Source: Bugula neritina (lineage: Eukaryota > Animalia > Bryozoa). Taken from it: a stretch of DNA of 64,000 bases. Of the stretch, positions 1 through 64,000 are shown piece after piece. A program made the translations under genes and the position numbers. Every line of letters starts with the position of its first letter. Positions within the stretch are counted from its first letter, which is position 1. The stretch lies in NCBI GenBank assembly GCA_964035545.1, contig OZ037772.1, positions 9,665,150-9,729,149 on the forward strand, given 5' to 3'. The notes under the pieces were generated by a model. That model ran no database searches and was not told where the DNA came from. It was given only the letters and a program-made list of their open reading frames with translations.

Positions 1-121
1 ATGTTATCTGTTGAATTATGAATAATTAGCAAATTTTTTCTGATATCGAAAGTTTCTATAACATTTATTTGCTAACATAAATAGAATATATGCATATACC
101 ATGGCATAGATATTTTATATA

Positions 122-395
122 CAAGTGGTCTAGGGGTTAGAGAGTTTGCCTAGTAAACACGAAGGTCATGGGTTCAGCCCTGACAAAGGCTATTGGTGAT
201 GTTAGGAAGAGCATCCAGTCATAATTGCTCCTGTGCCACATATTAATAAGTCCTTAGCCCCATTTAACACAACAACCCTTTCAACCAGAGATAGCAACTA
301 TAAACTTCATATGAATAAGTCCTTAGCCCTCTTTAACAAAAACCCCTTCTATCAGGGGTTTCTCACAGGGGCGGTGACTATAAACTAACGTGAGT
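122..395 (+). mobile_element. tRNA-Thr(AGT)-derived SINE (with duplicated 3' half)
   Basis: Head gtggtctaggggttagag..cctAGTaaacac..gggttc resembles tRNA-Thr(AGT) with Pol III A/B boxes; body ttaggaagagcatccagtcataattgctcctgtgcc recurs five times in the window. Confidence 0.85.
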
Positions 396-500
396 TTTTT
401 CTTTAGTTGATGAGTTCAGAGCAGTTTTTAGTCGTATAAGTCTTGATATTGATCTAAAGTGTGAACTGGAATATTAGGATTTGTCTTATCAATATTTTAG

Positions 501-3419
501 CTTAAGTTTGACCACTTACCTGATAAGTGTGTGCAGAAGCTACAGGCCCACCCGCATAGTCGAGAGGTCAAGGTCTATTCTATTCTAGATGATCTAGAAC
601 AACTGGTAAGAGCTCTCTCTGCAGTTTATATGATTATATTATATATGATTATATTATATGTTATTATATTATATGTGATTATATTATATGTGATTGTATT
701 ATATGTTATTATATTATATTATATGTTATTATATTATATGCGATCATAATATAAATGTGATAATATTATATGTGATTATAATATATTACTTTTTAGTATC
801 TATATTTAGTATCTGTTGATGATAACCTATTATTTTATTAATGTCCTTTGAGGGGGCCGCTCGGTCTCAAAGGATATGTTAATGTATAATATCATTACAT
901 TATATATGATAATATTATAAATGGTTATATGATATAATATTATGAATGTATATGGTTATAATAATGCATATATTATAGTCATGATAAATATGGTTATATT
1001 ATCTATGATTATAATGAAAAGCAGCAGTAGTCTAGAGGTTAGAGTGCTTTCCTAGTAAACATGAAGTCATGAGTTCGAGCCCCAGTAAAGGCTATTGGTG
1101 ATGTAGAAAAAGCATCCAGTCATAATTGCTCCTGTACCACATATGAATAAGTACATAGCCTACTTTAGAAAACCCTTTCATCAGGGGTTCTCACAGGGAT
1201 AAGGACTATAAACTTGCATTAGTTTTTGTCCATGATTATAATTATATAATTATATTATATGATTATATTATTTAGTCATAGCTGTGTGCCGTCTCAAGAA
1301 AATTTATTTTATGTCATATTTGTTCAGGCAGGACTAGTGTGCTCCAGGGGGGTGGGGTGTGTCAACAATACTCCAGTCAGTGCTGTCACTTACCAAGACT
1401 TTCAGAAAGAAGGAAATATGGTGAGAGAGCTGAGTTTATTGGTTCATATATTTCACTTGTAGCCAATCTAAAACCTTGTATAGTTGATATTATATAGACT
1501 TGTTTTTATCGCTGTATTTCTATGAATCAAATATAGCTGTAGTCCGGCAGTAAAAGGTTTAAATAGTTTTTTGGTCAGTTTAAGTAAGATCTTAATTAAA
1601 TCTAATCAATTAGGTTTCTAATTAATCAACAATTGACAAAAATGACAATCAGTGAAATTAAACTTGTTGATCGTTAAATAATAAACTAAAATTAACAGGA
1701 TTATATTGTAACTGTGCACTCAACTGTGGAGTATAAATAAACTGAAGCTGCTCTGTTGTATTTAAAGTAAATATCAAGAACTGATCAATTGTGATAAATT
1801 AAATAGGTTCAAGTTTAGGGCTGCAACACTCACAAGTTTAGGGCTGCAACACTCACAAGTTTAGGGCTGCAACACTCACAAGTTTAGGGCTGCAACACTC
1901 ACAAGTTTAGGGCTGCAACACTCACCAGTTTACGACTGCAACACTCACCAGTTTAGGGCTGCAACACTTACAAGTTTAGGGCTGCAACACTCAAAAGTTT
2001 AGGGCTGCAACACTCACTGGGTTATCAGGTGACTCATTGAAAACGAATGTGTAAAAATTTATTTAAAGGAGTATTTTTTAAGAAATTTCAAAATACAGTA
2101 AATGTCTTATTATCTGAAAAATTGTGCTCAATTCTCGTAGCCAAGTTGACTAATAAGGTTGATATTTAAAATTTTCATATCTCCATGTTTCTGCTCCAAT
2201 AAAACTAATGAAAACAATATCCTAAATTTTATAAAAAGTATTGAAAAGTTATTCAGTATTTTGCTAGCGTTGTGCCCATCAATATTTTTTAAATAAATCA
2301 TTTATAATAATGTGTTGGTGTTGAAGATAATTGGGTGAATTTTTGTGCACCAATGTATTATTTGAAAAAAATAATTATTAATATCTTATGGGTGTTGGTG
2401 CGGAGCATATAATCTGCTCTTTTCACAACAGTGACATCTATCAATGCTTGCAGTACACAAGGCTATGTGAAGCTGTAGAACTCATTGGTGACATGTATAA
2501 GAGAGATCAAACTGAAGATTGCATCACCGTAGACACATTGCCGGAGAGTGAAGAACCTTGTCCTCCTGTTCATCCGACAATCCCGCAGAACGCAGCACCA
2601 CTTGAGGTAGATTTGTGTTTGAAGTCAGATCCGCACAGACAGATAACACTCGTTACCAAGGATACAGGTTTTTGTAAGTGTATATATAAACTTTGTTCAT
2701 TGACCTAATGTAGGGTATGCTTTGTTATAAACCTACACCTTTCATAAGAATTTTGTAAGTTTTGGTGTTCTAAAGATTCGTTCTCCATTTGCCTCTTTCC
2801 CCTCTCCCTCTTTCCCTCTCAAAAAAAACTTAGCCTGTGGTTTTGCCATGCGATAATTTTGCTAACATTAGTTGAAGTGTTTGATTGTTCATTTGTAGGG
2901 TCAGAAGAAGGGCCTCAGTCTAGCAGATTTAACAGCGAGCAGGCAACATCTAGAATCAATACGTCTGCGGTGACAACTGGGCCCACCCAATCCTCTACTC
3001 AAATACTTACTAACTTTGGAAAAACGCCTGATCCAGGGTCCCTCCAGAGTGTTGATGAAAATTTAAAACCCGTAAGTGAAGACTGTGAAAACCAAAACAG
3101 ACACAAAACTAAGCCCTGTGGAAGTCATGAAACTGAAGTAGGTGTAGTTGATGAATCCATGGGTGGAGACTTTGCAGCAGTGGGCGGAGTCTATGGAGCT
3201 GTGGGCGGAGTGTATGGAGCTGTGGGCGGAGACTTGAAAGGAGTGGGTGGAGACAGCATCATTGTTGCTAGAGATGGTGAAGCTCAAAGTTTAGCAAATC
3301 TCCCCCCACAGGGCGTGGCAACAAGCCCGTCATGTAGTCAATCTCAACTAAGTGGAAGCCATGATCTTTCAATGTCCACTTACGACAGTAACTATAGTCA
3401 AAGAGAATACAACTTCTAG
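501..3419 (+). CDS. 3' end (last 4 exons) of an upstream gene; tentative IL-17 receptor-like SEFIR/SEFEX cytoplasmic region plus S/T/G-rich tail
   Basis: GT-AG exons 501-605, 1328-1420, 2454-2667, 2899-3419 join in frame (phases 0,0,1): LKFDHLPDKCVQKLQAHPHSREVKVYSILDDLEQL|AGLVCSRGVGCVNNTPVSAVTYQDFQKEGNM|YTRLCEAVELIGDMYKRD...; stop TAG 3417-3419; AATAAA at about 3472 and 3499. The SEFIR call rests only on recalled similarity to the IL17RA segment RYPLMDRFEEV...VGELSGDNYLRS...QLRAALDRF. Exon structure is well supported, product identity is not. Confidence 0.55.
627..740. repeat. 15-bp AT-rich tandem repeat (tatattatatgtgat)
   Basis: About 7 imperfect copies seen directly. Confidence 0.85.
1020..1225 (+). 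mobile_element. tRNA-Thr-derived SINE
   Basis: Same family as 122-395; B box gagttcgagcccc. Confidence 0.85.
1811..2017. repeat. 23-bp minisatellite (aagtttagggctgcaacactcac) x9
   Basis: Head-to-tail copies without spacers. Confidence 0.95.
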
Positions 3420-6400
3420 TACAGTGCTACTGACTACTAGAAATTGGTATACATGACTCGTTTTTATTTGTAAATAAATGTTGGCGGACATTTTCTGCGA
3501 ATAAATATTCAACCTTTACTGTAAAGTGTGTAATATGACAATATTCAACTCTTTTACCAACCTTTTGCTATGCTCTACCATAATTTTGTATTGAATTGAA
3601 TTGAATTCCATCGGCTTATTCAATTATATTGTATTTTTTACTGCTCACGTATATACAAATAATCTATGCAGTTGACTCTGTTACTATGACACTGTGTTAA
3701 TTCTGAGTTAACAATTTCTATTGCATTTTATAGGTTTTGTACATTAATTTTATACTTCATTATTTAGTTTATATTTTATTAGTTTCTTTTAGATAATCTC
3801 CTACTATGCATCAATAATAGACAAGCTATTTTGTCCAAGGGTCAAATTGTATACTTTTATCAATCACATTATAATGTTTATTCAGTTGTGCTATTGTTAC
3901 ATACGGGTAAATTGAATATTTCACCTAGCATTGTATTTTGTGTCGCATCTATACACCTGTTGATAAAAAGATGTTATTTTCTTACTTTTGTAAATATAAT
4001 TGTTAGCTTTGAACAAAAAATGCTATTTCTAGATATATTTACACCGAGTTATGTAATAATTAATAAACATTAAAGTATAGATTAACCTTGCAAAACAGAT
4101 AGAAAGTGTCTTGAGCTTGATAGAAAAATAAATGTCCCTTTCTGAAATTTTCCTGTTTCTCATTGAAATGAAAAATCTGATCTGCTGAAGAGGGAGGGGG
4201 GGGGGGGAATGCAGAGTTAGCCAGTTGCGCATCAGATTAAAATAATAAATGGTTCAGCAAAAAAAATATAACCCAAGTAGGCGTTGCCATGGCTTGTTAG
4301 TAACTTCATATATTAAGAGTTTTTTTAAACTTTTGGGACGCTGACTTTAATGAATAATTATGTAGTAATTGAAAATAGTAAGGATCATAATACACCTGTA
4401 GGTCCCTTTGGTACATAACATTATATAAATCATTAAGTTTAACATAATGTGAGACAACATTGGTGTTTTGATAATTATGCACAGCTCATGCTTTAAAATG
4501 AAAAGTGTTTGTTATAGAGTAGAATGCTATACAATACTAGCTAACCCTGCAGGTTAATAACGATGATATGCAGCCGAGAAAACTGGCAGATTTTACATCT
4601 ATTGCTATAATTAAAAATAATAAAATCTAACTTCTTCACTGGTCCCACGCAACAATATTATATATTTTGATCCTATATAATGTTAAGACCAGCTAATGTT
4701 GGACGCAGTTATGCACTTGTTTGAGTAAGTAATAAGTTGGTTATATAAAATATAAAGAGAACTATTTGACAACAGCTTCTCCTTCAAAATTAACAGAATT
4801 TACTAAAAGTTAACTACATCAGAATGCCCTGCTGTGGCTTAGAGAGGATTGTTCTTGGTTGCTAACGACATAATTAATAGCAACAGGTATTTCCAAACCA
4901 CGTGCAGGATGTTTACATCACTCGGTTTTTCCATTATCTATAGCAATAAAACCTAACTTATATTGCTTAGAAGCTACGAACCTTCCTTATGACTTCAATA
5001 ATGCCCCCGTTCATAACATGTGTTTCCTCGTATGAGAGCCACTTTAAATGCCCACAATTCAATGCATGCACTTTTATTTTCCATATCCAGCTTAGAGTTG
5101 AACCGAAATTTCCTCATCGTGTGTCTTGAACAGAGAGAGAGTAGCTACGAAAATATTATTTTATTTAGCCTGGCGTTGTGGTGGATACATTTACGACTAT
5201 ATTTTATCATAAATTGTAGTAGCAATCACAATGATCTACATTCTTATTCATATTGATATTGAATTTGATATTGGCAACGTGAACTTTGAGTATGACTATC
5301 ACTATCACTATCAGTATCACTATGACCATCACCATCGTCATGGTGATGGTCCATGGACTGATGGACATGGTCCATGAGATGAGTATTAGATTCAGTATCA
5401 GCATGAGTATGAGTCTCAGTCTATGGCTATAATTATTATTATAATTATTATTAATCTCAGTATCAGTATGATTACCATTATGAGTATTTGTCAGTCACAC
5501 TCACAGTGTCAGTGTGAGTGTCTATTGTATTGAAATTGTAATACTAATTTAATTACTAATAGTAATACTAATAGTAATTGAATTAGTAATGCTTATTGGT
5601 ATTGCAAATACAATATTTATTAGCAGATAGACTAAAAGTGAATGTCAGTTGCAATTGTCTACCACTTCAAGTGTCACTATGACTATTACTTTTAGTATTA
5701 GTATTACTGCACTATGGCTATCAGTATCAGTGCTACTAGCACTACTATCACTATCAGTATGAGTATCACTATCAGTGTCTCAATATAATTATAATTATTA
5801 CTATGAGTATCAGTATTAGTATACATGTCTAAATTCAGTTATACTTATTACTTATCAGACATAGTGATAATTGTCAATAGGAATATAGTACAGGCTGTAA
5901 GTGTAATAAAACAAAGTTATTGATGGCTACTGCTACAATCATTAACTTTATTAATATGAATAACTTTAGCCCATAGCCTTCTGTGTAGATCAAGGTGTAA
6001 CTTTAACTCAGCAACTGGGAAACTGGTTTTACTTAATATTACCCTGTTCTAATAATTACAAAACTTCAAGTATGAATGTTTGTTACTATAAGTATATGGC
6101 ACATTTAATTTTATTACCTTTATTCTTATTGACTGATTATGCTTCAATCTTCACTCATAATCATAATTTATACATTTACATTATGTAGTTGTTTGATATA
6201 ATTGATATTTTAATTTAGTGGTTTATATTTGATTGAAATACATTTTTATATAACTTTAAATATTTTAAAGTTTAGCTGTAACTGTGCTGTACACAATTTT
6301 TTCTGGGAGGAGTTGAATGATCTGAGTCAGTGTCACGACTTTTGAGATTGTATATATTAGTTTTTTTCATATTTTATTGTGACATAATTTACAAAAGCAT

Positions 6401-9150
6401 TCCTACATGCAATAAACCTGTTTTTTTCAGCAACAAATTAAGGCTATATGTTTCCAGTATTCCAGTATATTGGTATGTACTGCCATACTACATTCAACTT
6501 TGCTACAAGGTTTATTCAACTTGACTCGGCCATTTTATTTGTCTGCTCTTGTTATAAACTTTATAAATAAGCAAAGAATACTTAATGAAATATTATAAAT
6601 TTATTTAACTTTTGTTTTTATGTGCCAATATAATTTTTGATCTGAAATGTTAGATAATTATAAATCATTTGAGTATTGAAAAATCTGCTTTTGCCAACTT
6701 TACCTGCATTTCGAAACTATTAAAATCGATTTACCTGTCAAAAATGTCAAAAAGTTATTTTACTTTATGGAGAAAATATTTGGCAAAACAATTCAACATT
6801 CAAAAATATCTGTTTTTTACCTTCATCTCAAAAGACACAAAGTTGAACTCCTAAATTGTCAACTAGTTTAATATACACAACTTGTTTGTTGTTGTTAGGT
6901 GGAAAAATGTAGTGAAGATAGCGTAATAAAGTTATAAGAAAACTATAAAGCCACACAGAACATTGCAGTATGGTAAGCTAACTATCTAAGTGTGAATCAC
7001 TTTGTTGTGTTGTGCGTATTTTGATTTAATGGTCAAGACAAGAGAAAAAGCTTCTGGAATAATGTACACGGCTATACTACGTGTCTTGTTTTTTTTTATA
7101 TATTGAATGTGTTGATTGGTTTGAGTTGGAACTTTTCTAAGCAACCATATCTGCACGTGAATTTTTTATTTGCTGGTGTTATAAACATGGTACTACTAAC
7201 ATCAATAATTTCACAGCCAACAACATTTGTGTAACCTAGAAAATTGTTATCTAAAAATCTTGCTATGTTGGATTTTATGAATCACACAACATTGTTTTGT
7301 AAGCGTATTGGTAACCAAATGTTGTGTTTCACTTAAAGTCTTTGCTCTTAATTTAGCAAATGACCCAATGTTTATTTTTCTATGATAGTAAACTGGTAAA
7401 ACGTCAAGTTTTACCAGTATTATCTCCTTATTCTCTTTTTCTTATCTAAACACATACAGTCTATGTCTGGTGTGATTCCTTTCAAACTCTTCACTGCGTA
7501 AAGACTCCCTGACACACTTCACTTATGCAGTACTAAAATATTCTTATATATGTTAGTTTTCATTTTCATACTGTTTTAAGGTTAGATGCCTAAACAATTT
7601 TGTTTTATAATGAATTTTGTGCGAGTATGTACTGAAATGATATGGAATTTTTGATCGCATGGAAATGAACTTTTCATCGGCTTTGACTTTACCGCTACTA
7701 TAAAACTTATACTAATTATAGCTAACTTTCATTGCATGCTATTGTTAGCTGCTGCACTGCACAGCTTAATCACTGATATGGCTTGAAAGTTCAGAGTTTC
7801 AAACTCTTCACTGCTTAAAGCTAGGAGAAATTCCCTGTGTATCCAACAGTTTGGTGTACTAACTGAAACGAATCGTTCTATAAGCAGCTCCGAGTTAGAG
7901 TTGAATGAGTGCAATAATTTAGGATTCTCAATTTTGGAGTTGGGGAGTTCAAAGTTCAAACTTACACTCCAAACTTGAGAATCCCAAACTGCTACTGCAC
8001 TCTGTCGCACCCAGCTTGGAGCTGCTTATAGAAAGTTCAACTGTGAAACACGTGTGCTGTTAAACTTTATTACTATGGCAAGAGGGAAGGGTGAGGCTTT
8101 CAACCTTGCATAGTGACGTTTTACGTAGACTATTTGGTTGAAGTAGATTGAACTATTTGCCATTCGGCTTACTTAACAGCTATTAATAAATTCGTTAAGT
8201 TGTTTCTTTGGAATGTGAGACCACCAGGAACTAAAAGTGATGATGACTCATACTATTAGATAAATGAGTTTCTATATTATCTATTCACCTTAACTACTGG
8301 GTCTATGTTTTAGTTTGTTGACCACAAAAGCTAATATGTTGTTGTATACAAGGAGAGTAATTTTGGTTTCATAATTAAATGGGATTTTTTAAATAAAAGT
8401 TGTAAAAATATAAATATATAAATTGCAACTTTTGCTTCACAGGACAAAGCGTACAATGCAGGTGTAGTAAACTGTGGGTTTTGAATGCAACTAGTGCCTA
8501 CATGCTCTAGAGAGAATAAGCCAAGTATCTGAATACGAATGAAGATAACTTTATTAGCATCAAATACAGCTTATGTGGTCCTACTACCAGCGAGCTCCAG
8601 TAGTAGTCTGAACTAGAAAGTTAAGCTTGACAGTAACAAAAGAAAAATAGACAAAGGAGAATGAATAATTCAATAGGCCAAGAATTTAGCTATAATAACA
8701 ACCTATTGAAGGCATTCATAAAAGCTACACAAATTTCCAGTATCAGTATTAATGCAAAACGATAAAATAGCAAAAAGGGAAAATAACTCTGGAAATGCGT
8801 ATTTCATAAAAATTACATTATACTGAAAGCTTTAACAACAATCATGATAATAGGGCATTAGAAAGCTAGCCCAACTTAGCTACAATTACAGCATTCAAAA
8901 CGCTAGTTATAATAATGATTCACGCAGTTACTAATAGAGGGTGAAAATCTATTACACAGGTAGTACCTAATTGTTGTAAGCTTTAATTTGTGTCAAGTTT
9001 GAATGTCTTTATTGTGGTTAGTTTGGAGTAATAGTTATTTTTAACTGCTAGTTATACTGTAAACTCATACTGTGAGCTCTTACTCTAAACTCATGTTAAG
9101 ACTGTTACGCAAAGTCTTGCCTCCAAAGGGGAATATTATAATTATGAGAT

Positions 9151-9302
9151 GCAGTAATGGAAAAATTGAGAAAACCCCATGTTCTAGATTGGAAATGTTG
9201 CAAAAGAAGTTATGTTCTCGTGAGAATTTCAACCCTTACTCCAAACCAAAATTTATAAAGAGATTTAAAGAATTTAAGCTATCTCAGTTTTTCCAATATT
9301 GC
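9151..9302. mobile_element. ~150-bp MITE, copy A
   Basis: Imperfect TIRs gcagtaatggaaaaattgag / ctcagtttttccaatattgc; a related copy lies at 11420-11561. Confidence 0.6.
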
Positions 9303-9683
9303 TTCTAAACAAATTGTCTTTATTATTATAGCTAGTTTGGTGTAATATAGTTGCTTTTACTGCTAGTACTGTAAACCTATACTGTGAACTTGAACTCTAA
9401 ACTCCAGTTAGACTGTGAAGTCTTGCCTCCAAATAGGTATAATCATTGAACTATAATCCGTTCAGTGGGTATAATGTCTGCAATAGACCTCATTGTCAAT
9501 TAATCTCTATCCTCTTCACATATCTTTGCTCTGTCCATTCGGGTCAATTGATTTCTCATACATTATGATTTTATTTAACCTTCAAATTGTTCCATGAATT
9601 AAGTTTGAACTCATTTTTGTCACAGCTTTAAAACTGCTGTTTTTTTCTCTTTTTCATAGATATAAAATGCTATAGCGGCTTCA

Positions 9684-12600
9684 ATGGAAGAAGAGTTGTC
9701 TCCTCCAAGTTGTATTCCAGGTGGGAATATTCTGTACATTATTTGTTATAAAATATATATAACTTTGTTTGACCTACTTATTCTAGATATACAATCCTCA
9801 ACAAGGAACTATTCTACAAATATTTTTATGGGTCATTAATTAATTGATGAAGTTTTGTGATTGCAACAACCAATGTCTATATAGATGTTCCATTAGTAAG
9901 TGAGTAATGATTTGTATTTTGCTGGAAAATGAAAATACGCAACACCTTATGATACCATAAATTTTAAAATAGGTCAAGTTTTGTGTAGGCAATAGTTTAT
10001 AATGAGGCATCATATTTATTACATTTTTACCTACAAAGCAACGTTGTAGTATTGAAGTATATCATTATATAACATATCTATAATAGTGGTATATGGTTTT
10101 AGATTTTTATGTTTTATGCAGTGCTTTGTATTATTTTGGTTTTTGATTTTGTAGATGGGAATTCTGAAGTACAGCGTGGGTTTACTGGTTAGTATTAAAT
10201 ATAGACCTGGTTGCCTTCAGTTACTGTCAGAGTTAAAGTTCACTTGCGTACAGCACTGTTAAAAATTTAAATAGGCTTTTTACCAATGTTTTCAGTAGTA
10301 ATTTATAGTATAGAATTATGCACCAGTGGTCTAGGGGTTAGAGCATTGGCTTAGTAAACACAAGGTCATGGGTTCGAAACCCTGTAAAGGCTATTATTGA
10401 TGTTAGGAAGAGTATCCAGTCATAATTGTTCCTGTGCCTCATCTAAATAAGCCCTTAGCCCGATTAAAAAACCCTTTCCATCAGGAAGTTCTCTCAAAAA
10501 GATAGTGACTAGTAACTGGTGTGAGATTAAACGATGTTTCGTCTCAATTGCAGCATCTTTTGTAAACCGTTTTTCAAGAAGCTTCAAAAGAACTTCGTGG
10601 TTAATAATTTAATTTCATCTTTCCTTGAACCCTGTATTTTTTTCTCTGTGTTGTGTCATGACCCAGATAATATTCATGCTATAGCCACTCCTATTATTCC
10701 ATGTACATTTGGAGTTGTGTTATCCATTATGGTGTAGCTACTGAGCTTCACTTGCCATTCATATATCTATATGCAGTCGTTTAACAATGTTTTCCTAACT
10801 GCTGTGATTTATTGCTGTGATGTATGAATCAACTTATTTCTCTGTTGATAATTTTTTAATTAAATTTTATTTGTAAAGTTTCCACAGTGTATAACTATCC
10901 TTTCTATACTAGCTGCCGCGCTGCCGTGAGTTTAGCAATATCACCTTGATGTTTACAGCCTCCTTAGGTGAGAGGAGCTTCTTGGGCAGAGGGAGTTTCG
11001 GCCGTGTGTTCAGGCAGTATGATGAACAGAACCAGCGGTTTCTCGCCTCCAAAGAAATAGATCTGGGAATGGTGACTGAAAAAGAGTATGCTGAGGTATA
11101 GGTAGTTTATTGGTGCGTTCCCGGTTTCCATAGCAACAACAGCAGGCAAACCACTAACAACGAGACAAGGGATATTTAGTGTTTTAAACAGTAAAGATGT
11201 TTACTCACAGTGTTGTATTGCGCTTGGCTCGGCTCCCAATTGAGTCAATTATGCTTGAAGTTCTAAACTAATTTCATACATAATTTGAAGACGAAAACAT
11301 TTTTACTGTTATCTTCCCCCTCCTGCATCTGGATGAATATTTTATCGAGATTTTCAAAGTTTGTTGTGTTTCTGTCTATTAAAAGTGCACAAAAAATCGG
11401 GTTTTAATATCTATCACTTGCAGTAATGGAAAGTTGGGAAAAGCCTGTGTTCTTGATCAAAATTGTAGCATAGCAATTTTCTCCAGAAAATATCAACCTG
11501 ACTATCAAAATCTATGAAGAAACTTAAAGAACTTGGGTTATTCAACTTTCTCCACTACTGCGCCTAAATACTATTAATTTAGGCAAATATAGTAAGCATA
11601 TTCTACCCTAGTGCAGTGCTATATTTTGTATACATCTTACAGAGAATCAAAAAGGCAGAAAGAGAAGTGTATGCTATGAACAGACTCAAGCATCCACATA
11701 TTGTCGAGTGTTTTTATAATGAGATCAGACAAGGTGTCTACGGTCCAGGTTAGCTGACACTCTTTCAGTTACTCACTTTTTTGTCTTTCTCTGTTTTTAA
11801 ATAGTTTCAGTCTCGCTGCATCTGTTATTATTATGTTATGTGAATTGAATTATTACATTTGATTCATATTGAGGCTTGTCATCAATTTATAAACAAATTT
11901 CACTTTTATGTCTTGAAGTAGAAGGAAATCATGTTCATCCAACAGTCTGTAGCATAAATATGTGGTAGTGGAGCTTTATTGTTCAAAAATATGCATCCAT
12001 CAGTTATTAATGTGGGCAAGTGTTGTTGTGGGTAGAGTATATAGATGGGTGGAGTATATGGATGGGTGGAGTATATGGATGGGTGGAGCTTATGAATGGG
12101 TGGAGTATATAAATGGGTGGAGTATATGAAAGGGTGGCGTATATAGATGGGTGGAGTATATAGATGGGTGGAGTATATAGATGGGTGGAGTATATAGATG
12201 GGTGGAGCTTATAGATGGTTGGAGTATATAGATGGGTGGAGTATATAAATGGGTGGAGTATATGGATGGGTGGAGTATATAGATGGGTGGAGACTATTTG
12301 TAGACGAATAGGTTTACTTATGCTTATTACATCATTTATAATATGATTGAATAGCTATTTTGTTGCCTATTTTAAAAAGGAAAATATAATATATTGTGGG
12401 CATGATTAGAATAGAAAACTTTCACATAGATACTTGAGGCCCAGACAGATGGAGCGAAACGTCAAATTTCAGCCATTTTCAAAAACGCCAGAGCAGAAAA
12501 ATAATTTACATAGTTTAATCGTAGTCTAATGTGGAAAGAAATAATTTTGCTCAGTTTGTGACTGCATATAGACAAAACAAAATGGCCGACATTTCATTTT

Positions 12601-15600
12601 CATCTTACCTACTTGCATACTTATTCAAATTGACAAGTTTAACACAAGTAAGATTTATAAAGCTATAGATTAGTTGTGATGCCATCACTAATAGCATCTT
12701 ATTACTAATAGATTCAAAGCTCATGTGCATTTACATGGAGTATGTATCGGGAGGGTCCGTGAAGGACTGGTTGAAAAAATATGGCGCTTTCAGTGAGGCC
12801 AGAACTAAGAGATACACTTTGCAGATGCTAAGTGGTCTCCTATATCTACATGAACAACGGTTTATTCACAGGGATTTAAAGTGTAAGTCGATGGGTTGTT
12901 TTTATCTCTGTCTGTCTTCAAGTCATCTGTATGTCTACTACTTGAGTGTTAGCAGACGTCTGATGTTAGGGAATGAGTCATTGTTTTTCTTTTCATCTGT
13001 AGTGTAGAAACCAGCCATTGGTTTGGTAAGTTTAATTTTTAAAATTATTTTCAGTTACCTCATGCTTCTACAAAAAAGCTTTTCAACTGCAAGTGATGCT
13101 ATTTAAGTATTTTTAAACATTTCCTTGTGAAAAAGTAAAAATTGTGTAGAACTATTTTATTATAAAAATTGTGTCAGGACTACTTTACAGCTGCTAATAT
13201 ATGTTTACAACTGTGTGTGTTTTGCAAGCGTTGATTCAGCAATAGCTTTTAGCTAATACTAAGAGCTCATTGCCTAGTAACTACTACTGAACAGTGAGTT
13301 TGAGGACGTTTGCACTTAACCAGGAAATTTTCTGTTTTACTTGTTAGTTTAGTCCTTAAGTTTCACCCGTGGTTGCTTCATTACATAGTAGAGAAATGCT
13401 GCTAGGTTTCACAATTTACATCTGTTGTTATATCTACTTTTACACCTACATCTAAACCTACTTTTAAATCTAACTTTGCACCTGCTTCAACACCTACATT
13501 TACATCTACCTTTACACCTACTTTTACACCTACCTTGCACTTACTTTTACATTTACATTTACCTTTAATATCACAATCAGTAGACTATTTTATTTGTATT
13601 GCAGAAGCATAACCTAACAGCATCCTATGATATAAATGGAGATACACAAAATTTGTGTTATTATTTATTTTCCTTTCCTGATTTAGGTTCAAACATGCTG
13701 TTTGGTGAAGGAGACAGCATCAAGCTGGCAGATTTTGGACTCTCGAAGGAAAGTCTTTGCTCAACATATGAAAGTAAAAGGACACTACACACAGAGGCTT
13801 GTGGTACAGCTCATTATATGGCACCAGAAGTTATGGCTGGAGAGGAATATGGCCGCAAATCAGATATTTGGTACGTCCATTTTTCCATTTTAGAAATGGT
13901 AGCATTAAGCTCTATAGAGTTAAATTGCTTAAATTACTTGTTTTCTCACCAGGAGTGCTGGAGCTACTGTGGTGGAGATGTTGACCACACAACCACCCTG
14001 GTATCAGCTGAAAGATTTCCAAGTCATGTACAAGATCAATTTGAAATCAGAACCTGAATATGTCCTTGACTCTAGTCTAAGTCCTGAAGTTAGAAATTTT
14101 TTGAATGTGATATTCAACTATGACAGCCGAAGTCGGCCTTCGACTGAGGAGTTGTTGCAACATGATTGGCTAAATGACCTTGAACTTCCAGCAGGTGATG
14201 GACATAATTTAATTTTGTGGCTTTGTTCGTAAATGTATGTTGATGGAAGTACATCCAGTTATACTAGTTAGTTGTCGTCCGCCATGATACTTTATCAATT
14301 AAATGTTGAAACACATTTAAATTATTTAAAAATAAAATTTTAATATAAATAAAATAACTAGAAGCTAATTAAAATGTTTTTCAAGACAAATTCAAACTCA
14401 ACTCAAAGTTTTGAGTCACTTTAGATATAGATTCATTACCCTAAGACCAGGGTAATTGAGAAATATTTTCTTCTAGTTTGTATTCTAAAGACTTACTCAC
14501 ATGCCAATGTAGTTTATTTTTCCACCCGATCATTGCACAAGGTTGGCTAATAAATTATACTAATTATCAAACTGTCTAAATTGGACAGAATACCATGTTT
14601 AGTCATGTGACTAGACATTCTATCAGCTTAACTTGCAGTTCATCGGTTGTGTTTATAAAAGTGTAGCTCTCAGCCTTGCTCTCTGTATTCTGGTGTCATT
14701 CTGGTGGTTTCCGGAAAGGTTCTAGAAAGATCTGGTGCCCGATAGGTCCTGGTTCCATCAGACTTCTGGTTTCATGACGTTTTCTGGTGCTGTAAGGTTT
14801 CTGGTTCTACAAAGATTCTGGTTCCCAAAAGGTCTTGGTTCCATGAGGTCTCTGGTGCCATACGGGTTCTAGAAGAGGGTTTGAGTTCCACTGGAAAAAA
14901 TTTTTTTTATAAACCTGCACATCCTTCTTAGCTGTATTGCTGATACATTTTATCTGTGATGTAGATGAGGATGTAATGGATACAGATCTTCTAGAGAATT
15001 TTCCAGAAAGAGTCAGCAATTGCTCTCCCTGTGATGTGGTGCGTTTGTTCTGCATTCAATGGTTACTAATGAAATATATTTCAACTGTTCCATGGAAAAT
15101 ATTATTGTTTTCAAAATGTTGTTTTTTGTTGAGTAACAGGAAATTAAGGGAACTTTATTACTGTATATGAAACGATAATGGTAATTGCTAAGATGGTTAA
15201 ACAGGTATTGTCAATTGAACCAAAATAAAATCTAAATTACTCAATAATTGCAAATGTTTTGGTGTAGTTGGTCCCGCTGGTGGCAGACAATTTCTAATCT
15301 AGCTATTTATTTCTTATCTCATTCTTTTAGGGAGTCCAGAAAGATGAAGAACAGAGCCCAATATATCGTTCTCTTTCAATTCCTTCTCTTTCCAGTTGTG
15401 TCTATGAAGATGTGAATTACGGGTACTTTAAATCACCCAACTATGAGGTGCTTCAAAAAGTATGTTATTTTTTCTTTTAAAATATGTTCTAGCTTTAATC
15501 TGATTTGTAATTGATGCGTTCCCTCTATATCTTACTAAGCTGCCGGTCCTGAAATCTTAATTCATGACATATAGAATATACCATATTTAATTCACGGATC

Positions 15601-18173
15601 TGTTGAATACAACCATGTTATCCCACATCCCACATCCACAAGCTACAAAATGGGGTCTAAGCCCTTCTCCCGCCCCATGGATTTTTGTTAGGAATAGATC
15701 GGGGAGGCAGGCACTGTATTTTGGTTTCAACTACGACATTAGATTAAAAATTTAAATATCTGCAGGATAAAATAATTTTACTAAAAAACTCCATTTGTCG
15801 TTCAACCTGCTCTTTTATCACAAAGGATATTTTTATTTGGAGCACTTTTCATATTTTTTATAGAAATTAACATGTGAGAATTTTTATTTCAATTATTAAA
15901 GCAAAGCAATAGAAAGAAATTCCTTCAGAGGGTAAAACAACTCTTTACTAAAAAGAAAGCCAGTAAACCTGTCAGAAAACGTGCAGTTGAGAAAGCCACC
16001 ATGACTGAGCCGGTAGACTTGGGTTCAGAAGATTATGCCATAGTTAGTGAGGAAGGCTCCTCCCTTGTGCCGCAATATCACTATAGCGCCAGTTCTTCAC
16101 TGCACGACTCATACGGATATGAAACCCCAGGTACATGTAACCATTGCAGACATGTAGAAGCTGTTAGTATTTGTAGCAACAATTATAATCATATAATAGA
16201 GTAATATCACTATTATATTATATAATGTTATTATATATTTATATATGTTATATAATTATATAATACATTGTTGTACATTATACTATTTAAAATATCATGC
16301 TTTAGTAGCTTACACAAATAACGGCTATTCCAGAAATGTTTTTAATGTATTATGTATTGATATTATTGTATTATAATATATTAAATACTGGTATTACTTT
16401 ATTATTATAATTATGTTATAATATGTGCTGATATAGTATATTATGTTACACACTGATATCACATTGTTATTGTAGTAAACAATGTACTGATATATGCTAT
16501 AATATTATTATAATATATTTTATTATGTATTGATTTTAGTTATGCTAATAAACTATTATCTGAGTCAGCCAATTAGAATGTATCTGTAACTCTGCAATTT
16601 CAGACCTACTAGCCAACCAGTCTCCATACATCAACGTCCAGGGTTCAGCAGACGATGATGTGGAGACAACTCTCATGCAGACAAACCTTGGTGTATACCA
16701 ATTTACAAGTGATTATATTATTATATATTATTACATAATAATATTCTATTGTATTATAATGCAGTATTTTATTGCAATATGCTATATTATGTTTCTATGT
16801 AATATATTGATATATGTATATTTTATTGACCTCCAGATTTTTTTTCATTCACTAAAGCAACATGTATGTTCAAAGCCATCGCTATACAGAACAATTAAAA
16901 AAGCTAATCTTGGACGTAACTTGCTATGGCAATGTACAGCAGCTTAGAAACTTTTTTATTTCAAGCAATAAATTGGGTTTTATTTAAAAGTAGTTATTTA
17001 CTGCATTGGTGGAAAGTTTTATTTTATTGTGAGGTAGTTTAACTGTCTGAATTTAACTTTAGTTTGAAACTCAGTTGTGGCTAGTAACAAATTATTTTTT
17101 TCTTGAGGTGCATTTATATTGGAGTACTAAGTTGCGATTAATTTTACCATGTTAACACATTTACATCTAAATTAAGTAATTAAGAAATGCCGATATCTGC
17201 AACGGTTTATCATTTCCTTATACTATTATTATGAAAAAGTCATCACAAGGAAATGATTTTAAGGAGGGGCTTCACAATGCAGCTTTTCACCTTGACCAAA
17301 TTGAATTTTTGACTGAAGATCGTGAATGTATCAGCGCACCCTTACAGTTTCAGTTCCTATAGCTATAGCTAGCTGTAGCACAGTTTAATATATTTATATA
17401 GTTATAATGGACCTACTTTATTTATTGTAGACGAACCAGATAATGATGACACTGTATATATCAATGTACCAGACTTCACACAGAAAGCTGTAACAAGCAA
17501 TGTGGACACTGCACGTACTCTGGAGAAAGTACCGGAAGTAATCATCAACTCGGGTAATTGCTGAATTATTTCACCCCCTCCCCCCCCAAAAAAAATATTT
17601 CAAATTTATTGCGTCTAATTGTTTAAGTCAGCTTTAAGCTTGTTGTATTGTGTCAGTTACCAATAACATTCGATGAAAGTCAGCAATAATTACTATTAGT
17701 TTTATAGTATTGCAAACTTCAGTGCCGAATGAAATACTCGTCAGCAAAAGTTTCGTTATAAAACAGAATAATTTGAGCATTCAACCCTCAAACAGTCTGT
17801 AGATAATATATAAAAATATTTTCATACTGTGTGGATGTATTATGAATTCTTTAATTAATTGTGCAAAATTTTTTTTAAGAGTTTGTCTCCCTTGCTCTTT
17901 GTCATGTTATGGTATTAAGTGGCCCCTTTCGTTTCGTCATAATTTTCTGATGTGTATGCACTAACTAAAATAAAAAAAAACCATACACTATATTCTCAAC
18001 ACTTACATGAAATAATCACATATTACATGCCTAGGGCTATCTAAGCTACTTTTGCTATGCGATTATATCACTTTTAAAAAGAAAACTTGAAAAAAAGTTA
18101 CATCTTTACTTTCTAAATTTTCTAATATATTTTTCCAGAGATGGTGTACGATGTCCCTATGACCACCTCCTAG
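9684..18173 (+). CDS. MAP3K (MEKK2/3-like, STE11 family) Ser/Thr kinase, copy 1, with long tyrosine-motif C-terminal tail (~519 aa)
   Basis: Exons 9684-9720, 10155-10187, 10959-11095, 11643-11748, 12712-12882, 13687-13870, 13953-14194, 14965-15038, 15331-15459, 15929-16130, 16604-16690, 17431-17553, 18139-18173 are all GT-AG and in frame. Motifs: [80 protein letters not shown], close to MEKK3 MEYMPGGSVKDQLKAYGAL / [24 protein letters not shown]. Kinase exons are secure; the first two exons and the tail exons are less certain. Confidence 0.85.
10320..10527 (+). mobile_element. tRNA-Thr-derived SINE
   Basis: Same family; B box gggttcgaaaccc; lies in an intron of kinase copy 1. Confidence 0.85.
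11420..11561. mobile_element. ~150-bp MITE, copy B
   Basis: gcagtaatggaaagttgg ... ttcaactttctccactactgc; homologous to 9151-9302. Confidence 0.55.
12030..12293. repeat. 17-bp minisatellite (agatgggtggagtatat) x~15
   Basis: Head-to-tail copies in an intron of kinase copy 1. Confidence 0.95.
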
Positions 18174-19571
18174 CTGCATGATTAATGAATGTAGAAGTTG
18201 GAAATATGGCTGAATCAATGTCTGTTATGGTCTCAGTACAGCTGTTTCCCTTCACTGAACTCTGCATAATGTTTACCTTATTATGACCCGAATTATGAAC
18301 GCATTAATCAATATTGTTATAAATGCAAGATTTTGTATTATTTTCATAATTTTACCCAGACTGTTGTGGTATAGATCCACACTGACTCAACTCATATTGA
18401 ATTACATTTGTTTTGCTATTATATCATAACTTTTCTATAAACTTGTTTTTATTATATTTTACATGAATATATGAAAAGTAATGTTTTATTATTTTTTATT
18501 TAGTTTTAATTTTACGTTTTTCAAAAAAATCTATGCATGCTTATATTTTTTATAATTTCAACAGTGTAAGCTAGTGCCTTTATGTGCCATATTAATAAAT
18601 CATGGTAAAACTTTCTATTCAAATTTTACAAAACTTTGACTTTTACTATTGTGAATTATCAGTGTATAGTGTTTATTACATTTAAGATACTTTAAATATA
18701 TTTGCCACTATAGGTTTAAAGATTTTTTTCTGGTTAAATTACTGTTTTTCAATTTTCTGCTCTTCAAGTGTCTTTTGCAAAAATTCAATTTCACTTCAAA
18801 TGTGTAGAAACTTGTCACTTTACTATAGTAAATAGCTAGCTACTGTAACATAGAGATTCTTATTTACATGCGATATAAAACATACAAACATTCCTAACCT
18901 TTACTATAGCCTACAGATTATAAGGATTATAATTGTGACTACTGTACTACATAAAAAAGCATTCAAAATTCTATTGGAGTAAAGCTATACTACAGTGTAC
19001 ATAATACAATTATTATGTTCAAAAGAAATTGACTGGACTACAACATGAAGTTTTCTGTACAAGTTTTAAATACTACATTGAAGCGTCTTTCTATGAAGTA
19101 TAGTTGGGGTAGTCATAGAAGTTTTTAGAGGATAGTAAATCTAGTTTTCAGCTAAAACAGGGGAACAGTGAAGTTTAGTAATACACTATAAGTGTAACAT
19201 TCACCTTATCATTATGAACAGTTATGCTTCTGAAATATCACTTGACATATTTGAATGTAACATAATATAGTTGTTACTTGTTAGCTATTTACTAATATTA
19301 GTAGTACTCCTATACGACCTTTGAACTTTGCTGGAAGTTTGGAGTTTGGCTAAATTTGATAGCTGCTTTTAGTGTCTGTTTTAGGTAACTGATTATATTA
19401 AGTTTATGGCAATTTATAATAAACTTTTCAGTTATATCTGAACTTTAATCCTTTACATCATTTTAAGTGACTGGATCAGGCATTTTTGTTTTTCCACTGT
19501 TTACATTTAAACTTAAATAAAAAGAATTAGGATCATTTCAATTGATTTGATATAATGCAGAGTGACCTATA

Positions 19572-19906
19572 AGCCTAGGGCCACACGGTGAGTATTTTCG
19601 CATGCGAAAATTGAAATCACAGGTAGCAAAGGTGTCCACTGTAGCGTCAGTGATGCGTGATAAATAAAGCTTTCATTTTTAAATCGCACTCGCTTTCAAT
19701 AAAACGCAATTTACTGGAATGTAGCACTAAAATAAAGAAATTGGGCTCGCTGAATAATTACCAGCCTATTAGGTGACGAAGACAGAGACGATTCGCACTT
19801 GCGTTGAAAATGCAGAGCGACAAGTGCGAATGTTTTCTCAACGGCGCACAGTGGACACCTTTGCTACTTTTTGCATGCAAAAATACGCACAATGTGGCCC
19901 TAGGCT
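19572..19906. mobile_element. MITE with TA target-site duplication
   Basis: TA|AGCCTAGGGCCACA ... TGTGGCCCTAGGCT|TA; subterminal inverted pair gtagcaaaggtgtccactgt / acagtggacacctttgctac. Confidence 0.88.
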
Positions 19907-22900
19907 TAGTTATATAATAACAGCTTTCAAAATGATACGCAATAAGTAATTTTTATACTGACGCACACAGTTACTTCAGAACAAATAGAGGATGAAAATC
20001 CATTACAATATATTAGCCTATATATTTTTATTTACAATGATCATGATATGAGGTTTATAATTTTTGTACAACAATTACATCTTTTAAGGTGAAAACGAAA
20101 CTGGTAAAAAATATACCCATAGACTGTATTCTAGCCTTCTTGCATGCAATAACTTATACTAGGCACTTTGAAAATAGCTCATCTTGTTTACAGACACCAC
20201 AACTTTTTGACACATAATGTAAATCATGATCCTTTTAGCAGCCAACTTTAGATAAAAACATTCTATATTGTATGTGAATTAGATAAATATTGCGCAGTAG
20301 TTATAACTTTTGTAGCTTTGTTCTGAAGCATATATTCGATTTCTTCAAGTAACCGGTATATATGCAAAGGAGATTTGTTTTTTTAATTACACTACAGTCA
20401 TTTGATGTTTACAAGAAATATAATGATCAGTGGAAAAACAGTGTTAAGATAGCGATTTTAAATTAAGCCAGTAAAGTGTCCAAAGATCATGCAGCTATAT
20501 AGCAGAAATTGGATGAAGGCTGTCAAAAGAGTAATTAGGTTGTTGGCAAAGGAACTCACAGTAAATTTATAAACATGCGCTATTTTAATAATAATATTGT
20601 TATAAATTTGCCCATAGAAGAATAATCAAAATGCCACCTCTACCAATCAAATATTCAGTCTGTGTTATACTTAATTTTTACTTCTGCATTTCAAATGTTA
20701 AACGTTATGCTGAGACTTGTTTCTACCAGTTTGCTACAGTATTTTTCTTCCAACTAACTAAATTATTTTTCTTCTAACTTACTAAAGTATAGTTCTATGG
20801 GCTTTCTAAAGTACATTTTTGGCAGCCAATTAAGTTAGTGTACTTCTTCCAGTGCTGAAACATGTTTTAAAATGATGAATGCATTAATATATTATGCCAA
20901 CTATACATAATCTCTAGTACTGTATTGAACATTGTAAAAGTAAAACAATGTTGTCATTTTTAAAATGTTTTATAGTAAATTGTAGTGTTCTACTGCAATA
21001 ATTAAAATATTGAAAGTATTTCATGCCATGTCTATGTGTTAAGTTTATATAATTTACTTTATATGTATTTAATGTTTATATGAAAATTGATGTACCAAAT
21101 ACACAATGTCAATGGCAATGCGTTAATATGTAGTAACTATACATGCAGTCATACTTATTATGAACAAGGAGGTTTCAATACAAAACTACACATTAGATTA
21201 GCCAGATAGTTAGAATTCAGCTGCAATTGCTATTCAACACATGGACAGTTGCAGATGCATTATAGTGTCAGATTTATGCATAGACTCAGTTTTATACTTT
21301 AGAGTTTGGAATCTTTGTTTGGGCAGACTACAAGACACCATTGTTAAAACCATGAGCCTATTCTATACTCCGCCCCTAATAGCATGACCTCTAGCAATCC
21401 GGTGACCCTGAAAGTGATATAACTCAGTAAACAGCAGCCAAATTTTCACTTCGCCTCGGCTGGGGTTACAAGCTAGTTAGTATAAATAATTTTTATCTAC
21501 CAATCACCTACGATGCTGGCAAAATCTGAAACTTGTGATAAAGATGTGCGGGTTGCCTTGTTGCCAGCCATAATTTGTTTTAACATAGTTTTTAAGATCA
21601 CTGTTGTAGGCTATGACATAGTGTATATAGTAGCATGCAAGGAGCATTTGCTTAGTTGCATTTTTAATGTATAACACTAAGTTGGGTTTAGTTCATGCTT
21701 TTTTACTTAACTAAACCTATACTGTGTCAACCAAATAGTGTGGAGATCAGTTGAAGTCAGGTATGGTTAGTTTGTAAAAATTATGAACAGCATAACATTG
21801 TGAGTAAAAATTATATTTGCTTATTTGTGTTTTTTATTTTACTAGCATACCTTCAGATTGCTGACATAATAATTTTATTATCATTTGCAATTTTTTCTTC
21901 AAATTGAAAATTTAGAAGATGGCTATATATTGCATATATATTACATGCATACATACATGCATATATATATATATATATGTACACATATATATAAGATTTG
22001 TACTGAGGAAATTACTTATTTAGGAGTGATTATCTACAGTCAATTCTAAAGTCTACTCATTCTACACAATCAGCACAGTAATCAATGATAATAAAGGCTC
22101 TGAGTTGTATAAAATATGTTCCTTTTGATTTGCCCTTGACTACAAAGCTGTTGAAACATTTGAGGTTATGTCACTGAATAGCTTGAATTTTGTGTTATAT
22201 AACTATCATACAGGTTCTGTTGTAAATTTATGTGAGTTGAATTACACTGTGTGGGTTATTGAGAATCTATATAAGAGCATGTAACCTATGTGTGAAAGTG
22301 TTGGTCAGAGCTAACAATCCTGTATGCAATAATCCAGTATTGATTTTAAGAATAATAATCGAGTGAGAAAAACTACATAAGAATTACATAGGTAAAAATA
22401 TAAAAGTACAGAGTACTACAACAACTAAACAATTAAACTAAGCCTGCTCTACTAGATAACAACGTGGGGCTGGCGAGGATGTGTTATTTATACCTGCGCA
22501 GCAAACACTCTTGCATACAGTTAACGTATAGACAGCCATGTGGTCACTAGTCAATCATAGCTTAGTAGCGCAGAATGTCAATGGTGTTGGGTGTTATATA
22601 AGGCTTAGCCTCCAGGTTAGGCATATGACATATGAATGCCTGAAAATCACTAAAATTCATAAATTTTTACCCCAAACATTGTTGCTTAGATTTTATAACA
22701 TATCAATCCATATTGGAATAATTTGTTTTGATCTCTTATTGTACAACGACTTTCATATTATGTTCAATGAATAAGATATGGATTATAGTTTAATGAAATC
22801 AAGCTTTGAGCTGCAATCAAAAGCTGCTTGACAAAACCAAAATATTTTAAGGTATGCAAAGAATAATGTCAATTCACACTACAGCTAAAATAAGCTTACT

Positions 22901-23001
22901 TTTAGCTGTAGTGTAAGCGGGACATAGGGCTGTAGGGTTTACTGTAAAGTATTATTTTAGGATATTTAGCTGTTAGCTAGATGACGTGGTAAAATGATGC
23001 A

Positions 23002-25106
23002 ATGGCTGAGGGCTTCTTCACAGCAGATCTCGATTTGAACGGTTTGTGTGATATAATATAACTACTTCTACTCAAGTTAATTGAACTCATCCAAATCTTT
23101 TATCTAAAATAATTTTCTTTCTATCGATCTTTTTTCTGTTCCTGCAGTTGTAAAACTGATAGTATTAAAATTGTCTGTTAGTTATGGTACACCAAAAATT
23201 ATATCTGTTAGAATCGATAAATGTTGATTTTTCTTATGATAAAATAAGTACAGAAAGCATTTAAAATTTTTAAAAAATTGAGACATGATTCGAAATAAGC
23301 CATTGTTGTGTTTCAAAGGAGACTCAAGATGTAGATTATCTATTTAATGGCAAAACAACTATCTTAGCTTTGGGTCTGTTGGTCCTAATGAGACCGATTT
23401 CTAAATTCCTGGCAACATTATTTACCTATGCTCTATAATGGTATTCGTGTTTTTCACAGCTTCTTTTACTACAAAAGAATATCTTGGTAAAGGTAAATTT
23501 GGGAATGTCTACAAACAGTATGATGAATCGAGTAAACGATACATAGCTTGTAAGGAGGTGGACTTGGGTTTGGTTACTGAGGCAGGATATGAGAAGGTAT
23601 TCCTGTATTTATATATATGATTGATTTTATTTGCCATTTAATCAAGGTTTAACATATAGATGTTTTTCTAGTGTAGTTGATGCATTTGTTACATTCTTAC
23701 AACTAAATGCTCAGCTGAAGCTCTTGATATTTGAAAGTTGTTTTCATATGACCCCCCTTGTAATGCCTTGTTGCCTTTTCATCAAGCATATGACTTTTTA
23801 GAATAGTATTTCAAATGGTAGTTTTGAAGTACAGCTTTAATTAAAGAATTTCTGACACACTTTATTTGTGCAGTAGGAGAATATCATTTTTATGTCTTAG
23901 CTGTCATTAAGGATTGAGGATTGCAAATTCAAACAGTTTTGCTTTATAAGAAATTCTGTGTCCATGGCTTTTGCTAGGTTCAGGAGTTTGTGATATTATA
24001 AATACTATTTAGTGGTGACTTTCATTCAATTCTTTTTAGCGAACAGCAATTCATGACTAGACTAGCTTGAAACTTTTAGCTAGTCTAGTGGTTAGGCTGT
24101 GTGTTGCAGCAGCTAAGAATAACATGCAATGATACTTAGCAATAATCAGTATTAATTTTATAACACCATGGACTTTGAACTTAACTTTAAAATTATCAAA
24201 AAGTGATCTAAAATCCCTAATCAATTTGTGCATAATATGTCTGAACACAATTTATCGTAAAACAATCTGTAGAGAGTAGGGAGATGAGGGAGCAGCCGTG
24301 CTTTAACTGTTGAAGTGTTTGCCTATTAAACGTGAAGTCATGGGTTCGAACTCTGACAAAGGCCGTTAGTGATGTTAGGAAAAGCATCCAGCCATAATTG
24401 CTCCTGTGCCCCATCTAAATAAGCATGCTTTAACAAAAGCCCTTGCTATTAGGGGTTTTCTCATAGGGATGGTGACTACGTAAACTTACGTGAGTGAGTC
24501 TGTGTAGAAGATAGCTTAGAAGATATATGTAAATATATTTTATTACTGCATGAATAAATTGTATGTCAGGAAACAGATAATGGCTTTTTAACAAAAAAGC
24601 TAGCCAAACTTTTTTACAATAAAAAAATGCAATAATTATACAAAAAAAAATTGCTAGCTTAGCTATCAATTGAAATGACTGAAAAGTTGTTTGTGCATCT
24701 AAATATAGTATTCAAACAAAAAACCTTACCTATATATCTGTCAAGTGAGATCCAAATGTTGCACTTACTTACAAAATCTAATTTCTAGAAAGTTAAAGAA
24801 GCTATGAAGGAAGTGAGTGCAATGAAAAAATTGACCCATTTAAGTATCGTCAAGTACTATGGGTATAAAGTAATACAGGCCGACCAACGCAACTCAGGTT
24901 TGATAAAATTGAAGTATTAATATTATATGAAATTTGTCCCCAACAAACAATCATTGTTATATATCATTACTATTAGGAACAGTATCCATCTACTATAAAT
25001 ATATTTTAATTCACCTTTTGTTTGTTTCTGTAATATACTTTAGTTGATTTATATTGCTAAAGTATTCTAAGCCAGTATGTTTGCAGTAATATTAAAATTT
25101 TATTTA

Positions 25107-25164
<58 letters not shown>

Positions 25165-26710
25165 CATATTAGAGACTAAAATTCTATGCATTTATATGGA
25201 GTATGTTTCGGGAGGGTCTGTGAAAGACCGTTTGAATAAGGAAGGAGCTTTCAATGAGATTCAGGCTATAATATATACAGAGCAATTGTTACTTGCTGTC
25301 TCTTACCTTCATAAACAAGGTATCATACACAGAGACTTGAAATGTAAGTGGAATTTAAAGTGTTTAAGTAAAACTTGAAATGTAAACTTGCTGTACATAC
25401 AATAAAATATGCTACAAACCTCTCAAAATATTTACTTTTTTTACAAACATATAGAAGAATGTTAATTTAATACTATATTTTTCTATATGTCTGTCATAAT
25501 TTTTATTCCAGGTTCCAACATGTTGCTAAATGGTCTTTTTATCTTGAAACTAGCAGACTTTGGAATAGCTAAGGAATGTCATCATTCAACACTTAACAGT
25601 AGAGGAATGCTACACACTGCTACTTGTGGTACAGCTCACTATATGGCACCAGAAGTTATGGCTGGGGAGGAGTATGGTGGGAAGGCAGATATTTGGTCAG
25701 TTTTCTTCTTTTAGAATAAAAGTATATGTTATTAAATTTCAGCAAGTTTTTAACTTACTACGTAATCCTTCTTACTTTATAAAAGGAGTGCTGGAGCTAC
25801 TGTGGTGGAGATGTTGACCACACAACCACCCTGGTATAAGCTGAAAGATTTCCAAGTTATGTATAGAATTGGACAAAAAGAAAAACCGGAATATGTCCTT
25901 GACTCTAGTCTGGGACCTGAAGTTAGAAATTTCCTGGATGTGATATTCAACTATGATAGTGAACGACGACCTTCGGCTGATGAACTTTTGGGACATTGCT
26001 GGTTTTCTTTCTGTAAACATCTTGGAGGTTAGTGGATAGTCGCAAAACACAAGTTTTATAGTTGTGACTATTATTTAATAAAATATAATTCAATTATACA
26101 TAGTGCCAATGTTGTTTATAACTTCTATTTTATAGCTTACACGTACACTACTTATATATTAAATTATGTTCATTACAACATAAATAATAGTTTTTAGCCT
26201 AGGTTTTGGTAGAATAGTTGAATTTGCTGCTTTGTGTTAGGTTTTTATTACATGTACTAATTAATAAAACCAGTAAATTCTATTGCAACCCAATTTTGGT
26301 ATAATCCGTAAGAATAAAACCAAGTTTGTGTAACTAGAGAAGGAGACAACTTCAAAGAGTGACATTTCCAAATGTTGCACTATTCCGTTCTTGAACTTGT
26401 AAAAACAACCTTTAGTGCATTAGCTGGGCTCAATACATTGTAAGAAATATCGTGTTAATTTCTTTTCTGGGTCTGAGAAAATTTGCAGCTATGTAATGCA
26501 TATAATTTAAATGTGTAAATGATGTTTCATACAAGTAAAGAGCAGACAAATCTAAATGTTATTTTCTGACAATGCATTATACAGCATCTCACTTTTGCTC
26601 TCGTGTAGAACACTTTAGGTAGCCAAGAGTATTAACTAAAATTCCTGTATGTTTGCGTTGCAGTTGCGGCAGAGCAGGCTGTCTCACTTTTACACGCAGT
26701 CTTTAGCTGA
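23002..26710 (+). CDS. MAP3K (MEKK2/3-like) kinase, copy 2 (~309 aa, kinase domain plus 15-aa tail)
   Basis: Exons 23002-23041 (MAEGFFTADLDLN), 23460-23596, 24789-24897, 25173-25343, 25512-25695, 25786-26027, 26664-26710 (VAAEQAVSLLHAVFS*). Motifs [21 protein letters not shown], APE are intact. Unspliced read-through would stop at 26032. Confidence 0.88.
24287..24497 (+). mobile_element. tRNA-Thr-derived SINE
   Basis: Same family; gggttcgaactc; lies in intron 2 of kinase copy 2 and is absent from the paralogous introns of copies 3 and 4. Confidence 0.85.
25110..25161. repeat. (TA)n microsatellite
   Basis: Seen directly; ends about 11 nt before a splice acceptor. Confidence 0.95.
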
Positions 26711-28309
26711 ACAACTGAGGCATTTAGAGCAGCTGAACACATGAACACCATTGATAAGAAAAGCATACTGCAGAGCTCGACGGCCTCTCAAGCCCAGATA
26801 TTAAATTAGCTGACATAATATGTGTTCCCTTATATTGACTAACATTCATAGTGTTAGCAAATATCTCAGGAAAGTGTTCAGTTTGTGTAAAAGCTTTGCT
26901 GCCAAATCAATATTTTATAATAAAAATGAAATAAAATTAGTTAATACTTGATACTTAATTTTAACACATTCTGATCATACTTTATAAAAATGCAAACCGC
27001 AGCTGCAGTTTTATCTTGCGAAGTATCATTATGTGCTAGAACACACTAACATTGCTCAAATTCAAATTGTTGGAAAGGCTATAAAAAAGCTAAGCCTTAT
27101 TTTGTTCTTTGCTGTATGCATAAAAATAACACAATGACAACTTTTTTCTAACTTTGTGTAGGAGCTCTATTGACAAACCTTCTTGATATCTTATAGTATT
27201 AAGTTGCACGTGTAAACATACATTTTATTAATATTCTGTAAAGGTATACAGATGCGGTATCTGCACTAGCTTTAGAAATTTACGCTACAGAGTCTTATAG
27301 TCAATAAATGCTTTTTATGGATCAGATTGCTAATATATCTAAACAAGCTTTAAGACGCGGTTGTCTCAAAAATATACCCACCATTGTTATTATTACTTTG
27401 AGAATTATAAGGTGGTGATTAAATCATGTACCAAGAAAATGGAATTAGCTGTATATATTATGTAGGTTTTGTGTCATTTTTTCACCTATAGTTTTCTATT
27501 TCTATTAATTATGCATAAAAGAGCTTTCGTAGTATTTTGTCTATATAATATTATGTTTGTATACACAACCCAGGTAGTTTCACTTATAGATATACAGATC
27601 TATGCAAGCATTTAATATTTATGAGCTTAACACATTATAATGGAGTGATTTTTCTTTAATGCTTATTTATTTTGCGACATTTATAACAAATTTTACAAAC
27701 AATAATAATGTTACTCAGAATATCATTTTATACGGTTTTTGATATTTTTTGATTCAGTACATTATTGAATATACAAAGTATGCAATGTTTCTATTGTCAT
27801 CCTTTGATTATTTATGCTCATTTAACTGATACACCTAATAATTAAAATATATCATGCTTAATAGTTTGAGTGTTTTTATTTGCACATTTCAAAAAATAAT
27901 TAAGATTATATGGAAAATGTTTTTATTGCATTTGCATTGCACATTAAAGTAAAATAAGCTCATCAATAAATTTTAGTAACTTTCTACACGCTGTTATAAT
28001 AGTACATATTCAGGGGTGTAAATTAAGGTTTTTATACCCACCTGGAGAGCTTGGTAAATGCTGATTGAATATGTATTTGGGCATAGCACAGGAGCTTGCT
28101 TGGCTGTTTTGTATATATATAATTCGCATATGCCAAATTAATAAACTGTTTTAGAACAATTATCCACAGTTCTATTCATAATATGTAAAAGTTATTTTTT
28201 AGCCTAACTATAAAAATGAAATTTATTATTGCATGAAAGTATTATGATGCCAAACGCTTGAAAAAGCATATAAGTAATAATATTATGTTATGCTTGCAAT
28301 CAGGAGCAT

Positions 28310-28500
28310 ACATAATATTCAGTGTTAGATACAGTCATTTCGGAATTTTCCCAAACACAGAGGGAATTTCCGCAGTGACGACTTTCCACCTTATACGCAG
28401 TGGTTTTTCCTCCGCTTGGGAGATTCTACTATAGCATATAGAACGACCGTTTCTCAACCCAAACATTTTCACTTGTAGTAAATATCCGCCTGTTCAAATT
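28310..28500 (+). promoter_or_regulatory. Conserved upstream block with clustered NF-kB-like sites (kinase copy 3)
   Basis: GGAATTTTCCC 28342-28352, GGGAATTTCC 28362-28371, GACTTTCC 28380-28387, GGTTTTTCC 28402-28410, GGGAGATTCT 28418-28427; block is homologous to 44800-44960. Confidence 0.6.
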
Positions 28501-29303
28501 CGGTGAGCTGAACAAAATTGAGTTGCACAGACTGACAGAGGAGATAAAGATGGACCTTCACCTTGTTTTCTAAGCTTGTGAGTATGAAAACAGAGAAAGG
28601 AAAAGGTAGTTAAACTCATGTAATTGCGGAGTATTAATACCAAATTAAATTATTTTAATTTTGTCTCCAACTTTTAGTTTTAGTTTTACTTGTAGTTCAG
28701 GTGATACTCCTACCGTCCTACGGCTACTGATAGTGATAGTGTTTGTTGCTATGATAATGATATTGATGATTGATTATCATTATGATTAATATTATCGTAT
28801 CACTATGATTATGATTTTAATTATGATTGTGATTATTTATATTACCATGATTATGGTTATAATAATTCAGATAATAATAATCATATACTTATACTTATAG
28901 CCTCTAGGCCTACAGATATATTTAGTCTTTAGTAATAATATACTTACTTTTATTTTATTGATCAAATTCAAATGCCTATGGACTTTGAGTTTGAGAGTGG
29001 CATTTGCATGGCTATGCCTATAGTAATAGTTATAGTATAACTACACGTATTAGGCTACTATTACTAATACTAATAGTAATAGTAATAGCCAATAGGCAAT
29101 TAAACTTATTATGGTAATAATAATAACTTAAACTAGAGATTGCTATTCTGATTTAGTTAGTAATAGTTTTGCTAATAAAAGTCAAAATGAGAATCAGAAT
29201 GTCACACTAACAGTAACTCTAACTGCAGGACTACATGTAACTGTAATTTACTTTAGTCAATTTCAACTGCCTATATAACTATAGTATATTATATACCATA
29301 GTT

Positions 29304-29815
29304 TGTATTGCTCTGTATTGCTCTGTATTCTTTGCACGCTCGAGATTGCTAGAAGCACAAGCGGTGTGCTAAATAAAAACGGTGTTGCAGAAACTATGGT
29401 CTGGGGTTGCAGTGTAACGCTGTTTGACATTAGCCATCAGTTTCATTTTGTAATATTGTCCTGGGAAGGAAACTGTCTCAGAAAACGCTTGATGAAGCAT
29501 ATACTGAATTCAGTTGTCCACATCTGGCAGCACGAGTGTACATGGTGGTCTTTGATCTGCTTTTCATAATTCTATTGTAACTGGTCGACCGTGCGCTGTG
29601 GTGTTCCTCATCCCGAGGATTCTGACAAGCAGTCGCACTCGGTGATCCCTTCGACGACTAGCTAACGTTTTCAATCCAAGCTGGTTTCTGGCATCAGTGA
29701 CACTTTCACGACCCTTCAGTTTACTTATGTATCTTACAGCCTAGTTTTGAATCCTTTAATAATCTTTCTGCTACACTTTTAGTGGCTGGGTCCCACACCG
29801 TATCAGCATAGTATG
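29304..29815 (-). mobile_element. 5'-truncated LINE (CR1/L2-group-like ORF2 C-terminus, decayed)
   Basis: Minus strand reads YADTVWDP...IQN*AVRYISKLKGRESVTDARNQLGLKTLASRRRDHR with a stop and a frameshift; ends in a short tandem-repeat tail (caatacagag)n. Confidence 0.8.
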
Positions 29816-30780
29816 GTATAATTATATGCTATATGCTATATATAGTATATACTATATTCGTTACTTGAGAAAATTTATGTAGTTTAAATTTGTTACTTGA
29901 AATGCATTTTCTCATCTGCCTTAAACTCTAGTAATCTTCCACATGTAGTTTAGTAATTTACTGTAAGTTCCAATGAAATGGAAAGTTGTGTAGCTCAGCG
30001 TAACATATGCTTATAAGAATAAGCCAGGGCCCCTGGTGGCAGTCTCTTCAGGTAGTCTATAATAAACAAGTTATTGTTAAATGCTGCCAAATGTAGCACA
30101 CAAATATTGAGTGTTGACCAGCCACTTATTGGTGTTGAGTAAATTTATCTTGGAGTGACCATACAGTCAGAGTTTGAAGTGTACTTAATATACGCAATAA
30201 TCAAAGTAAGCAAGGATATGAAAAGGTTCTGGGTTGTATAAAATATGCTCCTGTTGATTTGCTCTTGACTACAAAGCTGTTGAAATATCTGAGGTTATGT
30301 CACTGAATACTTGAATATGACTGATGTCTTGCAGTTTGATACAGAAATGTTGTCTTACAGAAATAATTCTGATTATATGTAATCTTACAATAGTATAATT
30401 TCAGTTTTGTATTACTTTCATAGTTTTATATCCTTTCACCTTAAATTTTTATAGATATTACTCCACATAAAAATGCTTTTGTTTTGCTCTCTTATTATGC
30501 AATAATTTTTATATAAACCTGTTCTAATTACTTTAATGAGAAAAAATGTTTTTATTTGAAATTATCCTAACAGAATCAAGCTTTGAGCTGTGATACTAAG
30601 GTGTTTGAAATAATAAAAAATCTTGAAGTTTGAAAAGAATAATGTCAGTTCACACTACAGTTAAAACAAAGCTTCCTTTTAGCTGTAGTGTAAGCAGTAT
30701 ATATAGGGCTGTATGATTCACTGTAAGGTATTATTTTAGGATATTTAGCTCTTAGCTGGACAGTGTGGTAGAAAAGTGAA

Positions 30781-33700
30781 ATGGGTGGGGGTTACTCTAC
30801 ATCAGATCTCTCTTTTAATGGTTTGTTTGATATAATATAACTACTTTTATATATTTTAATTGAACTCATGCAAATATTTTAGCTAATATGTTAGCATGAA
30901 GCAATTTCATGTCTATACTTTTGGGCTCCTGCATTTGTAAGACTTGTATTTATTGTTTGGCATTTATGGGTCACAAATGATCAAGTCTGTTAGAAATAAT
31001 AAGCAATGAATTTCCTTGTGATAAAATAAGTACATCAGGCATTCAAGATTACTAGAAACTTGAGACATGAGACTGAAAGAAGTCATTATTGTGTTTCAGG
31101 AGATACAGATTCTCCATTTAAATGTAAATAAAACTGTTACCAGCTTCAAGTATGTTAATTCCGAATTTTAGATTTTTAGCTACATTATTTAGTTGGATTT
31201 TAGATTTTAGATTCATTGCTACATGAGTTAGCTGTTGCTCTATAGTAGTTTATATTGTTTTACAGCTTCTTTCACTAGCAAAGAACTTCTTGGTAAAGGC
31301 AGTTTTGGGTTTGTCTACAAAAGGTATGATGAACTGAGTAAACAATACATAGCCTGTAAGGAAGTGGACTTGGGTGTGATTACTAACACAGAATATCAGA
31401 GGGTATTCATTTATTTATGTGACTTCACTTCCTGTTTAGAAGGTTAACATATACATGTAGGTGTTTTTCTAGTGTAGTTGATGCAGTTGTTACATTCTTA
31501 CAACTAAAATGCTCAGTTGATGCTTTTGATGTTTGAAAGTTGTTTTCACCTTAACTGCCTTTTTATCAACCATATGATTTTTTAAAAGCATCATTTCTAA
31601 CTTTTCTGTATGTAAATCATCAAGCTTGTAGTTTGAAAGTATGGCCTCAACATTCCTTGGCACATTATTTTTGTAGTCATAAAATATTCATTTAAATTTA
31701 ACTATCTGCAGACTGTTGGAGGCTTGTATGTTCAAAAACTTTGTTTTAGAAGAAATTTTCTGCTCATGCTTTCGTTAGGCTCTTGAGTTTGTAACATCAT
31801 AAAATTAAATACTAGTTACTGCTGACTTTCATTTTTGTTGTTCTTATCTACTGTAACTCACAGTTTAATTATTTGGTTGGCTTGAAACTTTTCGCTTTGA
31901 GCTTTTAAGGCAGTTCAGTGAATAACTTGTGTGTTGCAGCAGGTAAAACTATCAGGCTTTATATATCTCTTGAGTGAGATTCATGAAATACTTCAACTGT
32001 TGCATATAGACAAAATTTTGTTTTCTAGAAAATTGAAAGAGCCATGAAAGAAGTGAGTGCAATGAAGCGATTGGACCATGAACATATAGTCAAGTACTAT
32101 GGTTATGAAGTAATACAGGACCAACACAAATCAGGTTTGATAAAATTACTATCTGATTATGAGTTTTGTGCTGATATGTCCAATAAATTATTACTATTAG
32201 ATTAAGCAGTATTCATCTACTATAAATATGTTTCAACTCATCCTTTGTTTTCCTGTGTCATATTTTAGTTGATTTATATTGTTGACGGACTCTATTCAAT
32301 GCATTAGCTAGTATATTTATAGTAATATTCAATCTTTATATCACCAATAGAGACCAGGGTGCTATCTATTTATATGGAGTATGTCTCGGGAGGGTCTGTA
32401 AAAGACCGTTTGAATAAAGAAGGAGCTTTCAAGGAGACTCAGGCTATAAGATATACCTGGCAGATGTTACTTGGTGTTTCTTATCTTCACAGACAACGTA
32501 TTATACACAGAGATTTGAAGTGTAAGCATTAAAATTGAAAAGAGATTTTAAGTGTTTAAGTTATAGGATTGGAATTTTAAGCTTTCTATACACAGAAAAA
32601 TCTGCTGTGAACATTCTACAACATCTAATTTTTATTACAAACTAAGCAAAGGGTGTTAATTTGATAATATTATTTTTTAAATTTCTCTCATCTGTTTTTT
32701 TCAGGTTCCAACATGCTGCTAGATGATAATGATGAGATAAAACTAGCAGACCTTGGGATAGCTAAAGAATGTCATCATTCAACGCATGAAAGTAAAAGAA
32801 CACTACACACAGAGACTTGTGGTACAGCTCATTATATGGCACCAGAAGTTATGGCTGGAGAGGAGTATGGCAGGAAGGCTGATATTTGGTAAATTCTTTT
32901 TTTCATAGAGCTCTAAGAAAAACCTGTTTTCAAGTTTTAATGAGTTTATATTTTTCTACATAATCCTTCTTACTCTAAACAGGAGTGCTGGAGCTACTCT
33001 AGTGGAGATGTTGACCACACAACCACTCTGGTATAAGCTAAAAGATTTCCAAGTTATGTATAGAATTGGACAAAAAGAAAAACCTGCATATGTCCTTGAC
33101 TCTAGTCTAGGACCAGAAGTTAGAAGTTTCCTGGCTGTGATATTCAACTATGATAGTGAAAGACGACCTTCAGCTGAGGAGCTATTAGAACACGACTGGT
33201 TGCATGGTTGTAGATTTACTAAAGGTTAGTGTAGAGTTACTGAATCTTAGTGTAGAGTTACTAAATACAAAGATTTCGTTGGGTTGTTTGAAGGCTTTCA
33301 ACTTAATGTTGGAAGATTATGCCACTGCCTTGCTTTAACATATTCATTGCTGTAGTCAAGCTTTTTTAATCTGTTCCAGCTGTTTGTTTTCAGTATGGAA
33401 TTTTGCACCATTCTGAAAAAAGTTACAAAATAGTTTAATTACGCTGTTGACCTACATTTTCATTTGGTCTAAGACTAAATGTATGTTTCGATTTATATAT
33501 TGATGGCAGGAATATTTTAATTAAGAAAAATATAAGCTTGAATATAAAAACTGGTGTGCCCAACTATAATTAACATATAGTGAAAATAATTAGTGGGGCA
33601 AATTGTACTTGGTTCAACTCGCCTCACTTCCTATGCGGTTTAACTAGTCCCACACTTTCACGGTACAAATTATTGCTGTGACTGAAATATTTCTGCAACT

Positions 33701-36093
33701 TTAGATTATTGCCCAGCTTTGAAAGCATGTTGGTAATACATGCCTGAATTTATTTGAGAAACTATGCAACTTGTTATGAAAAAATAAATTTATAGTCTGC
33801 TCATGTTTTATGCAAAAAGTGTGAAAACTCACCTGAAAACTTCTGCATTGATTTTATATATTTTTATATGTCTGGTAGGTCACCTAAAACACTCTTAAGT
33901 AAAGGAGGTAAAATAGTGCAATAGCTTAAAGAAGAAAATTTAGAGCATGAGGTTCAACTAACCCCACTCTCCCCTATATATACACACTCGCACACATGTG
34001 TGCTCGGTCGTGTGTATGTGTGCGAGCACACATACACACGCATATATAGTATAGTATAGTAATTTAACACTAGCTTAATTTTGGCAAAAAGTAGAATTTT
34101 GTCTTAAATTGAATAAATATAATATAAGTGTTTCTCCTGCTACTCGGCAAATCTGTTTCAGTTGAAAAGTTCTGACTCGCAGATTTCAAACAAGCCACTG
34201 TTGAAATTACATTAATTGAGTCAAGATTTGGAAGTAGCTTTTGCCTCTTTACATTTTTACCGAGATTTGCTGAAAATACAAGTATAGTATTGTTAAAGTA
34301 ATGTAACTGTTTTTGTTTATATTTTTTAACTTATCGAAGCAAATTTACTCCCAACATTTTTTGGTGGCTGCCATAATAGAACTAGGTTTTTAATCCAGAA
34401 AATAATTTTAAGCATGGTTCAAGTGTTTATACATCAACTGCTGGGAAAGTTGTTTTAATGCTAACAATGTGTTGATGTAGTAATATTTTTTAATTGAAAG
34501 GAATTCTTGCTCTTACCTCTCAAATTCAGCGAAATTGAGACACATTGTTTAGCAAAAATTGAAATTAAATGGTTTAATGAAGAAATAGCTACATATACAT
34601 TTTAGCGCTATCCCTAGTTACTACTTGCCTATAATACATATAGTTATATTCAGTATATTGTTTCAATGAGCTTCACATGATTATCTACTTTTGTTATTTC
34701 TAGACCAACATTTTGTTTTTTGTAATTTTATCTCAAATCTGGAATCTTACACTTGCTAATATGAAATCCTCTTTTTCATTGTCTCACATAATCTCTATCT
34801 ACTGCATACTAATCATACCAATGACAATACTTGTACTTTAGATGGAGACAGGAAATCTCTTTTTAAAGCTCCAGTAAAGTTAGCATCTCCAAGACGTAAG
34901 TTATATCGCTGCGTCTAGACTTTAAAACCTTTCACTCTAGAAAATTAACATATCAACTTCATAAAAATTTTGGCTAGTGACAGTTTTTCTCTCACCTTTA
35001 TCTTGTTAATAATTTGGCATATCACAAAATTTGATTTCAACGCTTGTTTACCTCAACTGAGCAGGTGGTTTTAGTATGTTGTCAATAGTAATTATTATGA
35101 AGATCCTTTGGATAGTTTGCTTAAATTTTGAAACACACCTAGACAATCTTTTAGTATGATGTTTTTGTCTAATTTCTAATGTAACATTAAGTTACCATTA
35201 CAAATACTTTTAATATCACAATTGTTTTCAAGATCATAGTTAAATCATCCATGCAATTTTTACTATCCTTTTGTAATAATTATTGCATTTTTCATAGAAT
35301 TCAAAAAAGTTAATAACATTAAGTCAATCTGATATGCCTGGATAAATGTTTACTTTCACTGCCAGCATTATCTAACTTTGGCTTCATTGCAAAAAGACTC
35401 ATATATTCGCCCTTCACCAACTAAATTATAATTTAACCTAAATTATGGCTTAGTGTTGGGATGTTCTGTTTTGTAATATGTTTCTTATAGTATGTACTTA
35501 GCCAATTCATTTTCACCCAACAATTTTTGGTAGCTGCTTTAATAAAAGATAGAAAGTAGAAAAGCTGATAACTTCAAATAATATTTAAGTTTTTGGATGG
35601 CCTGTTAACACTTACAACTGTTGTTATATTCATTCGATTTCTAAATTTTTAGATCACCCATATCAGCCAAACACCAAGCATTCTCTTTATATGGTATGTT
35701 GTGTCACTTTCTTTTCTAAATTTTAAAAAGTTGGGCTAGTAAATGTAGATAATTTTTAAGTGTAAATATTTCTTCATACAAATAAAGAACAAAATCTACA
35801 TATAAAATAAAATATTTCTAATTATGCATTGTAATTTGTTTTCCTCTCATAATGAAGAAAAATATAAATAGTCAAAAGTCTAATTGTTTTGTGGTTTTGA
35901 AGGACCTCCCAAATTTGGAACGGCAAGAGCAGCTGCAGTGCCTGCAGCTGGCAACCTGGTCTTTACTCCAGCAGGCGGCTCAGAATGTGGAGCAGTTGTC
36001 ACGAGAGAGGCATTGAAAGGAACTGGTTGGCAGCATTTGCGGACAGCAGAAAACTTTTTGACATATACAAGCTCGACTATTAACGACTACTAA
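30781..36093 (+). CDS. MAP3K (MEKK2/3-like) kinase, copy 3 (~356 aa; DLG variant; ~63-aa tail)
   Basis: Exons 30781-30820 (MGGGYSTSDLSFN), 31266-31402, 32029-32134, 32351-32521, 32705-32888, 32983-33224, and probable last exon 35903-36093 (in frame with ORF 35884..36093). Motifs GKGSFG, IACK, HRDLKCSN, LADLG, APE. Unspliced read-through would stop at 33229. Confidence 0.85.
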
Positions 36094-36749
36094 CACTGCT
36101 ACCATGATATACATTCTTTGGCACAACATCTGTAGTGTCACGAGTAAAACTAAAAACTAAAAACTAAATTAATATCAAATAACTTTAGTATCTCTGTCAA
36201 TGCATTTACTAATACTGCTACTAATACTTTTGCTTTTTTCCGACATCCAGCACTCAATATCAGATTTGATGAAAATAAAAATCAATGCTAACAACAGGAG
36301 ATCAAAATAAGCTTGTTTTCTAAGTTGTTGAAAGTTTGTTTTTTTTAGTGATTTGTAGAGATTAATTGAAGCCCTGCTATTGTTTCTCAAAGCACGGCTG
36401 AAAACTGCATGTAGTAGGTTAGCTATTTTATAATATGTGCTCTAATAATTCTTATAAATGGTCACTTTATCCAGATATATTCCAAAAATTTAGGTTGTTT
36501 CCCAAAGTCTAGATCTGGAAAGATGGCAGGAGTGGCAAATATCTACATGTGTGCTCTAGTCTACTTATATGGGAATTCATGTTTCTGTCGGATTTTACAA
36601 TACGTGGCATCTTCAGTGATGGTGTCTCACACATCTAGCCATAAGTCTCTTAATATTGTTTTAAGTCTCAAAAGTCCACCGTGCATAAAAGTTGTAGGAC
36701 TGTTGGTAAAGTGATTGGGACCTATATGTAAAATATTTAAAACTAATGT

Positions 36750-36980
36750 TAGTACAAATGTCCAGTTTCACTTAACTTCTACGAAATAATGAGTAGATAT
36801 TAGCCAATCAAATGTATCTTCTGCATCCAATAAACAGCTGTATGTCTACACTGTCTATTACCTACGAGATTGCCTAGGAGTTCTAACTATAAACAATTTA
36901 ATAGCCTATGATCAGTGGACATTCACCCTCAAGTCATTTTTACCCCTAGCAGCTTCCTACAGTGTTCATAGACCACATAA
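36750..36980 (-). pseudogene. Duplicated fragment of the SCaMC last exon ([16 protein letters not shown]) and 3' UTR
   Basis: Near-identical to about 54232-54468, e.g. the shared string caccctcaagtcatttttacccctagcagcttcctacagtgttcatagaccac. Similarity stops abruptly mid-exon. Confidence 0.9.
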
Positions 36981-38080
36981 CAATTGGTGTTGATGAGATT
37001 TAAAATGCTTTAACCATTTTTAAGTGTGTTTGTTGACAACATCATAGTGAGTTATTAATTTGTATCAACTCGCTTTAAACTGTAGCTACAGGTTTTAAAT
37101 ACAGTATGCAAACATTTTTCTATCTATTAGTAGTGCATAGCAGTAACCATGGAAATTACTAGGGTCTTGGGTAGCTAGTAACTGCAACAGGCTTGATTGA
37201 TATCAGCTATAACCACGAGAGGCTAATAAGATGAACCATACTAGTGCTATTCAGTATATTAGTTATATAATATATTATCAGCAGTATATTTACCTTGAAA
37301 TACAGATAAGAACTATTATATATAATATACTTTAGACTTCTGATAACAGTTGCATGGTTTAAACTTGATAATACCATTTAGTGTATGGCTCTTCATAGTG
37401 CTTGATGTGTCGTAAGTATATTCATCATTATATAGTTTATAAGAAAAGTGTTGGTTTTTACAAAATTTTAGTTGATATAGCATCACATTGTATCTATATA
37501 TACTTTATAGTCTAAGTGTGTGTAGTTCTACCGCATTGTTCTGATATAAACATAAAATAGAAATTGAGGATCCTTTCTATAAACATTATAATACTGAGTG
37601 CCAAAGGTACTCTAATTAAAATACAACTTTCTGTATGTGACCCACTAGCTGTTATATAACAGTAGAATATATATACACACATGAATATATAATATATAAT
37701 ATGTTATTATGTCTTTAATATTAGTATTAAAAATATTTGTAACGGTTGGTTACAGCTTACAGCGTGAAAAGCTTGCCATGGATCATTGTATTTGTCAAAT
37801 TCATAGATATTTCTAAAATAATTTAGCTATAAATTTTATATGAGAGAATAGTAAAAGTTGACTTATTTTCAATCATGGTATTATAACTTGTGTTTATGAA
37901 ACTGATAGATTAGTCATGTTGGAAGTTTCCAAAACATGGAATGAATTTGCGTTGTGCAGATTTTCATATTATACGTATTGGTTTTCCCCATATCTATTAT
38001 CTCTGATAATGCTATTATTTTATCAGCTCAAATATTTTAGCTTGAAAAAAATGCCTGTGTAGTTTTGACTTTACCCAGTA

Positions 38081-38153
38081 GTCCCTGTGGTGTAGTTTGT
38101 TAGTGTGCCTGCTTGCAAGCCATAGGTTCCTGGTTCACATCCCAGTGAGGGCA
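38081..38153 (+). other. Degenerate tRNA-like sequence (pseudo-tRNA or head of a second SINE family)
   Basis: tggtgtagtttgttag A-box-like, ggttcacatccc B-box-like, about 73 nt, but the stems are mismatched. Confidence 0.4.
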
Positions 38154-38980
38154 AACAGCTTATATAGCATAGTCTCTCACAGTTATATACACATGTGCAT
38201 ACACAAAAATTGTTAAAACTGTATTAATTTGTTACCCAACTATAGTCCAGTAAGGGGTGCAGTTTATAGTACTTTTAGCCATGCCTCAATTTCATAGACC
38301 ACATAATGGCAGACAATATTATAATATGTCTCAATAACAGTACTCTGCTATGTATATGTGATTTATGGAATTTTAGGGGACAGTTCAAAGGACTATAGGC
38401 TTATAGTAATTATAGTTAGATGACAGTTTAAAGGTTGTTACACTTTTGTTACATGGCTGCACAAAAATCATGTTAAGAACTATAAATACATTCTTTATTC
38501 ACTCAAGTTGGATCTAATTATCAGCAGCAACTTATATATATAGCAAGTTCTATAATTCTAATATTGGCAGTCATTACACCTGTATATTTCGTAAACTTTC
38601 TTAATATATATTTAAGCATTTGTGTCTTTATGTACATATTTAATAATTTTAATAAAGAAAAACACTTACTCAAAACGCTTCATGAAAAATTCAAATTCTA
38701 AGTATTGTATGCGTACTGACTTAAAATTAAGACATACATGTTGTATTCTGTAAAGATTAGTTTATTTGAAGTATTTAGCATATGGAATTTGTTTTACCAA
38801 TCTCTAAGAGACAATCAAAATATTTTAAGATATACAAACGATAAGTTGATTCACCCAGCAGCTAAATTAAGCTGGCTTTTATTTGTAGTGTGAGCAGGGC
38901 GTATGGTTGCATGATTTACTGTAATGTATTATTTTAGGATCTTTGGTATAGTTAGCTGGGTAATGTGGTAGAGAAGCGCA

Positions 38981-41900
38981 ATGGCTGAGGGTTACTCTAC
39001 AGTAGATCATCCCTCTTTTAATGGTTTGTTTGATATCATATAACTACCTTTATATTTTTAATTGAACTCATGCAAATATTTTAGCTGATATGTTAGCATG
39101 AAGCAATTTCATGTCTATACTTTTGGGCTCCTGCATTTGTAACACTCGTATTTATAGTTTGATATTTATGGCGCACAAATGATCAAGTGTGTTTGAAATA
39201 ATAAGCAATCAATTTCCTTATGCTAAAATAAGTATATCAGGCATTCAAGATTACTAGAAAATTGAGACATGACATTGAAATGAGTCATTATTGTATTTCA
39301 AGAGAGACTCAAGGTGCAGATTCTTCATTTAAAGGTAAATAAAAATATTCTCAGATTCAAGTATATAAGCAATGCTATAATGATTCTAGATTTTAGATTC
39401 ATTGCAACATGAGTTAGCTGTTGCTACTTGCTATATAGTAGTTTATATTGTTTTATACAGTTTCTTTCATTGGTAAAGAACTTCTTGGTAAAGGTAGTTT
39501 TGGGTTTGTCTACAAACAGTATGATGAACTGAGTAAACAATACATGGCTTGTAAGGAGGTGGACTTGGGTGTGGTTACTGACACACAATATCAGAAGGTA
39601 TTCCTTTATTTATGTGACTTCATTTTCTGTTTAGAGTTTCAAGATAAATGTTTTTCTAGTGTAGTTGATGCAGCTGTTAGGTTCTTAGAACTAAATGCTC
39701 AGCTAATGCACACGATGTCTGAAAGTTGTTTTCATTTGAGCATCTAATAGCCTCATTGCTTTGACATTTTTTTATCAAACATTTGTAGCTTTCCTTTATG
39801 TAATTCATCAAGCTTATAGTTTTTCAGTACAACTTCAATTGATAGATTTTTCATCAAAAATAATTTGCAAGTATTTATTGACATTTAAACACTATAAAAA
39901 AGTAAACTAAATGACTAAAGATCTTTGAACAGAAACTTTCTGCATCTGTTGAGTGAAATTCATGAAATATTTCAACTGGTACACTCAAAAATCTTTATTT
40001 TAGAAAGTTAAAGAAGCTATGAAAGAAGTGAGTGCAATGAAAAGATTGGATCATTCTAATATAGTCAAGTATTATGGATATGAAGTCATACAGGACCAAC
40101 ACAAACCGGGTTTGATAAAATTGATGTATTAATATGAGTTTTGTGCCCATATGCACAATAAATTATTATTATTAGAAACAGTATTCATTTACTATATTTT
40201 AATTCATCTTTCGTTTTTATCTGTGTCCGAGTATATTTAATTCATACTGTTGAAGTACACTGCTCAATGCATTAGCCACTATGTTTATCTAGTAATCCTA
40301 ATTTTGTTTCATTTTCAATAGAGATCAGGGTAGCATGTATTTATATGGAGTATGTCTCCGGAGGGTCTGTGAAGGATCATTTGAACAAAGAAGGAGCTTT
40401 CAAAGAGACTCAGGCTAAAATATACACACTACAGATGTTAGAAGGGGTCTCCTACCTTCACGGACAACGTATCATACACAGAGACTTGAAATGTGAGTAA
40501 TGATTAAAGTTTACTACCCACAGAAAATACTCCATAACATTTTCAAAATATTTACATTTTATTACAAATGTATGGAAAGATGTTGAGTTGGTAATAATTT
40601 TTAAATATCTGTCATCGGCTTTTCAGGTTCCAACATGCTGCTAAATGGTTGTTATATCTTGAAACTAGCAGACTTTGGAATAGCTAAGGAATGTCATCAT
40701 TCAACACTTGACAGTAAAAGAACTCTTAACACTTCTACTTGTGGTACAGCTCATTATATGGCACCAGAAGTTATGGCTGGAGGGGAGTATGGCAGGAAGG
40801 CTGATATTTGGTCAGTTTTTTTTCTATAGCTTATATTATAACAACATGTTCTTTTATTTCATTGAGCTTAGAACTATTATATAGTTATTCTTCTTTTCAA
40901 CAGGAGTGCTGGAGCTACTCTAGTGGAGATGTTGACCACACAACCTCCCTGGTCTAAATTTACTGATTATCAAGTCATGTACAGAATTGGACAAAATGAA
41001 AAGCCTAAATATGTCCTTGACTCTAGTCTAGGACCAGAAGTTAGAAGTTTCCTGGATGAGATATTCAACTATGATAGTGAAAGACGACCTTCGGCTGATG
41101 AGCTTTTGGGACATGACTGGTTTGGTTAGTTTAGAGTTGCAATAAGCTTATTTAATATTATTGACTAAAGCTTTATTAATAATTGGATTGCTATCACTCT
41201 TTAACCTTTGTTTATATACTTGTATATATTATTATGCTCATCAAAAGCTAAGTAACATTTCTCTTGATTGTGCTGCCATCATTATTTAACCTTTATAAAT
41301 ATACTAGTATAATACATTATCATGCTTATTAAAAAAATAAATTATAATTTAGTTTAGGTTATGACAAAGTGGTTGAATGCTCTGCTTTGTAGTAGATTTC
41401 TTATCATATATATATAATATGTAGTTATAGAGCCAGGTAATTATGTTACAACCAATTTTTGGTATCTGGATTGTTATAACTATCGAAGAAGACAATTTCA
41501 AATACTATTTTCCAAATGACACTGCAACTGTTGTTATAGTGTCTATTTTTCACGTGTTGAATTTTTTTTAGATGATCTCCTGGGCTTAATATATTACAAG
41601 GTTTGTTGATTCTCTTCATTTTTTGAATGTGGAAAAATTTCGAAGCTAGTAAATTTATTATAATATGGGTCATTTTACTTAATTTATTACACACTGGATA
41701 TCTTCAGTTTTCAGCTATTTTTCACAATTTAACTGCTAATGGACATGGGTTTTTTGGCCAAAACTAGTAAAACATTAATAAATACACTTAAATAATCAGA
41801 GTTATTTTTAATTTTGCTTCATTTCCCATGTTTTTTTTCCTAATTATTCAGTTACTTTTGATTGCGGACCTTTACGGTTTTTTCGTAACGGTCCGCACTC

Positions 41901-42098
41901 CTAATAAGCTAAATATATAAGAAAAAAGATGGGAAATCAAGCAAAATTAAAAAGATCTTTAATTGTTTCGGTGTATTTATTGGCGCTTTATTAGTTTTGG
42001 GCAAAAAGCCCATGTTCATTACCAGGTAAATTGTGAAAAATAGCTAAAAATGGAGATTTCAGTGTGTACTAATTTTGACTTGCTTCTATGCAGAGTGA
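38981..42098 (+). CDS. MAP3K (MEKK2/3-like) kinase, copy 4 (~288 aa, kinase domain only)
   Basis: Exons 38981-39023 (MAEGYSTVDHPSFN), 39461-39597, 40004-40109, 40322-40492, 40627-40810, 40904-41124, then either read-through to the stop at 41129 or splicing to 42094-42098 (E*). Motifs GKGSFG, MACK, HRDLKCSN, DFG, APE are intact. Confidence 0.88.
41690..42066. mobile_element. Fold-back (whole-length palindromic) MITE with TA TSD
   Basis: TA|CACACTG ... CAGTGTG|TA; arms are complementary over essentially the full length with centre tgcggacc-tttacg-gttttt-tcgtaa-cggtccgca; absent from the paralogous flank of copy 5. Confidence 0.88.
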
Positions 42099-43194
42099 TG
42101 AGTATGTCGAGGAGGCAATGCGAGAGGTGTGTTTAGCACTCGTGAGACACCAAAAGTCTGTCTAGAAGATGCGGCGACATAAGGCCACTTGCATACTACT
42201 GTAGGCTCTGCGGCATATACAAGCTCTACTAAACTGCTACTACATATACAAGCTCTACTAAACTGAAGCTGAACCATAGTATGTTGTATTTGAAGTGACA
42301 CAACATCTATAGTGTTAGGAGAATCTCAAAGACCAAACTCTTATTATCCAAATTTACCAGCCAGTGTATAACTTCTGCTCTTAACACAAAGCTAACATGA
42401 CATGCAAATTAGTTACTATATATGTTGGTACACTTACTAATACTCGATACATTCTGGTCACATACTAACCACAGTTCTATCTGCACCTCTCCCTCACTTG
42501 ACATTTGTAGTTGTATGCTCCTGACTTTATGTGTGTCATTAGAGATAATCCACACCTACACTCCTGTGGCGGTGGTTAAAACCTGGCCTTTACTCAAATT
42601 CTTACCAGCTACTTTGCTACTATCCAAAACAGCATATTTTAGAATAGTTTTATAAACTTTGTTCAACTGTATATTATGGCTTTATATTGTACTTTGTTTT
42701 CTATATTTAACTATTGGTCACTAAATACTCATTCTCTACCAGGTATTTAAAAAGCTTCAATAAATTGTAATTTTAGTACAATATACCCTATTGCAATGGT
42801 TATTACCATAAGAATTGAAGTGGTTTATGTGCCAAGAAGATAGATTTGGCTGTGGATATTTTTGTTTTGTGTTTTTAAGTTTTATTTTTCTACTTTTTTA
42901 CTTTACTTTTTCATAACGTTGTTTATATTCTATGTTTATACACAACTCAGATAGTTTTTCTAGACCTCTGCACATTTATTTTTTTTAAGCATCAATTATT
43001 TTTGGAATTATTTTTTCTTTATGCTGTTATTTTATATTTTGTATCAATAGTAACAAATATTCCGACCAATATTTTTTTGTCATATTTTATATTTTAATAC
43101 GATATCGGCCTTACAAAATGTGTACCATTTTGATCATTTTTCAATTATTCATGCCTAATAAATATTGGATAAGCCAAGCCTGTTTCCAAAATAC

Positions 43195-43451
<257 letters not shown>

Positions 43452-44227
43452 TAGCAGTCTTATGCAATACATCAAGCAATCTCTAACACCATAGATAAAA
43501 ATACAACACTACATACACAATTGAGATTCAAACATGATTGTAAGAGTGACCACCGTGGCATGTAAATAATTCTTCTTTGTAGTTTTATAACAATTTAATG
43601 TTTCTGTGGGACGGCATATAGGGCCATAACGAATTTAAGGGACATCGTTAAACGCATGATGCATAATTTATATGATGCCTGCAGGTAGCTTTCAACTCTT
43701 GCAAGTGACTTTCACCACCTATATTCAAAACTTTCTGCTATCATCATATCTGGGTAATTATCACTGCGCACTGTAGCTTGGCCACAATATAGATAGAGTA
43801 CATATTATTTGTAAGTAGCTTGTAGCTTTACTAATATTTACATCAAATTAATTCTTCCACTACATAAGTTTAAGTGCCAGTTCATTCACCATAATTATTA
43901 TCTTACCATCGTGGGCTTCTTCATTATAGTTAAAATTAAGGAACTGATAGCAGTGCAATATAGAAACACATTTCTTACTTGAAAGGGTGGGGGAGGGGGG
44001 GCGACATTTAGAGAATAATATAATCCAAAATTTTCAGCACCCTCCAACCTATGCCTCAACCTTTCAGCTCATTCTTCTCACCCCACATTGCAACCTATAT
44101 CATGTTATGCAATTTATAATTGTTGCAGAATTATGTTACAAATACTCTATTCTAATTTTTTGTTGTGTATCTACTCTGAAAAAAAGAAATAAGGTATTCC
44201 TTTTGATTTGACATAGATACTGGCTAT

Positions 44228-44614
44228 TGTTGTATCCCAATTAGTGAGTCAGTTGTAGTTGTCTTCTTTTACTCTTGTGTGTATTGGGAGTGCACAACTC
44301 TGTGATATTTGCATCAACATACATATAGTGTGGGTGTGGCTTGCGTGGGTGTTGGAGATATAAAGCACAGTGTGTATAAGAGAGAGATAGAGTGAATGGC
44401 GTGATAGAAGATTGTGCAGAAGAAGACAAAAGAATGTATTAAGCTATGTGAGTGAGGGCTAGCCCAAGAAGTCGACGCCGGAGCACCCACAGACAATACC
44501 CGCAGCCTAGCCAAGCAACCTGTGTACTGAACCCGAGCTCACCTGAAGACTACAACCCAATTATATTATTCGGTGAGTTGTTATAACTCCAAACCGCATA
44601 TCCCTGATGTAACA
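44228..44614 (+). mobile_element. Solo LTR (Gypsy-type 4-bp TSD)
   Basis: ctat|TGTTGTATC ... GATGTAACA|ctat; internal TATAAA at about 44359; 387 bp. Confidence 0.8.
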
Positions 44615-44799
44615 CTATTCCATTAACTTTGCTAAATTAACTGAATAATTTATAATAATCAAGTATATATTTTTCATATGTAAAAGTAGCCATTATGTTT
44701 GACTAGAAAAGAACTTCATCATTGTTCAAAATATCAGTAATAATTATTGGGTCAAGAGGTGTCAAAATTACATCATTATGTTAACGTTGCAATAGTATA

Positions 44800-44960
44800 G
44801 AATTTCCAGTGTCTGGTACAGTCATGATGGATGTTTCCAATACACGCAGGGAATCCACATTTTACGCAGTGGTTTTCCCCCGTTCTGGGAAATTCTATTA
44901 TAGCTAATAGAAAGATCGCTTTTCGACCCAAACTTTTACATTTGCACTAAATATCCGCCT
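44800..44960 (+). promoter_or_regulatory. Paralogous upstream block with NF-kB-like sites (kinase copy 5)
   Basis: GGATGTTTCC 44829-44838, GGGAATCCAC 44849-44858, GGTTTTCCCC 44871-44880, GGGAAATTCT 44887-44896; shares tacgcagtggttt and taaatatccgcc with 28310-28500. Confidence 0.5.
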
Positions 44961-45357
44961 CTCCTAACTGGGTTTGCAGAGAAACATAGCGGTGACAGCC
45001 TGATATTGTTGAGTCGCACTTGAAACAGAAATAAACTTTCACATTTTCCCTGAGCTTTGGGAACATAAAGGTATTATAATTCATCTATTATTTACTTTTG
45101 GATTAACTACAGTAGCTATGGGTAGTTAAACTCATCTAATTGCATAATACTAATAGTAATATCAAATGACAAATTGAAATTGAACTTATTCATTTTCATT
45201 TTGATTTTGTGCAGTCATTCATTTTCAACTTCGAGTTATATTTTTACTTATAGTGATAGTCATTAATCATTATTATTATCAATGTCATTATGATTATTAT
45301 TTATCTTGTGAAACTCTTGTTTAGTAATAGTTTCTTTATATATATTTTATTTACTAT

Positions 45358-47172
45358 CACTGCGTTTCCATGAAGGCGAATGAATGCGTACGAGTGCCCG
45401 TACGGATTACATCGAAGGAAAAACCACACGTTCCTATGCAATCCGTACGAAGTTATCTTTTCTTTGCAATTGTGACGGCTGAACTAAAATGATAATTAAT
45501 ATGGCCAACTTTGAGTTTGAGTTCATGCACAACGGCAATTTTTTAATTCTGTCCCCACTTTTGATAGATTAAATCAATCAAATACACAAACTTTGAGTCA
45601 GTTCATTTAAACTAAAAAAGCATAAACCAATGAAAGCATAAAGTATTTCTCGATCGATAAACTTAAGCTTAAAAGTAAATCAAATTTTCAAAATGAAAAT
45701 AGCTGTCAACTTATTTTTAGCCTGGGAAAGCTTTGGCTTACGGAAATTTTTTTACAAATTTAAGATGATTAGTAACCATTCTAAATAATAGCAGCTATGA
45801 TAAATAAAATAATTTAAATTTTTAAAAGCCGAAGTACACTTTAGCGTAGGTTGTAACAAGTTTATAATTATTGTTTACATCGCGTAACTATGTAACTAGC
45901 CGCCACAAATGCTGATCTCTGCCTCCGGCACAAAAGGTTTCATTCGATTTAACCGAAGGAATCATTTCCATCATGTGCATAATGCGAAGGAAAATTTTCA
46001 TCGAAGGAGCTGTTCGGTGTAATTTCGATGCAACTGTTTCCATAGGACGAATGAGAAAATCCATTCGCATAATGCCCATGACACATTACAGTCGAAACTC
46101 GACTGTGACGGCCATTTTAGAGCTGCTTGCGCATACCTTCAACGTCACATCCTACTTTTTGCTGGTCACACTACAGTTTTCTACAAACGATGAAAGCTGA
46201 TGCCCATGACACACTACAGTCGAAACTCGACTGTGGCGGCCATTTTGAAGCTGCTTGCGCATACCTTCAACGTCACGTCCTACTTTTTGCTGGTCACACT
46301 ACAGTTCACTACAAACGATGAAAGCTAACTGTCTCTAGCCCCGCAGTAAACTTTTAATCAATAGGAATGCCATGTCGAACTTTCATCGCATCGCTAAAAA
46401 CTGACAGTTGCGTTCAGAAATCAGACAGTTGTGACGTCACAGGGGTCAACGCTTAGCCTCGAAAACGCGTTCAAAATGGCGTTTAGACTGTAGTGTGGCA
46501 GCCCCATAACTGTCTCTAGTCCCGCAGTAAACTTTTAAACCAATAGGAATGCCATAACTCAGTTTTTGCAGTATCCACAGTGACCAGCAATCAAATTTAG
46601 CGCAAATAATTGAGATTTACTAGCATAATTTAATAAGATTTACTAGTTATTTTTATTCTAATTGACTAGCTTAAATTATTCGAAATTACTAGCTTTATTC
46701 AATGAGATTACCTAGCTTTATTCAAGCTCATTCACTAGCCTAAAGAACTAAATGCGCTAATAAAATTCAATCAAATTAGAAAAATAAATATTATGCAGAT
46801 AAAATTTAGCAAAATTTATCTAATAAATACTTATTTTCATAATTTATTAAGATTTTCATACATAACTTCATCATAATTATTTTAAAAGTAAAATAATATA
46901 ATTTTTGAAGAACCAAATCAAATAATAATAATGCTCGCTAGTAGCATGTGGAATAAGTAAAAGCACTAACCAATCAGGGCTTACCCGGCCAGTCAGTGAT
47001 TGGCTAATCGCTCAACTTCAGCGTTCAGCGTTCGACATGTCGAACTTTCATCGCATCGCAAAAAACTGACAGTTGCGTTCAGAATTCAGACAGTTGTGAC
47101 GTCACAGAGGTCAACGCTTAGCCTCGAAAACGCGTTCAAAATGGCGTTTCGACTGTAGTGTGGCAGCCCCAT
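45358..47172. mobile_element. Composite of non-autonomous DNA-transposon sequences with duplicated termini
   Basis: CpG-rich island; ~128-bp unit in tandem at about 46072-46199 and 46200-46327; ~138-bp unit at about 46371-46508 and 47036-47172; imperfect TIRs (cacactacagtcgaaac / gtttcgactgtagtgtg). No transposase ORF. Confidence 0.7.
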
Positions 47173-48569
47173 ATAGCTGTGGTGGTGTGATGTGGAATAC
47201 TGCTAAGCTAGAAATATGTAAAATTAACTCAATACCACGCACAAACATCTACACACACACGCACGCACGCACACACATACATCAGCTTAGTGGCAAAATT
47301 TTTCCTTTATAACTTATATAAACTCGCGGTACCAATCGCGGCATAATGATTTTTCATGCTTTAAAGTCAACACTCCTAAATATACCACACTGTCTCTAAC
47401 TAACTAGTCCTGCCTTGGTTCACAGCGTACATTAGTAGTTAGTAATTACTGTCCAGCCGACTATAGGAAAGACGCCACGCATTACAGTTGTCAGCTATCA
47501 CCATAGTTGATCCGCTGCAATTGTAGACATCGTGCCACGAGGAGCTGTTCTTTCGATAATAATAATAGTAATACAAAATCTCTACACAGTATTAGCATGG
47601 CTACACGTGATCGGCGAGTGTAATTATTTTATTAATATGATTAGTAAGACTAAGTATAAGAACGATAAACTCAAAATCAATTCGCAATTTTAAACTGCTA
47701 TTGACTCTAGTTGATGTCAATAATTTTATCTAAAGTTGGTATCGGAAGAGAATGTATAATTTATAGTTTTTATCATAATTTTCTGTGTAAACATATAGCA
47801 AAGATGCAGCAATTTTCAAAGCAAGATTAATTTTTCTTGTAACTATTCACCACAATATATTATAGGACTTTAAGCCATAAGTGGCATAATATTGGAGAAT
47901 GCTTTATTGACTGAGCTCTGATATATAACAACACTCTGCTTGCAGGCACCTTTCTATTATAGGTGATCTTATGGCATCGAACAGATATCTCAAGCTCAAT
48001 AGCATGGATTCCTACTTTTCAGCATTCATATAAAGAATATTTATTTCATCAATCACTTAATGACAATCAACTATTTACTATATTATTTGTTTTTCTGGGT
48101 TTGAAAAATAATAACATTTTATGCTATCTTAGCTCAGTTAGTTTAAAGCTCTACGTTTTGCTGTGGTGTACATATTCAAATATAAAGAGGAGGATTTTAC
48201 ATTTATAAGTTGAAACTCAGTAAAATTTAAATGGAACGCTTTTCTCATATTTAACAATGTAAAGACTAGAGGGCTACAAACCTGACATTAATCAACATTT
48301 TCTATTAAATCATTTGATTAAAGGTTTTTATATTTTCAATGCAGAGTTGTAGACTTGTAGGTGTATAGATTTTAAATGAATGTTTTATTTCCTTTGTGAA
48401 AAAGCTTAGGATCTGTTGTGTAGGAAGTTATTATTGAGACGGTGAGCTAAAAAGAAATAGAAAGCTACAATGGCTGCAGGTTAGTTTTCAGTTTTTAAGG
48501 CGCCAGAAAACTGGTCATGGAGAGAACTTTTTACTATTTGAATTTTTTTATGGGAATGTTTGTTCTGCA

Positions 48570-48980
48570 GATGTCACCTAGTTAGTGAAAGTCCTGCCTG
48601 AGATCATCAGTTGCAATCTCTTCCTGTTCCATTTTATTCCTCATTTGCTGGTCAACGCACCTCAAATTTTGTAATATCTGCACTGTGGAATAAGTTGCCA
48701 AAATTTTTAAAGATTATACAGCCACTTGGTAAATTTAAAGTGGAATTGAGGCATCACCTCTACTCTGTTGAGTGATCTGTGGTGCCTTCTATGGTAATGC
48801 CGACTTTGGGCCCGCGTACCACTAGCCATGCTATTTCGCACTGGGCCTCATCATCACTTCCGACAGCTTATTTTGATATACTGTTGTTTGTTACTATGTT
48901 TCTTTTCTAATTGCTTGTTCTGCTCTTGTAACTTATGCTAGTTGTAAAACACTATGTTATGATGAAAATACACACACACA
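48570..48980 (+). mobile_element. 5'-truncated LINE 3' end
   Basis: Reads ...AGQRTSNFVISALWNKLPKFLKIIQPLGKFKVELRHHL*, the WNxLP...FKxxL end typical of non-LTR ORF2; followed by a 3' UTR and a (CA)n tail. Confidence 0.75.
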
Positions 48981-49675
48981 GATGGTGAGTTAAAAAGAAA
49001 TGGAAACTTACAATGGCTGCAGATTAATCGTTTTCAGTTTACAAAGAGCCAGTATATATATAATATGCAAGAATTTTCGTTGTTTGAAATTTTTTAAACT
49101 CCGATTAAAAAAATTAATTGACTTTCTAATTATGACTATTCAAATTTATTTAAAAAATGAAAATATATGTGTATAAGCCAACACTATTGGTTTACTGAAC
49201 AAAGAACTGTTTTAATGTCCAGCTTTTAACTGTTTCTATGTAACTATAAGCATTGATAAACCTGTAGGCAATCTATTTAGGATTTGTTGAGACTGAATGA
49301 TAAAATCACCTAAAGCTTATGTTTTCTTGAGACTAACTACTGCTGTGCTTTGGCTCTGAAAACTCACTTTGAAATTGATTTTTCTGATTCACTGCATGTC
49401 AAGACTCATGCTTAAAAGTTTATTGCTTTTAATTTTACTGATGCATTATGCAATTGGCACCAACTAGCATTTGATTCTTTCTGCTTCTGTTACAGACAAT
49501 TATAACAATGATGAGTTATCTTTCCTGAACCTTGTAGTTTGTTGTGAATATTTTTCTAACATAGTAAATGATTATGAATTTACACATACATTGGCCGAAC
49601 ATGGCAATATCATAGCTGACTGTGTTTTGTGTTTTACAGTTTTGATGCCTAGTGAGAAGATTTTAAGGATTTAAG

Positions 49676-52357
49676 ATGGCTTGCATTGGAAATGATGTCA
49701 ATGACAAGTTTGCAGGTATAGTGAATATTTGGATCTTGAACCTATTGCTAAAAATTTTCTTATCTCATGACTACTGCTTTTGAATTCAATATAATGTTAT
49801 CACCGTCCCGCTACCCGAACAGGACAAAGTGGAAATAGGTGAAAAAAAATTATTATCATCATAACATAGCAGTATCATAGCTTCATGGCTAAGTTTGTGT
49901 TTTACAGTTTCGATTGCCAGTAGAGAAAAACTGGGTGCCGGTAGCTTTGGGACTGTGTTTAAAGTTTTTGATATGCTGAGTAAAAGACACATGGCTTGCA
50001 AGGAAATAGACCTTGGTATAGTTAAGGTCAAGGAACATCAGAAGGTATTAGCTGCAATAGTTTATGTTTGTGAAGTTATAATTTTACTATACTAATAGAG
50101 TTTATATCTCTGTTTTGTATCAAAGTCTATAATCAGTGCATAGGCCTAGTAGTAGTTCTAACACTCCAAGTATATGCATATATACTTACAACTATTTGCT
50201 AGAGTTATGTAGTAATTATTCTTTGACATATTCAGCCATATAGCACGGGGGTGGCCAAACGTTTTGCTAGTAGGCCAAATTTTCTAAATAAGGTTTTTTT
50301 GCTTATGTAGCTAATTTATGGATTTTTACATTAACCAATAATGATACAGGTAATAAACACAGGAAATAGGGAGTATGAATTCTAATATATGATGACTTTA
50401 TAGTTTATAAATCAGAGTTCAATTTGAAACCTTAATAGTAAATTTTTAAAAAATGGGGAAGTGCTTTATGTATATCGACAGAACCAGATAAGTGACATTT
50501 AAATTCTAGGAACTTCTGAAAGCAATGAGAGAAGTGAACGCAATGAATAAACTAGATCATGTAAATATAGTGAAGTACTTTGGTTATGAAATGAAGGATG
50601 GCAACCAGGGTCCTGGTACGTGTATTATTCGCTGGATGCATAACAGTGTGTGTGTGCGTGCGTGTGGGTGTTTATATATTATTAGCACAACAAAGATGAT
50701 CAAACTAGCTGCGAGTTGAAATATTAATTTGTATATATTAGACTTGTTGGTAATTTCTTCATCATTCTTATACTATTGTGAGATATCAATATTTTATATT
50801 CTTTATATTCTAACAGAGTTTAGAATCCTATGTATTTATATGGAGTATGTTTCGGGAGGGTCTGTGAAGGACCGTTTGAACAAAGAAGGAGCTTTCAACG
50901 AGACTCAGGCTAAAAAATACACATGCCAGATGTTACTTGGTGTCTCTTACCTTCACGAGCAACATATCATACACAGAGACTTGAAATGTGAGCCCTGGTA
51001 ACTGTGCAGTTATTATTTTCTATTTTGTTTTTTATTGTAATCGTTTGTCATATACTATGTTAAACAATTATAGTTACAGTGATTAGTGAAATGGCTAAGC
51101 AACATGTAAACTTCTTTCAGGTTAAATAATGTTCTCAATGAGACAAAAATTTGATATTTGCATTACACACTTTGTATATTGTAGGCTCCAACATGCTGCT
51201 AGATAGAGAAGATAACATAAAACTAGCAGACCTTGGAATAGCTAAAGAATGTCATCATTCAACACATAAGAGCAATAGAACTCGTTACACTGCTACTTGT
51301 GGTACAGCTCACTATATGGCACCAGAGGTTATAGCTGGAGAGGAGTATGGCAGGAAGGCAGATGTTTGGTCAGTTTTCTTTCTATAGCTTATAACAGCAT
51401 GTTCTTGCGTTTCATTGAGATTAGAACTTATTAAATATAGTCATTCTTCTTTTCAAAAGGAGTGCTGGGGCTACTCTGGTGGAAATGCTGACCACAAAAC
51501 CTCCCTGGTCTAAGCTAAACGATTTTCAAGTCATGTTCAGAATCGGAATAAAGCAAAAAAAACCTGCATATGTCCTTGACTCTAGTCTAGGACCAGAAGT
51601 TAGAAGGTTCCTGGATGAGATATTCAACTATGATAGTGAAAGACGACCGTCGGCTGATGAGCTTTTGGGACATGACTGGTTTGGTTAGTTTAGAGTTGCA
51701 ATAAGCTTCTTTAATATTATTGACTAAAGCTTTATTAATAATTGGATTGCTATCACTCTTTAACCTTTGTTTATATACTTGTATATATTATTATGCTCAT
51801 CAAAAGCTAAATAATATTTCTCTTAGTTGTGCTGCCATCATTATTTAACCTTTATTAATATACTAGTATAATACATTATCACGCTTATTAAAAAAATAAA
51901 TTATAATTTAGTTTAGGTTATGACAAAGTGGTTGAATGCTCTGCTTTGTAGTAGATTTCTTATCATATATATAATTATGTAGTTATAGAGCCACCAATTT
52001 TTGGTATCTGGATTGTTATAACTATCGAAGAAGACAATTTCAAATATTATTTTCCAAATGACTCTGCAACTGTTGTTATAGTGTCTATTTTTCACATGTT
52101 GGATTTTTTTTAGATGATCACCGGGGCTTCATATATTACAAGGTTTGTTGATTCTCTTTATTTTTTGAATGTGGAAAAATTTCGCAGCTAGTAAATTTAT
52201 TATAATATAATGAAAAACAAATTCTTTCCTTTACAGATAAGGAGCAAAAACTGCATATAATAGGAAATCTTTTTAATTATGTATTACAGTTTCACTTTTT
52301 GTCATGAATATGAAGCTAGGTGGTCAGCTAATTTTGACTTGCTTCTATGCAGAGTGA
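49676..52357 (+). CDS. MAP3K (MEKK2/3-like) kinase, copy 5 (~288 aa, kinase domain only; DLG variant)
   Basis: Exons 49676-49715 (MACIGNDVNDKFA; 40 nt as in copies 2 and 3), 49908-50044, 50510-50615, 50817-50987, 51185-51368, 51460-51683, then stop at 51688 or splicing to 52353-52357 (E*). Motifs GAGSFG, MACK, HRDLKCSN, LADLG, APE. Confidence 0.88.
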
Positions 52358-53441
52358 TGAGTATGTCGAGGAGGCAATGCGAGAGGTGTGTTTAGCACTC
52401 GTGAGACACCAAAAGTCTGTCCAGAAGATGCGAAGACGTAAGGCCACTTGCATACTTCTGTAAGCTCTGCGGCATATACAAGCTCTACTAAACTGCTACC
52501 ACATATACAAGCTCTACTAAACTGAAGCTGAACCATAGTATGCACTATTTGAAGTGACACAATTTCTATAGTGTTAGGAGGATCTCTTATTAGCAAAAGC
52601 TTACCAGCCAGTGTATAACTTCTGCTCTTAACACCAGGCTAACATGGCATGCAAATTAGTTACTATATATGTTGGTACATTTACTATTACTTGATACATT
52701 CTGTATTAACAGCAGTTCTATCTGCACCTCTCCCTGACGTGAAAGTTGTAGTTGTATGCTCCTGACTTTATGTGTGTCATTAGGGATAATCCACACCTAT
52801 ACTCCTGTGGTAGAGGGTAAAACCCGGCCTCTACTCAAATTCTTACCAGCTACTTTGCTACTATCCAAAACAGCATATTTTAGAATAATCTTATCAACTT
52901 TGTTCAACTGTATATCTTTATCTTGTACTTTGTTTTCTATATTTAACTATTGGTCACTAAATACTCATTCTCTACCAGGTATTTAAAAAGCTTCAATAAA
53001 TTGTAATTTTAGTGCAATATACCCTATCGCAACGGTTATTAGCATAAGAATTGAAGTGGTTTATGTGCTAAGAAGATAGGTTTGGCTTTGGGTATTTTTG
53101 TTTTGTTTTTGATTTTTATTTTTCTACTTATTTACTATACTTTTTCATAATATTGCATATTCTATGTTTATATACACAACTCCGGTAGTTTCTCTAGATC
53201 TCTGCACATCTATTTTTTGTAAGCATAAATTATTTTGGGAATGATTTTCGCTTTATGTCGTTATTTTATATTTTGTATCAACAATAACAAATATTCTGGC
53301 CAATATTTTTTATATTTTTTTGTCATATTTTATATTTTAATACGATATTGGCCATACAAAATGTTAACCATTTTTGTCATTTTTCAATTATTCATGCTTA
53401 ATAAAATATATTGTATAAGCCAAGCCTATTTCCAAAATACC
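51460..53441 (+). repeat. Recent ~2-kb segmental duplicate of about 40904-43195 (kinase exon 6 plus 3' flank)
   Basis: Long near-identical non-coding stretches, e.g. ggttagtttagagttgcaataagct through gcct(g/a)tttccaaaatacc. Confidence 0.92.
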
Positions 53442-54415
53442 GTTATTGAATTCGCTAGTAAGCTATTAATACAATATTCTCCTTTATATATAATTATAAA
53501 TTTAATGTTGACATTTTAGTGTGGGGGGGGGGGGAGTAAGGCTCAATACTACTAATAAAACCAAACTGTACTCATAATTAGAAATAAGAATGAATAAAAA
53601 AGGCTTCAATGTTTCCAAAGCTATAAATGTCTACATGAATTTCCCTGCCAACAATTCCGCTAAAATAATTGTAAATTATAATTATCTAATTCTAGCTGCA
53701 AACTTGATTTAGTAACTATAATAAAAATTGAAAAACTTTTAGACTGAACTGCTTCTGCAGTTGGTTTTTTTTTATCAGTCTCAGCATAATATTGCCCTGT
53801 ATTTGAAACTTTTAATAAAAGTAAACAATTCCCAGGAGTCACAAAAAGATTTCAGTTATAAAAATACTCTACAAGCATTATCTTATAATGTAATTGATAG
53901 CAACTGGGTTTATTATGTAACTTCATAAAAAGCTGATCCATTCATTCACAACTAATATTTCTGATTGTAGATAACTGAAGTGTGATTTATTCAAACAGAT
54001 AGAAAATAAATCTGTAAAAAATAAATAGAAAAGTGATGAATTAAATAGATGGCTGGCAGGTAGTATTAGACTAGTGGAATGGTGTGATACCAAGGCCTCT
54101 AATTTTAGAGATAGTTGACTAGCATTACATAGCATTGATCTCTCAAGTGTCTACTTAGCTTACAAATAGAGCACATCACCAGAGAATGTTGCATATAAAA
54201 AACTGCTACACAAAATATGCAAAACTAATATTAGTACAAATGTCCAGTTCCAAGTCACTTCTACGAAATAATGAGTAGATATTATCCAATCAAAACAGGT
54301 GTATCTTCTGCATCTAATAAACAGCTGTATGTCCACACTGACTATTACCTACGAGATTGCCTAGGAGTACGAACTGTAAACAATTGAATAGCCTAAGATC
54401 AGTGGACATCCACCC

Positions 54416-58162
<3,747 letters not shown>

Positions 58163-58280
58163 CTGAAACAAGACATGGTTTTGTAGAGATACAGGAGAAG
58201 GTGGGGGGGGGGAGAGAGATACTCAAACAGGTGAAGATAACTCCTGATAGTAAATACATTATGAGTTGATGAATAAAGAT

Positions 58281-58486
58281 GGGGAGCAGGGTTAGATCAC
58301 TGGCTTAGTAAGCACAAAGTCATGAGTTCGAACCGACAAAGACCATTGGTGATGCTAGGAAGAGCATCCAGTCATAATAGTTCCTGTGTCCCATCTTAAC
58401 AAATAAGTCCTTAACCTGCCTTAACAAAAAAACCTTAGATCAGGGGTTTCTCACACAGGGATGGTGACTATAAACTTGTGTGAGTT
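58281..58486 (+). mobile_element. tRNA-Thr-derived SINE with candidate target-site duplication
   Basis: Same family; flanked by the direct repeat tgagttgatgaataaaga (about 58262-58279 and 58481-58498). Confidence 0.88.
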
Positions 58487-58829
58487 GATGAATAAAGAAA
58501 ATAGCTTGGAAATGGGTAATGAAATTAAATCAAAAGGACTGACAGAAAAATAAAACATGAACATTTACAGAAAAAACCACAGAGTAGAGCATAGATTCTA
58601 TGAAAAAAATTTAGAAAGGAGAAAGTAAAAACTCATGTTAGTAAAGAGTAAATATAATGAAGAAATACTATTAGATGTAATTACTAAATTCCACCAGCAT
58701 CAATAGGGTTAATGAAACATTTCCTGTATTGCATATTTTATTGTGATGTTTGTACTTCCTTATATATAATGTACTGATTTCTCAACTCTTGTTACACAAC
58801 ATGATGATATATATTTGCTATCAACACAA

Positions 58830-59020
58830 CTATATACTACAGAATGTACTGGTATTTACTACAAAATAGGCTTGTATATACTACAAAATGTACTAGTATT
58901 TACTACAGAATGTACTAGTATTTAATACAGAATGTACTAGTATATATTACAAAATGTACTAGTATATATTACAAAATGTACTAATGTTTACTATATAGTG
59001 TACTAGCATGTACTACATAA
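58830..59020. repeat. ~22-bp degenerate tandem repeat (tactacagaatgtactagtatt)
   Basis: About 8 imperfect copies. Confidence 0.8.
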
Positions 59021-60680
59021 TGTAATATAATCTACATCAATCCTGAGGTAGAACTGTTGATGAAAGGAAATAAGGAAGAGTTAAAACAGGGAAAAAGGCA
59101 AAAACCTCTTACAGGAAGTTTATCACTAGAAAAATGATAAAAACGAGTCAATAAAACCCATGGAAATATTGTATTACACAAACTAATCAGCCCAACAGAA
59201 CCTGAATATTAAAAGCTAATATAATAATATATATATTATTCTGTAATTTAAATTCAGATGGGAATTTCATATAAATGCTCAAAATATCTGCTGTAATTAT
59301 AAAATCAATAACTGCACACAATGGACAGAATTCCACTGGCTTTATACCAAAATGGTAGGTGAAATTAGCAAGGTTAACTAACCAGTGTGGAGTCATTCAT
59401 TCAACTTATTATTCCCACACAAAACTATTTCATTGAACAATGAGTCCAGCCCAGAAACAGCAACTGAGCTTGAATGAAAGAACAAAGACCGCACTGTAGG
59501 TGGGTGGTTAGTAATAGTTCAATTGGCAGTTGTAACACCTAATCCTTATTCATGTATAGTTTACTACTTCAACAGAAGATCTGCATAATGGTGAATTAAT
59601 CCAGCTAGAGAAGTAATAAAACTAGACTCGCCCATTAAGCCCACATCTTTTTGGATTAAGTAAATGTGTTGAGTTATCATTATGACTAACCATAGCTCGT
59701 GATCATAATTGGCTAACTGATAAGCTAGCTAAAGCAAAATTACTTCAATTGATTGAATACACTCAGTTTGAGTTGGAGCAGGACTAGGTTTGATCTGGTC
59801 TTCATGAAACACAAACCAATATTGGAACAATATTACTGAGAAATGGCATTCATTTTTAGTAGAGTTAGCTAGTTCAAGACAAAAGACTTATGTAGTGATA
59901 ACTTGTGCCTCTCAGCAGACGACTTTTAAATGTAGCACGTGAATGAGTAAAAAATAGCATCATAACTCACTCTGGAGTTCTATAAACTGATAAGTAGATT
60001 ATTGAATGAATTAAGACTAAAGGTAAGCAAGTAGGTTAAAGTGCAACCTGAGAGCAAAATTCAAAAACTCCATTACAACACTGAAATCGAACCCAAATCT
60101 GAAATTAAGGTGATGACCACTAACAAGTATAGTGAAGTATCACTAATCTAATAAATTGGTCAGTAATTAAAATTTCAAGTATTTTTTGTCCATCAAACCT
60201 AATCGCCTTAGGAATAAGTAAATTGAAATATGTCTGTGGTACTACTAGACTAATTGCCTAATTGGTAATAGCTAGTAATGGTTATTTAATACCACTACTA
60301 GAAGTAGGCCTAGCTAGCTAGTAGCACCAACTTTTACTCAGTAATTACGCCTATATATTTCATTTCTCTCAACATGAATACTATGATCAGGTTTTAGGAT
60401 GATTTTCTAGTTGAATAACTGAGGGAACTTTTTTAAATTTTTCAGATCAACCGTGATCAGATATTCAAATGATATTGAACATCAAAAGCTGAACTTCAAT
60501 TTTATTTAAACTCTCTTAAATTCTTACATTTTGATTTTAGACTTACAGTTACTACAGCTATACTTCTTAAGCCTAAGAGTAAGAGTAAGAGTAAGACTAA
60601 GGCCAAGGGTAAAACAAACTAGAAGTGCCAGTGGCCATCTTGATCTTAGACTCAAAACCAAAATCAAAATGCTAGCTTAC

Positions 60681-60744
60681 CATTGGGCAATGTGACCAGT
60701 AGTGAAGCCAGCCATCCATTTCAGAATCTTGTTCAATATGAAAC
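60681..60744 (-). CDS. Candidate upstream or alternative exon of the SCaMC gene (FHIEQDSEMDGWLHYWSHCPM)
   Basis: Minus strand: aaatag acceptor, gtaagc donor, ends in phase 0 compatible with the LIDIGED exon; HYWSH resembles the SCaMC linker motif YW(K/R)H that precedes DIGE. Confidence 0.5.
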
Positions 60745-63700
60745 CTATTTAGAATATAAGTAGAGTCTTTCTTTCCTGTCTGAACAGGAGTTGTAGATTG
60801 AAAATGTAATCCTATATCCATGTTGGTGGCTATTGTTAAAATTGTAAGGTTAAACTGAACGCCAAATTTGTAAATTTACTAATACTAGGAACCGCGAAAT
60901 GTTGAGTGATTTTGACTAGAACCGCAAGCGAACACATTTGTTTGAGTTAGACAACCTGACTGTCCGTATCACAGTAACAACGTGAATGAGTCAAACAAAT
61001 AGTATTAGCCGGAAAGCATGATTAACAAACTGTACATCATGCAATATGATCGCCAATACTGAAGGTGATGCAATGCAGCTTGACTATTTCTCTATATCAT
61101 TGGTCCACTCGAAACAGAACGGCATATGATTGGCTAGGAGAACAAATGACACAATACGTGTTAATAAATCAATTTTCCGGTTAGTTGGGCGGCTACGCAT
61201 TAATAGAAGCACGTGCAAGGGCACGCAAGTACGATCAATTAAGTAATAAAGGGTCGTTCACCTGCCCGCATCTAAACAATTTTAATAAACACGATACTTT
61301 CCACAGCAAGTACAATATTATATGGTAACACAAGCCCTTACCTACCCTCAAGGGAGAAATGATTTAATGTTCACCAATCCAGTTATTGCTGATAAAATTA
61401 CTAATAGTATCACTGGCAAACATTGATTTACTTATCATTTGAATACCTACACTTCAAAAATTAAATGATTTTTCCTTTTAACCTTTGTCACAATAGTAAG
61501 GTGTAGTTATGACTATTTTTCCTGTTCACTGGTTTTAATTACCAAAAGATTAAACAAAGAATCGTAACAATAGTTTAGTAGAGTACATTGGTCCAACTGA
61601 AATTGCAAGTGTAGAAGCACTTAAAGTTCAAAGGTCACTTGACAAAACTATTATCTTCCAACATATCCTGGTAAGTTTACACCACAATTCCAGTGTATTA
61701 CTACTGATAGGACATCCGGCAAGAAATCAACAACATAATATAATATTTTAATATCAGAGTTCAATAGCTTATAGCACTGAACTCATTCGACCAGCAATAA
61801 TGTGTGAACTCACGAGGTAAAGTTAGTTTAGCAAAGAATTTTTATCCCCACAGAATAGAAATTCTTTTGATAAGTAAAACCAACCCTCTCTACCTTCAAA
61901 CATGACCTAATAGAACTAGGATAGCAGTTGACCTGAAAAATCAGATTTCTGTGAGGAGTAAGGCAAGAGAAGAAAACTGCTACTATTTTTAAATTAGCAG
62001 TACTATTTAAAAGTTTGTTCAAGTTAGATTTTTAGCTAACATAATTAATTTTAGGTTTCATCGGTAGAAAATACTGCTACCTTCCTATTAGAATCAGGGG
62101 TATTCTTAGAAAATGGTAAGGTAAAGTGTGTCCAACAGTAAAAGTTTATTGTTGGGAAATTCTGGTTTTACGAAAGTGTTATCACCAAAACAAGTCTAAT
62201 CAATGAAAATGTGGAGCAAGCTTCTCAAAGTTTACTGTTTAGCATACCTTCAAATCTAGAATTTAGAAAAAACTATCTATTGGAAGGCACAAGTTTGGGG
62301 CTCTCAGTGGGACACCCCTGATTAGAGCAACAAAGGTACACATACTAGTTGGCTACATGAAGGAAGCAATGTCAGTTTCCTTTTAATTCATTTTCTGTAA
62401 AGGAGGGAAATCACTTGATGCAGCACAAAGTTTAGAGTCACTAAGTGCATTGATTTGTGATTTGGAGTTTGGACAATGACCTGGACATTGTGACCCCAAA
62501 AGTTGTGCTGCATCTATCAATCCAATATTAGATAAACTAAATTACATTACTAGTATCTTCACATGAACGTGTGACAGGAAACATGGAACACGTATAAACA
62601 AATAGGTCTGATGCAATGTAGCATACAATAACAAAGTGTTTATAAATATTTTGTATCCAATATCTTTGATGAAATGATTGTGCAATAGATTAAACAAGTT
62701 CCAAGTACCATTAGGAATTTGTGACGGAGATATAACACTGGTACATCCTAGAATTCATAGCATATTAGCAGCTGCTAATATTGCACTAAAATATCTTCTA
62801 GTGCCAAGTGAATACCACAGTTATTATTGATATCCCTACTTGGGATTTAAAATTACTTTAATTATGTTACTAAAATAAATTTCCCCCATATTTTTCATTT
62901 AAATTATCTTTTCAAACTGCCATTAAAATTATCTTTAAATTTCCAATTAAAATGGAAGATTTTACTTTGATGCAGTTGGCTGCTTCCAGTAGAAGATTAT
63001 AATTTATCTATGAAAATAATTAAAATCTGACTGCATTTTTAGGGAAACTTACCCCACCTTCCCCTACCATAGCTAACAATCTCTGGTACTTGGGCTAATT
63101 CCAATAAGCTAGAACAATTTACACGAAAACCGATGATGTCACCAGGTATGTGGTGTATGCCAGCATCTTTAGCTGTTTATCAACAACTGTTTGAGTAAGA
63201 GTGTCACAATGTAGCAGCTACTGTGCCAACTGTACAAGCCGAGGAATTCGAGAAACTCGACTATTAAGGCTGTAGAGTATTACCTCATAGTCTACTAACC
63301 TCTAATGACTGCTTGCTGTATATAACTTCATAACTTGAACTATTATTTCTACGTGAATGCAGTATAAAAGAAATAATTTCAAAGAATCGAAAATTAAAGA
63401 TTTAATTTCAGATTAGATGAAGTTCTATACCCACATAACTATTCTATTTGCTAGCCAGTCTATATGTATAAGAGTCATTCCCCTAACAAGCTATAGTCTA
63501 TTTCATGATGGGAGGACAACTCATAGAGAAAACTAATGAATTGTAATTATATAACATGTATCCTAATAAGAGAAAAACAATGTATTTTATATGAGTACAC
63601 TATATACTAAATCTAGGTGGGTATATACTATATACTATATCTAAGTAGATATATAGATATATATTATATATAAGTAGATATATAGGCTACTATAATGTAG

Positions 63701-64000
63701 CAACCCTGAATGCCAGGGTGTTGTCTTGATTTAGAAATTCAAAAGGCGTATCAATATATTGTACAAGTACAAAGAGAGTTACTGATTATTCCAATGGGAT
63801 GACTGCCAAAAATAGCTCAACTGAAATACAAGATATGTTTTAGAAGAAAGCTTCCAATAAATACTATTCTATAAACTTCCCTAAAATAGAAACAGGATAG
63901 AAAATTATTTTTAAATAACGCTGTATGAAAAAATTGAGCAAGAAAAGATAAATTCTGAGATAAATTTCAGTCTAGACTACTTACTACCGCCAATCGAGTT

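Follow-up and report, generated by a model that had tools for sequence, protein, structure and literature searches.

A tandem array of predicted stand-alone MEKK2/3-type kinase genes in a Bugula-like bryozoan

Five kinase paralogues (c1 to c5), found through their glycine-loop and HRD exons, lie on the plus strand of the window, the stretch of 64,000 nucleotides from a Bugula-like bryozoan that was analysed here (C8:9665150-9729149). They are probably five separate, tandem-duplicated genes that encode stand-alone MEKK2/3 (STE11) catalytic domains and are kept by purifying selection as minimal MAP3K-type kinases. In the Bugula lineage, a MEKK2/3-type gene would have been duplicated at the DNA level to give the family to which they belong, and we hold this explanation as a whole with moderate confidence. 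With at least 15 selectively maintained copies that lack PB1, the family is a natural experiment on what a MEKK2/3 kinase domain does alone, both in alphaG pairing and in substrate choice. Its members include bare catalytic domains, copies with apparent caspase or tyrosine-motif tails, and pseudokinases. The family also joins the other lineage-specific expansions noted earlier in the genome of this bryozoan. The locus is hypothesis-generating and is not a demonstrated pathway.

Gene anatomy of the five copies

The initial annotation had described five intact MEKK2/3-like paralogues on one strand. This was confirmed, and each copy proved to have five core exons, named A to E and flanked by canonical AG and GT. 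The exon joins were predicted from sequence alone, and the spliced models served only to make local alignments, to estimate dN/dS and to build the tree. Exons A to E measure 137, 106 (109 in c2), 171, 184 and 242 nt (221 in c4 and 224 in c5), and their phases are identical in all five copies (exon A start 1, A/B 0, B/C 1, C/D 1, D/E 2, exon E end 1). They tile positions 2-263 of the 263 positions of the Pfam Pkinase model (PF00069), and thus encode a complete catalytic domain.

Placed by splice borders and phases, c1 extends on the plus strand from its start codon to the end of the kinase core at 9684-14194, with exon 1 at 9684-9720 and the core exons at 10959-11095, 11643-11748, 12712-12882, 13687-13870 and 13953-14194. 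On the same strand, c2 occupies 23002-26027 (exon 1, 23002-23041; core, 23460-23596, 24789-24897, 25173-25343, 25512-25695 and 25786-26027) and c3 occupies 30781-33224 (exon 1, 30781-30820; core, 31266-31402, 32029-32134, 32351-32521, 32705-32888 and 32983-33224). They are followed, again on the plus strand, by c4 at 38981-41124 (exon 1, 38981-39023; core, 39461-39597, 40004-40109, 40322-40492, 40627-40810 and 40904-41124) and c5 at 49676-51683 (exon 1, 49676-49715; core, 49908-50044, 50510-50615, 50817-50987, 51185-51368 and 51460-51683).

All five copies have the GxGxFG loop, the A-C/S-K lysine, the helix-C Glu, HRDLK..N and APE, and no in-frame stop or frameshift was found in the approximately 840 nt of any copy. 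The catalytic residues are therefore intact as initially described, including D[F/L]G, which is DFG in c1, c2 and c4 and DLG in c3 and c5. Pairwise protein identity among the copies is 60-83%. The DLG in place of DFG in c3 and c5 counts against an explanation as minimal MAP3K-type kinases.

Every copy starts with an ATG mini-exon of its own, 12-14 codons and 1 nt long, which ends in a phase-1 GT donor and has an in-frame stop 2-8 codons upstream of the ATG. Three of the window copies (c2, c3 and c4) and a dispersed copy on contig C5 conserve the ATG, the frame (a 3-nt indel included) and the donor. The stretch ahead of the first glycine in the glycine loop would be about 20 residues long, in agreement with the start 13-25 residues ahead of the kinase domain that had been proposed, and no PB1 or other recognisable N-terminal domain was found in the window, in line with the initial annotation. 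A PB1 profile search, with a model that is insensitive to split domains, gave a single match genome-wide, which lies outside the window. In genome searches, the HEPN_DZIP3 profile (PF18738) matched on C6 only and not in the window, and the DUF4559 profile (PF15112) had no match. Moreover, tblastn with the N-terminal regions of 41 relatives gave nothing in the window. The sister-lineage ORFs led to short JGI contigs (L010, L011, L013 and L014), none of which extends upstream of exon A. A possible phase 1-1 cassette mini-exon is present between exon 1 and exon A of c3 (31100-31123, plus strand), and homologous stretches are found at approximately 23319-23349 in c2 and 39303-39334 in c4; this stretch has an in-frame ATG in c4 only and lacks the GT donor in c2. 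A general start codon in a mini-exon 110-170 bp 5' of exon A was rejected, because the ATG is there in c4 only.

The C-termini were said to be variable, and they are: c4 and c5 stop at the kinase domain, and c1 has conserved, frame-compatible candidate tail exons (14965-17561, plus strand). The first of these, 14965-15020, has a phase-1 acceptor compatible with the donor of exon E. Parts of 15331-15477, 16564-16700 and 17379-17561 are likewise open and conserved, with YEDV and YINV motifs. In the sister contig, too, the tail stretches have stayed open and conserved, and the indels there are in frame. The region could be a tail of c1 or, alternatively, a separate gene. For c2, read-through of the exon E donor leads to an immediate TAG. 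A candidate terminal coding piece of c4 is 5 nt long (2 nt and TGA; 42094-42098, plus strand), and the alternative end by donor read-through is Gly followed by TAG. The corresponding candidate of c5 (2 nt and TGA) is at 52353-52357 on the plus strand, the last position being the end coordinate of the initial annotation, and the c5 protein would end one residue past the kinase domain by either route. The predicted c4 and c5 proteins are approximately 290 residues long.

Since the end of exon E and the start of exon A are in the same phase, read-across splicing between units is possible. The five units might then be exons of one or a few genes for a multi-kinase-domain protein, with exon E spliced to exon A of the next unit or to a cassette. 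Both the phase-1 donor of exon E and the phase-1 acceptor of exon A are conserved, and there are predicted relatives with 2-4 kinase domains per protein in Physella and a bird, although these models may be annotation mergers of tandem genes. We consider this arrangement very unlikely, because an ATG exon is conserved in every unit and is closely preceded by in-frame stops, the solitary copies on C5 and C6 are laid out in the same way as the window units, c4 and c5 reach a stop directly after exon E by either route, and the spacers between units are 5-9 kb whereas the introns inside units are 0.08-1.6 kb.

Divergence, selection and turnover

The dS between copies is 0.35-1.6 and the dN/dS is 0.16-0.42, and the paralogues are evidently under purifying selection. 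The c1 orthologue in a sister-lineage contig (L010) differs from c1 at 24 synonymous and 18 non-synonymous codons out of 231 (exons B-E), with a roughly estimated dN/dS near 0.24, and the changes in exon D are mostly silent. The array is not a haplotype artefact, in line with the initial annotation: the dS between copies argues against it, and DNA unitigs of an independent run (X1) match c3 exactly, at approximately 60-70x in unique parts. The 3' block of c4 (40625-43200, plus strand) has approximately 90% DNA identity to 51183-53446 of c5, and the identity is visibly higher, with few mismatches, for about 0.55 kb past exon E. The 5' halves of c4 and c5 are far more diverged than this block, a pattern that seems to fit recent gene conversion or partial duplication.

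Such turnover of the array, seen in the putative c4/c5 conversion and the dispersed C5 copy, would also suit recent duplicates that look intact but are silent or in decay. The same can be said of the search of sequencing runs for the locus, in which the single matching run consisted of genomic DNA unitigs and no RNA run matched. Silent duplicates are nevertheless the least probable of the alternatives, because five reading frames have stayed free of stops and frameshifts despite the dS between them, the dN/dS values point the other way, and c1 has been retained in the sister lineage.

Relationship to canonical MEKK2/3 and other relatives

MEKK2 and MEKK3 (MAP3K2 and MAP3K3) are normally single- or low-copy, and their specificity is ascribed largely to PB1. 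In the oyster kinome, STE11 members are mostly single-copy (PMC4883820). In a tree of 78 kinase domains, the 15 paralogues from the bryozoan genome formed one clade (SH-aLRT 98), which was nested in an animal clade of 32 sequences (SH-aLRT 99) that includes a PB1-containing MAP3K2-like protein of Priapulus, a sponge MAP3K3-like protein and the canonical-type gene of the same genome. The proposed MEKK2/3 membership was upheld, as the kinase domain grouped in the MEKK2/3 clade of this tree, which was built without MEKK1, MEKK4, ASK and MAP3K19 references. The name of the clade depends on relatives that were named automatically, on the Priapulus protein with its PB1, on the introns in common and on the match in the PDB. 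MAP3K2 was the sole solved kinase that matched all three exons tested, and it was the top match for the HRD exon. The claim of a lineage-specific family stood in part: the paralogues form a private, selectively maintained clade, but the family does not consist of five members, as at least 15 were found over four contigs. The catalytic Asp of HRD, or the Arg before it, has been lost in some distant paralogues, and thus non-catalytic roles do occur in the family.

The initial annotation had suggested looking for a separate canonical orthologue with PB1. A canonical-type orthologue is present on C1 (C1:8808277-8809960), and is 63% identical to the Priapulus MAP3K2-like protein. This canonical-type gene shares the intron positions A/B (phase 0), C/D (phase 1) and D/E (phase 2) with the family. 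Approximately 6 kb upstream of it, a single pairwise comparison detected a PB1-like first half (E 4e-5); the Pfam model had no match on the half-domain exons, and a genome-wide search with the PB1 region of Priapulus had none either.

Compared with canonical MEKK2/3, the window kinases belong to the same clade and have approximately 39-40% identity to the kinase domain of the Priapulus MAP3K2-like protein. Like the canonical proteins, c4 and c5 have the kinase domain at the C-terminal end, and the STE-group GT..MAPE signature is present. However, only about 20 residues stand before the kinase domain, with no PB1 or linker, whereas canonical proteins have approximately 270-350. The window copies have one extra intron (B/C), HRDLKCSN instead of HRDIKGAN, an insert of 5-7 residues before beta5, and an activation loop that is longer by approximately 3 residues. 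Glu, Ser or Ala occupies the position aligned with the activating phosphosite of MEKK2/3. The alphaG triad is F/Y-M-Y/F in the window and M-I/L-F in canonical MEKK2/3, and the bryozoan family has at least 15 copies while canonical MEKK2/3 has one.

Over the whole domain, the window kinases are most similar (40-43% identity) to bivalve MAP3K2/3-like proteins with HEPN_DZIP3 or DUF4559 (Mercenaria, Sinanodonta, Saccostrea and Mya). They are in the same 32-sequence clade and are likewise non-canonical lophotrochozoan offshoots of MEKK2/3, but they carry an N-terminal domain of 150-250 residues that the window kinases lack. The tree gave no resolution on a sister-group position for them. Intronless relatives from long eukaryotic contigs of metagenome assembly ERZ25072999, which are either kinase-only (272-296 aa) or CARD-adjacent (348 aa), branched as the nearest outgroup, although support was weak (91). 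One cluster of them resembles the window kinases in starting approximately 12 residues before the glycine loop and ending with the kinase domain, and one relative has a CARD ORF 1.1 kb upstream. They differ from the window kinases in being single-exon genes, with 34-36% identity. Among 1.84 billion protein representatives, there was no spliced or annotated full-length member of the window subfamily, and the close matches were limited to ORFs of single exons and one partial model from Bugula neritina, which represents another paralogue. A metagenome scan with the exon A alignment gave unrelated kinases only.

Predicted function and caspase-linked paralogues

By itself, the kinase domain of human MEKK2 forms dimers through alphaG (Met567, Ile570 and Phe571), and this surface is required for trans-autophosphorylation and for the recruitment of MKK6, while MEK5 recruitment requires PB1 (PMC12780230). 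The MEKK2 dimer is PDB entry 9p6a. As minimal MAP3K-type kinases, the window kinases would pair in the same manner, via the surface of helix alphaG and the activation segment, and the paired kinases would autophosphorylate in trans. MAP2K-type substrates might dock on this surface and be phosphorylated, and the PB1-dependent MEK5 route would be closed. Expression level and partners would determine the kinase output, as would C-terminal additions in some copies, such as the candidate tyrosine-motif tail of c1 and the caspase exons behind two paralogues elsewhere in the genome. The triad positions are hydrophobic in all five copies, and the P+1 Met and the APE Pro are retained, but the alphaG triad is not the M/I/F that is near-invariant in MEKK2/3, and thus pairing and substrate choice may differ. 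We can only speculate that the window kinases are constitutively active and under transcriptional control.

The array had been framed initially as an immune-signalling locus, for which the neighbourhood gave no support. Two kB-like sites were found and 1.05 were expected, which is the chance level. SEFIR is the signalling domain of IL-17 receptors, and its profile (PF08357) matched on contig C2 only and not in the window, contrary to the proposed IL-17R-like neighbour. Downstream of the array, at 54.4-58.2 kb, a mitochondrial carrier is encoded. The large upstream ORFs at 2382-3416 had no Pfam match, and an Rfam scan of the window gave no match.

Two family members elsewhere, at C6:13.62 Mb and C1:33.27 Mb, have caspase p20 exons on the same strand, 1-2 kb or less past exon E, and the C6 copy retains the caspase catalytic motifs SHG and QACSG. 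These copies are similar to those of the window in family clade, exon phases and the phase-1 acceptor at exon A, and differ in the caspase exons downstream. A caspase search (PF00656) found none in the window among the matches listed (27 weaker matches stand outside the list), and the caspase exons of the C6 copy, used as a query, had no homologue there. The caspase exons appear to point to cell-death signalling. The bugulid MEKK2/3 catalytic domain could then be the dimerisation-plus-phosphorylation module of a private cell-death or immune system, in which the kinase-only array genes switch the kinase-caspases on or off by alphaG pairing. This scenario seems to us quite improbable; if true, caspases would be activated by induced proximity without any death fold.

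Caspases are tuned by CARD-only and cFLIP-type proteins. By analogy, the kinase-only proteins might not be MAP3Ks but pairing partners or regulators of the kinase-caspases of the family, which would promote or block proximity-driven caspase activation via kinase-domain dimerisation. The two caspase-linked copies, the family-specific hydrophobic pattern of the alphaG triad, the very large caspase repertoire of the genome and the existence of HRD-defective distant paralogues are all consistent with such a role. We regard it as unlikely, although less so than the other alternatives, because the kinase-caspase joins are themselves predictions from sequence, and because purifying selection has preserved the full set of catalytic motifs in each of the five window copies, which would be needless for a pure scaffold.

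Structure of the five kinase genes

The window, C8:9665150–9729149 of assembly G000, consists of AT-rich animal DNA with 32% GC. A motif scan found five G-loop/HRD pairs in it, all on the + strand, and cross-comparison of the five genes (c1–c5) gave five conserved coding blocks per copy, exons A–E, with AG/GT borders set by nucleotide alignments. The exon sizes are 137/106(109)/171/184/242(221, 224) nt with the same phases in c1–c5, and the joined cores of 273–280 codons are open throughout. The exons of c3 tile positions 2–263 of Pfam Pkinase. The full set of catalytic motifs is present in c1–c5, except that DLG replaces DFG in c3 and c5. The array is therefore as the initial annotation had described it, with five intact same-strand kinases of shared exon phases and near-identical exon sizes.

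Activation loops are in exon D (c1 13687–13870, c2 25512–25695, c3 32705–32888, c4 40627–40810, c5 51185–51368). Opposite the Thr that precedes GT..PE in canonical MEKK2/3-type rows, which we take to be the MEKK2/3 activating phosphosite, c1 and c3 have Glu, c4 has Ser, and both c2 and c5 have Ala; the alignment is uncertain here because the loop is 3 residues longer. A 17-bp tandem repeat (15.5 copies, 12029–12292) lies within the B–C intron of c1, and the sister-lineage contig has this repeat too.

Exon A starts at a conserved phase-1 acceptor and thus requires an upstream exon, and the duplicated unit reaches just 0.7–1.2 kb 5' of exon A. A small open stretch 110–170 bp 5' of exon A was rejected as the general first exon, since it has an ATG in c4 only and no GT donor in c2. 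A better candidate lies ~420–450 bp 5' of exon A in three window copies (c2, c3, c4) and in one dispersed copy, on contig C5. These four have in common the ATG, 13–14 open codons, an in-frame indel of 3 nt, and a G/GTTTGT donor in phase 1, and an in-frame stop is found a few codons 5' of the ATG in c2, c3, and c4. In c1 (9684–9720) and c5 (49676–49715), an exon that agrees in size and phase has a CAG/GT donor (both + strand). With their own ATG exons, the c1–c5 proteins are predicted to begin ~20 residues ahead of the G-loop, in agreement with the short N-termini proposed earlier. The N-terminal regulatory region was also said to be absent, and searches of the window indeed found no PB1, HEPN_DZIP3, or DUF4559 and no counterpart of the N-terminal regions of 41 relatives.

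At the other end, exon E finishes in phase 1 with a conserved G/GTTAGT donor in c2–c5, and read-through gives an immediate TAG. The candidate terminal piece in c4 and c5 adds one residue and a TGA; that of c5 ends at 52357, which is also where the initial annotation ended the array. With TAG at once or one residue and TGA after exon E, c4 and c5 would be bare kinase domains. In c1, a candidate tail exon (14965–15020, + strand) is frame-compatible with exon E, and downstream of it are more open stretches, containing the motifs YEDV and YINV, that the sister lineage keeps with in-frame indels. The main structural alternative is that the five units form one multi-kinase gene. The exon phases permit this, but conservation of the start exons and stops directly after exon E argue against it.

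The DNA of c4 and c5 is ~90% identical from exon D to 2.3 kb downstream, with few mismatches in the alignment over ~0.55 kb 3' of exon E, which points to recent conversion. A ~720-bp repeat with >40 genome copies at 85–91% identity has a copy between c4 and c5 (45357–46073), and another is inserted downstream of the c1 orthologue in the sister lineage (L010:3274–3993, a metagenome contig).

Relatives, origin, and maintenance of the family

In searches of the 216 Mb assembly (G000), c3 exon E matched 16 genomic places: the five window copies, one copy each on C5 and C6, a further cluster at C8:9.96–10.01 Mb, two places at C8:9.10 Mb, another at C1:33.27 Mb, and, at C1:8.81 Mb, a distinct gene. 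In three distant paralogues, HRD is replaced by HRG (L031, C8:9.968 Mb), HGD (L032, C8:9.106 Mb), and HRH (L033, C8:9.099 Mb), and with the loss of HRD residues they are likely to be pseudokinases. A related paralogue has an 83–91% identical counterpart in Bugula neritina assembly GCA_010799875.2, and sister-lineage metagenome contigs align to window 11078–18667 at 81–85%. Many small contigs of G000 (such as C206, C147, C105, C66, and C216) contain kinase-domain matches broken nearly only by TAA/TAG and hardly ever by TGA. This stop pattern of a ciliate-type genetic code suggests that the assembly probably includes epibiont or contaminant DNA.

In an exon-wise search of solved structures, the HRD exon matched MAP3K2 first (E 5.5e-13), and MAP3K2 was the sole kinase common to all three exon lists. 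When exon E was searched against 1.84 billion representatives, the close matches were single-exon ORFs on Bugula-type contigs, and the search turned up no full-length protein of the subfamily, whether annotated or derived from transcripts. The distant matches (35–51% identical) were STE11-type MAP3Ks; those with names were 'MAP3K2/3-like' proteins of a priapulid, bivalves, a snail, and sponges, and fungal MAP3Ks. Unlike in the window copies, HEPN_DZIP3 or DUF4559 precedes the kinase in several of the bivalve relatives, and the priapulid MAP3K2-like protein has a PB1.

A tree built from 78 kinase domains grouped the 15 bryozoan paralogues in one clade (support 98); inside it, the five window copies and the C5 copy formed a subclade (support 99). 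The family clade is nested in a 32-row animal clade (support 99) together with the PB1-bearing protein, proteins of sponges and bivalves, and the gene at C1:8.81 Mb, which groups with the priapulid MAP3K2-like protein. In this tree the family thus falls inside the animal MEKK2/3-type clade.

This gene at C1:8.81 Mb has 63% identity to the kinase domain of the priapulid protein and stops shortly past its own kinase domain. Exactly three of its introns match the family in position and phase, and ~6 kb upstream is an exon like the first half of MEKK2/3 PB1 (44% identity across 27 residues; E 4e-5, from one pairwise comparison). The separate canonical orthologue that the initial annotation had suggested looking for is therefore present in this genome, and the kinase family derives from a gene of this type as a DNA-level offshoot.

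Pairwise dN/dS between the five cores is 0.16–0.42 with dS of 0.35–1.6, and of 231 codons compared between c1 and its sister-lineage orthologue, 24 differ synonymously and 18 non-synonymously. Therefore, c1–c5 are maintained genes, not assembly duplicates. An independent DNA run matched c3 exactly and at single-copy depth, which together with the dS values rules against an assembly of haplotypes.

Possible function and neighbouring genes

The MEKK2 kinase domain alone dimerises through helix alphaG and the activation segment, and this surface is required for trans-autophosphorylation and MKK6 recruitment, while MEK5 recruitment requires PB1 (PMC12780230). In c1–c5 the three corresponding alphaG positions stay hydrophobic, though with a pattern peculiar to this family; the P+1 Met and the APE Pro are retained. 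On this basis we favour the reading that c1–c5 would be stand-alone, dimerising MAP3K-type kinases without the PB1/MEK5 route.

The main functional rival is that the kinase-only genes would regulate kinase–caspase paralogues. Caspase p20 exons lie 1–2 kb downstream, on the same strand, of two family members, the C6 copy (G000:C6:13624864–13627029, minus strand, SHG and QACSG intact) and the C1:33.27 Mb copy (G000:C1:33270304–33272730, + strand); among the caspase matches listed, none lies in the window. G000 has a very large caspase repertoire, with 177 exon-level matches to the Peptidase_C14 model; many of these are in tandem clusters, and clusters are found on C1:32.8–35.5 Mb, C6, and C7. 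An outgroup relative is beside a CARD ORF in one eukaryote (metagenome assembly ERZ25072999); on this contig (L035:4559–4846 and 6001–7047) the intronless clade relative is 1.1 kb downstream of the CARD-domain ORF.

The array had also been framed as an immune-signalling locus, from kB-like sites and an IL-17R-like neighbour. Two kB-like sites were seen in the window vs 1.05 expected, SEFIR matches are confined to another contig, and the ORFs at 2382–3416 have no Pfam match. The real downstream neighbour of the array is a mitochondrial carrier gene (54419–58222, minus strand), four exons of which match Pfam Mito_carr and which probably extends toward 62 kb. On these sequence grounds the immune framing does not hold up. 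The two ORFs at 2382–3416 (+ strand) stay open for 108 and 223 codons, are rich in Ser and Gly, and probably belong to an upstream gene.

Follow-up and report, generated by a model that had tools for sequence, protein, structure and literature searches.

A STE-group kinase gene of Bugula neritina with a candidate fast-evolving linear-motif tail

Does the first kinase gene of a tandem array in the bryozoan Bugula neritina encode a C-terminal tail beyond its catalytic domain and, if so, what kind of tail is it? The stretch of DNA analyzed here (64,000 nucleotides of contig OZ037772.1, hereafter the window) contains five lineage-specific STE-group (MEKK2/3-like) Ser/Thr kinase genes in tandem, and the gene in question is the first of them. 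An earlier note on this DNA had described six in-frame GT-AG exons that add about 216 amino acids with 13 tyrosines to the kinase. We located all six (exons 8–13 in Table 1); each sits between an AG and a GT and continues the frame of kinase exon 7, whose phase-1 end lies at position 14194. The spliced model product has 516 amino acids, 216 of which form the tail. Counting confirmed the 13 tyrosines, and the motifs IYRSL, VYEDV, NYEVL, DYAIV, GYETP, SPYINV, TVYINV and VYDVP as well as the basic KKKASKPVRKR were all found where the note had seen them, in the tail.

Table 1. Exon model of the first kinase gene, in positions of the window. L009 is a contig from a sibling lineage.
Feature	Position	Strand	Basis and remarks
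Exon 1, putative start codon (MEEELSPPSCIP)	9684..9720	+	Predicted from frame and GT donor only; outside the relative's contig
Exon 2, short, N-terminal	10155..10187	+	Predicted; AG/GT flanks, in frame
Exon 3, kinase G-loop (GRGSFGRV) and beta3 Lys	10968..11095	+	Translation
Exon 4, kinase alphaC region	11643..11748	+	92.5% nucleotide identity to L009
Exon 5, kinase HRDLK catalytic loop	12712..12882	+	Pfam Pkinase E 1.9e-14; 91% nucleotide identity to L009
Exon 6, kinase DFG to APE activation segment	13687..13870	+	Pfam Pkinase E 2.2e-11; best solved match MAP3K2, 9p6a
Exon 7, kinase domain end, phase-1 donor CAG|GTGATG	13953..14194	+	Pfam Pkinase; donor kept in relative
Tail exon 8 (DEDVMDTDLLENFPERVSNCSPCDV), in-frame Met305	14965..15038	+	96% nucleotide identity, both splice sites kept in L009
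Tail exon 9 (IYRSL, VYEDV, NYGYF, NYEVL)	15331..15459	+	89% nucleotide identity to L009; sole indel +6 nt, in frame
Tail exon 10 (KKKASKPVRKR, DYAIV, QYHY, SYGYETP)	15929..16130	+	Alternative acceptor 15902; sole indel vs L009 -27 nt, in frame
Tail exon 11 (SPYINV)	16604..16690	+	Donor GT here; both contigs of the relative have GC
Tail exon 12 (TVYINVPDF)	17431..17553	+	YINVPDF invariant in three haplotypes
Tail exon 13 (EMVYDVPMTTS) and TAG stop	18139..18173	+	100% identical in L009
Probable 3' UTR, to AATAAA at 18594-18599	18174..18599	+	Predicted; 18174-18667 91% identical to L009, slightly above most introns

All catalytic motifs of a kinase are present (GxGxxG, beta3 Lys, alphaC Glu, HRDLKxxN, DFG and APE), Pfam PF00069 matches exons 5–7, and the sequence has the hallmarks of an active Ser/Thr protein kinase. 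When kinase exons 6 and 7 were searched separately against solved structures, the matches belonged to the STE group (MAP3K2, MAP3K5, STK10 and PAK). Exon 6 matched human MAP3K2 best, and for exon 7 STK10 and PAK ranked above MAP3K2 and MAP3K5. We take the motifs YGRKxDIWS, VVEMLT and RPS.EELL.H to resemble those of MEKK2/3. The gene has a STE-group Ser/Thr kinase domain in common with MAP3K2/MAP3K3 (MEKK2/3), but not PB1 or another N-terminal regulatory domain: 23 amino acids precede the G-loop in the model, with neither PB1 nor SAM, and the upstream open reading frames hold no Pfam domain. MEKK2/3 proteins stop just past the kinase domain, whereas the bryozoan kinase domain is followed by the 216-amino-acid tail. 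The bryozoan gene also differs in being one of at least 16 genes of a family that expanded in its own lineage, and a MAP2K substrate for it is only hypothetical.

The tail exons carry a codon signal. Their in-frame codon log-odds reached 0.33 bits per codon; the two alternative frames gave 0.01 and -0.06, and stop-free intron pieces averaged -0.27 +/- 0.23. GC content is 39–51% in exons and 21–35% in introns. With the donor of exon 7 as its starting point, a simple exon-chain finder recovered the same tail exons, except that it placed the exon-10 acceptor at 15902 instead of 15929; its top-scoring chain omits exon 12. The finder also linked two adjacent kinase genes (L018) in frame, so in-frame chains alone prove little. 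Judged from the sequence, the tail exons are genuine coding exons, beyond what chance would give.

Comparison with a sibling lineage bears on the same question. The 8.2-kb contig L009 contains kinase exons 4–7 and tail exons 8–13, all open and colinear. Its introns diverge by about 12% from ours, and from exon 7 to exon 13 it preserves 10 of the 11 splice sites, the exception being the exon-11 donor (GT to GC). The tail has a dN/dS ratio of 0.51 and the kinase one of 0.18, and 20 of the 59 changes in the tail are synonymous, against a neutral expectation of 21.7% (P about 0.02, an estimate). Only the two in-frame indels listed in Table 1 separate the tails, compared with 55 indel events in the introns. 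Nucleotide identity is no higher in the tail exons (86–100%) than in the introns (83–94%), and the constraint is therefore weak. Exon 10 has an orthologous open reading frame (P0001) with 83% amino acid identity. A search of 1.84 billion representatives returned a sole real hit to the tail, a fragment of the sibling orthologue, and searches of the animal's own genome returned the tail itself only. Judged by these substitution and indel patterns, the tail changes at about three times the rate of the kinase, yet purifying selection still acts on it and its reading frame has been preserved.

Two rival accounts of the locus have to be weighed against this evidence. The tail exons could be stretches that are open by chance, or recently exonised sequence, unexpressed or drifting, and their motif array would then be meaningless. 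Exon identity no higher than that of introns, a homologue in a very close relative and none beyond, and a tyrosine content of 6% where we estimate about 4% for AT-rich sequence would all suit this account. Nevertheless, we consider it very unlikely: the codon signal is confined to one frame, synonymous changes are in excess at the dN/dS given above, no frameshifting indel occurs in 650 nt where the intron rate would predict about four (an estimate), and the stop codon is identical in the relative together with the last exon. The other account concerns the junction with the kinase. Of 16 paralogues that were compared, 15 carry a phase-1 G|GT donor 1–14 codons past the kinase end. This donor is probably used in the family, since the first downstream exon of paralogue L015 offers no ATG to start from and continues the frame into caspase-domain exons. 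In our gene the exon-8 acceptor is well formed, its phase matches the exon-7 donor, 15 nt of it are identical in the relative, and the open frame upstream of it contains no ATG. Splice-junction patterns were absent from metagenome contigs, as was a kinase-internal control junction. We infer that exon 7 is likely spliced to exon 8. Because Met305 lies in frame five codons into exon 8 and is kept in the relative, the tail could instead be a separate small gene; its transcription would start within the 770-nt interval after exon 7, its translation at Met305 would yield a 212-amino-acid, domain-less acidic protein, and the kinase would end 12 codons into the interval. AATAAA-like strings within the interval, the apparently kinase-only copies 2–5 and the chain finder's in-frame linking of adjacent genes are consistent with such an arrangement. 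It is an unlikely one, however, as the exon-7 donor, CAG|GTGATG, has an ordinary form, sits where the family conserves its phase-1 intron and is kept in the relative, and its acceptor partner fits as described. The donor of copies 2–5 reads G|GTTAGT; the T at +3 weakens it and creates a TAG stop, which would fit a secondary truncation in those copies and not in copy 1.

The tail is acidic (net charge -21) and rich in Ser, Thr and Pro. A Pfam scan that covered exons 8, 9, 10 and 12 returned no domain. An AF2 single-sequence model of exon 10 has a pTM of 0.13 and no secondary structure, and the tail looks unstructured. It contains no hydrophobic or transmembrane segment (maximum KD in a 19-residue window, 0.35); nor did we find a signal peptide or transmembrane segment anywhere in the 516-amino-acid model, whose N-terminus (MEEE) has no myristoylation Gly.

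To place the tyrosine motifs in context, their counts were compared with those in 20,000 shuffled versions of the tail. YxN occurs twice (0.65 expected), YxxP twice (0.83), ITIM once (0.81) and ITSM once (0.13), with P values of 0.12–0.57; YxxPhi is the only raised class (7 against 3.2, P 0.016 uncorrected). The tyrosine content is 6.0% in the tail and 5.7% in the kinase domain. Thus, the scaffold-like array proposed earlier does not stand out from shuffled tails in its SH2-type motifs or from the kinase domain in its tyrosine content. The proposed ITIM and ITSM strings are present, though in the strict sense these terms are inapplicable to a model with no transmembrane segment. In L009, a single and very close relative, 10 of the 13 tyrosines are kept at an overall tail identity of 83% (amino acids). 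All eight tyrosines of the named motifs are kept there and six of these motifs are fully intact; DYAIV has become DYAMP. Changed sites amount to 3 of 32 motif positions and 32 of 175 other aligned tail positions, a difference that is not significant. The residue at -1 to YINVPDF varies (V, I or L) across three haplotypes, and the two YINV copies use differing codons for Y, N and V.

These data allow the docking function suggested by the earlier note to be assessed. Tyrosine kinases would phosphorylate YINV (twice), YDVP, YETP, YEDV and YEVL, and Grb2-, Crk/Nck- and Src/SHP-type SH2 proteins would bind, so that the protein would couple tyrosine-kinase signalling directly to a MAPK module. The consensus for the Grb2 SH2 domain is pYxN and that for Crk is pYxxP; both YINV sites fit the former and YDVP the latter. 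In favour of docking are the SH2-domain exon matches in the genome, at least 30 in number, the full retention of the named tyrosines, the invariance of YINVPDF beside a variable residue, the differing codons of the YINV copies and the YxxPhi excess. Set against them are counts of YxN, YxxP, ITIM and ITSM at the shuffled expectation, an ordinary tyrosine content, a loss of 3 of 13 tyrosines at 17% divergence that equals the background rate, the statistically indistinct motif positions and the altered DYAIV. In addition, LIR or AP-2 type motifs would match the same YxxPhi strings, the kinase itself is of Ser/Thr type (HRDLKxxN), and the searches described above gave no PH, PTB, SH3, transmembrane or lipidation module that could recruit the tail to a tyrosine kinase. 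We therefore regard the complete scheme as doubtful, and phosphotyrosine/SH2 docking as one possible, if rather improbable, use of the tail motifs.

A disordered region with YxN and YxxP type strings is common to the tail and to Gab, Dok, LAT and p130Cas; YDVP is a p130Cas-type motif and Y[VI]NV a LAT/Shc-type Grb2 site. The bryozoan tail, in contrast, lacks the PH/PTB, SH3, transmembrane helix or palmitoylated anchor of these scaffolds, is attached to a kinase, and contains two YxN and two YxxP strings, as its composition predicts, with phosphorylation putative. Non-catalytic phosphotyrosines recruit SH2 adaptors in HPK1/MAP4K1 (with SLP-76) and at FAK Y925 (YENV, with Grb2), so a kinase with a phosphotyrosine docking site follows a known principle. 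Theirs, however, are single, deeply conserved and experimentally mapped sites, whereas the bryozoan tail has several putative motifs and is genus-restricted. Of the kinase-scaffold hybrid that had been claimed, the coding tail colinear with the kinase in the sibling lineage stands, and the family's phase-1 intron fits it; the docking scaffold is not supported, its motif counts being those that composition gives.

Overall, the balance leans slightly towards a STE-group kinase with a fast-evolving, lineage-restricted linear-motif tail joined at a phase-1 intron. The tail would act as a short-linear-motif regulatory or targeting region of the kinase, and the conserved Tyr-x-x-hydrophobic strings YRSL, YEDV, YEVL, YINV (twice) and YDVP would be its likeliest functional pieces. 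If joined to the kinase, the tail would be a clean case of a young, lineage-restricted linear-motif region gained by exon addition at a conserved intron. Direct tyrosine kinase-MAP3K coupling would be notable, and its basis is motif resemblance only.

The bryozoan family members share the kinase domain and the phase-1 intron that follows it, but their downstream modules differ. This intron, directly 3' of the kinase domain, may be an attachment point for differing C-terminal modules, and in copy 1 it would lead to the six small exons of the tail. A bolder and quite unlikely extension is that the intron is a module-exchange point (caspase, propeller-like, tail) and the copy-1 tail a newly evolved tyrosine-phosphorylated docking module recruiting Grb2-/Crk-type adaptors, so that one polypeptide would link tyrosine-kinase input to MAPK-type or immune kinase output. 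No tail or other downstream module was detected for copies 2–5 of the window. Several C-terminal modules on one kinase chassis, caspase domains included, would offer a natural system for how signalling proteins gain connections: caspase domains lie in exons downstream of the kinase at L015 and at the C6 locus, and weak beta-propeller-like sequence follows the kinase at L011, L012, L014 and L017.

Copy 1, the first of the tandem kinase genes in the window, was modelled by sequence reading and scripted exon assembly as a gene of 13 exons. All of its introns are GT-AG, and the predicted product is 516 aa long. A complete protein kinase domain (22 protein letters, not shown, and APE) is spread over exons 3-7, of which exons 5-7 match Pfam Pkinase. 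Exon-wise searches place this kinase in the STE group, closest to MEKK2/3, without separating STE11 from STE20. Unlike MEKK2/3, which have an N-terminal PB1 domain, the copy-1 kinase has none. Exons 8-13 contribute a tail of 216 aa with 13 tyrosines. An earlier note had outlined these six exons, and our model reproduces its coordinates to the base, together with every motif quoted there. The window is AT-rich (GC about 32%), and several copy-1 introns carry tandem arrays.

Features of the copy-1 gene, its neighbours and related loci (window positions unless a genome location is given)
Feature	Location	Strand	Remarks
Copy 1, kinase with tail	9684-18173	+	13 exons
Tail exons 8 to 13	14965-15038, 15331-15459, 15929-16130, 16604-16690, 17431-17553, 18139-18173	+
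Intron 4 array	12029-12292		17-nt units x15.5
Intron 5 array	13428-13567		12/36-nt units
Intron 7 array	14749-14870		17-nt units x7
Kinase-tail junction	14965-14985	+	reads ADEDVMDTD
Kinase copies 2-5	23474-26027, 31280-33224, 39466-41124, 49913-51683	+	tandem paralogues after copy 1
Blocks upstream of copies 2, 3 and 4	22797-23288, 30574-31070, 38813-39272		about 500 bp
GC-richer block	about 54400-58400	-	negative GC skew
Kinase-caspase locus L020+L015	G000:C1:33260100-33279900	same strand throughout	complete kinase, acidic exon, caspase exons
Kinase-caspase locus L005/L003	G000:C6:13617000-13636999	-	complete kinase, acidic exon, caspase exons
Loci with propeller-like exons L011, L012, L014, L017	G000:C8:9.96-9.99 Mb	L014 and L017 -

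Four independent lines of evidence support the tail exons as real. A codon log-odds model trained on the kinase exons only gave 0.33 bits/codon for the tail in the proposed frame and 0.01 and -0.06 in the two other frames; stop-free intron segments scored -0.27 +/- 0.23. The GC content of exons is 39-51%, compared with 21-35% in introns. When seeded at the exon-7 donor, an exon-chain finder recovered the tail exons apart from the choice of the exon-10 acceptor, for which it offered an alternative 27 nt upstream; its top-scoring chain skipped exon 12. At strict splice thresholds the finder mis-modelled the gene, because the generic splice matrices give low scores even at sure kinase splice sites. 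A random-start null for the finder picked up real kinase exons and was set aside. Exon sizes of 129, 87 and 123 nt would permit cassette skipping, but three such sizes among five exons are not unusual.

The tail is also present in a relative. With exon 10 as query, a search of 1.84 billion representative proteins returned one true match, a 71-aa genomic ORF with 83% identity that sits on Logan contigs of SRR4020082-84; a further hit, P0002 (E 1e-4), is repetitive, contains a lysine-rich stretch and was treated as spurious. The SRR402008x runs may belong to SRP081292, the Illumina data from 2016 of the B. neritina symbiont project (PMC7576161). Kinase exon 7, whose protein matches were genomic ORF fragments only, led to L009, an 8.2-kb JGI metagenome contig on which kinase exons 4-7 are followed by the full set of six tail exons, ordered as in the window. 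Nucleotide identity between the window and L009 is 91-95% in kinase exons, 86-100% in tail exons and 83-94% in introns, from local alignments made separately for the pieces on either side of 16228-16269. The dN/dS is 0.18 for kinase exons and 0.51 for tail exons, and indel events number 0 in kinase exons, 2 in tail exons (+6 nt and -27 nt, neither shifting the frame) and 55 in introns. Exon 13 and the stop codon are identical, and the intron-7 region of L009 is longer by about 640 nt. The splice sites between exons 7 and 13 are all kept save the exon-11 donor (16691), which reads GT in the window and GC in the two sibling-lineage contigs, L006 and L009; the sibling lineage has either a GC-AG intron here or altered splicing. 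The roughly 12% intron divergence suggests that L009 comes from a sibling lineage in a species complex. On this comparison the tail is coding sequence under constraint, though only weakly so.

Whether the tail is joined to the kinase was judged from indirect lines. The exact pattern of the exon 7-8 junction had no match in metagenome contigs, and neither did the kinase-internal control junction 6-7. The genome contains at least 16 kinases of the copy-1 family, and 15 of the 16 examined have an in-frame GGT codon split G/GT (phase 1) located 1-14 codons past the point where the kinase domain ends; in most of them the extended donor is good. The copy-1 site reads CAG/GTGATG, and exon 8 has a proper acceptor in the phase matching this donor. 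We found no ATG in the open frame upstream of the exon-8 acceptor. A separate 212-aa product of the tail exons is nevertheless conceivable because Met305, from which it would begin, lies within exon 8, five codons inside. A related locus on C1 bears on the same point. There (L015, 33.27 Mb) kinase, acidic exon and caspase exons form an in-frame chain; with no ATG available in the acidic exon, a fusion protein of kinase and caspase is suggested. Since an exon lacking a start codon is in frame with the caspase exons, the post-kinase donor probably leads to downstream modules in the family. On balance, these lines favour the fused kinase-tail model of copy 1, which we regard as fairly likely.

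The tail is acidic (39 D+E, 18 K+R), enriched in Ser, Thr, Pro and Val, and devoid of any hydrophobic segment. On a charge-hydropathy plot it lies at the boundary of disorder, and the predicted structure of exon 10 has a pTM of 0.13 and no secondary structure. Pfam families were not matched by the four exons scanned (8, 9, 10 and 12). Searches of the own genome (216,009,554 bases, 321 contigs) with exons 9, 10 and 12 matched the copy-1 gene alone, and no tail homologue was found elsewhere in the window. Exon 12 gave no candidates in a set of 5.8 billion proteins; public protein sets held no tail homologue besides the sibling lineage. The apparent resemblance of exon 10, at 'KQLF', to linkers in the caspase-linked paralogues was not significant. 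Overall, copy 1 is a MEKK-like kinase gene with a real, probably fused, lineage-specific and apparently disordered tail.

The earlier note had read this protein as a hybrid of kinase and phosphotyrosine scaffold. Tyr-motif scaffolds are a known protein class, and kinases with a phosphotyrosine docking site exist, such as HPK1 and FAK; our literature search found no paper on such a kinase in bryozoans. SH2 domains of Grb2 prefer pYxN and those of Crk/Nck pYxxP. Tyr strings of the tail match both preferences, and the genome has many SH2 exons. However, shuffled tails contain similar numbers of YxN, YxxP, ITIM and ITSM strings, and Tyr makes up 6.0% of the tail compared with 5.7% of the kinase domain. 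The sole raised class was the generic YxxPhi (7 vs 3.2 in shuffles, P 0.016 before correction), whose strings also fit LIR-like (SEDYAIV) or sorting-type motifs. The ITIM/ITSM assignment does not hold in the strict sense, as these motifs are defined for receptor tails and the copy-1 protein is without a TM segment. In the relative, 10 of 13 tail Tyr are kept at an overall identity of 83%, including all eight in the named motifs. Six motifs are intact and two are changed (DYAIV to DYAMP, GYETP to GYEIP), and the changed positions (3/32 in motifs vs 32/175 in spacers) do not differ significantly. YINVPDF is invariant across three haplotypes, with V, I or L at -1, and the two YINV copies differ in the third positions of three codons; these points remain suggestive. 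The copy-1 protein showed none of the scaffold-defining features for which the tests gave a clear answer. Thus, of the proposed hybrid, the tail stands as real and probably joined, while docking does not rise above resemblance. A phosphotyrosine docking array is one reading among others, in our view an unlikely one, and scaffold function is unproven.

A more striking pattern is the exchange of C-terminal modules, caspases included, across the family. At both the C1 and C6 loci an acidic exon lies within about 0.4-0.9 kb after the kinase on the same strand, and the caspase exons match Pfam PF00656 (E 1e-10 to 2e-11), with the string ETCSG in the C1 copy and QACSG in the C6 copy. At C6 the strong donor AAG/GTGAGT breaks the frame, and only a donor within a GTAAGT repeat keeps the chain in frame. 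The GTAAGT-containing unit is repeated right after the acidic exon (about 10760-10830 of the joined reverse complement L003+L005), giving a ladder of candidate donors in differing phases. No caspase remnant was found in the 64-kb window. At the C8 loci, which are further kinase paralogues, downstream exons in the phase-1 frame resemble beta-propeller blades (for example SVHNDRIYTLS..YTVRVHDLEGR), with a weak match to Pfam WD40_like (E 0.009, below cut-off). The junction of copy 1 contains a DxxD string (DVMD) that is kept in the relative; reading it as a caspase cleavage site, given the caspase-linked family members, would be pure speculation.

Copies 2-5 are paralogues with 48-77% aa identity by exon. 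Neither tblastn/blastn searches for tail remnants nor the exon-chain finder revealed tail exons behind them, and a short shared exon proposed behind copies 3-5 failed on alignment. Each of the four ends in G/GTTAGT. The T at +3 makes for a predicted weaker donor and creates a TAG stop inside the former donor, which may be why no tails were detected behind these copies. The blocks directly upstream of copies 2, 3 and 4 share 71-74% identity and are probably a common promoter or 5' region. Within the GC-richer block, a minus-strand frame (25 protein letters, not shown) encodes what we take to resemble a mitochondrial carrier (SLC25) protein.
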